A stretch of 64,000 nt of DNA from Paragordius varius. Taxonomy: Eukaryota; Animalia; Nematomorpha. The stretch covers positions 12,958,001 through 13,022,000 of the forward strand of contig OZ176054.1 in the NCBI GenBank assembly GCA_964247055.1. Reading direction: 5' to 3'. Under the pieces are notes generated by a model. The model was not told where the DNA came from. It worked only from the letters and a program-made list of their open reading frames with translations, and made no database searches. The position numbers were made by a program, and so were the translations under genes. Each line of letters opens with the position of its first letter. Within the stretch, counting starts at the first letter, position 1. Shown here piece after piece: positions 1 to 64,000 of this stretch.

Positions 1-227
1 GCAGTTAGAAATGTGCTACGATATTTTCCCGTTTCTTTCCATGATACGCTTACCCCTGAATTTATGGAAGAACTTGAAAATAGAGGCCATATATACGCTT
101 ATCGATTTAAACCTCAGATTAGAATGAAGTTTCATATATAAATTCCTATCTTTTAAACAATTTTATAACGTATTATCTAATCACATATAATTTTCGTAAT
201 ATCGCTTAGTAAAAAATTCAAAAATTA

Positions 228-486
228 CAGTAAAAATTAAATACGGACAAAAGGTAAAAATATAAAGACAATTTTTTTTCCAAAAGTACTTTTTAAAACC
301 TTAATGTTTCTCGTATAAGCTACTTAGTGTGTTAGTATTATATATCTCTATTTCACACTTTGCCATTTAAAGCAATGAGTTATATTGAAATAAATCAAGA
401 TTTAAAAAGTATGGTTGTCTTTTGTGGAAAAAAATATTTTTTATATTTTTACGTTTTGTCCTTCCGTATAATTACAATTTTTACTG
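228..486. mobile_element. TA-flanked MITE with ~80-100-bp TIRs (CAGTAAAAATT...AATTTTTACTG), Tc1/mariner-pogo-like; representative copy
   Basis: TA|CAGTAAAAATT at 228 and TTTTTACTG|TA at 486, with inverted TACGGACAAAA / TTTTGTCC(TT)CCGTA blocks. The same element recurs at 2147-2432, 8710-10445 (interrupted), 36001-36286, 37806-38087, 54954-55222, 56921-57215 and as many partial copies. Confidence 0.75.
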
Positions 487-2146
487 TATTTGTAGTTCTT
501 TAATGTATATATATGATAGAGCATATCCTATTCAAGAATACCCAGGAAAATTGTTGGAATGCAAAGCTATCATGGCAATGATAATGAACAATTTGGATCC
601 TGACGTGGCTCAGTTCCCTGAAGAGTTGGTAACCTATGGGTCAAACGGTCAAGTTTTTAGCAATTGGATTCAAGTAATCCATTAAGTTTAAACATTTTAT
701 GCATAATTTTTACTTAACTAAATATATTATTTTTATACAAACAACATCTATTTGCTATTGGAAATATTATATTTAGGTTAGATTTACAATAAAAATTGGA
801 ATTATACGGACAAAATGTTAAAATATAACGACAAATATATTTTTTTAGAAGAAAACCATACTTTTTTAAACTCCATTTCCTAAGATATATCTCATTGTTT
901 CAAAATGCAAATTAAATTTTCAGTTTTTACTGTATATATATTTAAACATTGTTATGAAACAACATTATTTATGGGTAGGTTTAGGTCGGACTGGTTACGA
1001 ATGCAGTTATGATCATGGTAGCATAAGCCATTTTTTGCATACATGTTCACCATATGTTTATTAGTGTAAAAATTGAAATTACACATACAAAACGTAAAAA
1101 TATCAACAAAAGCTCTTATTTGATTTTTAAAATGTAACTCATTGTTTTAAATTGCAAAGTGTGGAAATAGATATGCAAATTAGTAACACTAATTATATAT
1201 TTACATTTGTAATTAAATAATTCAAATAGTGGGATATATTATAACTCAGCGGTAAATTCTAAATAACTAACAAAGAGCCAGTTTTTTTGCCCATCCTACT
1301 TTTTTAAAAACTTTTTAAAACAATTAGTTTAACAAATAAGAGCATTAACTTTTAGATAATCTATGGTTAAATTATTGGGTTCGGCATTTCATAAATATTG
1401 TGTTATATTTAATTTTTTCCACAGTTCTTATTAACTATGAAATATTTGTGTGAAATGGAGAATTATCAAACCTTAGTGTTATGTTCAGGACATCCGCACG
1501 GTTTATTCCCAAACATTTGGAATTATCTCACATGTGAAAAAACGGGGAAATTAGGTCTTTTATAAAATTGACAAAAAATTTATTTTTTTGATCATTTAAG
1601 AATTGTATACGTATACTATTTTTAAACCCCTGCTAAATTAAAGAAATACCGCCAAGTTATCCGCGTTTGATTATTACAAACGGCCTGGTGCTACCAACAT
1701 GTCAGGAATCAGAAAAGCAGCTTGATAGAGCCTACGTTTCAGATTACGAGCGATTATTTGGTTTGAATGTTAGTCAATATGGACAAATGACAGCAGGGAG
1801 TTTTTGTTACATTGGACCTCAGGGTATAGTCCATGGCACAACACTAACTTTGCTTAATATAGCTCGAGCAAATTTTGATGTCCAGAATGTGTCTGATATG
1901 GTGGGTAAGGTAACACATAATATTACAATATGGATACCTTTAAATATGTTTTAAGTGTGGATTGGAGCCGAAATTATTTTGGGTTTAAGTGAAAAATTTT
2001 ACAAGCGGTCATAAAAGAAAAAGTTTTTTCGTATTTTTTACATTAGATTTTTAAACTTACAATTAATATTCTTTTACTTTATTCAAAAAGCAATAGTATA
2101 TTGTTGTAGATATTATAGAGAAGCAAATATTTTGGCTTAAATTATA

Positions 2147-2432
2147 CAGTAAAAACTGGAATTATAAGGATAAAATGTAAATATATAAAGATAAATATTT
2201 TTGTCTAAAAGAAACTATACCTTTTTACTCCATTTTCAAAAATATAACTCATTGTTTAAAATTACAATTCATAAAATTAATATGTAATTGGTGACACAAT
2301 CAATTCTATATTTAACAATTGTAATTAAATAACATATATGAAAAAAATTAAGGTTGGAAAAAGTATGGTTGTCTTTTAGAAAAAAATATTTGTCGTTATT
2401 TACATTTTGTCCTATAATTTTAGTTTTTACTG
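2147..2432. mobile_element. TA-flanked MITE (same family) in urocanase intron 5
   Basis: TA|CAGTAAAAACTGGAATTATAAGGATAAAATG ... CATTTTGTCCTATAATTTTAGTTTTTACTG|TA; equivalent copies at 37806-38087 and 56921-57215. Confidence 0.7.
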
Positions 2433-4843
2433 TATTTTTGCAGCTATTATTCAGATATCTATTAAAAAGTTGTCGAAAAAAGAAAGGTTTAAATATAATT
2501 TTAAAAATCGAAACCATTTATAACCATGGCCAAAATATACTTAGCCTAAGGGACAAATCTAATTAAAACTAGCGCAAAAAACAGTCAAATCCTTATATAT
2601 TTTTTAATTTGTAATAAAAATATGAAAAAATCTTTAGGTATTTGTCTCAAGTGGATTGGGAGGAATGAGTGGTGCACAAGCTAAGGCTTGTAAAATCTTG
2701 TCATGTTTTGGCCTTATTGCTGAAGTAAATTTTATTCCCCCTTTAAATATATACATTTATATATCATGATAAGTTAACTTACCAAAATTTTAGTCATTTA
2801 GTAGATGTTGTATGATTCTTGAGGTAAAATTTATTTAACAATATTCATTTAGATAAATAGTGTGACAGCGCAAAAAAGATTGAATCAAGGATGGTTGGAT
2901 GAAGTGAGCGATGACTTGGATTACTGTATTAACCAAATACGCCAGTATAAACGGGATCTTATTAGCAAATCTATAGCATACTGTGGAAACATTGTGGATC
3001 TTTGGTAAGGACAAATTTACTCCTTTAAATGGCTTCGCGGACCGCATTTGAAAAATAGAGGGGGCATTTATAAATATTTTATTAGATGTTTAATTTTAAC
3101 TTGTGAAAATTGACAAAAATTAATATAATTACTATTTATTTCACCAATTTAGTTTTTGCCGATCGAAAAGATTTATTTATTCAGAATTTTTTTTATGAGA
3201 TATAGATTGTACCAAAATATTATGTGAGCATTCAAAGTGTAGAGTTTGGATTTATTTTGGGATTTTTCCAAATTTTTCGCCGGCCGCAGACAGCATTTTG
3301 CCCTTTTTTATCTAATACTTTTATGCTTACTTACTCGTTTGTTTAGTTGAAAAATCATTTTTAGGGCAAAATTGGCAGAAATATATGAGGAAACCGGTGA
3401 GAAATTAGTCGATTTTGGTTCAGACCAAACCTCTCTTCATAATCCATACAATGGTGGATACTATCCGGTCGGTTATAGCTGGATAGAGGCGAATCAGCTA
3501 TTAGCGACAAATCCTGAACGGTTTCAGAGGGAAGTTTGTCAAAGTTTGATACAGCAAGTCACGCATATAAATAGGTCTTTTCCTAATCCTTTATAATTTA
3601 AAATTTTATTAAACAAGTTTGTTTTTCCTATTAGATTGACAGAAATGACTGGGTTAGTATTTTTTGATTATGGCAATGCTTTTTTGCTTGAAGCTGCAAA
3701 AGCCGGAGCACCAATACACAAGAATAAAAGCGTTGTAGCATGCAATAATTTTGGAGAAATAAATCAAATTGGCGATTCAGTTGAACGGATATATAGATAC
3801 CCATCGTACGTGGAAAATGTAATGGGAGAAATTTTTGCATTTGGGTTTGGGCCTTTCCGTTGGGTATGTATGAGCCAGGATCCAAAAGATCTTGCTTATA
3901 CCGATAAACTTGCGCTTTCCATCCTTAGGGTGCGAATGAATTAGATTCTAAAATATTTCAGTGCCAACAAAAACAAGAGCAGAGTCGCAGCAAAATTGAA
4001 CTTTATGCCCGAATAAAATCTTACTATGTCGATAATTGCTTTTGGATGGAACACATCATTTCTCAACCTGGTGTGGGATACCTCACTGTAGGATCTCTGG
4101 CCCGGATCCTTTATTCAGACGTTCAAGGGAGAATACGACTGGCTTGTGCCTTCAATAAGGCCATCGCAGATGGACACATAACGCAATCGATTGTGTGTAG
4201 TCGAGACCATCATGACGTTTCAGGGGCTGATAGCCCTTGGCGGGAAACAGCTAACGTTCGAGACGGTTCCAACATGTGCATAGACATGTCCATTCAAAAT
4301 GTCTTGGGAAACGCGGCCAGAGGAGCGACTTGGGTAGCCCTTCACAATGGCGGAGGGGTCGGTTGGAACCGTGCAAGCAATAATGGATTAGGTCTTGTGC
4401 TAAATGGGCAACCGGAAACGGAACAACGCATAAAGAATGTTATGATGTGGGATGTATTGAATGGTATGGTACGGAGATGTTGGTCTAATGATTATAAATA
4501 TAGCAACAATGAAATCGATTCTCTCGCCGAAAAACGTGAGACATCATTACCCTTAGGTGAGAAAACGACGTATTACAATGATCTTATAAAGAGTTATTTG
4601 CAAGAACTTCAAACGGATATCAAGGGCTTAAAAGTAACATTACCCTTTGGGGAATAAATCAGAGGAAACTTTATTCAAAAAGATATATGTCTATTCATTT
4701 ATTTGTTACAATAAATATTATATATGATAATAATTAATTGTCATATTATTATAAATATTTTGATGTCATCTATGTGTGTTTAAATAATTGACTATAGTTT
4801 TTATCCTTTTTGCCAAAACAATCACAGATACTCCTTAATAAGA

Positions 4844-5820
4844 TTATGTTTTATTGTCGAAGTGACAGTTGTCATATTTGGAATTTTGACGTGCGACATA
4901 TTTTTCGAATTGGAGTTTCCAATCAACTATATATTTCGTTTTCCAGTCATTGAAGTGTGCTTTCCATTGGATTTCTAGATCACTAAGATCTTCTATTGGC
5001 AAAAATATATTAGTTAAAAAAACATATTGTTTAAAAATATAAAACGAATTGGTTAATCAAATTCTGATTATAAAAATATAGACTTACGTGTAGCTAAAGC
5101 AAGATCGGGCATGAATTCATTCCAAAATGCGCACTCTTTAATGCGCGGACCTCGACCAACGTCAAATGCATCGATGCAATATTCAAATATTCTCTATTAT
5201 GGGCAGTGTGGATGGGCCATTGTATATCGGACCAGGTTCCATCATCATTTATATTTGGATTTCTATTTTTTGCAGAAAAAAGGAAGGATAATTGAAACTC
5301 ATTTGGTTAGTGGTCATATAGTCCTATAAAAAATATTATTTTACCCAGTTTTGCCAAAATTGGTCCAGAATCGCATCATGAGCCAGCTTAATTCAATTTC
5401 TTTGGGTTTATATCCCTTTGAAGGATCTAACGGTTCCCCAAATATGTAATTAATTTCATCGGCATGCATGACACCCATCCAAGATGGCCAGGGGTGAGTC
5501 GATGATCTGTGAGTATAATAGTATTTGAACACATTTGCACCAGATTGGGCGTAGATGAAGGCGCCCATATTGATCCCACAGGTAAAGTAATAATCACCGA
5601 CACTTTTGTCGAACGCATCTAACATTTTCTTGGGGTCCGAGGGATCCTCCCAATGCGTATACTCATAGAGTATGGCTTTTCGACCAATTTGATTAAATTG
5701 TGGAAATAATTCGGGTAAGGCTTTAGCAAAAACGTGTCGATCAACGGTAACCGCCCTTTCTAACGGGATAAATAGATTCGTTAGCTGATAAATGTTAAAA
5801 TATGTGTCCACGTCGAAATT
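4844..5820 (-). pseudogene. ACHE: Acetylcholinesterase 3' fragment, unit A (exons 5820-5345, 5262-5088, T/WAT exon 4992-4844)
   Basis: [29 protein letters not shown] (catalytic His), FWTNFGKTG|NPN, GPRIKECAFW, then the WAT-like tail DLEIQWKAHFNDWKTKYIVDWKLQFEKY. No N-terminal half was found. 1-nt deletion in the middle exon; the DEG of the other copies reads DVD here. Confidence 0.9.
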
Positions 5821-6630
5821 TTATATGGGTCTCCGCAACTCAGAGATTTTAAGTTAAAATTAAATCTTATATTTCATAAAGTAATTTTTATATCATTGAA
5901 AGCGTTTTTAATATTCCTTGTCCGTATTTGAGAATCATAAATTAAAATTAAGTAAGAATACAAATTTTTTTTTAATTATCTAATAATATCTATATATGAT
6001 AACACAAAGGAACATCTATATTAAAATTAAACTTCTGTGATATTCGATAATTATTTTTAACAAAAAAAAAATTTATATAGCAATATAATAAATAAATTTT
6101 GGCAATTATCATTGTGGTGCACATTTCTTATTTATAGTTGCGTATGAAAAGAATAAAAAATGTTTTAAAAAAAACAAAGGAATATTTATAGGTTTATTTA
6201 ATTAGGGTTGTTTGTCAAAAAAACATTTTATTATTCTTTTCTGGACTAATAATGTTTTATGCCATACGCTACTATATGTATGCACAACATTACATATTCG
6301 CTTAGGAATTATATTTTTTGTATTGTTTGTTAAATATGGCACGTGTGGGTCTTTTAAAGCAATTTTTTACCTGTACATTTTTTTGATGAGACTTCTGGAG
6401 TAAAATATTATTGATTATCAATTTTAGAAGTCATTGAGTCAATAAAAGTTAAAAAATCAAAATATATCTATACATTGTTTTTACACACCTGTTTCAATAC
6501 AAAGTGTTTGTGTATGATTTGGTGTTAAAAATATAATGGAAATGTTTCAAAATCAAGAATTTTTTTAAACAATAATTTTATTTATTTTCAATTACATCAC
6601 AGAATAGAGGACATTAAATGAATCCATAAT

Positions 6631-9600
6631 TCAATCATTAGAGTTTTGGGGTCTAAAACAAATACATAAATTTGTCATGAAGGGGGATGTGTTTGATTTA
6701 TTTTTCGATTTTTTGACATTTTTATTGTTGTTTTCTCCAAATTGATGTTTAGAGCCTTCTGGAGGAGTCTTGAACTTAACGCGTGATCCAATATTATCTT
6801 CTTCACTACAAAAAAAGATTCATAAAAATCCCTATAAAATTAGAGATCGGAACCGTCATAAACCAATACACGGTTTTTGGATTTTTCAATATAGCTTTAT
6901 TGTTTATTCAATATAATTTTGGATTTTCAAATATAGCTTTTTTTTATTATGTTACATGGTATGAACATACGGTATAAATTGAGATTATACGGATAAAACG
7001 TAAAAATATTTTTTTAAAAGACCGCTGTACTTTTTAAAACTTTATTTTCGACATAAATCATTGTTTGTATATTTGTAGTATGTAAGAAAGATGTAAATTG
7101 GAAGCAACAATCAATTAGGATTTTGAAATTCTATTGAACAACCATTTTTGGCAAAACTATTCTGAATCTCATAAAAATCTCAAACAGAATAAAAGTCAAT
7201 TAATTACATTTATACATTTTGAAATGACATAAAAAATGTGTTTCAATAAGTATATTTCACTTTCCAACTTATACTTTGGAGGTAGAAAAGGGGTTTTCAG
7301 ATGTGTTTTTTATTTATACCACTGAAAAATTAAGGTAAGCTTTAAAATTAAAATAAATGCAATTCTACTAGTGGATCAATCAAATAGAGTGAGTGCGATT
7401 GCTAAATAACCTTATACTATTCGTTTAAAATAATGGAGATAAGGACATGACTTTATTCAAATCATTATTAATGATTGCTATTTTCTCCATATTCTCATTT
7501 TTCCAATATTTACGTCCATTTCTATCCATTTTAATTATAACTAATTCCCTTTACAAGATATTAGTATTTATATATTCATACCTTACAAGCTCATCACTTT
7601 TCATTGGATTGTAGAAGGGAAATCCTGTTCAAGTCCACCCACACTCCGATCTAACATAACAGCTCTTGAAGTGAAATCTTCAAATCCGGATTCTTCTTTA
7701 GCATGCATTTTTTGTTGCTGTTGTTGCCTTTTATTGGCAAAAAAATCCATGTAATTTTCATCATGTCCAACCATATTGTTGTCTACATTATTCATGTTTT
7801 GCCCGATTAAATTTTTATTTGCAGGTGTTACTGGCCATGCTAAATCACTCGATGCCGATTGGCCTATTCGTTTTTCATCTAAACCCTGTTTTTGTTTTAT
7901 AATTTTAAATGAATATCTTACAAAAGGATATTTAAAATTTTCTTTAGTTAGTTATTCAACAAATATTTTTTAATAAAAAATCCAAAGTTTATTTGGCACA
8001 AAGCCTATGTAAGTTGGAAAGCAAAGTGTTCAGATGGGTTTAGTTAGAGATTGGATATATTAGTGTACCCTAGTTTACAGACTATTAAGTTGAGAGTTTT
8101 AATTTAAAAATAGAAAAACTATATTTAAAGGGCTTTGAACCAGAACTGCATGAAACCAAAACTGGTGCTTAACTTTTCAACAGAAACAGGTTTCGTTGGG
8201 TTTAGGAACCACCCCGGTTTCCTTTTTAAATTCCCAGTTCTAGTTCCACTTTTTTTGAACCGATTCGAAGCCCTGATTAAAAGCTTTTATTCTGCCTACC
8301 AAATTTTGCATATCTTGTTTCACATCATCGGCATAGTAATAGGCGGAAGAAGAAATGTTTGATGGTTTTGGTTCCATATTGGTTGTCGATATTTCTGGCG
8401 AGGGTGGCAACTTACCTGTCCAATCAAACATGTAATCATATTCCCAACCATAGTTTTGCAATAATGTTTCAAATAACTGTTTAAGGTAGGCATAATCTGG
8501 CGTTTCGACAAAATCAAGGCCCCTGGCATAACGAACCAAAATTTTGAATTCTTCGGGCAAACCCGAACATAGAGTATCCGGATCAATATCTCGTTTCATT
8601 TCAGCAATCTTACGGTATTTTTGTTTAGAGGATTCGGTTTTGATTAACTTTAAGCCTGGACTTGTGGATATTGCATCAAAAATATATTATAGATTTTGGA
8701 TAAATTTTACAGTAAAAATTAAAATTATACGGAAAAAACCCAAAAATATAAAGACAAATATATTTTTTAAAAGACAGCCACTTTTTTTAATCTTGAATTT
8801 GTAAATTTTAAGTATGATATAAAATATGTAATTGATAACACAATCAATTACATTTTTTAAAATTTGTATATAAATAATTTATAAAATTTATAGATTTAAA
8901 AAGTATGGTTGTGTTATGCAAATCTGAAAGATATACTTTATTTTTATATCATAATTTTCTGAGTTACATGCAAATGTGAAATACATACCTCGGTTGTATA
9001 TCATAACTTTGACCGTTATTTGAATTGTATTATTTTTTATATTTTTTGTGTAATATGTAAATATTATAACCTTTTTTACTTTAAATTTTATTGATATAAT
9101 GCAAATTATGTACAACTGAAATTACTATATAAACCCTAAAAAAACCAAATGAAAAATTCAGTTCATTTCACATTTCTTATATTATCTCTGTTATCTTACA
9201 AGATAACATTGGTGGCCAAGACGAGTACCGAACTAATCTAACAACTAATCTAACACAACAGTGGAACCTCCGGGTTCCAAACTCGGATGGTGGAGATAGA
9301 GTCCAAAGTGCAATAACCATGAAAATGTCAATTGCCAATATCACCAGCATGTCCATTAAAAAATATAATGATAATACCAATTATAGCAATGGTAATAATT
9401 TTAATCGATCACAACAAAGCCTCGGACAATTCGCGCAAGGGTTATGGGAGTGTTCATAAGCAAATGTACCGCCTACCGCAATTGCAAATGCGGAAAACCC
9501 AACCACTTCGCTAATGTAGAAAAAAAAACACTGCCAAAAATATGTTCAACCGCCAGTGCACTGAAAGCGAACGGGCTAAGAATCTATAGCGACCTTGGAA

Positions 9601-11953
9601 TCTTTATCAACAAATGGCTGGGGAGGACTCCCACATCATTCAACATTTGATGGATGGGTAAGTAAGATTGGCGCGGACAAGCTTGTAATAAGATTGATCA
9701 GTAAGACGCCTACCTCCCCAGGCCGAGCTAAAGCTACACCCTCGACGATTCAACAATAAGAAGATGTGTCAGTTACAAAAGGACACTGTTCAGATTCCTT
9801 ACAGCGCCGATAGTATTTCAGTGCGCCTGGACCAATTTAAAAGAAATGGTCTAGGGTGGCATGAGGCAGAGATCAAATGAAACACGTCGCCACACATAAC
9901 ATAGGATGTTATCTTTCAAACCAAGATTCGTCGACACACCGCCAAATTTAAGACACCGGTCACTCAAAAAAGTAGTAATGATAACATTAATAGCAATAAT
10001 GACAATATCAATGTAAATCCGCACGAGCGTCGTTACCCCGAGAGAATTCGGCGGAATCCGGTCCGGTTCTCTTAAGGGGGAAGTGATGTTATGCAAATCT
10101 GAAAGATATACTTTATTTTTATATCATAATTTTCTGAGTTACATGCAAATGTGAAATACATACCTCGGTTGTATATCATAACTTTGACCGTTATTTGAAT
10201 TGTATTATTTTTTATATTTTTTGTGTAATATGTAAATATTATAACCTTTGTTACTTTAGATTTTATTGATATAATGCAAATTATGTACAACTGAAATTAC
10301 TATATAAACCCTAAAAAAACCAAATAAATAATTCAGTTCATTTCACATTTCTTATATTATCTCTGTTATCTTACAAGATAACAGGTTGTCTTTTAGAAAA
10401 TATTTGTATTTTAACATTTTGTCCGTATAGTTTCAGTTTTTACTGTATATGTAAATATATACCTTGCCAGGGCAAGGAACCCTTTAGAAAATATAGGAAC
10501 ATGTAGGCAAGTCCTTCAAGATCATCCCTTCGACTCTGTTCTATTCCAAAATGCGTGTTAACGGACATATATCGGGCAGTTCCAGTCAATGGTTTCTGTT
10601 CACGGTACTTTATATGTTTATCTGATATACGAGATGAGTTGACAATAAAATTTAAATTTTTATTTTCTATTAGTTACTAAAAAATGAAAGTAAACAGACA
10701 AAAACCTAAAAATATAAGGACAAATATTTATATCAAAAGATAACCATACTTTTTTAAACCGTAAGTTTTCCCACATATACTATTTAATAATATTTATTTC
10801 AAAAGACAACCATAGTTTTTTACACCGTATTTTTCCCACAAAAACTATTTAATTTAATAAAACAATAACTGTGTATCCAACTTACATGTCTATTTCAGAC
10901 TTTGTGGTTATAAACAATGAGTTATATTCGAAAAAATCAAGGTATGAAAAAGCTTGGTTATTTTTTGAAATTACGTTTTGTCCGCATAACTTATTTCATT
11001 TTTACTGTGAATTTTGTATATTAGCTGCATACCATTTTTATCGATGTATTCTTTGGCTAATCCAAAATCAACGACCCATATAATTCCCTCAGTGGTGTTA
11101 GCCCGTTTCCCAATCAAAAAATTTTCGGGTTTCACATCCCGATAAACTAACCCATAGTAATGTATAAATTCGATTCGATTTATCAATTGTATAGCAATCA
11201 TAATCACTGTTTTAAGACTAAACTGTTTATTGCAGTACAGAAATAGGTCTTGCAGACTGGGCCCTAACAAGTCCATCACCATAACGCGATAGGAACCACA
11301 GTGACCAAAATAATATACGCGGGGTATACCTTCGGCATATATCCCATACCTAAAATTAGAAATATTCGTGGACAAATATAATTGTCTAAATTACACAAAA
11401 TTAAAGTTATAAAAACAAAATGTAAAAACATAATTTTGAAAACGATAGCTTCCTAAGATTTTTTTAAATTAAATTTTGGGTGGTGAAATATGGAATAGCG
11501 AAATAAATTCGTTAACACTCCTTATGTTTTTAATTTTTACTGTTAATAGAAAGACCAAAATTTTCATTTTTACTATCAGACATTAAGTTAAATATTCTAC
11601 CTTTCATCCTGGTGCAGTCGACTGTACAATTCATATTCCCGTTTTAGTTGAGGGATTTCAGCATTTTCCGCCTCAATTTTTATGGCAGCTAAAGTCTTTG
11701 TAGCTATATGGATGCAATATCGCAGTTCACCGAACGTACCCGAACCAATATGCTGAGCGATTTGATATAGCTTTGGGTTATTTTTTATGTTGGCGCCGTT
11801 TGATTTGGAAAAACGATCAACACCAACTATACGACCCTGTAATTTGTCTTTTCCGCCACCATGCTGCGTTTCGGAGGAATTGATATTAACGCTATTATTG
11901 GAATGCTTAACACCTATGTTATAATAAGGGTCTTCGGTTTTCCCGGGACTCAT
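6631..11953 (-). pseudogene. CSNK1G: Casein kinase 1 gamma copy 1 (exons 11953-11601, 11349-11033, 10621-10463, 8655-8300, 7885-7582, 6805-6631); kinase domain open, 1-nt deletion at 7627/7628 gives a stop at 7603-7601
   Basis: [66 protein letters not shown]; last exon ends [12 protein letters not shown]. Exon 5 is 304 nt versus 302/305 nt (3n+2) in copies 2 and 3. It may still encode a truncated active kinase. Confidence 0.85.
8912..10383 (+). mobile_element. Non-autonomous, internally deleted Ty3/gypsy-type LTR element: 297-bp LTRs 8912-9208 and 10087-10383, 5-bp TSD GGTTG
   Basis: LTRs start TGTTAT and end ATAACA. GGTTG lies at 8907-8911 and 10384-10388. PBS-like TGGTGGCC at 9210; PPT AAGGGGGAAGTGA before the 3' LTR. 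Internal relics of a gag knuckle (KCTAYRNCKCGKPNHFANV) and a pol tail (RRYPERIRRNPVRFS*). At least 4 LTR differences seen. Confidence 0.92.
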
Positions 11954-12498
11954 GATTTGAAATATTAAATTAGATATCGATTACACATTAGGGTTCAAGT
12001 TTATGAATCTTGTTTGAAGATATTTCATTTTCTTAAACTGAAAGCTCAGAGCCCGAAAAAAAGTTTTTTGCCAAATAAAAAGTAAATTAAAATATTACTA
12101 ATAAAAATCACACTAATATCAGATATAGTTAAAAAGAAATCATTTAACAATAATGCTATGCCGCGGTTTTAACAATCACGTAAATTTGATTTTGTGGCAT
12201 ATTTTTATTATATACATTATTTTCTTATATTTATTTTGGATTTGATATTTTCACTTATATTTATTAGCGTATCTTTAGCATAAAAATTGATCATATAGGT
12301 AGAGCTTAACCTTCTTATGTATTTATATATCAATAAATATAAATAGTTACTTTTTCATTTGTGTAATGTATCAAAAAAATAAGTATATTTAAAACAATAT
12401 ATTTTAAGTAATTGGTATTCTTTTGAAAATTATGGTTAGCTCCAAAGGTAAATCCAAAAAACTAATTCTTATATCATAAATCGCTCATAATCCGGCTT

Positions 12499-12516
12499 TA
12501 TATATATATATATATA
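12499..12516. repeat. (TA)9 microsatellite; (TA)16 at the equivalent sites 33371-33402 and 50433-50464
   Basis: Directly read, always after the same ATAATCCGGCT flank. Confidence 0.9.
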
Positions 12517-13499
12517 AAGGATTTATATTTTGATATAATAATGTATCATGATTATGGCGCTTTTAGTTTGGTTACGAGTTATTTAACAGATGATTTTTTC
12601 ATACCCAAAATTAAAAATCGAAAATTTCACACAAATTATGTTATCCACTTATTGGAAAGGAAGAAGGAAAAATTGGAGGTTCTACAAACACAAAAGAGCT
12701 CTGATGGCCTGGTATAAGTTTTGTTGTATAATTAAGTAATTCTTTATATTACTTTGCCGTGAAAATAATTTAGCAATAAATCAGCTTATGAATTTGGAAA
12801 TTAAACTCAGCATATATGGGTAGAATGTGAGGGAACTTTACATCATATATTTTATTTTTCATACACTTTAACATCGCTATTGTATATTCATTTCTATTCT
12901 TTACAAAAATAATAAATAATCCTTTTACAATGTAAGTAAGAAGATAGAAAAAAATACTTGCCTAACATTTTTATTTCGTGCCTCAAAATGCGAAACATGA
13001 AATAAAGTTGTAAAATAGAGGTGTGGTTTCAAAAAAAATTTTTTTTAACCTAATTTGATTACTAATATCAATAGGTGATAAGTAATATAATAAATTTCCG
13101 TATAATTATTTTATCACGTACATTACATAATGGTTAATCACTAGGAGTTGGGAGGAGCCCAGCGCAAACCGTGAAAAATCAAATTAAAATTTGAAAAATA
13201 AAAAGAGTGATATATTTTATATATCCCTGCTTGAGCTAGCCCACATGGAGAAAAAAGGATTAACAATATAAAAGGTGTGGATAAAATAAGTTATTAAATG
13301 AGAAAATTTCATCCAATTTCAAAGGATTCGTACATAATAGTTTTCAATTTATTTGTTCATCGCCCAATTTAATAGGGCTAAATTTTTCCAAGGCAGTCTC
13401 TATCTAAAAGGTCAAACTATTAGAAAATCATCATATTTATAAGCGATCTACATTTACACAACTCTTAATCATAAAACTTAACAAGTCCCATTTAATTTA

Positions 13500-13707
13500 A
13501 ACAATACCACTCAAACCGAGGCCCGTGAGCGGCATTACGACCCTAAAAGTGCTTTTTAATGGCCTCAATTAATTTTATTCCCATCTATAAATGTCTACAA
13601 ATATGTCAAGCAGCTATAAAATTTATCGGTATTAACGTGCAGTAAGCGGCCTTTGAGACAAGATAAATATTTTTTTCGGCCCTCAAAATTATTTGGTGAT
13701 TTCCCTG
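13500..13707. mobile_element. Degenerate hAT/Charlie-like MITE upstream of urocanase (also ~34390-34585 and ~51465-51660)
   Basis: AAACCGAGGCCCGTGAGCGGCATTACGACCC at one end and GCGGCCTTTGAGAC...TTCGGCCCTC...TTTGGTGATTTCCCTG at the other resemble the CGGCCCGCGGGCCGCATGCGGCCC ... CCCCTG termini of hAT MITEs. Ends are approximate. Confidence 0.5.
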
Positions 13708-13974
13708 ATTTAGAAGTTATCCGATGAAATATTGTTTTTGTCTATATTTTACACAAAAAACAAAAATCATCAATCACCATCATATATCCGACTGAATATA
13801 ACAATTATAGTTGGTAAATTATCTAAACAAGGGATTATATTATAATTATTATTATTCATTTTCATAATAAATATGACCTTTAACATATTATCCATATGTT
13901 AAGTTTTTTAAATAAATTAATAGTCTATTTAAATATAATAGTTAAAACTTTTCTTTACAATTTTTAATGTAAAA

Positions 13975-16900
13975 ATGGCTGAATACTTAAAATTTATTAG
14001 TGTCGGGATTCCATTAAATCCTCTTCCCCCTCCATATGATGAACAATCCATATCAGCTGATATTCTTCGAGCCCCTTTTCGAAACAATGGGCTAACAGAA
14101 CGAGAAAAAACGGTTAGAATTTTATTTTGGACTAACTTTTGAAATTTGAAGGATTTGTTTTAAATATTTTTGGAGTTTTTAAAAATTTGTTTGATTATAT
14201 TTTTTAATTCATGTTAATTATTTGATTTAAATAGTGATCTAGTTGAGTGGTTAAGACGAAAAGACTTAACAAAACCAATACAATATAAAAAGCATTTATT
14301 CCAGAATCCAGTTGGCTATTCAAACAAAATAAAAATTTAAAATGTGATTTTTTACAATTTTGTCTAAAAATATTATTTTTCATATAATGGTAAAATATTC
14401 CTCCTATTTTTTGCCTTTAAGATTTTTAGTTTTTATTTTTTTCATTTAAAATATGAAAACAATGTTATATTGCATAAATCGCCGACTAGCATTTTTAATT
14501 CCGATTCCAAAGATTATTTTAATACTAGACAAAATTTAGTGTGTTATCGTATGATTGTGGGTCATTTTACATTTCATTATATTACTAGCGTAAATCTCGT
14601 GCTGCTACGCAGCCCGTGGAAGTCATTCGGACTTCTGGGGGGAATGGCATTTTACGGGGGGAGCGGATAAAAAGTGGGACTAAATTAAAAAAGCGAGACG
14701 ACTATGTTAGGCGCAATCGAAAATAAGTAAACAAAAATCATATTTGAAATTGAATGGTCCAACACGTTCTCCGAAAAATTGACTTAACCCATTTTTCACA
14801 CGGAGTGGGCCCGAACTGGGGACCTAATTCCAAAAAAGGGCGAAGCTATTGTCGGGACATTTATTAATGATTATATTTTTTCGATATTTGGATTTGATTG
14901 GGTCTACTGGTTTTCCTGTACCAGATCACAAAGCCAGCATTTTCCATTTTTATAAATATATAGATTACAATGAATCAAAACCATATTCGGTCATAATGAA
15001 TATTGATTGTAATTGATAGTATGCAAACATATACATTGCTAATCTGGAGATATAATTTGTGCTATTATTTTTTTTAATTTAGCAGCTTTTTGCTGGTCCG
15101 CATTACAACAAACACTCAAAAGTTTTAAATTTATTATTTTTTTAAAACTTGTTGTTGATAAATATTGTGGCCCCATAAAAGTTTGGTTTTTTTTGCTAAC
15201 CTTTGATTCGGTTAGTGTGACTTATTTACTACCCCTTAAATAATAATAAAGCATTTATATTCACAAAATATCGGATATACCCGATTCAAGATTAAAATAA
15301 AATAATATGCTCCAACTATCCTAAAGAGCTATGTGAACATATTTTGTGATGGACAAATTTAAGAAGAGGTTTTATGATTTATAAAATCAATTCGGCCTTG
15401 AATATAGCCCGCCAAAGGAATTTTTTTTCCCCTAACCATATATTTTTCCAAACTGTTAATATAATTGTATTTTTACATATAGTTGGCAGTTAAAAATGTT
15501 CTACGATATTTTCCCGTTTCTTTCCATGAGACGCTTGCCCCTGAATTTATGGAGGAACTTGAAAACAGAGGCCATATATACGCTTATCGATTTAAACCCC
15601 AGATTAGAATGAAGTTTCTTATACATTCCTATCCTTTAAACAATTTTATATTATATTTTCTAATAATTCAATTTTCTTAATATCGCTTAGTAAAAATTAA
15701 AAAATTACAGTAAAAATTGAAATTATACGGACAAAACGTAAAAATATAAAGACAAATTTTTTTCTTAAAGACAACCATACTTTTTAAAAACTTAATGTTT
15801 CCTATATAAGCTACATAGTTACAATTTTAAAATATAGAATTGATTGCGTTATTAAAATTATGAGATATGAAATAAATCAAGATTAAAAAGTATGGTTGTC
15901 TTTTGTGAAAAAAATATTTGTCTTATATTTTTACGTTTCGTCCGTATAACTGTATTTGTCTTTAATATATATATGATAGAGCTTATCCTATTCAAGAATA
16001 CCCAGGAAAATTGTTGGAATGCAAAGCTATAATGGCAATGATAATGAACAATTTGGATCCTGATGTAGCTCAGTTCCCCGAAGAGTTGGTAACCTATGGG
16101 TCTAACGGTCAAGTTTTCAGTAATTGGATTCAAGTATTTGAACAGTTTCTGAACATATTTTCCAACTATTTTCTAATTTCCTACCGTATGCAATTTTAAG
16201 CATCAAATACACTGTATTCTACTAATTATGAATAAAAAAAGCAATTTTTTGTTGGTTACAATGTAGGCATCCAGGATAGGATAACAATAAATGGAGAAAT
16301 TTTCGTTTTTTCCAATTATTAAACCATAATTTATATGATAAAAAAGGATGAATGTTTCTTCAACTAATTAAATCAATCAATAAATTTTTCGATTATCCAT
16401 ACACTATGAAAAAATCCGTAAATAATATAGGATGATAATCGGACAAAATGTAAAAGTATAAAGACAAATTTTTTTCAAAAGATAACCTTTTTTAAATCCT
16501 AATTTAACCTATAAAAAACATTTAATTACAATCGTAAAATACATGATTGATTATGTTACTAATTGACATATCTATATTATACTTTGTAGAACAATGAGTT
16601 ATTTTTAAAAGATTAGAAAAGTATAGTTGTCTTTTTGAAAAAATATTTTATTTTCAAGTTTTATCCATAGTTTAAATTCCATTTTTATTGTTTACATAAT
16701 ATCCTAAATTTTATTTTTTGCACAGTTTTTATTAACCATGAAATATTTGTGTGAAATGGAGAATTATCAAACCTTAGTGTTATGTTCAGGACATCCGCAC
16801 GGTATATTCCCAAACATTTGGAATTATGGCACATGTGAAAAAACCGGGAAAATAGGTAATAAACTCTTTTATAAAATTGACAAAAAATTTATTTTTTTGA

Positions 16901-19900
16901 TCATTTGAGAATTGCATACGTACTATTTTTTATTAAAGAAATACCGCCAAGTTATCCGCGTTTAATTATTACAAATGGCCTGGTGCTACCAACATGTCAG
17001 GAACCAGAAAAGCAGATTGATAGAGCCTACGTGTCAGATTACGAGCGATTATTTGGTTTGAATGTTAGCCAATATGGACAAATGACAGCAGGGAGTTTTT
17101 GTTACATTGGACCTCAGGGGATAGTCCATGGTACAACATTAACTTTGCTTAATATAGCTCGAGCAAATTTTAGCGTTGAACATGTGACTGACATGGTGGG
17201 TAAGGTAACACATAATATTACAATATGGATACCTTTAAATATGTTTTAAGTGTGGATTGGAGCCGAAATTATTTTGGGTTTAAGTGAACTTTACAAGCGG
17301 TCATAAAAGAAAAAGTTTTTTCGTATTTTTTACATTAGATTTTTAAACTTACAATTAATATTCTTTTACTTTATTCAAAAAGCAATAGTATATTGTTGTA
17401 GATATTATAGAGAAGCAAATATTTTGGCTTAAATTATACAGTAAAAACTGGAATTATAAGGATAAAATGTAAATATATAAAGATAAATATTTTTGTCTAA
17501 AAGAAACTATACCTTTTTACTCCATTTTTAATATTATAACTTATTGTTTTAAATTACAATTCATAAAATTAATATGTAATTGGTGACACAATCAATTCCA
17601 TATATATAACAATTGTAATTAAATAGTTAATATGAGAAAAATTAAGGTTTGAAAATAATGGTTGTCTTTTAGAAAAAAATATTTGTCGCTATATTTTTAC
17701 GTTTTGTCCTATAATTTGAGATTTTAGTGTATTTTTGCGGCTATTTAGTCAGAATCCTATCAAAAAAGTTGAGACATTGGCGGTTTACCATAATTTTGAA
17801 AATCAAAACCATTTATAACCATGGCAAAAATATGTTTAGCTGAAGATATAAAAAATCTATCTAATTAAAACTAAGGCAAAAAACATTCAAATCCTTATAT
17901 ATTTTTTAATTTGTATTAAAAATATGAAAAAATCTTTAGGTATTTGTATCAAGTGGATTGGGAGGAATGAGTGGTGCACAAGCTAAGGCTTGTAAAATCT
18001 TGTCATGTTTTGGGCTAATTGCTGAAGTAAATTTTATTCCCCCTTATAAATATGTTTAAGTATCATGATAAGTTAACTCACCAAAATTTTAGTCATTTAG
18101 TAGATGTTGTATGACTCTTGAGGTAAAGTTTATTTTATTAACAATGTTCATTTAGATAAATAGTGTGACAGCGCAAAAAAGATTGAATCAAGGATGGTTG
18201 GATGAAGTGAGCGATGACTTGGATTACTGTATTAACCAAATACGCCAGTATAAACGGGATCTTATTAGCAAATCTATAGCATACTGTGGAAACATTGTGG
18301 ATCTCTGGTATAACTTAATTTTTTTACCCATATGTAGGCTTTGGTGGTGAGATTGGTATTTATAAATCATTAACGACGATGACAGGAATCGCTTATAAAA
18401 TTAAACTGAGAGCTCTTAAACGTCTCTTCGTTCATACCTGATTAAAATATATTATTAAATTTATTGTTACATTTTCTAAAACTAGTAATTGTTACTATAT
18501 AAGAATATTTTAAATGGATACATTATATTTTTGGTTAGATTCCCACATCTATTATACGTTTGTGGTGAAGACTGCTTATAACTATAAATGAGTGCATTCA
18601 TAAGCGGTCAGAAAGGGTATTCACTAAATATATACATTTACTTGCTTTTTCTAAAAAAATAATGTTTAGGGGAAAATTGGCAGAAATATATGAGGAAACC
18701 GGTGAGAAATTAGTCGATTTTGGTTCTGACCAAACCTCTCTTCATAATCCCTACAATGGTGGATACTATCCGGTCGGTTATAGCTGGGATAATGCAAATC
18801 GATTATTGGCAACAAATCCTGAACGGTTTCAGAGGGAAGTTTGTCAAAGTTTGATACAGCAAGTCACGCATATTAATAGGTTTTTTCCTTATCATTATCT
18901 AATTTGAAAATTTTATCAAACCAAGTTTATTTCTCCTATTAGATTGACAGAAATGACTGGGTTAGTATTTTTTGATTATGGCAATGCTTTTTTGCTTGAA
19001 GCTGCAAAAGCTGGAGCACCAATTTACAAAAATAGCGATATAGCATTCAATAATTTTGGAGATACAAATCAAATTGGCGATTCAGTTGAACGGATATATA
19101 GATACCCATCGTACGTGGAAAATGTAATGGGTGAAATTTTTGCATTTGGGTTTGGGCCTTTTCGTTGGGTATGTATGAGTCAAGATGCGAAAGATCTTGC
19201 TTATACCGATAACCTTGCGCTTTCCATCCTTAGGGAGATTGCGACGGAACTAGATTCTAAAATACTTCAGTGCCAACAAGAGCAGAGTCGCAGCAAAGTT
19301 GAACTTTATACCCGAATAAAATCTTACTATGTCGATAATTCCTTTTGGATGGAACACATCATTTCTCAACCTGGTGTGGGATACCTCACTGTAGGATCTC
19401 TGGCCCGGATCCTTTATTCAGACGTTCAAGGGCGAATACGACTGGCTTGTGCCTTTAATAAGGCCATCGCAGATGGACACATAACGCAACCGATTGTGTG
19501 TAGTCGAGACCATCATGATGTTTCAGGGGCTGATAGCCCTTGGCGAGAAACAGCTAACGTTCGAGACGGTTCCAACATGTGCATAGACATGTCCATTCAA
19601 AATGTCTTGGGAAACGCGGCCAGAGGAGCAACTTGGGTAGCCCTTCACAATGGCGGAGGGGTTGGTTGGAACCGAGCAAGCAACAATGGATTAGGTCTTG
19701 TGCTAGATGGACAACCGGAGACCGAACAACGCATAAAGAATGTTATGATGTGGGATGTCTTGAATGGTATGGTACGGAGATGTTGGTCTAATGCTTATAA
19801 CTATAGCAACAATGAAATTGATTCTCTTTCCTAAAAACGTGGGAAATCATTCCCCGTATATAAGAAAACGACGTATTACAATGATCTTATAAAGAGTTAT

Positions 19901-19960
19901 TTGCAAGAACTTCAAACGGATAACAAAGGCTTAAAAGTAACTTTACCCTTTGGTGAATAA
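13975..19960 (+). pseudogene. UROC1: Urocanate hydratase copy B, full length (exons 13975-14112, 15483-15613, 15980-16133, 16726-16855, 16939-17204, 17940-18026, 18156-18307, 18670-18879, 18943-19960); single premature TAA at 19832-19834
   Basis: Exon 1 MAEYLKFISVGIPLNPLPPPY...RAPFRNNGLTEREKT joins LAVKNVLRYF, matching the eukaryotic urocanase N-terminal extension. All splice phases are consistent. GAA>TAA removes the last 42 codons, which stay in frame up to the original stop at 19958-19960. Confidence 0.88.
14585..14940 (-). mobile_element. Putative non-autonomous Helitron-like insertion in urocanase B intron 1
   Basis: GC-richer block absent from units D and E. The minus strand ends GGGCTGCGTAGCAGCACG-AGATTTACG-CTAG|T, a GCTGC/GCAGC hairpin ~10 nt before CTAG. 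The 5' end is approximate. Confidence 0.5.
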
Positions 19961-20135
19961 ATTAGATGAAACTTAATTCAAAAAGATATATGTCGATTCA
20001 TTTATTTATTACAATATATATTATATATGATAATAATTAATTGCCATATTATTATAAATACTTTGATGTCATCTATGTATGTTTAAATAATTGACTATAG
20101 TTTTTATACTTTTTGCCAAAACAATCACAGTAAGA

Positions 20136-20275
20136 TTATGTTTTATTGTCGAAATGACATTGTCATATTTGGAATTTTGGCGTGCGACATATTTTTCGAA
20201 TTGGAGTTTCCAATCAACGATATATTTTGTTTTCCAGTCATTGAAGTGTGCTTTCCATTGGATTTCTGGATCACT
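20136..20275 (-). pseudogene. ACHE: Relic of the AChE T/WAT exon in unit B (acceptor deleted, upstream exons removed)
   Basis: Collinear with 4844-4992 up to GATCACT, followed by a small deletion and then unrelated sequence from 20281. Confidence 0.8.
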
Positions 20276-20280
20276 ATTGG

Positions 20281-21723
20281 TGAAAGCTAAATGCTTCCCT
20301 TTAAAAATATCATTATATTATGACATGCAAACCAAAATGAAATTTACAATTTAAGCATAGGCTTTAAAAGTCGAAACTTTTTGGACTTCTCTAAAATGGG
20401 CCAGTTTTTTTAAAAAAGCCGATGAGCGTACATTTTTTTATATAAACTAGAATCTGATAATATAATGGATTTTTTTAATTTTGGCAATCGTATTTTATGA
20501 TGCTTTAAGATATCACAAACACAGTTTTTATATATAATTTGATGATGCCTTTCTATCACTTCAAAATTTTGATTAGCTTTTGCTTTAAATTTGGAGAAAT
20601 ATTTAAGGGTCTAAAATTTTGGTGAAAGTTTAATGATTTTAAAAATATATTAAATTATGAGCTATATTTGAAAACCAAAATAAAGTTTACAATTTTAAGC
20701 GTAGAGTCCAAATAAGTTTGCCTAATTTACAACCTTTCGATAAGGAACAATTACCACGAAATTGGATATAACTCTAAATTATTTGTTAGACCTAAAACCA
20801 AAAGCACCATGATAATATGCAATATATTTGATTCATCAGGATATTTTTTTATAGCCTCCAATTTTGTGCACTGTGGATTGAAATGATTTTTAGACGCTTG
20901 CAACGTGAAAAGATATAGGAATATCATATATTTATTGTCAATAAATATAAATATACATTTTTAAATATTTAATATAAAAATTTAATGAAAATCCAATAAA
21001 ATGGGTAGATTCTTCAATGCTTCATCCTCAAAATGTAAATAGTGCGTAGATAATCGCCATGACATCAAAATCTAAAAAATAAAGTTAAATCAATTTCATA
21101 CATTCTAAAAAAATTTGGATTTTTAATGTGTAATATATTTTTCAAAGAAGCTTAGTTCACTAAGATGTTTATGAGATTATTCCAATTTATAAAACCTAAA
21201 AATAATTTGTATATACATCATTTTCTATCCTCCAATTTAAAGAATTTAAAAACTGGGTAGATTTTCTCATTTCACAATATATGCAAATATTTCGATTTAC
21301 TCAAATAAATCTAAAAAATATAGTTTGATAAAATGTGTTCATATTTCTTCTAGAAAACTTTCGATTTTGCATGCATGTTTTAAGATTTATCCATTTTTAA
21401 CAGGGGTTATGTAAACTCCTTTTAGTGTCGTAAGATTGAAGCAACATTACTCAAGCCTATAAATTCATTTGTTTATACTATAGTTTATATCCTCCAATTT
21501 ACAAAATTTGAAATTCGCAATATATTTAAAGTTTTGCCACTTTGAAATTTTAATAAGTCTACTAGGAGCAGACTTATGATGAATGTATGATATTCAAAAA
21601 TGTAAGCATAAGGACGTAAGCATAAGGATTTAAGCATAAGGATGTAAGAATAAGGACGTAAGCATAAGGATGTAAGCATAAGTAAGCATAAGGATGTAAG
21701 TAATACTTACCCGAACATGGGTC
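20281..21723. mobile_element. One-ended relative of the foldback-like element at 53202-54888
   Basis: 21378-21600 aligns by eye with 54532-54760. It has the same ATAAGTCT-N9-AGACTTAT hairpin and a 14-bp GTAAGCATAAGGAY array (21602-21700). Its terminus ACTTACCCGAACATGGGTC matches ACTTAAATTCACATCAGTC. No left terminus was seen. Confidence 0.6.
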
Positions 21724-21989
21724 AATGTTTTGAACAGAGAGATAAGTTAAAATAATTTAATTAAAAGCAATAAAAGAATTATCAATATATGCGTGAGAGA
21801 GAAACGTTTTTTAAGCGAAAAAATAATTTTGCACTTTTTGAAGGGAATACCTACCTCATAATGTTTTATCTTGATCTCATTTATATAATTTTTATATTCT
21901 TTTAGGGATTAGTGCGTAAATTGCTGAATAATCTTACTTGACGCTTGTTATTATTTTTTCATAATTTAAATTTAATTTTCAAAAAATCA

Positions 21990-22077
21990 TATAGGCGCCC
22001 CTAAATAACGGCGCCCGGGGCATGATGCACCCCCTTGCCCCCCCCCCCCCCCCCCCCCCCCCATCGGTACGCCACTG
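21990..22077. mobile_element. Right end of a CAGTGGCGTAC-type DNA transposon with a C25 tract
   Basis: GGCGCCCCTAAATAACGGCGCCCGGGGC...C25-ATCGGTACGCCACTG ends exactly where urocanase intron-3 homology resumes (TAACAAACAGCCA). No matching left TIR is present in the window. Confidence 0.6.
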
Positions 22078-22193
22078 TAACAAACAGCCAATTTTTTGGC
22101 CTAACCTATTTTTTATAAATTTACTAATAAATTATATATTAATGATTTGAATACCATGTGTCATAAACATTGTGTTATATTTCATTTCCACAG

Positions 22194-25100
22194 TTCTTAT
22201 TAACCATGAAATATTTGTGTGAAATGGAGAATTATCAAACTTTAGTGCTATGTTCAGGACATCCGCACGGTTTATTCCCAAACATTTGGAATTATGGAAC
22301 ATGTGAAAAAACGGGAAAATTAGGTAATAAATTCTTTTATAAAATTGACAAAAAATTTATTTTTTTGATCATTTGAGAATTGCATACGTATACTATTTTT
22401 AAAACTCATGCTAACATAAAGAAATACAGCCAAGTTATCCGCGTTTGATTATTACAAATGGCCTGGTGCTACCAACATGTCAGGAATCAGAAAAGCAGCT
22501 TGATAGAGTCTACGTTTCAGATTACGAGCGATTATTTGGTTTGAATGTTAGTCAATATGGACAAATGACAGCTGGGAGTTTTTGTTACATTGGACCTCAG
22601 GGGATAGTCCATGGTACAACACTAACTTTGCTTAATATTGCTCGAGCAAATTTTGGCGTCCAGAATGTGACTGATATGGTGGGTAAGGTAACACATAATA
22701 CTACAATATGGATAATTTTGATAAATATGTTTTAAGTGGGGATTGGAGCCGGAATTATTTTGGGGTTAAAAAGAGAAATATTTTACAAACAAATAAAAAG
22801 TTTTTCTGAATTTTTATCATTAAATTTTTTAAACTTACAATTAATATTCTTTTTATCTCATTTAAATACCAATAGTATATTGATGTAGATATTATAGAGA
22901 AGCAAATATTTTGGCTTAAAATACACTAGTCGACAAATTTGGACATTTTTAAGCACGACCACTCAAACTTTTTAAATTATGACTAATTTCAGTGTTTTAA
23001 AACCGAATTTAAAAAAAATTTTGATCCCGCCAATCAGAATTTTGAAATTTTATAGGTTTTTCAATTTCAAAAACAAGTGAAAATCGAGAGAAAATTAAAT
23101 ATAACTTTATAATAAAATGTTATTATATTATCTTAATATCATTTAATAAAGCGTTTTAAACTCTATCTTTTGAATATAAATATGTCATTTAAATATCAGA
23201 GAGAAAAAAATAGTACGGACTTAAACGTCAAAATTTTGTCTTTTTTTTCAAGTGAATTTTTAACACATATAAAATTTTTTTAAAAAAATACTAAAAAAGG
23301 CATTCTATGGTTTAAACCTTCGGCTTTCAGATAGGCTATATTATTTTTGTTAGATTTCGTTCTTTCGAGTACTTATTAGACTTTTCTCTTGAGTTGGTTC
23401 TTATAAAAAATTCTTTATTTATACCTAGTGGATATACCTTATTTTTTTAAAATTATTGGTTGTTTTGTATTTTGAATTTCAGATGGATGTTGTGTAGCCA
23501 CTTTTAGTAGAATTTACTGTTATGAGGTTGGACCATTTGTATTTACCTAATTTATATTCAATTTAATTGTATTTATCTAACTTTATTCTGTAAATTGGTT
23601 AATTTGACATGTCAATTTACCTGGATTTTGCTTGCAAGTCTCTCTTATCTGACTTTTGGTTTACTTATTGTTATCTTTGCCACATCTGGCATAATTATAG
23701 GATCGCTTGGGGGATATGCAGAGCTTGTGCAGCCGCCCGGATCTATCACACTATACTAAGCCCTTTTAGATTTTTAATACTTTGGCTCTTAGCTTGTTTA
23801 GTATCTTATTTAATGCCTAGAATTTGTAATTTATGCATGAAAAGACTTGCTTGTTTGAATATTTAAACATATGTACACGAGAAATGATTGTTATTTTTGA
23901 ATTAAATACAAATTTAAAAATTAAATTTTGGAAAAATCCTATTGGTGGCCTCAATCTTTTTTGTTTTGGCTTTTCCATGCCCTTAGGTATCAGAAAATGC
24001 AAAAATTAAGGGGTGGTGCAAAACCTTGTTGAGCAGTGTTATACAGCAAAAATTGGAACTATACGGATAAAATGTAAAAATATAAAGATAAATATTTTTT
24101 TCTAAAAGAAACTATACCTTTTTAAACTCCATTTTTTTAAATATAACTCATTGTTTCAAATTACAATTCATTATAATATGTAATTGGTGACACAATCAAT
24201 TCTATATATAACAATCGTAATTAAATAGCTTATATGAGAAAAATTAAGGTTGAAAAAGTATGCTTGTCTTTTAGGAAAAAATATTTGTCGTTATATTTTT
24301 ACTTTTTGTCCTATAATTTTAGTTTTTACTCTATTTTTGCAGCTATTATTCAGATATCTATTAAAAAGTTGTCGAAAAACAGAAACGGTTTAAATATAAT
24401 TTTAAAAATCGAAACCATTTATAACCATGGCCAAAATATACTTACCCTAAGGGACAAATCTAATTAAAACTAGCGCAAAAAACAGTCAAATCCTTATATA
24501 TTTTTTAATTTGTAATAAAAATATGAAAAAATCTTTAGGTATTTGTGTCAAGCGGATTGGGAGGAATGAGTGGAGCTCAAGCTAAGGCTTCAAAATCTTG
24601 TTATGTTTTGGGTTAATTGCTGAAGTAAATTTTATGCCCCCTTAAAAATATATATATTTATATATCATGATAAGTTAACTTACCAAAATTTTAGTCATTT
24701 AGTAGATGTTGTATGACTCTTGAGATAAATTTATTTTATTAACAATATTCATTTAGATAAATAGTGTGACAGCGCAAAAAAGATTGAATCAAGGATGGTT
24801 GGATGAAGTTAGTGATGACTTGGATTACTGCATTAACCAAATACGACAATATAAACGGGATCTTATTAGCAAATCTATAGCATACTGTGGAATTGTGGAT
24901 CTCTGGTAAAACCTAATTTTTTTTACAATACTTACATGCTTACTTACTCTTTTGTTTGGCTTAAAAAAAATAATTTTTAGGGCGAAATTGGCAGAAATAT
25001 ATGAGGAAACCGGTGAGAAATTAGTCGATTTTGGTTCTGACCAAACCTCACTTCATAATCCATACAATGGTGGATACTATCCGGTCGGTTATAGCTGGAA

Positions 25101-26277
25101 TGATGCAAATCAATTATTGGCAACAAATCCTAAACGGTTTCAGCGGGTGGTTTGTCAAAGTTTGATACAGCAAGTCACGCATATCAATAAGTTCTTAATT
25201 TATATAAATATATTTATCGAATTGGAATAATTATAAGACTTTTATTTTTATAGATTGACAGAGATGACTGGGTTAATATTTTTTGATTATGGCAATGCAT
25301 TTTTGCTTGAAGCTGCAAAAGCTTGACCACCAATTTACAAAAATAGCGATATAGAATGCAATAATTTGGGAGAAATAAATCAAATTGGCGATTCAGTTGA
25401 ACGGATATATAGATACCCATCGTACGTGGAAAATGTAATGGGTGAAATTTTCGCATTTGGATTTGGGCCTTTTCGTTGGGTATGTATGAGCCAGGATCCG
25501 AAAGATCTTGCTTATACCGATAAACTTGCGCTTTCCATCCTTAAGGAGATTGCGACAGAACTAGATTCTAAAATATTTGACTGCCAACAAAAACAAGAGC
25601 AGAGTCGCAGCAAAGTTGAACTTTATGCCCGAATAAAATCTTACTATGTCGATAATTGCTTTTGGATGGAACACATCATTTCTCAACCCGGTGTGGGATA
25701 CCTCACTGTAGGATCCCTGGCCCGGATCCTTTATTCAGACGTTCAAGGGCGAATACGACTGGCTTGTGCCTTTAATAAGGCCATCGCATATGGACACATA
25801 ACGCAACCGATTGTGTGTAGTCGAGACCATCATGATGTTTCGGGGGCTGATAGCCCTTGGCGAGAAACAGCTAACGTTCGAGACGGTTCCAACATGTGCA
25901 TAGACATGTCCATTCAAAATGTCTTGGGAAACGCGGCCAGAGGTTCAACTTGGGTAGCCCTTCACAATGGCGGTGGGGTTGGTTGGAACCGAGCAAGCAA
26001 TAATGGATTAGGCCTTGTGCTAGATGGATAACCGGAAACGGAACAACGCATAAAGAATGTTATGATGTGGGATGTATTGAATGGTATGGTACGGAGATGT
26101 TGGTCTAATGCTTATAATTATAGCAACAATGAAATCGATTCTCTCTCCGGAAAACGTGGGACATCATTGCCCTTAGGTGAGAAAACGACGTATTACAATG
26201 ATCTCATAAAGAGTTATTTGCAAGAAATTCAAACGGATATCAAGGGCCTAAAAATAACTTTACCCTTTGGTGAATAA
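22194..26277 (+). pseudogene. UROC1: Urocanate hydratase copy C, 5'-truncated (exons 4-9 only), multiple lesions
   Basis: Begins inside intron 3. 1-nt deletion near 24590, 4-nt deletion near 24890, GGA>TGA at 25324-25326, CAA>TAA at 26029-26031. Confidence 0.93.
22924..24038. mobile_element. ~1.1-kb non-coding Tc1-like insertion in urocanase C intron 5
   Basis: Absent from the other copies. Ends are CACTAGTCGACAA and TTGTTGAGCAGTG (imperfect inverted repeat). TA on the left only; no transposase ORF. Confidence 0.45.
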
Positions 26278-26453
26278 ATTAGATGAAACTTTATTCAAAA
26301 GGATATATGTCTATTTATTTGTTACAATATATATTATATATGATAAAATTAATTGCCATATTAGTATAAATACTTTGATGTCATCTATGTGTGTTTAAAT
26401 AATTGACTATTATAATTTTTGTCAAAACAATTACAGATACTTCCTTTATAAGA

Positions 26454-27414
26454 TTATGTTTTATTGTCGAAGTGACAATTGTCATATTTGGAATTTTGGC
26501 GGGCGACATATTTTTCGAATTGGAGTTTCCAATCAACTATATATTTTGTTTTCCAGTCATTGAAGTGTGCTTTCCATTGTATTTCTAGATCACTAAGATC
26601 TTCTATTTGCAAAAATATATTAGTTAAAAAAACATATTGTTTAAAAATATCGACTTACGCGTAGCTAAAGCAAGATCGGGCATGAATTCATTCCAAAATG
26701 CGCACTCTTTAATACGCGGACCTCGACCAACGTCAAATGCATCGATTGCAATATTCAAATATTCTCTATTATGGGCAGTGTGGATTGGCCATTGTATATC
26801 GGACCAGGTTCCATCATCATTTATGTTTGAATTTCTATTTTTTGCAGAAAAAAAGAAGGATAATTGAAAATCTTGTTTAAAAATATATAAATTAATATTA
26901 AATGTGTGAATATTCATGTTGTCAAAATATTATTTTACCCAGTTTTGGCAGAATTGGTCCAGAATCGCATCATGAGCCAGCTTAGTTCAATTTCTTTGGG
27001 TTTATATCCCTTTGAAGAATCTAACGGTTCCCCAAATATATAATTGATTTCATCAGCATGCATGACGCCCATCCAAGAGGGCCAGGGGTGAGTCGATGAT
27101 CTGTGAGGATAATAGTATTTAAACACATTTGCACCAGATTGGGCGTAGATGAAGGCGCCCATATTGACCCCACAGGTAAAGTAATAATCACCGACACTTT
27201 TGTCGAACGCATCTAACATTTTCTTGGGGTCTGAGGGATCCTCCCAATGCGTATACTCATAAAGTATGGCTTTTCGACCAATTTGATTGAATTGCGGAAA
27301 TAATTCGGGTAAGGCTTTAGCAAAAGCGTGTCGATCAACGGTAACCGCCTTTTCTAACGGGATAAAAAGATTCGTTAGCTGATAAATGTTAAAATATGTG
27401 CCCTCGTCGAAATT
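26454..27414 (-). pseudogene. ACHE: Acetylcholinesterase 3' fragment, unit C, open in all three exons (27414-26939, 26834-26659, 26602-26454)
   Basis: Reads NFDEGTYFNIY...GVMHADEI...AKTG|NSN...CAFW...LAT|QDLSDLEIQW...DNKT* with intact GT-AG sites. It has the catalytic Glu and His but no Ser-containing N-terminal half. An in-frame TAA lies immediately 5' of NFDEG. Confidence 0.85.
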
Positions 27415-28234
27415 TTATATGGGTCTCGGCAACTCAGAGATTTTATGTTAAAATTAAATCTTATATTTCAAAAAGTAGTTTTTATATCATTTAAAGCGTT
27501 TTTAATATTCCTTGTCCGTATTTGAGATTAATAAATTAGAATTAAGTAAGAATGCAAATGTTTTTTTAATTATCTAATAATATCTATATATGATAACACA
27601 AAGGAACATCTATATTAAATAAATTCATTCTCTGTAATATTCGATAATTATTTTTAACAAAAAAAAAGAATTATTATACAATAAATAAATTTTGGCATTG
27701 TGGTGCACATTTCTTATTTATAGTAGCGTATGGCATTAAACAATAGTAGACCATAAAAGAATAAAAAATGTTTTAAAAAAACAAAGGAATATTTATAGTT
27801 TATTTAATTAGGGTTGTTTATTAAAAAACATTCTTTTATTCTTTTATGACTAATAATGTTTTATGCCATACGCTACTGTATTTATGCACAACATTACATA
27901 TGCGCTCAAGAATTATATTTTTTGTATTTGTTAAATATGGCACGTGTGGGTCTTTTGATATATTTCATTTTTTTACCTGTACATTTTTTTAATAAGACGT
28001 CTGGAATAAAATATTATTGATTATCAATTTAGAAGTCATTGAGTTATCAATAAAAGTTATAAAATCAAAATATATCTATACATTGTTTTTACACACCTGT
28101 TTCAATATAAAGTGTCTATTTATGACTTGGTGTTAAAATTATAATATAAATCTTTCAAAATCAAATATTTTTAAACAATGATTTTATTTATTTAATTACA
28201 TCACAGAATAGAGGGCATGAAATGGATTGATTTG

Positions 28235-31200
28235 TCAATCATTAGAGTTTTGTGGCCTAAAACATATACATAAATTTGTCATGAAGGGTGATGTGTTTGA
28301 TTTGGTTTTCGATTTTTTGACATTTTTATTGTGGTTTTCTCCAAATTGATGTTTGGAGCCTTCTGGAGAAGTCTTGAATTTAACGCGTGATCCAATATTA
28401 TCTTCTTGACTATAAATAAAAAATTATTACAAAAGTAGAGATCGCAACCGTCATGAACCAATACACGGTTTTAGGATTTTAAAATATAGCTTTATTCTTT
28501 ATTCAATATTTTTTTGGATTTTCACATATAGCTTTCTTTTTATTATGTTACATGGTATGAACATAGGGTATAAATTGAGATTATACGGACAAAACGTAAA
28601 AAATATTCTTTTACAAAAGACCGCTGTACTTTTTAAAACTTGATTTTTTAATATATACATATATTTATATACATCATTGGTTTAAATCGAAAGTATGAAG
28701 TAAAGATGTAAAATGGAAACAAAAGAAATAATAAATTAAATTGTATTAATTTTTTTATTAATACTTTGATTCGAATTGGGGCATCTAAATACCCAAACTG
28801 TAATTAAGTTGTTTTAAAGGACAACTATATCAATTAAAATTGCTTCTAATAAAAATATATACAACCATATATATATATATATATAATATATATAATATAT
28901 ATATATTTTAGCATTAATACGACGACATTTTTATTTTAAAACATTTTGCAAAATATCCTGTTTATTTAATTTTAATACTAAAATAAAAGTTAATTATTTT
29001 ATTTAAATCACATATAACATTGATACAAACAGAAAAATTGTTTTAATTTTTTAAATTAAGAAGGCACACATGACATGGTGACTAAATTTTTCCTTTGGCT
29101 TTTACCTTAAAATAAGTAGTATAAAATAAGAATGATTTTTTTTGTATTTATCGGTTTATTAATGCTATATAAGTGCAAACTTTTTCCATGGTTCCAATTC
29201 CTTCCATATTTTTCGTATATAATTTTAAACAGGCCTGGAGTATCCTACGACTTAAATTGAAACGAAGGACTGAATTGAAGGTGTATTCAAGTAATAATAT
29301 TAAAAACAATTTAGTTGATTTCTAAAATGTACTTTAATTTTATATTTTATTAAGGTTAAAAAAATATGATTGTCTTTTCACTAAAAATTCCTTATAATTT
29401 TACGTTTTGTGTGTATCAATTTTTACTGTATATTTCTAAATATAAATAATTGAACCATAGCAAAAACTATTCCGAATCCCATAAATCCCACTTTCCAATC
29501 TCAGTATAAAAATCAAATAATAGTAATAAAATTTTGAAATGACTTTAATGAGTTTCAATAAGGAAATTTTATTTTCCTTAAACTTATATTCAACTAAATG
29601 CCATTTTACTAGTGTATCCTTTAGATCAAATAAGAGGTGAATTGCTAAATATTAACTTATTGTCCATATAAAATATAAAGATAAGAATTCAAATCATTAT
29701 AAATGATTCCTATTTTCTCCATACTCTTATTTTACAATATTCACGTCCATTTAGATCAATTTTAATTAAAACTAATCCCCTTTACAAAATATTAGCATTT
29801 ATATATATGTCCGTACCTTACAAGCTCATCACTTTTCATGGGGTTGTAGGAGGGAAACCCAGATTCGAGTCCACCCACACTCCGATCTAACATAACAGCT
29901 CTTGAAGTGAAATCTTCAAATCCGGATTCTTCTTTAGCATGCATTTTCTGTTGCTGTTGTTGCCTTTTATTGGCAAAAAAATCCATGTAATTTTCATCAT
30001 GTCCAACCATATTGTTGTCTACATTATTCATGTTTCCGATTAAATTTTTATTTGCAGGTGTTACTGGCCATGCTAAATCACTCGATGCCGATTGACGTAT
30101 TCGTTTTTCATCTAAACCCTGTTTTTGTTTTATAATTTCAAATGAATATCTTAAGAAAGGATATTTAAATTTCCTCTTAATTATTCAGCAAATATTTTTT
30201 CAATAAAATAATGTGAATTTTTTAGGCGGAAAGGCTATGTTAGTTGGAAATCGGTAGAGATAGGTTAGCCTATTAGTTATTACATTAGATATATTAGTAT
30301 ACCCTAGTTACAACAAAGACCATTAAGTTGCAGGTTTTAATGATTAAAAATAGAAAAAATATATTCAAAGGGCTTCGAACCGGAACCACATGGAATCACC
30401 CGGGGCCTGACTTTTCAACAGTAAGAGGTTTTGTTGAGGTCAGGAACGCGGTTTTGTTTTTAAATTCTAATTCCACTTTTTTGAACAGATTCGAAGCCCT
30501 GATTAAAGACATTTTTTAGCTTACCACATTTTGCATATTCTGTTTCACATCATCGGTATAGTAATAGGCGGAAGAAGAAATGTTTGATGGTTTTGATTCC
30601 ATATTGGTTGTCGATATTTCCGGCGAGGGTGGCAATTTACCTGTCCAATCAAACATGTAATCATATTCCCAACCATAATTTTGCAATAATGTTTCAAATA
30701 ACTGTTTAAGGTAGGCATAATCTGGCGTTTCGACAAAATCAAGGCCCCTGGCATAACGAACCAAAATTTTGAATTCTTCGGGCAAACCCGAACATAGTGT
30801 ATCCGGATCAATATCCCTTTTCATTTCAGCAATCTTACGGTACTTTTGTTTGGAGGATTCGGTTTTGATTAACTTTAAGCCTGGACTTGTGGATATTGCA
30901 TCAAAAATATATTATAGATTTTGGATAAATTTTACAGTAAAAATTGAAATTATACGGACAAAACCTAAAAATATAAAGATAAATATTTTTTTTAAAAGAC
31001 AACCACTTTTTTTCTAATCTTGAATTTGTAAATTTTATAATAATTGTTAAAGATTGCAAGGTATGATATAGAAATATATATTAATAACACAATTAATTAC
31101 ATATTTTATATTTTGTGTGTAAATAATTTATAAAATTTATGGATATAAAAAAGAATGGTTGTTATTTTTACATTTTGTCCGTATAATTTCAGTTTTAACT

Positions 31201-32811
31201 GTATATGAATAAATATTTACCTTGCCAAGGCAAGGAACCCTTTAGAAAATATAGAAACATATATGCAAGTCCTTCAAGATCATCCCTTCGACTCTGTTCT
31301 ATTCCAAAATGAGTATTAACAGACATATATCGGGCAGTTCCAGTCAAGGGTTTCTGTTCACGGTACTTTATGTGTTTACCTGATATATGATTAGAGCTGA
31401 TAATAAAATTTAAATTTTTATTTCAGTAAAAAGTTACAGTAAAAAATGATATTATAAAAAACGTAAAAATATAAGAACAAATATATATTTCAAAAGACAA
31501 CCATACTTTTTTAAACCGTGATTTTTCCCATAAAAACTATTATTTATTTTAAAAGACAACCATACTCTTTTAAATTGTGATTTTTCCCACATAAACTATT
31601 AAATTTATATAAAACAATAACTGTGTATCCAATTTACATGCCTATTTCAGATTTTGTGGTTTTTAAAACAATGAGTCATATTTAAATAGGGAAGCTTGGT
31701 TATTTTTTTTTAAATTATGTTTTGTCCGCATAACCTATTTCACTTTTACTGTAAATTTTGTATATTAGCTGCATACCATTTTTATCGATATATTCTTTAG
31801 CTAATCCAAAATCAACGACCCATATAATTGCTTCAGTTCCGTTAGCCCGTTTCCCAATCAAAAAGTTTTCGGGTTTCACATCCCGATAAACTAACCCATA
31901 GTAATGTATGAATTCGATTCGATTTATCAATTGTATAGCAATCATAATCACCGTTTTAAGACTAAATTGTTTATTGCAATACAGAAATAGGTCTTGAAGA
32001 CTGGGTCCCAACAAGTCCATCACCATAACGCGATAGGAACCACAGTGACCAAAATAATATACGCGGGGTATGCCTTCGGCATATATCCCATACCTAAGAA
32101 TAGAAATTGTTGAGAACGACAAAAAAACAGTCTAAATTACAGTAAAAATAAATTAGAAAAACAAAGAATATACTATAAAAGACTACCAACCGCCATACTT
32201 TTCTTTAGTTTTATAAATACTTATAGTTTTGGGCAGTGAAATTGGAATAGAAATGTAAATTAGTAACACTCTCAATTATATATGAAAATATTGACAATTA
32301 AACTTTATAGCAAATACTAAGGCTTAAAACATATGCCTGTCTTTACAAAAAAATATTTTTCTTTTTTTACGTTTTATCACTATATTTTTTATTTTTTAAA
32401 GTGAATAGAAAAACCGAAATTTCAATTTTACTATCAGACACTTAGTTAAATAATCTACCTTTCATCCTGGTGCAGTCGACTGTACAATTCATATTCCCGT
32501 TTTAGTTGAGGGATTTCCGCATTTCCAGCCTCAATCTTTATGGCAGCTAAAGTGTTTGTAGCTATTTGGATACAATATCGCAATTCACCGAACGTACCCG
32601 ATCCAATGTGCTGAGCTATTTGATATAAACTTGGGTTATTTTTTATGTTGGCGCCGTTTGATTTGGAAAAACGATCAACACCAACTATACGACCCTGTAA
32701 TTTGTCTTTCCCGCCCCCATGGTGAGTTTCGGAGGAATTGATATCAACGCTATTATTGGAAGGCTTCACCCCTATGTTGTAATAAGGGTCTTCAGTTTTC
32801 CCGGGACTCAT
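28235..32811 (-). CDS. CSNK1G: Casein kinase 1 gamma (gilgamesh-like) copy 2, apparently intact, 553 aa (exons 32811-32459, 32093-31777, 31379-31221, 30880-30525, 30118-29817, 28409-28235)
   Basis: Exon lengths 353+317+159+356+302+175 = 1662 nt, open frame, all GT-AG. Full CK1 kinase motifs and C-terminal [12 protein letters not shown]. Confidence 0.9.
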
Positions 32812-33367
32812 GATTAGAAATATTAAATTAGATATCGATTACACATTAGGGTTCAAGTTTATGAATCTTATTTCAAAATATTTCATTTTCTTAAACAGAA
32901 AACTTAGGGGCCCGAAAAATAGGTTTTTTGCCAAATGAAAAATTAATTATAATATTACTAATAAAAATCACACTAATATCAGTTATAGTAAAAAAGAAAT
33001 CATTTAATTTAACAATAATGCTATGCCGCGGTTTTAACAATCACGTAAATTTGATTTTGTGATATATAATCTTTATTATGTATATTATTTTCTTATATTT
33101 ATTTTGGATTTGATATTTTCACTTATATTTATTAGCGTATCTTTATATTCATAAAAATTGATCATATAGGTAGACCTTAACCTTCTTATTTATTTATATA
33201 TCAATGAATATAAATAGTTACTTTTTCATTTGTGTAATGTATGAAAAAATAAGTATATATAAAACAATATATTTTGGGTAATTGGTATTCTTTTGAAAAT
33301 TATGGTTAGCTCCAAAGGTAATTCCAAAAAACTAATTCTTTTAAATTACAAATCGCTCATAATCCGG

Positions 33368-33406
<39 letters not shown>

Positions 33407-34846
33407 ATTTATCTTTTGATATAATAATGTATCATGATTATGGCGCTTTTAGTTTGGTTACGAGTTATTTAACAGAGTGTATGATTTTTTTCATACCCAA
33501 AATTAAAAATCGAAAATTTCACACAAATTATGTTATCCACATATTAAATAATAGTAGAAAAAATTGGAGGTTCTACCAACACAAAAGAGCTATGATGGCC
33601 TGGTATAAGTTTTTTTGTATAATTAAGTAATTTTTTATATTACTTTGCCGTGAAAATAATTTAGCAATAAATCAGCTTATGAATTTGGAAATTAAACTCG
33701 GCATATATGGGTAGAATGTGAGGAAACTTTACATCATATACATTTTTTCATACACTTTAACATCGCTATAGTATATTCGTTTCTATTCTTTACAAAAATA
33801 ATAAATAATCCTTTTACAATGTGAGTAAGAACAACAAAAAAAGTGATACTTGCCTAACATTTTTATTTCGTGCCTCAAAATGCGAAACATGAAATGAAGT
33901 TGAAAAAGAGAGGTGTGGTTTCAAAAAAATTGTTTTAACCTAATTTGATTACTAATCTAATAGGTGATAAGTAATATAATAAATTTCCGTATAATTATTT
34001 TATCACATACATTACATAATGGTTAATCACTAGGAGTTGAATCGAGCATCATAGCGCAAACGGTAAAATATCAAATTAAAATTTGAAAAAGAAAAAGAGT
34101 TATATATTTGATATATCCCTGCTTGAGCTAGCCCACATGAAGAAAAAAGAAATTTTTAACAACATAAAAGGTGTGGATAAATTAAGCTATTAAATGAGAA
34201 AATTTCATCCAATTTCAAAGGATTCGGACATAATAGTTTTCGATCAATTGTCATCGCCCAATTCAATAGGGCTAATTTTTTTCAAGGCAGTCTCTATCTA
34301 AAAGGTCAAATTATATTAGAAAATCATCATATTTATAAGCGATCTACATTTACACTCACTTAATAACGCAATTTAATTTGGACAATTAATACTTAAACCG
34401 AGGCCCGTGAGCGGCATACGGCCCTAAAAGTGCTTTTTTATGTGAATTAATATTTTTGCATCTATAAATGTCTACAAATATGTCAAGCAGCTATAAATTT
34501 TATCGGTATGAATGTAGAGTAAGCGGCCTTTGAGACAAGATAAATATTTTTTTCGGCCCTCTAAATTATTTGGTGATTTTACTGATTTAGAAGTTATCCG
34601 ATGAAATATTGTTTTTGTATTAATTTTACACCAAGAACAAAAATCATCAATCACCATCATATATCCGACTGAATATATCAATTATAGTTGGTAAATTGCT
34701 AATCAAGGAATTACATTATTCATTTTTCTATATGGTTAACTTATACTAACTATGACCTTTAACATATTATCCATATGGCAGTTATTTAAAATAAGTCTAT
34801 TAAAATATAATAATTAAAACTTTTTTTTACAATTTTTTATGAGAAA

Positions 34847-37800
34847 ATGGCCGAATACTCAAAATTTATTAGTGCCGGGATTCCATTAAATCTTCTTCCG
34901 CCTCCATATAATGAAAAATCCTTATCAGCTGATATTCTTAGAGCCCCTTTTCGAAACAATGGACTAACAAAACGAGAAAAAACGGTTTGAATTTTATTTT
35001 GGACTAACTTTTGAAATTTGGAGAATTTGTTTTAAATATTTTTGGGGTTTTTAAAAATTTGTTTTATCGATATTAAGTAAATTTAATTATTTTGAAATCG
35101 TAATGGATTTTTTAAGAAAACCAATTTAAAAAACATTTACTCCAAAATCCTGCTAGCTCTTCAAAGAGTACATGTGATTTTTCTGTCCGAAATATTTAAT
35201 GGTAGAATCTACCTCCTATTTTTGCCTTTAATATTTTTATTTTTTAAATTATAAAACATGAAAATAATGTTATAATGCATAAATCTGCGACCAGTATTGT
35301 TAATTCCGATTCAATTTTATAACAACGGACATAATTTGTGCAATTAATTTAGCAGCTATTTGTCTGACGGTCCGCATAACAAGAAACACTCAAAAGCTTT
35401 AAATTTATTATTTTTTAAAACCTTGTTGTTGATAAATTATGTGGGCCAGGTATAAAAGTTTTAATTTTACTGACCCTTGATTCGGTTAGTGTGACTTATT
35501 TACTACCCCTCATATAATAATTAAGCATTTACATACACAAAATATCGGATATACCCAATTCAAAATTAAAATAAAATTATATGCACCAACTATCCTTAAA
35601 TGCTGTTTGTACATATTTTTTAATGGGTAAACTTAATAAGAGGTTTTAACAATTAGAGAATATTAATTCGGCCTTAAATATAGCCCGCCAAAGGAATTAT
35701 TTTTTCCCCTAACCATTTATATTTCCAAACTGTCCACCACCGATTATTTTATTATTGTATTTTTTTACATATAGTTGGCAGTTAAAAATGTTCTACGATA
35801 TTTTCCCGTTTCTTTCCATGACACGCTTGCCCCTGAATTTATGGAAGAACTTGAAAACAGAGGCCATATATATGCTTATCGATTTAAACCTCAGATTAAA
35901 ATGAAGTTTTTTATATATTCCTATCCTTTAAACATTTTTATAACGTATTTTCTAATAATTCAATTTTCTTAATATCGCTTAGTAAAAAATTAAAAAAGTA
36001 CAGTAAAAATTGAAACTATACGGACAAAACGTAAAAATATAAAGACAATTTTTTTCTAAAAGTACTTTTTAAAACCTTAATGTTTCCCATATAAGTTAAT
36101 TAGTTACTTGTAAAATATATTGATTGTGTTATTATTTTATATTACTCTACACACTTTGCCATTTAAAACAATGAGTTATGTATATTGAAATAAATCAAGA
36201 TTTAAAAAGTATGGTTTGTCTTTTGTGGAAAAAAATATTTGTCGCTATATTTTTACATTTCGTCCGTATAATTTCAATTTTTACTGTATTTGTAGTTCTT
36301 TAATATATATTTGATAGAGCTTATCCTATTCAAGAATACCCAGGGAAATTGTTGGAATGCAAAGCTATCATGGCAATGATAATGAACAATTTGGATCCTG
36401 ATGTAGCTCAGTTCCCTGAAGAGTTGGTCACCTATGGGTCCAACGGTCAAGTTTTCAGTAATTGGATTCAAGTATTTTACCAATTTCTGAACATATTTTC
36501 CAACTACTTTGTACCGCATTTTGCAATTTTAAGCATACCATATTTATCAAACACACTGTGTTTTCTACTAATTCTAAATTATAAAAAGCAATTTTTTGTT
36601 GGTTATAATGTAGGCATCTTATGTATTGTTTTTCTCAATTATTTTAAACCATAATTTATATGTTAAAAAAGGTGAATTATTTTCAAACTAATTTAAACTA
36701 TCAATAAATTTTTTTCGATTATCCATACACTATGAAAAAATCCGTAAATAATATACAGATGTTATTACAGTAAAAATTGAAATTATAAGGACAAAATCTA
36801 AAACATAAAGACAAATTTTTTCAAAATACAACTATACTTTTTTAAGTCATAATATATCCTACAAAAACATTTGATTACAATCGTAAAATACATAATTGAT
36901 TGTGTTACCAATTGACATTTCTAAATGATACTTTGTAGTTTAAAACAATGAGTTACATTTAAAAAAATCAACATTCAAAAAAGAATAAAAAAAATATTTG
37001 ACTTTATATTTTCAAGTTTTGTCCGTATAAATTCCATTTTTATTGTATATATAATATTCGTGAATTTTTTTCCACAGTTCTTATTAACCATGAAATATTT
37101 GTGTGAAATGGACAATTATCAAACTTTAGTGCTATGTTCAGGACATCCGCACGGTTTATTCCCAAACATTTGGAATTATGGCACATGTAAAAAAACCGGG
37201 AAAATAGGTAAATTCTTTTATAAAATTGATAAAAATTCAATTTTTTGATCATTTGAGAATTGTAAACGTATACTATTTTAAAACTCATGCTAACATAAAG
37301 AAATACAGCCAAGTTATCCGCGTTTGATTATTACAAACGGCTTGGTTTTACCAACATGTCAGGAATCAGAAAAGCAGCTTGATAGAGCCTACGTGTCAGA
37401 TTACGAGCGATTATTTGGTTTGAATGTTAGCCAATATGGACAAATGACAGCAGGGAGTTTTTGTTACATTGGACCTCAGGGTATAGTCCATGGTACAACA
37501 CTAACTTTGCTAAATATAGCTCGAGCGAATTTTGGCGTTGAGCATGTGACTGATATGGTGGGTAAGGTAATACATAATACAATATGGGGTTATTAAAATA
37601 TGTTTCAAGTGGGTATTGGAACTGGAATTATTTTGGGGGTGTTTAAGAGAAATATTTTACAAATGGTCCTAAAATAAAAAGTTTTTTTGAATTTTTATCA
37701 TTAAATTTTTTAACTTAATATTAGTATTTGTTTTATTTCATTCAAAAAGCAATAGTATATTGTTGTAGATAATATAGAGATGCAAATATTCTGGCTTAAA

Positions 37801-40065
37801 TTATACAGTAAAAACTGGAATTATACGGACAAAATGTAAAAATATAAAGATAAATATTTTTTTCTAAAAGAAATTATACCTTTTTAAACTCCATTTTAAA
37901 AAATTTACCTCATTGTTTCAAATTACAATTCATTAAATTTGGTGACACAATCAATTCTATATATAACAATTGTAATTAAATAGTCTATATGAAAAAAATT
38001 AAGGTTGGAAAAAGTATGGTTGTCTTTTAGAAAAAAATATTTGTCGTTATATTTTTACATTTTGTCCTATAATTTCAGTTTTTACTGTATTTTTGCAGCT
38101 ATTTATTCAGATTCCTATCAAAAAGTTGTCGAAATACAAAAACGGTTTGACCATAACTTTAAAAATCAAAACCATTTATAACCATTGCCCACATATGTTT
38201 AGTCGAAGACATAAATAATTTAACATAAACTAACGCCAAAAATGATTTCAGGTTCCAATTCCTTTAAATTTTCCAATGTATTGCATAAAAATGAAATAGC
38301 TTTTTATGAAAAAAAAAATCTTTAGGTATTTGTGTCAAGCGGATTGGGAGGAATGAGTGGAGCTCAAGCTAAGGCTTGCAAAATCTTGTCATGTTTCGGG
38401 CTTATTGCTGAAGTAAAATTTATTGCCCCTTAAAAATATATATATTTATATATCATGATAAGTAAACTTACCAAAATTTTAGTCATTTAGTAGATGTTGT
38501 ATGACTCTTGAGGTAAAATTTATTTTATTAACAATATTTATTAGATAAATAGTGTGACAGCGCAAAAAAGATTGAATCAAGGATGGTTGGATGAAGTTAG
38601 CGATAACTTGGATTACTGTATTAACCAAATACGCCAGTATAAACGGGATCTTATTAGCAAATCTATAGCATACTGTGGAAACATTGTGGATCTCTGGTAG
38701 AATGGAAAATTTACTATTTTATGGACCTTACATACATTCATTTTTGTTTAGTTGAAAAATATTTAGGGCAAAATTGGCAGAAATATATGAGGAAACCGGT
38801 GAAAAATTAGTCGATTTTGGTTCTGACCAAACCTCTCTTCATAATCCCTACAATGGTGGATACTATCCGGTCGGTTATAGTTGGTTCGAGGCGAATCAGC
38901 TATTAGCGACAAATCCTGAACGGTTTCAACGAGAAGTTTGTCAAAGTTTGATACAGCAAGTCACGCATATCAATAAATTTTTCCTAAATTTATATAAATA
39001 TATTTATCTTAAAATATATTATGACACTGTTTTTATAGATTGACAGAAATGACTGGGTTAATATTTTTTGATTATGGCAATGCTTTTTTGCTTGAAGCTG
39101 CAAAAGCTGGAGCACCTATACACAAAAATAGCGATATAGCATGCAATAATTTGGAAGAAACAAATCAAATTGGCGATTCAGTTGAACGGATATATAGATA
39201 CCCATCCTACGTGGAAAATGTAATGGGTGAAATTTTTGCATTTGGGTTTGGGCCTTTTCGTTGGGTATGTATGAGCCAGGATCCGAAAGATCTTGCTTAT
39301 ACCGATAAACTTGCGCTTTCCATCCTTAGGGAGATTGCGACTGAACTAGACTCTAAAATATTTCAATGCCAACAAGAACAAGAGCAGAGTCGGAGCAAAA
39401 TTGAACTTTATGCCCGAATAAAATCTTACTATGTCGATAATTGCTTTTGGATGGAACACATCATTTCTCAACCCGGTGTAGTTGGATATCTCACTGTAGG
39501 ATCTCTGGCCCGGATCCTTTATTCAGATGTTCAAGGGCGAATACGACTGGCTTGTGCCTTCAATAAGGCCATCGCAGATGGACATATAACGCAACCGATT
39601 GTGTGTAGTCGAGACCATCATGACGTTTCGGGGGCTGATAGCCCTTGGCGGGAAACAGCTAACGTTCGAGACGGTTCCAACATGTGCATAGACATGTCCA
39701 TTCAAAATGTCTTGGGAAACGCGGCCAGAGGAGCAACTTAGGTTGCCCTTCACAATGGCGGAGGGGTTGGTTGGAACCGTGCAAGCAATAATGGATTAGG
39801 TCTTGTGCTAGATGGACAACCGGAGACCGAACAACGCATAAAGAATGTTATGATGTGGGATGTATTGAATGGTATGGTACGGAGATGTTGGTCTAATGCT
39901 TATAATTATAGCAACAATGAAATTGATATTCTCTCCGAAAAACGTTGGAAATCATTGCCCTTAAGTGAGAAAACGACGTATTACAATGATCTTATAAAGA
40001 GTTATTTGCAAGAACTTCAAACGGATATCATAGGCTTAAAAGTAACTTTACCTTTTGGTGAATAA
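34847..40065 (+). pseudogene. UROC1: Urocanate hydratase copy D (exons 34847-34984, 35775-35905, 36318-36471, 37078-37207, 37301-37566, 38326-38412, 38545-38696, 38767-38976, 39039-40065)
   Basis: TGG>TAG at 39739-39741 in the conserved ATWVALHNGGG motif; the intron-8 donor GT reads AT at 38977-38978. Confidence 0.92.
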
Positions 40066-40604
40066 ATTAGAGGAAACTTTATTCAAAAAATATGTCTATT
40101 TATTTGTTTGTTACAATATATATTATATACGATAATAATTAATTGCCATATTAGTATAAATACTTTGATGTCATCTATCTATGTGTGTTTAAATAATTGA
40201 CTATAGTTTATATACTTTTTGCCAAAACAATCACAGATACCTCCTTGATAAGATTATGTTTTATTGTCGAAATGACAATTGTCATATTTGGAATTTTGGC
40301 GTGCGACATATTTTTCGAATTGGAGTTTCCAATCAACTATATATTTTGTTTTCCAGTCATTGAAGTGTGCTTTCCATTGGATTTCTAGATCACTAAGATT
40401 TTCTATTGGCAAAAATATATTAGTTAAAAAACATATTGACTAAAAATATCAAACGAAACGGTCAATCGAATCTGGTTTTATAAAAATATCGACTTACGTG
40501 TAGCTAAAGCAAGGTCGGGCATGAATTCATTCCAAAATGCGCACTCTTTAATACGCGGACCTCGACCAACGTCAAATGCATCGATTGCAATATTCAAATA
40601 TTCC

Positions 40605-43600
40605 TATAATGTATCGCATATAACGAATCGGTGATGACAATACAAAACAATGATAATTTATTAAGAATTTAGATATATTTATACTTTTTGATTAATGATA
40701 ATTTTAACATGCATGTGCGTCACAATTATAAGAAATGTCTTTTATTCTACGAATATATATATAAGAATTCCACGAATAATGACGCACAAACATACACGTG
40801 CGATTAATATAAAAATATATGTAATAAAATATAATGATGCAACGTTGTAGTATCCACTACATAACATTCTCTTCCTCCTCTACAAAACGCTTCGGCGGTT
40901 TTCGAACTCGGTCTGGATACCGCCTGGGGGCCTCCCCCTGCTCAACATCCGATCTCAGTTGATCGGCATGTTTACGCATCTCTTTTTCATCTTCATCCTT
41001 TACTTCATAGGATAACGGCCCCGTCCTTACTTCCACCGTACCCGGTCGCCATCCTCTTGATGTCTCGTTCTTTATAAAAACTGACTGATCCGGTGTGAAT
41101 TCTCTTAAGGGTCTCGGTGGCGTACTTTCTTTAGGCGTTTCTTTATCTTGCAACCAATTCAACGGTGTGTTGATGTTTCTCTTCAAAAACAACGATGCGG
41201 GGGTCGTCTTAATCTCGTTATGCCATGAATTACGATAGGCCAATAAAACATTATTTAAAACCTCCTGACTCTTCACTCCAGGCATCATCGTGGAACGGAA
41301 TCTCGACTTCAACGTATAAATTACTCTTTCTACCAAACAATCTTTTTTGATTTGCGTTTTATTTAAATTTAAATCCACGAATGCGATTTGTCGGATTTTT
41401 TCGGCCACATATTCATCATCATTGTCTACGGATGTCTGACTCTTTTCGGGAAGTCTTGAAAACACATCGGCCATGTTTGTCGATCCCGCAATATATTTCA
41501 TATCAAAATCATACGCGGCGGCCTTGTAGATCCATCTTAACAATTTACAGTTTTTAATATCACTTAACTTCCGATTGTTTCCGAATAAATGAACCAACGG
41601 CTTATGATCTGACCAGACCTCACATTTCTGTCCATAAATATAATAATGGAATTTTTCTAAACCAAATAACAAAGCCTTGGTTTCCAATTCAATCACAGAA
41701 TAATTTTTCTCTGCATTCTGGCATTTTCTTGATGCGAATGCAATTGGTACCATTCTGTTATTTTCCATTTGCAGAAGTACCGCTCCAAAGCCTTTTGTAG
41801 ACGCATCCACTTGTATTATTGTTTTATTATTTATGTTATAAGTGGCCAGTAAAGATTCTCTTGATATTAAGTTTTTTGCTTGCTTGAATTCATTTTGATG
41901 TTCTTGTGACCATCTCCATTCCTTTTTGGATCCTGTTAGTGCATGTAGATTACTAACTTTGACATGTAAACCAGGAATAAAACGTTCATAAAAATTGAGC
42001 AATCCCAAAAATGATCTTAACTCAGTTTTATTCGTGGGTGTTGCACATTTAGCAATGGCGTCGAGCTTATCTTGTACAGGACGGATTCCCTGTTTTGATA
42101 ACTCAAACCCCAAAAATTTTATATTCTTCTGATACAGCTTTAATTTATCTTTTCTTAGTGTAAACCCGCATTGTTGTAACTTTGCTAAGGTCTCGCTCAG
42201 ATTTCTATCGTGTTCCTCTTTCGTTTTACCAACAATCAAAACATCGTCGAGATAAGCCATTGTGCCCCTGCAATCTTTGAGTACCTCATCCATTATTCTC
42301 TGGAAAAGCATGGGAGAAACCTTCAATCCAAATGGTAGGCGATTAAATTGGAAATATCCCATCGGGGTAGTAATAACTAAATATTTTTTACTTTCCACAT
42401 CCACCGGAATTTGAAGGTATGCGTCCTTTAAATCAATGGACGAGAACCATGTGGATCCCGCACATTTAGACGCGATCATGTCAAATGTCGGGATAATCTG
42501 AGATATGTTCTCCATCAAAGAATTGATAGTTACCCGGAAATCAGCGCACACCCTAATTTCCCCATTAGTTTTTACGACGTTAACCGTAGGAGTCGCCCAT
42601 TCCACATGGTGTTGTGTTGGATCTACGGGACTCACTATTCCCAGGTCTATCAGTCTCTGTATTTCCATCTCTACTTTACTCTGTAGTGCCAATGGAATTC
42701 GCCGTGCAGCGCAGACTTTTGGTATTGCATCTGATCGGACATACAATTTGACAGGATCACCGTTGTAACAACCCAATTTCCCGTTAAAGAGTTTTGGAAA
42801 TCGCTTGAATACATTGTCATGACCATTATTATTATTAGATGTTATTTGATTAACACTCACGTTATCCGGTAAGGTCATGCCACAACCAATGATCCACGGC
42901 AGCCCAAATATAGGAGATAGCTCTTCTTCCGTCACAAAACATTCTAATTTCTTCGTAATATTTCCCATTGTTACATTGACAACTGTTTTTCCCAAGAGTT
43001 TGATTGGGTTGTTTCCGTAGGAAGTTAATCTGGGAGCACTTTTTAGTAACGGTGCTCCCACCGTCTTCCAAACGTTTTTATTAATTAAAGAAGCAGCAGC
43101 TCCAGTATCAAAAACCATACTGACAGCTTGGCCATTAATCGTAGCGCAAATGTTCGCTTGTGTGCCCCATTTATTATAATTAGCGTTTATATTATCACTA
43201 TATCGTTTCTTATGGCGACACATTGCCTGAAAATGATTTTTTTTATTACAATTGTGGCATATTTTTCCGAACGCGGGACATTGTTTATGTATATGCGATT
43301 TACCACATTTGCTACATCTCCGCTTCCATTTATTATTATTGCCATCATCATTTTTTTTATATTCCATATTATTACTCTTATGATTATTATTATTATTATC
43401 ATTCGACCGATTCTTTTGAATTCTGAGGATACTGCTTGACGACACATGGGAGGCAATATCGGCCCTTGCAAGTTCCTGAGCCAAGGCCATGTCGACAATG
43501 GTGGTTAATGACACCGCCTTCCCATCACACTTTGCATCGGGGAATCGTGAATAAAGATCCACCTCCAATGATTGCAAGTTTAATCCAGCCACAAAACTGT

Positions 43601-44258
43601 CTCTAATTCTCTCCTCCACCTCTGTTTGAAATTCAGCCTTTTCCGCCACACTCTTGACTCTTTGCAAAAATTCCGTGAATGTTTCTCCATCATTTCTCCG
43701 CAAACGAGCAAACTCAAACCTTGCAGCGAAGACAGACTTGGCAGGTGAGAAAAGTTTAAGACCAATGTCATGAATTTTAGACCAAGGAGCATCATCAATT
43801 GATTCCGGAAAAATCATTGTTTCGATCTTATTAATTGTTTTAAGACCAGCTCCAGCCAAAAACAGTACTTTGATATTATCATCATTAATATCAACATTTT
43901 TGGAGATCATAACTCTTTTGACATATCTGATATAGGTGGCAAAATCATAATTGTCATCGTATCCTTCGATTGAAATTTTTTCCATCGTCGCCAGAATATA
44001 ATGTATCGCATATAACGAATCGGTGATGACAATACAAAACAATGATAATTTATTAAGAATTTAGATATATTTATACTTTTTGATTAATGATAATTTTAAC
44101 ATGCATGTGCGTCACAATTATAAGAAATGTCTTTTATTCTACGAATATATATATAAGAATTCCACGAATAATGACGCACAAACATACACGTGCGATTAAT
44201 ATAAAAATATATGTAATAAAATATAATGATGCAACGTTGTAGTATCCACTACATAACA
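40605..44258 (-). mobile_element. Ty3/gypsy (Mag-like) LTR retrotransposon, 3654 bp; 262-bp LTRs 40605-40866 and 43997-44258; 5-bp TSD ATTCC
   Basis: ATTCC at 40600-40604 and 44259-44263 reconstructs the empty site. The LTRs look identical by eye. PBS TGGCGACGATGG (43993-43982, tRNA-Ser-like); PPT GAGGAGGAAGAGAA next to the 3' LTR. Confidence 0.96.
40857..43985 (-). CDS. Single gag-pol ORF, 1042 aa: gag with two Cys-His knuckles, protease, RT, RNase H, and an integrase lacking the HHCC and D,D core
   Basis: CSKCGKSHIHKQC and CHNCNKKNHFQAMC; FDTGAAAS; YLDD; VDASTKGFGAVL / ELETKAL / SDHKPL. TQIKKD is fused directly to CLVERVIYTLK. The ATG overlaps the PBS and the stop lies inside the 3' LTR. 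Confidence 0.92.
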   Translation of the reverse strand: MEKISIEGYDDNYDFATYIRYVKRVMISKNVDINDDNIKVLFLAGAGLKTINKIETMIFPESIDDAPWSKIHDIGLKLFSPAKSVFAARFEFARLRRNDGETFTEFLQRVKSVAEKAEFQTEVEERIRDSFVAGLNLQSLEVDLYSRFPDAKCDGKAVSLTTIVDMALAQELARADIASHVSSSSILRIQKNRSNDNNNNNHKSNNMEYKKNDDGNNNKWKRRCSKCGKSHIHKQCPAFGKICHNCNKKNHFQAMCRHKKRYSDNINANYNKWGTQANICATINGQAVSMVFDTGAAASLINKNVWKTVGAPLLKSAPRLTSYGNNPIKLLGKTVVNVTMGNITKKLECFVTEEELSPIFGLPWIIGCGMTLPDNVSVNQITSNNNNGHDNVFKRFPKLFNGKLGCYNGDPVKLYVRSDAIPKVCAARRIPLALQSKVEMEIQRLIDLGIVSPVDPTQHHVEWATPTVNVVKTNGEIRVCADFRVTINSLMENISQIIPTFDMIASKCAGSTWFSSIDLKDAYLQIPVDVESKKYLVITTPMGYFQFNRLPFGLKVSPMLFQRIMDEVLKDCRGTMAYLDDVLIVGKTKEEHDRNLSETLAKLQQCGFTLRKDKLKLYQKNIKFLGFELSKQGIRPVQDKLDAIAKCATPTNKTELRSFLGLLNFYERFIPGLHVKVSNLHALTGSKKEWRWSQEHQNEFKQAKNLISRESLLATYNINNKTIIQVDASTKGFGAVLLQMENNRMVPIAFASRKCQNAEKNYSVIELETKALLFGLEKFHYYIYGQKCEVWSDHKPLVHLFGNNRKLSDIKNCKLLRWIYKAAAYDFDMKYIAGSTNMADVFSRLPEKSQTSVDNDDEYVAEKIRQIAFVDLNLNKTQIKKDCLVERVIYTLKSRFRSTMMPGVKSQEVLNNVLLAYRNSWHNEIKTTPASLFLKRNINTPLNWLQDKETPKESTPPRPLREFTPDQSVFIKNETSRGWRPGTVEVRTGPLSYEVKDEDEKEMRKHADQLRSDVEQGEAPRRYPDRVRKPPKRFVEEEENVM

Positions 44259-45577
44259 ATTCCCTATTATGGGCAGTGTGGATGGGCCATTGTATATCAG
44301 ACCAGGTTCCATCATCATTTATTTTTGGATTTCTATTTTTTGCAGAAAAAAAAGGATAATTGAAAATCTTTTTTAAAAATTTATAAATTAATATTAAATG
44401 TGTGAATATTCATATTGTCAAAATATTATATTACCCAGTTTTAGCAAAATTGGTCCAAAATCGCATCATGAGCCAGCTTAGTTCAATTTCTTTGGGTTTA
44501 TATCCCTTTGCAGGATCCAACGGTTCCCCAAATATATAATTGATTTCATCGGCATGCATGACGCCCATCCAAGATGGCCAGGGGTGAGTCGATGATCTGT
44601 GAGTATAATAGTATTTGAACACATTTGCCCCAGATTGGGTGTAGATGAAGGCGCCCATATTAACCCCACAGGTAAAGTAATGATCACCGACACTTTTGTC
44701 AAATGCATCTAACATTTTCTTGGGGTCTGAGGGATCCTCCCAATGCGTATACTCATAGAATATGGCTTTTCAACCAAATTGATTGAATTGAGGTAATAAT
44801 TCGGGTAAGGCTTTAGCAAAAGCGTGTCGATCAACGGTAACCGCCTTTTCTAACGGGATAAAAAGATTCGTTAGCTGATAAATGTTAAAATATGTGCCCT
44901 CGTAGAAATTTTATATGGGTCTCCGCAACTCAGAGATTATAAGTTAAAATTAAATCTTATATTTCAGAAAGTATTTTTTATATCATTTAAAGCGTTTTTT
45001 ATTCCTTGTCCGTATTTGAGAATCATAAATTAGAATTAAGTAAGAATACAAATGTTTTTTTATTTATCTAATAATATCTATATATGATAACACAAAGGAA
45101 CATCTATATTAAAATAAATTCAATCTCTGTAATATTCGATAATAAATAAAAAAAAAGATTTTATAGCAATACAATTGAATAGAATAGATTTAGGTAATTA
45201 TAATTGTGCACATGTCGTCTCATATATGTATGCACAACATTACATATGCGGCCAGGAATTATATTTTTTGTATTATTTGTTAAATATGGCACGTGTGGGT
45301 CTTTTAAAGTATTTTTACCTGTACATTTTTTTGATAAGACTTCTGGAATAAAATATTATTGATTATCAATTTTAGAAGTCATTGAGTTATCAATAAAATT
45401 ATAAAATCAAAAATATATCTATACATTGTTTTTACACACCTGTTTCAATACAAAGTGTCTATTTATGACTTGGTGTTAAAATTATAATGTAAATGTTTCA
45501 GAATCAAGAATTTTTTCAATGATTTTATTTATTTTCAATTACATCACAGAATAGAGGACATTAAATGGATCCATAAT

Positions 45578-48500
45578 TCAATCATTAGAGTTTTGCGGCC
45601 TAAAACAAATACATAAATTTGTCATGAAGGGTGATGTGTTTGATTTAGTTTTCGAATTTTTTTTAACATTTTTATTGTTGTTTTCTCCAAATTGATGTTT
45701 GGAGTCTTCTGGAGGAGTCATGAACTTAACGCGTGATCCAATATTATCTTCTTGACTATAAAAAAGATTCGAAAAAAATTCCTATGAAATTAGAGATAGG
45801 AACCGTCATGAAACTAATACACGGTTTATCCGAAGATATTTTAGTTTTTCCCTTATTCTTACAGTAAAAAATGAGATTATACGGGCAAAATGTAATAAAT
45901 ATATAGACAAATGTTTTTTTTTCAAAAGACCGCTGTACTTACTTTTTTTCGATATAAATGATTGTTAAATTAAAAAGTATGTAATAAAGATTTAAATTGG
46001 AAACAATTAATTATGGATTTTCAAATTGTATTAAATTATAGAAATAGGGTTTACAAAAGTAGTTTGTCTTTTTATCAAAAAGCCTGTTTTATATAATTTT
46101 ACGTTTTTGCCTCAATTTTTATTGTACATTTCTAAATCAAAATAACCGAATCATTTCTGGCAAAACAAATCCGAACTTATAAAAATCCCTCGTTTCAATT
46201 TAATAAAATCAATTAATGGTATTAATCACATAAAAAGTTTTTCAATTAAGGAAATATTGCTTTCCTCACTTATATCTAACAAAATGCGATTCAAAAAAAA
46301 TCCTATAAAATTAGAGATCAGAACCGTCATGAACCAATACACGGTTTTCGGATTTTTAATTAAAACTTTATTCTTTATATTATGTCATATTGTATGTAGG
46401 GTATAAATTGAGATTATACGGACAAAACGTAAAAAATATCTTTTTACAAAAGACCGCTGTACTTTTTAAAACTTTATTTTCGACATAAATCATTGTTTTT
46501 AATTGAAAAGTATGAAATAAAGATGTAATTTGAACAACAATCAATTATGGATTTTAAAATTGTATTTAAATAATATATATCTGGAATAATTGAGGTTTAC
46601 AAAAGTATGGTGTCTTCTTATAAAAGACTGTCATAATAAGTTTACGTTTTGTTTGTATCATTTTTGAAGGTTACTGGGTTATATAATCTATACCGGACCA
46701 TTTTTGACAAAAAAACTATTCCGAATCCCATCAACAATCCCACTTTCCAATCTCAGAATAAAAATCAATTAATAGTATTAAAATTTTGAAATGATTTTAA
46801 TGATTTTCATTATAAGGAAATTTTATTTTCCTTAATAACTTATATTCAACTAAATGCCATTTTACTAGTGTATCATTTAGATCAAATAAGAGGTGAATTG
46901 CTAATTAACTTATTGTCCATATAAAAAATAGAGATAAAATTCAAATCATTATAAATAATTGCTAATTTATCCATATACTCATTTTTCCAATATTCACGTC
47001 CATTTTTATCAATTTTAGTTAAAACAAATCCCATTTACAAAATATAAGCATTTATAATTTCGTACCTTACAAGCTCATCACTTTTCATTGGATTGTAGGA
47101 GGGAAAACCTGATTCAAGTCCACCCACACTCCGATCTAACATAACAGCTCTTGAAATGAAATCTTCAAATCCGGATTCTTCTTTAGCATGCATTTTCTGT
47201 TGCTGTTGTTGCCTTTTATTGGCAAAAAAATCCATGTAATTTTCATCATGTCCAACCATATTGTTGTCTACAATATTCATGTTTTGGCCCATTAAATTTT
47301 TATTTACAGGCATTACTGGCCATGCTAAATCACTCGATGCCGATTGACCTATTCGTTTTTCATCTAAACCCTGTTTTAATAAAATTTTCTATAGTTAATT
47401 ATTCAATAATTACTCTTAATTAGATAATCGGATATAATTGTTTTATAAGTTGGAAAGCAAAGTGTTTAGATAGGTTAGCCTATTAGTTATTATATTAGAT
47501 ATATTAATATACTCTGGTAACCTGTTAGCAACTGAGACCATTAAGTTGGGGTTTTAATTATTAAATAGAAAAATTATATTTAAAGGGCTTCGAACAGGAA
47601 CCACATGGAATCAGCCGGTGAGTTTTCATCAGAAACAGATTTCGTTGGGATGCAACCACCCCGGTTACCTTTTTAAATTCCCAGTTCTAATTTCACCTTA
47701 TTTGAACTGGTTCGAAGCCCTGATTAAAGGCTTTTTTTAGCTTACCACATTTTGCATATCCTGTTTCACATCATCGGCATAGTAATAGGCGGAAGAAGAA
47801 ATGTTTGATGGTTTTGGCTCCATATTGGTTGTCGATATTTCTGGCGAGGGAGGTAATTTCCCACTCCAATCAAACATGTAATCATAATCCCAACCATAAT
47901 TTTGCAATAATGTTTCAAATAATTGTTTGAGGTAGGCATAATCTGGCGTTTCAACAAAATCAAGACCTCTGGCATACCGAACTAAAATTTTGAATTCTTC
48001 GGGCAAACCCGAACATAGAGTATCTGGATCAATATCTCGTTTCATTTCAGCAATCTTACGGTACTTTTGTTTGGAGGATTCGGTTTTAATCAACTTTAAG
48101 CCTGGACTTGTGGATATTGAATCAAAAATATATATTGGATATATTAATACTTTTTAACTTTTTGGATAAATTTTATAGTAAAAATTGAAATTATAGGAAC
48201 AAAACTCAAAAATAAAGGCAAATATATTATCCATCCACCTTTTTAATCTTGAATTTGTAAATTTTTAAAAATTGTTAAAGATTGCAAAGTATGATATAAA
48301 AATATATATTGATAACACAATCAATAACATTTTTTATATTTTGTATATAAATAATTTATAAAATTTATGGATAAAAAAAAGAATGGTTGTCTTTTAAAAA
48401 AAATATTTTATCCTTATAATTTCAGTTTTTACTGTATATGAATAAATATTTACCTTGCCAAGGCAAGGAACCCTTTAGAAAATATAAGAACATGTATGCA

Positions 48501-49878
48501 AGTCCTTCAAGATCATCCCTTCGGCTCTGTTCTATGCCAAAATGCGTGTTAACGGACATATATCGGGCAGTTCCAGTCAAGGGTTTCTGTTCACGGTACT
48601 TTATGTGTTTACCTGATATACGATATGAGTGTATGCCAATAAAAATTTAAATTTTTATTCCAGTAAAAAGTTACAGTAAAAAATGAAATTAAACAGACAA
48701 AAACGTAAAAATATAAGGACAAACATTTATTTCAAAAGACAACCATACTTTTTTAAACCGTGATTTTTCCCCCATAAAATATTTTATTAAATATAATATT
48801 AACTGTGTATCTAATTAACATCTCTATTACAGTTTTCGTGGTTTAAAACAATGAGTCATATATAAATAAATCAAGGGTAAAAAATGGTTATTTTTTTAAT
48901 TATGTTTTGTTCGCATACCTTATTTCACTTTTACTGTAAATTTTTTGTATATTAGCTACATACCATTTTTATCAATATATTCTTTGGCTAATCCAAAATC
49001 AACGACCCATATAATTCCTTCAGTACCGTTAGCCCGTTTCCCAATCAAAAAATTTTCGGGTTTCACATCGCGATAAACCAAACCATAGTAATGTATAAAT
49101 TCGATTCGATTTATCAATTGTATAGCAATCATAATCACCGTTTTAAGACTAAACTGTTTATTGCAGTACAGGAATAGGTCTTGAAGACTGGGTCCTAACA
49201 AGTCCATCACCATAACGCGATAGGAACCACAGTGACCAAAATAATATACGCGGGGTATACCTTCAGCATATATCCCATACCTAAATTGATGATGAAACAA
49301 ACAATCGTTTAAATTACAGTAAAAATTTTAGTCATAAAGGCAAAAAGTATTTTAATTTTTTCTATTATTGTTGCATATATGTGTTTGGCATTTGAAACAA
49401 AATTTTAAATCGTCGTTTTCAACTCAAAACGACGGTTATTTTATGAAATTAAAGCTTAAAAAGGTATGGCAAACGTTTTATCCTTATAATTAGATTTCTT
49501 ACTGCAAGTTATTACACGTTAATACCTTTCATCCTGATGCAGTCGACTGTACAATTCATATTCCCGTTTTAGTTGAGGGATTTCAGCATTTCCCGCCTCA
49601 ATCTTTATGGCAGCTAAAGTGTTTGTAGCTATATGAATACAATATCGCAATTCACCGAACGTACCCGAACCAATATGCTGAGCTATTTGATATAGTTTTG
49701 GGTTATTTTTTATGTTGGTGCCGTTTGATTTGGAAAAACGATCAACACCAACTATACGACCCTGTAATTTGTCTTTTTCGCCACCATGGTGAGTTTCGGA
49801 GGAATTGATATTAACGCTATTATTGGAATGCTTAACCCCTATGTTATAGTAGGGGTCTTCGGTTTTCCCAGGACTCAT
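45578..49878 (-). CDS. CSNK1G: Casein kinase 1 gamma copy 3, apparently intact, 555 aa (exons 49878-49526, 49280-48964, 48612-48454, 48101-47746, 47370-47066, 45755-45578)
   Basis: 353+317+159+356+305+178 = 1668 nt, open, GT-AG; same kinase motifs and CICF tail. Confidence 0.9.
45775..46900. repeat. Diverged ~520-bp tandem duplication inside CK1-gamma copy 3 intron 5
   Basis: The blocks CCTATxAAATTAGAGATxGGAACCGTCATG...AAAGACCGCTGTAC occur near 45780 and again near 46300; the other units have one copy. Confidence 0.65.
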
Positions 49879-50429
49879 GATTTGAAATATTAAATTAGAT
49901 ATCGATTACACATTAGGGTTCAAGTTAATGAATCTTGTTTGAAGATATTTCATTTTTTTCGAAACTGAGAGCCCGGAGCCGAAAAAAAGTTTTTTACCAA
50001 ATGAAAAATTAATTATAATATTACTTATAAAAATAGCACTAATATCAGTTATAGTAAAAAAGAAATCATTTAATTTAACAATAATGCTATGCAGCGGTTT
50101 TAACAATCACGTAAATTTGATTTTGTGATATATTTTTATTATGTACATTATTTTCTTATATTTATTTTGGATTTGATATTTTCACTTATATTTAATAGCG
50201 TATCTTTATATTCATAAAAATTGATCATATAGGTAGACCTTAACCTTCTTATTTATTTATATATCAATAAATATAAATAGTTACTTTTTCATTTGTGTAA
50301 TGTATCAAAAAAATAAGTATATATAAAACAATATATTTTGGGTAATTCGTATTCTTTTGAGAATTATGGTTAGCTCCAACGGTAAATCCAAAAAACTAAT
50401 TTTTATATCATAAATCGCTCATAATCCGG

Positions 50430-50467
<38 letters not shown>

Positions 50468-53201
50468 GATTTATATTTTGATATGATAATGTATCATTAT
50501 GGCGCTTTTAGTTTGGTTACGAGTTATTTAACAGATGATTTTTTTCATACCCAAAATTAAAAATCGAAAATTTCACACAAATTATGTTATCCACATATTG
50601 GAATGGAAGTAGGAAAAAATTGGAGGTTATACAAACAAAAAAGCGATGATGGCCTGGTATAAGTTTTGTTGCATAATTAAGTAATTTTTTATATTACTTT
50701 ACCGTGAAAATAATTTTGCAATAAATCAGCTTATGAATTTGGAAATTAAACTCGGCATATATGGGTATCATGTGAGGGAACTTTACATCATGTACATTTT
50801 TTGCATACACTAACATCGCTATTGTATATTCGTTTCTATTCTTTACAAAAATAATAAATAATCCTTTTACAATGGGATTAAGAACAACGAAAAAAGTGAT
50901 ACTTGCCTAACATTTTTATTTCGTGCCTCAAAATGCGAAACATGAAATGAAGTTGAAAAAGAGAGGTGTGGTTTCAAAAAAATTTTTTTAACCTAATTCG
51001 ATTACTAATTTTAATAGGTGATGAGTTATAGAATAAATTTCCGTGTAATTATTTTATCACGTACATTATATAATGGTTAATCACTAGGAGTTGAATCGAG
51101 CATCATAGCGCAAACGGTAAAATATCAAATTATAATTCCAAAAAGAAAAAGAGTGATATATATTATATTATATATCCCTACTTGGAGCTATCCTACATGA
51201 GGAAAAAGGTGAAATTTACAATATAAAAGGTGTGGATAATTTGAGTTATTTAATGAGAAAATCATCCAATATCAAACGATTCGGACATAATAGTTTTTGA
51301 TTAATTGTTCATCGCCCAAATTTAATAGGGCTAAATTTTTCCAAGGCAGTCCCTATCTAAAATGTCAAATTATTAGAAAATCATCATATTTATAAGCGAC
51401 CTACATTTACACAACTCTCAATCATAAAACTTAACAAGTCCCATATAATTCAAACAACAATAACAATCAAACCGAGGCCCGTGAGCGGCATACGGCCCGA
51501 AAAGTGCTTTTTATGGCCTGAATTAATTTTTTGCGCATATATAAATGTCTACAAATATGTCAAGCAGCTATAAAATTTATCGGTATTAATGTACAGTAAG
51601 CGGCCTTTGATACAAGATAAATATTTTTTTCGGCCCTCAAAATTATTTGGTGATTTCACTGATTTAGAAGTTATCCGATGAAAGATTGTTTTTGTATTAA
51701 TTTTACACAAAAAACAAAAATCATCAATCATCATTAATATATCCGACTTAATATATCAATTATATTAGGTAAACTATCTAAACAAGGGATTATATTATTA
51801 TTCATTTATATATGGTATAATAACTTATACTAAATATGACCTTTAACATATTATCCATATGGCAAGTTATTTAAAATAAATTAATAGTCTATTAAAACTT
51901 AAGTTAAAACTTTTCTTTACAATTTTTTATGTAAAAATGGCTGAATACTTAAAATTTATTAGTGCCGGGATTCCATTAAATCCTCTTCCCCCTCCATATA
52001 ATGAAAAATCCATATCAGCTGATATTCTCCGAGCCCCTTTTCGAAACAATGGACTAACAAAACGAGAAAAAACGGTTAGAATTTTATTTTGGACTAACTT
52101 TTGAAATATGGAGAATTTGTTGAATTGGAATATTTGTTTTATAATTATATTCTTTATTTAATAACAAGTTAATAATTTAATTTTAATCGTGATAAACAGG
52201 ATCCTGGCATAGAACATCTCTTCAAAGAATATAATTTAAAATGTGATTTTTTACAATTTTGTCTAAAAATATTATTTTTTATATAATGGTAAAATATTCC
52301 TCCTTTTTTTTGCCCTTTAGATTTTTAGTTTTTTTGCAAAAATTCTTATGACATATCAAAATTATGTTATATTGCATACATTTACGACTATTGATAATAT
52401 CGCTCCAGAAAATATTTTAACAACGGACAAAATTTAGTGTGTTGTCAAATGATTGTGGGTCATTTTCCATTTTATAATAATACAGAAATTAATACAATGA
52501 GTTAAAGCCATATAATTTAGTCATAATGAATATTGATTGTAATTGATAGTATACAAACATATATTTATATATATTAATATTGCTATGGCGATATAATTTG
52601 TGCTACTAATTTAGCAGCTTTTTGTCTGACGGTCCGCATTACAACAAACACTCAAAAGTTTTAAATTTATAATTTTTTAAAAACCTTGTTGTTGATAAAT
52701 ATTGTGGGCCACGTATGAAAGTTTAATTTTGCTGATCCTTGATTCGGTTAGTGTGGCATATTTCCTACCCCTCATATAATAATTAAGCATTAATATCCTA
52801 AAAACATCAGATATACCCGATTCTAAAAAAATAAAATTATATGCACCAACTCTCCTTAAATGCTATTTGAACATAATTATTTTTGAATGGGTAAACTTAA
52901 TAAGAGGTTTTTTTATTAATAATATCAATTCGGTCTTGATAGCGCAAAGAAATTATTTTTTTCCCTAATCTTTCATTTTTCCAAACTGTCCACCATTTCG
53001 ATTATAATATCATTGCATTTTTACATATAGTTGGCAGTTAAAAATGTGCTACGATATTCTCCCGTTTCTTTCCATGAGACGCTTGCCCCTGAATTTATGG
53101 AGGAACTAGAAAACAGAGGCCATATATACGCTTATCGATTTAAACCTGAGATTAGAATGAAGTTTCATATATACACCTATCCTTTAAACAATTTAGATTT
53201 T

Positions 53202-54888
53202 GACTGATGTGAATTTAAGTCAGTAAGATAGTAAGACGGTAAGACAGAAAGATAGTAAGACGGTAAGACAGTAAGATAGTAAGACGGTAAGACAGTAAGA
53301 CAGTAAGCATAAGACAGTAAGATATTTGTATAAAAAACATACATTCGTGATAAGTCTGCTAATAGGAGACTTATCAAAATTTCAAAGTATTATAACTTGA
53401 AATTGCATCTTTTTGAATTCTGTAAACTGGAGGATTGAAAGTCAGGTATCCTTTACAAATAATATATAGGGTTGAGTGAAAATGCGTAATTCTTTCGACA
53501 CGAAACTGAGTTTACTAAACACCTCCAAAAATTGTATAAATCTTAAAAAATATATAAAAAATCTTGGGTATTATAGAAGAAAATGGCATCTATACCATTG
53601 TTTCTTATTTGGTAAATATTTTTTTTATATTTTTACAGTTTTAACAATTTTTTTTAAAAAAATTGTACTTTATGGTTCTGACAACAACAAAAATAAATAT
53701 AGCTAAATATTATTATAATAAATTTGAATTTTGTACTCTAAAATCAGCTTTTAACCCGATAATAACCGTTTTCCCCTAAAATTTTACATGCAGAACGATA
53801 TCAGATCCAGGGAAGTTTTGGTGGAATTTCTTGAAAAGTAAATTATTAATAAATATATAGATTTCCAATAGATAAGAGACAGAAGGACACTCATTTATGG
53901 TCTGATCGTTAATGCCTGAGCCTATGGAATCTACATATATATTTCAATGCAAATTACTTAATATATAAGCAGCTGAAATTCCCTCATCACAATCATTGGA
54001 TTTATTTTTACTAAATTTATTTAAGGATAAAATTTTTTGTTTGTTTCATTTTTTGCAAAACTTTTTAATCGTATATTTAATATTAGTAAACATCTTCTGT
54101 AACTGTTTTAAGTTCTCGCCATCATTAACTTTTGTTATATATTCACTAAACAATAAATCCCATTGATCTTTGTGCATAACTAAACTGTTGGATTTTCTAG
54201 AATATAATATTGGAAATCTATATATTTATTAATAATTTACTTTTCAAGAAATTCCACCAAAACTTCCCTGGATCTGATATCGTTCTGCATGTAAAATTTT
54301 AGGGGAAAACGGTTATTATCGGGTTAAAAGCTGATTTTAGAGTACAAAATTCAAATTTATTATAATAATATTTAGCTATATTTATTTTTGTTGTTGTCAG
54401 AACCATGAAGTACAATTTTTTAAAAAAAAATTGTTAAAACTGTAAAAATATAAAAAAAATATTTACCAAATAAGAAACAATGGTATAGATGCCATTTTCT
54501 TCTATAATACCCAAGATTTTTTATATATTTTTTAAGATTTATACAATTTTTGGAGGTGTTTAGTAAACTCAGTTTCGTGTCGAAAGAATTACGCATTTTC
54601 ACTCAACCCTATATATTATTTGTAAAGGATACCTGACTTTCAATCCTCCAGTTTACAGAATTCAAAAAGATGCAATATTTTTCAAGTTATAATACTTTGA
54701 AATTTTGATAAGTCTCCTATTAGCAGACTTATCACGAATGTATGTTTTTTATACAAATATCTTACTGTCTTATGCTTACTGTCTTACTATCTTACTGTCT
54801 TACCGTCTTACTATCTTACTGTCTTACCGTCTTACTATCTTTCTGTCTTACCGTCTTACTATCTTACTGACTTAAATTCACATCAGTC
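53202..54888. mobile_element. Foldback-like palindromic element, 1687 bp: arms 53202-53870 and 54208-54888, spacer 337 bp
   Basis: The arms are near-perfect reverse complements (termini GACTGATGTGAATTTAAGTCAG). They carry a subterminal GTAAGAYR octamer array and a GATAAGTCT-N9-AGACTTATC hairpin. Absent from intron 2 of the other copies. TTT on both flanks is a candidate TSD only. Confidence 0.9.
54046..54290 (-). CDS. Small spliced Myb/SANT-like ORF (66 aa) inside the foldback element; exons 54290-54241 and 54196-54046
   Basis: A 44-nt GT-AG intron joins MQNDIRSREVLVEFLEK to KSNSLVMHKDQWDLLFSEYITKVNDGENLKQLQKMFTNIKYTIKKFCKK*. The W...QLxKxxxN(I/L)K...KK spacing resembles Myb_DNA-bind_5 domains. 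Assignment is by pattern recall only. Confidence 0.5.
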
Positions 54889-57800
54889 TTTATCTTGTTA
54901 TATATAATTATAATAATTTTCTTAATATCGTTAAGTTAAAAAATTAAAAATTACAGTAAAAATTGAAATTATACGGACAAAACTTAAAAATATAAAGACA
55001 ATTTTTTTCTAAAAGACAACCCTACCCATATAAGCTACTTAATTATAATTGTAAAATATATGATTGTGTTTGTATTATATATCTCTATTTCACACTTTGC
55101 CATTTAAACCAATGAGTTATGATGAAATAAATCAAGATTTACAAAGTATGGTTGTCTTTTGTGGAAAAAAATATTTGTCTTTATAATTTTAAGTTTTGTC
55201 CGTATAATTTCAATTTTTACTGTATTAGTAGTTCTTTAATATATATATGATAGAGCTTATCCCATTCAAGAATACCCAGGAAAATTGTTGGAATGCAAAG
55301 CTATAATGGCAATGATAATGAACAATTTGGATCCTGACGTGGCTCAATTCCCTGAAGAGTTGGTCACCTATGGGTCCAACGGTCAAGTTTTTAGCAATTG
55401 GATTCAAGTATAACCATCCATTATTATACGGAATAGTTTTAACATTTTATGCATAATTTTTATTTAACTAAATGTATTATTTTTATACCATTTTGACAAA
55501 AACAATCTCAATTTGCTATTAAAATGTTATATTTAGGTTGAATAAACAGTAAAAATTGGAATTATACGGACAAAATGTTAAAATATAACGACAAATATAT
55601 TTTTTTAGAAGAAAACCATACTTTTTTAAACTCCATTTCCTAAAATTTACCTCATTGTTTCAAATTGCAAATTAAATTTTCAGTTTTTACTGTATATATA
55701 TTTAAACATTGTTATGAAACAACATTATTTATGGGTAGGTTTAGGTCGGACTGGTTACGAATGCATTTATGATCATGGTAGCATAAGCCATTTTTTGCAT
55801 ACATGTTCACCATATGTTTATTAGTGTAAAAATTGAAATTACACATACAAAACGTAAAAATATCAACAAAAGCTCTTATTTGATTTTTAAAATGTAACTC
55901 ATTGTTTTAAATTGCAAAGTGTGGAAATAGATATGCAAATTAGTAACACTAATTATATATTTACATTTGTAATTAAATAATTCAAATGGTGGGATATATT
56001 ATAACTCAGCGGTAAATTCTAAATAACTAACAAAGAGCCAGTTTTTTTGCCCAACCTACTTTTTAAAAACTTTTTAAAACAATTAGTTTAACAAATAAGA
56101 GCATTAACTTTTAGATAATCTATGGTTAAATTATTGGGTTCGGCATTTCATAAATATTGTGTTATATTTAATTTTTTCCACAGTTCTTATTAACCATGAA
56201 ATATTTGTGTGAAATGGAGAATTATCAAACTTTAGTGCTATGTTCAGGACATCCGCATGGTTTATTCCCAAACATTTGGAATTTTAACACATGTGAAAAA
56301 ACGGGGAAATTAGGTAATAAACTCTTTTTATAAAGTTGATAAAAAATTTATTTTTTTGATCATTTAAGAATTGTATGCGTATACTATTTTTAAACCCATG
56401 CTAACATAAAGAAATACAGCCAAGTTATCCGCGTTTGATTATTACAAATGGCCTGGTGTTACCAACATGTCAGGAACCAGAAAAGTAGCTTGATAGAGCC
56501 TACGCGTCGGATTACGAGCGATTATTTGGTTTGAATGTTAGCCAATATGGACAAATGACAGCAGGGAGTTTTTGTTACATTGGACCTCAGGGTATAGTCC
56601 ATGGCACAACACTAACTTTGCTTAATATTGCTCGAGCAAATTTTGCTGTCCAGAATGTGACTGATATGGTGGGTAAGGTAACGCATAATACTACAATATG
56701 GATACCTTTAAATATGTTTTGAGTGGGTATTGGTGCCGGAATTATTTTGGGGGTGTTTAAGATAAATATTTTACAAACGGTCATAAAATAAAAGTTTTTT
56801 AGAATTTTTATCATTAAAATTTTTCAACTTAATATTAATATTCTTAGTTATTTCATTCAAATACCAATAGTATATTGTTGTGGATAATATAGAAAAGCAA
56901 ATATTTTGGCTTAAATTATACAGTAAAAATTGGAATTATACGGACAAAATGTAAAAATATAAAGATTAATATTTTTTCTAAAAGAAACCATACCTTTTTA
57001 AACTCCATTTTTAAAAATATAACTCATTGTTTTAAATTACAATTCATAAAATTAATATGAAATTGGTGACACAATCAATTCTATATATATATAACAGTTG
57101 TAATTAAATAGCTTATATGAGAAAAATTAAGGTTTGTAAAAGTATGGTTGTCGTTTAGTAAAAAATTTTTGTCGTTATATTTTTACGTTTAGTCCTATAA
57201 TTTCAGTTTTTACTGTATTTTTGCGGCTATTTATTCAGATTCCTATCAAAAAAGTTGAGACATTGGCGGTTTGACCATAATTTTAAAATTAAAACCATTT
57301 ATAATCATGGCCAAAATATATTTAATCAAAGTACAAATCTATCTAATTAAAACTATAGCCAAAACAGGCTTCAGAATTCCTTTAAATTTTCTAATGTATT
57401 GCATAAAAATGAAATAGCTTTTTTTAAAAAAAAATCTTTAGGTATTTGTATCAAGTGGATTGGGAGGAATGAGTGGAGCTCAAGCTAAGGCTTGCAAAAT
57501 TTTGTCATGTTTTGGGCTTATTGCTGAAGTAAAATTTATTCCCCCTATGTTTATATATCATGATAAGTTAATTTACCAAAATTATTTAGTAGATATTATG
57601 ACTCTTGAGGGAAAATTTATTTTATTAACAATATTCATTAGATAAATAGTGTGACAGCGCAAAAAAGATTGAATCAAGGATGGTTGGATGAAGTTAGCGA
57701 TGACTTGGATTACTGTATTAACCAAATACGACAATATAAACGGGATTTTATTAGCAAATCTATAGCATACTGTGGAAACATTGTGGATCTCTGGTAAAAA

Positions 57801-59348
57801 CGGGACAAATTTGTTCTTTTATGTAGAAAACGTACATGCATTTTTGTTTTACAGCTAAAAAAAATAATGTTTAGGGCGAAATTGGCAGAAATTTTTGAGG
57901 AAACCGGTGAGAAATTAATCGATTTTGGTTCTGACCAAACCTCTCTTCACAATCCCTACAATGGTGGATACTATCCGGTCGGTTATAGCTGGGATGATGC
58001 AAATCGATTATTGGCAACAAATCCTGAACGGTTTCAGAGGGAAGTTTGTCAAAGTTTGATACAGCAAGTCACGCATATCAATAAGTTTTTTCCTAATTAT
58101 CATCTAATTTGAAATTTTATCAAACCAAGTTTATTTCTCCTATTAGATTTACAGAAATGACTGGGTTAGTATTTTTTGATTATGGCAATGCTTTTTTGCT
58201 TGAAGCTGCAAAAGCTGGAGCACCAATTTACAAAAATAGCGATATAGGATGATAATTTGGGAGAAATAAATCAAATTGGCGATTCAGTTGAACGGATTTA
58301 CAGATACCCATCCTATGTGGAAAATGTAATGGGTGAAATTTTCTCATTTGGGTTTGGGCCCTTTCGTTGGGTATGTATGAGCCAGGATCCGAAAGATCTT
58401 GCTTATACCGATAAACTTGCGCTTTCCATCCTTAGGGAGATTGCGAATGAACTAGATTCTAAAATACTTCAGTGCGAACAAAAACAAGAGCAGCGCAGCA
58501 AAGTTGAACTTTATGCCCGAATAAAATCTTACTATGTCGATAATTGCTTTTGGATGGAACACATCATTTCTCAACCCGGTGTGGGATACCTCACTGTAGG
58601 ATCTCTAGCCCGGATTTAGTCCGACGTTCAAGGGCGAATACGACTGGCTTGTGCCTTCAATAAGGCCATCGCAGATGGACACATAACGCAACCGATTGTG
58701 TGTAGTCGAGACCATCATGATGTTTCGGGGGCTGATAGCCCTTGGCGGGAAACAGCTAACGTTCGAGACGGTTTCAACATGTGCATAGACATGTCCATTC
58801 AAAATGTCTTGGGAAACGCCGCCAGGGGTGCAACTTGGGTAGCCCTTCACAATGGCGGAGGAGTTGGTTGGAACCGTGCAAGCAATAATGGATTAGGTCT
58901 TGTGCTAGATGGAAAACCGGAGACCGAACAGCGCATAAAGAATGTTATGATGTGGGATGTATTGAATGGTATGGTACGGAGATGTTGGTCTAATGCTTAT
59001 AACTATAGCAACAATGAAATTGAGTCTCTCTCCGAAAAACGTGGGAAATCATTGCCCTTAAATGAGAAAACGACGTATTACAATGATCTTATAAAGAGTT
59101 ATTTGCAAGAACTTCAAACGGATATTAAGGGCTTAAAAGTAACTTTACCCTTTGGTGAGTAAATTAGAAGAAACTTTATTCAAAAAGATATATGTCTATT
59201 TATGTATTTGTTACAATATATATTATATATGATAAAATTAATTTCCATATTATTATAAATACTTTGATGTCATCTATGTGTGTTTTAATAATTGACTATA
59301 GTTTTTATACTTTTTGCCAAAACAATCACAGATACTTCCTTTATATGA

Positions 59349-60343
<995 letters not shown>

Positions 60344-60484
60344 TTATATGGGTCTCCGCAACTCAGAGATTTTAAGTTAAAATTAAATCTTATATTCAAA
60401 AAGTAATTTTTATATCAGCTGATTTAAAGCGTTTTTGATATTCCTTGTCCGTATTTGAGAATTCTAAATTAGAATTAAGTAAGA

Positions 60485-61106
60485 GACACTGGACGCAACC
60501 ATGGAGAATTCTCCTCCGGGCTAGAATGCAATCAATGACAATGCTGGATAGTGGCTTTGCGCTGGCTGAGGCTAATGGGACGAATTGGGAAGATTGATAC
60601 ACTACTCTGGAGACTGCGCAGAACCAATAGCTGGCAATCAATAGGGCATGGCTGTCTGATCTTGGATAGTCACCCGTAGAGTGATGGCATTAACTACACT
60701 ATACAATCTTCTGCAAGGGTCTCCTACTGGGCTCTACGACAACCTCACTGTATGCCTTTGCCATTCCCGGCATAATTATAGGAGCGCTTGGGGATGTCGC
60801 GTCAGGTAGGCAGAATTGGCTTCGCAGAGATTGTGTAGCTGTAGCAGTTTGTGTAGCCTTAACAGATAGGACTTATTTGATTACCTTTATTAACTTATTA
60901 TTATTAATTTATTTTGATTTATGAACATTTATCCATAATTGACATTTACTGATTTATTTTTGGCCTTAAACTATAATTTAATGTTGATCTCGTTTTGGCT
61001 TTGCCAGACGGTTTAAGTGACAATAACCCATTGGGTCAGCCGTAATCATAATAACTTGTTACCATTAATTTATGAGAGGGACACCTCCTATGATACGTTT
61101 TGCATT

Positions 61107-61151
<45 letters not shown>

Positions 61152-61303
61152 GTTCCATTGAATATCTTTGTTAGAAGCCCTGAAGAATGGTTGACGTCCC
61201 CCTGCCCTGAGGCGCGTAAAAGCGTAGGAAGGCGGTAAGGATCGTCCTGTGCGGACAGTTACGGTATGGAGCAAGCCTGTCACACCCTTTTCTGGATACC
61301 TGG
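60485..61303. mobile_element. Unclassified 819-bp insertion with 11-bp TSD ATTAAGTAAGA
   Basis: TSD at 60474-60484 and 61304-61314; single copy at the empty site in the other units. Both ends are GC-richer, with a central (TA)n at ~61102-61138. No TIR, LTR or intact ORF recognised. Confidence 0.75.
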
Positions 61304-61697
61304 ATTAAGTAAGAATACAAGTGTTTTTTTAATTATCTAATAATATCTATATATGATAACACAAAGGAACATTTAATTAAAATAAATTCAATCTCTGTAA
61401 TATTAGATAATTATTTTTAACAAAAAAAGATTTATATAGCAATACAATAAATAAATTTTGGCAATCATTATTGTGGTGCACATTTCTTATTTATAGTAGC
61501 GAATGGCATTAAACAATAGACCGTAAAAGAATAAAAAAATGTTTTTTACAAAACAAGGGGATATTATGGATAGGTGTATATACAACTAGGGTTGTTTTTA
61601 TAAACACATTTTTTATTCTTTTATGGACTAATAATGTTTTATGCCATACGCTACTGTATGTATGCACAACATATATGCGCTCAGGAATTATATTTTC

Positions 61698-62902
61698 TGT
61701 TGTTGTTGAGCTTGTAGTCGGTTATCGACCATTAGCGATTTTGTAGGAAAACCTCCTCCATTCGGTTCTGTCGTGAGCTTTTTGAGATAGTTTTTGCAAT
61801 GACAATTTGGAAAGTGATAATATTTCGTCTACCCAGCGAATACGTCTGCGTCCTCTTCCTCTCTTACCATTTACTTTTCCTAACATAATATCCTTTTCCG
61901 AAGAATTGCCCCGAATAATGTGTCCAAAGTAACCGAATTTTTGTTTTATTATTTTACCCCGAAGCGTTGTTTGTGCGTTAATTTTATTTACAATATCGAT
62001 ATTCTTTATTTTGTCCTTCCATGTTATACCAAGTATCTTTCTCCAGCAAAACATTTCAAACGCGTTTATTCTTTTTTCGTCTTCACTTTTGATAGTCCAG
62101 CTTTCACACCCGTATAACATGATAGGAAAGATTAATGCATTTACTAGTCGGATTTTTGTTTTAAGGGTTATGTCATGAGATTTCCATAACTTGTAGTGTG
62201 AGGATAGAGCGCATTTGGCGATAGCTATGCGTCTTCTTATTTCTTGGGAACTGGAGCTTAAGTTGTTGATAATGCTTCCAAGGTATGTGTATTCGTTGAC
62301 TACTTGAATTGTTTCGCCATTAATCCGAAGCGAGTCATAGGAATGAGGGGAGTTGATATGTAAAATTTAGTTTTGTTGAGGTTTAATGTAAGATTGTATT
62401 TTTTGCACACATTTATAAAAGTTCGGAGACTGTTTTCGAGGTTTGTTTGTGAATTTGCTAAGATAACCGTGTCGTCTGCGTAGTGGAGAGTCGTCAGAGT
62501 ATGACCCCCTACTTTTATTCCTGGCAGATTTAGATCCCTCATGATACATTCCAAATATATGTTGAACAACATGGGGGATAAAATGCAGCCTTGACGCAGA
62601 CCTATGTTCATTGGGCTCCAAGAGGTTGGGCCATGCGGGGTGTTAAGTGATAGGTAGGAGTTGGAGTATATGGATTTAATTAGTTTTATTAAGTGATCGG
62701 AAACTCCTATTTGTTTAAGGGCCTTCCAGAGAATGTCATGTTGAACGGTATCAAAGGCTTTAGAAAAATCCACGAAACATAGGTGTAGCTCATTTTGGAA
62801 TTCACAGTTTTTTTCCATTATCCATCTAAGGTTTGAGATCATGTCTCGGCATCCTCTTTTTTCTCTAAAGCCTGCCTGTGTCATTGATATTTCCGGTTTG
62901 AC
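61698..62902 (-). mobile_element. 5'-truncated RTE-clade LINE (RT domain), one frameshift near 62355, (CAA)n 3' tail
   Basis: QAGFREKRGCRD, FVDFSKAFDTV, GLRQGCILSPMLFNIY, LHYADD, YTYLGS, MLYGCESW, GKRGRGRRRIRW; ends CTCAACAACAACA. No clear TSD. Confidence 0.92.
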
Positions 62903-63198
62903 AAATATGGCACGTGTGGGTCTTTTGATATAATTCTTTTTTTTACCTGTACATTTTTTTGATGAAACTTCTGGTATAAATATTATTGATTATCAATTTT
63001 AGAAGTCATTGAATTATCAATAAAAGTTATAAAATCAAATATATATCTATATATTGTTTAGCCTGTTTCAATACAAAGTCAGTTTATGTGGTATTAAAAT
63101 TATAATATAAATCTTTCAAAATCAAGAATTTTTTTTAAACAATAATTTTATTTATTTAATTACATCACAGAATAGAGGACATTAAATGGATCCATAAT

Positions 63199-63367
63199 TC
63201 AATCATTAGAGTTTTGTGGCCTAAAACAAATGCATAAATTTGTCATGAAGGGTGATGTGTTTGATTTAGTTTTCGATTTTTTGACATTTTTATTGTTTTC
63301 GAATTGATGTTTGGAACCTTCTGGAGGAGTCTTGAACTTAACGCGTGATCCAATATTATCTTCTTGA
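63199..63367 (-). CDS. CSNK1G: Last exon of CK1-gamma copy 4 (rest of the gene beyond the window)
   Basis: AG|T CAA GAA GAT ... [12 protein letters not shown]; 169 nt, which is an in-frame 6-nt deletion relative to copies 1 and 2. Confidence 0.85.
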
Positions 63368-64000
63368 CTATAAAAAAGATTTAAAAAAGTTTCCTATAAA
63401 ATTAGAGATCGGTACCGTTAACTAATACACGGTTTTTGGATTTTCAAATAAGCTTTATTCTTTATTAAATATAAATTGTTTGGATTTTCAAATATACCTT
63501 TATTCTTTATATTATGTCACATAACATAGGGTATAAATTGTAATTATACGGAAAAAACGTAAAAAATATTTTTTTTACAAAAGACCGCTGTACTTTTTAA
63601 AACTTTATTTTCGACATAAATCATTGTTTGTATATTTGTGGTATGTAATAAAGATGTAAATTGGAAACAACAATCAATTAGGATTTTAAAATTTAATTAA
63701 AATAATTTATATAGGATAATTAGGGTTTACAAAAGTATGGTGTTTTCATAAAAAGACTCTCATTATATTACGTTTTGTTTGTATCATTTTTGGAGGTTAT
63801 TAGGCTCTATATAAATCTAATAAAAGAACTATTTTTGACAAAAAAAAACTATTACGAATCCCATAAACAATCCCACTTTCCAATCCCAGAATAAAAATCA
63901 ATTAATAGTATTAAAATTTTGAAATGACTTAATGAGTTTCAATAAGGAAATTTTATTTTCCTTAAAAACTTATAATCAACTAAATGCCATTTTACTAGTA

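Follow-up and report, generated by a model that had tools for sequence, protein, structure and literature searches.

A 12-unit array of a CK1-gamma paralogue, urocanase and headless acetylcholinesterase copies sharing one intragenic breakpoint in Paragordius varius

Introduction

Amplifications of ace-1 acetylcholinesterase (AChE) genes are familiar from mosquitoes and spider mites under insecticide selection, where the whole ace gene is repeated in copies that are near-identical and recent. Tandem duplications of the NAHR type that truncate a boundary gene repeat one founding junction in each unit, with a partial gene copy at each junction and the intact gene at one end, and their units become mosaic and undergo birth-and-death decay. 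The locus described here has all of these NAHR-type features and, like the insecticide-type amplifications, involves an ace-1-type AChE locus amplified together with neighbour genes; it is an ordinary, well-documented kind of gene amplification. A literature search on the trio of CK1-gamma, urocanase and AChE found nothing.

The window analysed, 64,000 nucleotides of the nematomorph Paragordius varius (contig OZ176054.1, positions 12,958,001 to 13,022,000), covers one part of an array of 12 units (U01 to U12, the last being the rightmost) that spans 185 kb at C5:12,891,604-13,076,608. Each unit, 13-21.6 kb in length, carries a divergent CK1-gamma paralogue on the minus strand, a urocanase gene on the plus strand and the 3' part of an ace-1-type AChE on the minus strand. 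The original prediction, made from the window, was right about the existence of the array, whose full extent is three times that of the window.

Results

Self-comparison of the window gives multi-kb matches of 84-93% identity (E = 0), far above chance, and the features that it contains are collected in Table 1. The predicted start codons of the kinase copies (11953, 32811 and 49878, minus strand) and of the urocanase copies (13975, 34847 and 51937) all hold. The units are 8-15% diverged from one another, with a JC distance of 0.21 in introns and a dS of 0.15-0.21 between units, which amounts to about 0.2 substitutions per neutral site. All of the longer units contain private inserts, some of them from dispersed TE families. 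Because of this neutral divergence and the private transposon insertions, the units appear to be old and not an artefact of assembly, and the sequence makes it very probable that the array is a real, old tandem segmental amplification, started by one founding duplication and then grown to 12 units. No Rfam families or tRNAs were found in the window.

Table 1. Features of the window, with positions counted from its first nucleotide
Feature	Position (strand)	Structure	Remarks
U05 urocanase	1..4657 (+)	E2 (part) to E9; Urocanase_C on 4046-4657	Pseudogene; 4-nt deletion in E9
U05 truncated AChE	4844..5820 (-)	D 4844-4992, C 5088-5262, B' 5345-5820; COesterase profile 330-472 on 5341-5811	1-nt deletion in C
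Junction U05/U06	5812..5835 (-)	AChE mid-exon to CK1-downstream spacer; ~12 nt filler	In-frame TAA; from alignment of 11 junctions and the array ends
L-block	5822..6020 (-)	200-bp spacer segment beside junction	Unique to array
U06 CK1-gamma paralogue	6631..11953 (-)	6 exons: E6 6631-6805, E5 7582-7885, E4 8300-8655, E3 10463-10621, E2 11033-11349, E1 11601-11953	1-nt deletion in E5 shifts frame
Unit-private insert, U06 CK1 intron 3	8913..10402	1.5 kb	Flanking 297-bp direct repeats (98.7%)
U06 urocanase	13975..19960 (+)	9 exons, 743 codons	In-frame TAA at codon 702 (19832-19834)
Dispersed foldback-like repeat	20277..22158		Many genomic copies at 75-87% identity, often head-to-head pairs
U06 second, partial urocanase	22194..26277 (+)	E4-E9 only	1-nt deletion in E6
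Private insert in U06 second urocanase	22931-24038	1.1 kb
U06 truncated AChE	26454..27414 (-)	D 26454-26602, C 26659-26834, B' 26939-27414	All 266 codons open
U07 CK1-gamma paralogue	28235..32811 (-)	E6 28235-28409 to E1 32459-32811	553-codon frame open
U07 urocanase	34847..40065 (+)		In-frame stop at codon 639; AT for GT donor after E8
Young LTR retrotransposon	40605..44262 (-)	266-bp LTRs 99.6% alike; gag-protease-RT-RNase H frame of 1061 aa	In exon C of U07 AChE piece
U07 truncated AChE	44259..44910 (-)	B' 44435-44910 and rest of C	In-frame stop at codon 47
U08 CK1-gamma paralogue	45578..49878 (-)		555-codon frame open
U08 urocanase	51937..59162 (+)		Stop at codon 192; 2-nt deletion in E9
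Palindromic element	53202-54897	Intron 2 of U08 urocanase
U08 truncated AChE	59349..60343 (-)		Multiply broken: stop, +1 indel, GA donor
U09 start	60362..64000 (-)	Spacer with two private inserts, then CK1 E6 63199-63367
U09 private inserts	60485-61303; 61708-62895		Reverse-transcriptase fragment in the second

The junctions of the window lie at about 5821, 27415, 44911 and 60353. It had been claimed that AChE homology opens at the same codon in these four, and this is true of all 11 internal junctions of the full array, which in an alignment that included both array ends share one breakpoint and filler (...GTTGC GGAGACCCATA TAA/AAT TTC GAC GAG GG...). The breakpoint falls in AChE three codons ahead of the catalytic Glu. 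The distance from junction to CK1 stop, put at 0.7-0.8 kb once inserts are removed, is 810 bp in U06 and 667 bp in U08; U09 has 2846 bp here, which falls to about 840 bp after subtraction of the two private inserts (819 and 1188 bp). At the left edge of the array the kinase-side (L) sequence is joined to unrelated DNA and homology stops at the same GTTGC. The right end has the AChE side only, and here homology runs beyond the breakpoint through the remainder of the large exon, with the GESAG serine, and on into the N-terminal exon. The full-length AChE was thus found where it had been predicted, at the right-hand end, and is the only one on C5, and none of the units has AChE 5' exons inside it. 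The L-block is 93-95% identical among interior units and 71-81% in the left-edge copy (outermost 200 bp); it is conserved only where it adjoins an AChE piece.

Identical junctions, left edge and right end are all as expected if a single duplication cut AChE in mid-gene, and they support the ancestral order CK1-gamma(-), urocanase(+), AChE(-) as well. With both ends of the array still in place, the founding event is directly legible: it would have been one tandem duplication of about 13 kb in a region with that order, its left end about 0.8 kb downstream of the last kinase exon and its right end in the middle of the large AChE exon, creating one novel junction. Homologous unequal exchange between units would then have led to 12 units and the remnant of a 13th, keeping one complete AChE at the right end and giving each unit a whole kinase, a whole urocanase and a headless AChE 3' piece. 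The units would later have diverged, gained private transposon insertions and deletions, and swapped blocks of sequence.

Growth by unequal exchange is inferred from its end product, and it fits with two observations: blocks of variants are shared mosaically between units, including non-adjacent ones, and inter-unit distance does not rise with separation (rho = -0.09). Neighbouring informative sites are also more compatible than permuted ones in both CK1 and urocanase (0 of 1000 permutations). Block sharing and this permutation are the evidence for exchange on which we rely; the contrast between shared and private variants and the four-gamete counts were set aside as proof of old selection or recombination, because both can arise on a star-like tree when fast sites are hit in parallel.

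Among the CK1 subfamilies, the array kinase resembles gamma more than alpha, delta or epsilon. Its best solved relatives in the PDB are CK1 gamma-3, -1 and -2, and human CK1 gamma-3 gives exon 2 a score of 149 bits, Drosophila Gilgamesh 129, and delta, epsilon and alpha 106-112. Exons 1 and 2 match positions 1-54 and 60-153 of the Pfam Pkinase profile, with YRDVKPEN and DFG motifs in the translation, and exons 4 and 5 have no CK1gamma_C match at E <= 1. A far better conserved CK1-gamma exon, which aligns with human gamma-3 at 140 bits over 75 aa, is present at C5:3.57 Mb, and there is a further gamma-like gene at C5:2.0 Mb; the predicted subfamily was right, but the array copies are an extra divergent paralogue and not the canonical orthologue. 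A sixth, terminal exon (E6) lies inside the unit, with its own stop codon and then AATAAA ahead of the junction. Seven of the 12 copies are open (U01, U02, U05, U07, U08, U10 and U11). The copy of the rightmost unit is frameshifted, so the terminal unit cannot be the working one for all three genes.

In the urocanase, Pfam matches follow exon by exon in the order Urocanase_N (2-58, 86-127), Rossmann (1-25, 29-59, 98-173) and Urocanase_C (2-187), with a GLGGMSGAQ motif in exon 6. A profile search of the genome placed every urocanase match inside the array and none elsewhere; a search for related loci with a bacterial urocanase as local reference was without a match. Only one of the 12 units, the rightmost U12, has an open urocanase, and to judge from the reading frames urocanase function now seems to rest on this copy. 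The second, partial urocanase of U06 is probably what remains of the 13th unit, because its divergence from the first copy equals that between separate units.

The AChE at the right end matches positions 4-141 and 141-472 of the COesterase profile (4-472 overall), and GESAG, FDEG and GVMHADE in its translation provide the complete Ser-Glu-His triad. Its best PDB match is the AChE of Anopheles gambiae (E = 3.6e-118), and its best database relatives, up to 57% identical, are named acetylcholinesterase. The N-terminal exon is single-copy on C5. The truncated copies begin at residue 187 +/- 2 of the 346-aa large exon, after GESAG, except for a few that start deeper in the exon or are interrupted by lesions; all 11 lack the catalytic serine and the N-terminal half, and the array holds no copy of exon A. 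Two of the 11, in U06 and U10, are fully open.

Disabling lesions are most frequent in the AChE pieces, intermediate in urocanase and fewest in the kinase, with about a four-fold range of density among the three genes of the same units. Exon indels are in frame in 22 of 27 cases in CK1, about 19 of 27 in urocanase and 3 of 14 in the AChE pieces, and 13% of intron indels are multiples of three. The lesions differ from unit to unit. Assembly error was rejected as a source of the frameshifts, none of which lies in a homopolymer run and which are accompanied by 4-, 5- and 9-nt changes and nonsense substitutions. That the kinase has the fewest disabling lesions suggests that its extra copies are tolerated or useful as dosage; the description of the locus as a CK1 array with passengers is fair as to what stayed intact, though not as to a selective driver.

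The best conserved parts of the unit are the exons of the AChE pieces, which are 95-97.6% alike, their two short introns being 74-87% alike. Even pieces that cannot be translated vary mostly at silent codon positions: dN/dS is 0.13, and two-fold third positions show 24 transitions and 3 transversions, where neutral change would give a transition share of 0.40. A purely neutral fate of the AChE pieces fails to explain this exon-specific conservation and the filtering of variants at the amino-acid level. A mutational artefact was ruled out as the cause of the third-position excess, as wrong reading frames give dN/dS of 0.95-2.0, under the mutation spectrum derived from introns the three codon positions should contribute equally and N/S should be 3.6-3.8, and third-position transversions that change the amino acid are depleted at two-fold sites only. 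Two further explanations, conversion that runs one way out of the full gene and indirect selection via conversion into it, would both be rejected on simple rate arguments.

Discussion

The silent-site signature could be a product of exchange in a highly polymorphic population: the array copies would have been captured recently from very divergent working alleles of the terminal genes, or would be mosaics with such alleles, and would decay only after capture. We regard this as a serious possibility, somewhat short of an even chance. The same filtered pattern is seen in all three genes, in broken and unbroken copies alike, and private lesions number only one to three per broken copy. The full-length AChE, a mosaic as the fragments are, shows the smallest number of private changes (2 synonymous, 2 nonsynonymous), and in private N/S ratio the intact urocanase copy does not differ from the broken ones. 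By our reasoning, simple models with a one-trunk snapshot or one-way conversion predict omega >= 0.5, and several parallel working lineages would therefore be needed. However, capture of this kind requires a silent-site diversity of about 0.15-0.2 together with fast turnover of the array, both of which are assumed, and it leaves unexplained the likeness of the non-coding L-block (95%) among interior units and the four-fold contrast in lesion density.

Alternatively, the headless pieces may be working genes, now or until recently, transcribed from the L-block and making a non-catalytic protein, predicted to consist of the Glu/His half of the esterase fold and a tryptophan-rich tail. The contrast between exons and introns, the dN/dS and the transition excess would all follow, as would the splice sites of exons C and D, kept in nearly all pieces, the two fully open copies, and the restriction of L-block conservation to sites that abut an AChE piece. 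But the junction has an in-frame TAA and an in-frame ATG comes no earlier than codon 66, yet filtering in codons 1-64 (omega about 0.27) resembles that in the remainder; nine of the 11 pieces are broken, with indels that look neutral (11 frameshifting, 3 in frame), and no upstream exon with ATG and donor is visible in the L-block. We thus find it improbable that the pieces have been working genes, and it is similarly doubtful, from sequence features of this kind, that modules and L-blocks would together form an expressed and selected non-catalytic family, born at the junction and partly decaying.

Assemblers can mis-join arrays with conserved 1-kb stretches (95-97%), and haplotypes or collapsed repeats might have been chained in tandem. 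This is very unlikely given the divergence and unequal lengths of the units and the TE insertions and lesions private to them; both array ends are structured exactly as a real duplication predicts, and two haplotypes cannot yield twelve distinct units. Splicing of CK1 exons to the downstream AChE tail exons, for which the E5 donor and the exon C acceptor are compatible in phase and the two genes suitably placed on one strand, is rejected as hardly credible, since the kinase has its own conserved terminal exon, stop codon and AATAAA upstream of the junction, and since B', which would be intronic, is conserved and filtered like C and D.

With the array taken as a real and old amplification, the locus is a clean and fully resolved case of one intragenic breakpoint propagated through an array. 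All of the animal's urocanase copies lie in it, with only one intact, as do seven intact copies of an extra CK1-gamma paralogue, and the predicted main synaptic AChE gene lies next to 185 kb of recombining repeats, in which its 3' half recurs. The array may also serve as a test bed, in that unused coding copies vary as if they were still read as protein, and it offers a known age marker in its edge and three genes of different fate.

Compared with other NAHR-type arrays, this one has three unrelated genes per unit, including all urocanase copies of the genome, and it has kept 12 units despite its age of about 0.2 substitutions per neutral site. In contrast to the insecticide-type ace-1 amplifications, only the 3' half of AChE is repeated, the complete gene being single, and the copies are old (dS of about 0.15), with 9 of 11 broken. 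As in concerted-evolution families with pseudogenes (Ohta-type models, the opsin and Y-chromosome ampliconic arrays), the copies exchange sequence and purifying selection is visible in their variation, but in this array even untranslatable fragments show the filtered variation.

Array extent and junctions

The region analysed, C5:12,860,001-13,122,000, takes in the window and its flanks (262 kb on contig C5) in a genome assembly of 110.6 Mb in 44 contigs. The window, C5:12,958,001-13,022,000, has a G+C content of 30%; it shows multi-kb direct matches of 84-93% identity when compared with itself, and landmark searches place twelve such units (U01 to U12 from left to right, 13.0-21.6 kb each) between C5:12,891,604 and 13,076,608. 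Gene identities come from Pfam and PDB searches with single exons; gene models rest on splice signals and open frames, with exon borders predicted from splice signals and homology, and the joined translations were used for frame checks, dN/dS and one local tblastn search of three loci in this genome. In the left flank, in the intervals C5:12,862,105-12,865,188 and 12,878,592-12,882,410, lie a Wnt-like gene (motif CKCHGVSGSC) and frames that by eye look like PDZ domains; the array is thus set in ordinary gene-bearing DNA.

The alignment of the 11 internal junctions is exact to the base. Read in the sense of the acetylcholinesterase (AChE), on the minus strand, the spacer ends in GTTGC and is followed by a filler of about 12 nt with an in-frame TAA and then by AAT TTC GAC GAG, encoding N-F-D-E, the last residue being the catalytic Glu of the esterase triad. 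In the leftmost unit the spacer side is common up to the same GTTGC, with unrelated DNA beyond, and at the right end of the array the AChE side is common and runs on upstream into the remainder of a 346-aa exon with GESAG, preceded by a 243-aa N-terminal exon whose beginning resembles a signal peptide. The complete AChE that the original prediction had placed at the right-hand end is therefore present, and the N-terminal exon occurs only once on C5, so that the units contain no AChE 5' exons; the start codons first noted for kinase and urocanase and the junction codon also proved exact.

Genes of the unit

In a whole-genome search the large AChE exon has one full copy on C5 and 11 truncated ones, nearly all of which begin at residue 187 +/- 2, while a few start further in or are split by lesions. 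Each of these headless AChE pieces (minus strand; Pfam COesterase profile positions 330-472 only in the window) consists of the 3' 159 codons of this exon, exon C, and exon D with a tryptophan-rich tail; two of the 11 are open (U06 and U10) and the other nine are broken. The full C5 protein is at most 57% identical to database proteins, its best relatives being hexapod ace-1 proteins (Limulus 55%, Priapulus 52%, a horsehair worm 51%), and a second AChE-like gene, 48% identical, is found on contig C1. In addition to the C5 gene, cholinesterase-like genes lie on C1 at two places, 10,065,089-10,066,525 and 10,502,321-10,504,859; the first, an uninterrupted frame of 666 aa that is 48-52% identical to the C5 AChE, may be an ace-2-type paralogue.

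Exon 2 of the kinase (minus strand) is nearest to human CK1 gamma-3/-1/-2 and Drosophila Gilgamesh. Its sixth and last exon, recognised by its conservation, lies in the "spacer" some 0.7-0.8 kb away from the junction; it ends in 13 residues (not shown) and an AATAAA comes after it, so that the unit holds a whole kinase gene. Its frame is open in seven of the twelve units (U01, U02, U05, U07, U08, U10 and U11) and broken in U03, U04, U06, U09 and U12, with two exons deleted in U04. The array kinase is distinct from the canonical, highly conserved CK1 gamma gene, which lies at C5:3,569,592-3,571,800 (about 3.57 Mb) and has a far better conserved gamma exon; another gamma-like paralogue lies at C5:2,009,200-2,010,700 (about 2.0 Mb), both being 9-11 Mb from the array on the same contig.

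The urocanase (plus strand; N, Rossmann and C domains by Pfam) has 9 coding exons and about 745 codons, and all urocanase Pfam matches of the genome fall within the array. Only the U12 copy is open; three others have a single stop, and the remainder have frameshifts or missing parts. A 13th, partial copy (E4-E9) follows a foldback-like repeat in U06, the repeat sitting exactly between the complete and the partial copy. Since the partial copy has diverged like a separate unit, U06 probably consists of two old units that a deletion fused. One non-exonic block, in urocanase intron 2 of U12 (C5:13,071,731-13,071,990; window about 15720-15979), is 94-97% alike across units and overlaps a short repeat that recurs in inverted orientation at other places in the array.

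Private transposon inserts distinguish most of the longer units. The LTR retrotransposon has a copy on contig C2 with 100% identity over its last 2.9 kb; other copies carry, between query positions 729 and 737, about 630 bp that the window copy has lost in an internal deletion. The insert in the kinase intron may be a small terminal-repeat element.

Inserts and repeats in the window, and the L-block, a spacer segment of about 200 bp (window positions)
Feature	Position	Location	Remarks
Young LTR retrotransposon	40605-44262	exon C of an AChE piece	LTRs 99.6% identical
Dispersed repeat, foldback-like	20277-22158		genomic copies often head-to-head pairs
1.5-kb private insert	8912-10383	kinase intron	direct repeats of 297 bp at both ends, 98.7% alike
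1.7-kb palindromic element	53202-54897	urocanase intron 2, U08	arms 97.9% alike
L-block	5822-6020; 27416-27620; 44912-45110; 60354-60484 plus 61304-61386	kinase side of every internal junction	

Age of the units and exchange between them

Whole-unit distances are 0.09-0.15 throughout and bear no relation to separation along the array; intron distance between units is 0.21, and dS is 0.21 for the kinase, 0.17 for urocanase and 0.15 for the AChE pieces. No lesion lies in a homopolymer, and each is confined to one unit, apart from a 5-nt deletion that U03 and U04 have in common; by our count, disabling lesions per kb number about 1.5 in the AChE pieces, 0.6 in urocanase and 0.35 in the kinase. 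Blocks of variants are common to non-adjacent units in changing combinations. In kinase and urocanase the compatibility between adjacent informative sites exceeds that after permutation (0/1000 permutations), an excess that the permutation test did not find in the short AChE piece.

Filtering of variation at the protein level

Median identity is 0.946 in exons against 0.873 in the rest of the unit. Identity is highest in the exons of the AChE pieces (0.95-0.976), while the two short introns of these pieces are at 0.74-0.87. Pairwise dN/dS is 0.10 for the kinase, 0.18 for urocanase and 0.13 for the AChE pieces, as against 0.95-2.0 in wrong reading frames. Indels are in frame in 22/27 cases in the kinase, about 19/27 in urocanase and 3/14 in the AChE pieces, where most indels shift the frame; 13% of intron indels are multiples of three. 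With a neutral N/S expectation of 3.6-3.8, from the mutation spectrum of intron singletons, private variants have an N/S of 1.05-1.27 and shared variants 0.15-0.53, a contrast that parallel hits at fast sites may partly explain, for which reason a test within codon positions was used. The share of transitions among changes is 49-57% at four-fold third positions, against 40% under neutrality. At two-fold third positions a transversion alters the amino acid, and there the share of transitions is 82%, 69% and 89% (in the AChE pieces, 24 transitions and 3 transversions). An amino-acid-level filter has therefore acted on the variation, AChE pieces included. In these pieces the junction brings an in-frame TAA and codon 66 is the earliest place for an in-frame ATG, yet codons 1-64 are filtered like the remainder.

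Two explanations for this filtering remain. The units may have captured very divergent working alleles recently, or be mosaics with such alleles; alternatively, the AChE pieces may have some kind of expression. Expression would fit the L-block, which occurs only in the array and has 93-95% identity between interior units, whereas the copy at the left edge (C5:12,891,614-12,891,774), with no AChE piece adjoining it, is only 71-81% alike; the same contrast also fits an edge effect on homogenisation. By simple rate arguments, repeated or continuous copying from one functional lineage would give a dN/dS of at least 0.5, and selection that acts indirectly, by way of conversion into the full AChE, would need a silent diversity above about 0.3.

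Comparison with known systems

Among the papers searched, none mentions the trio of CK1-gamma, urocanase and AChE. The locus is of a known kind, a tandem segmental duplication that truncated the gene at its boundary, from which we infer expansion by non-allelic homologous exchange, and its evolution by exchange and birth-and-death is likewise of a known kind. It is no ace amplification of the insecticide type, since only one AChE here is complete and the repeat copies are old and broken.
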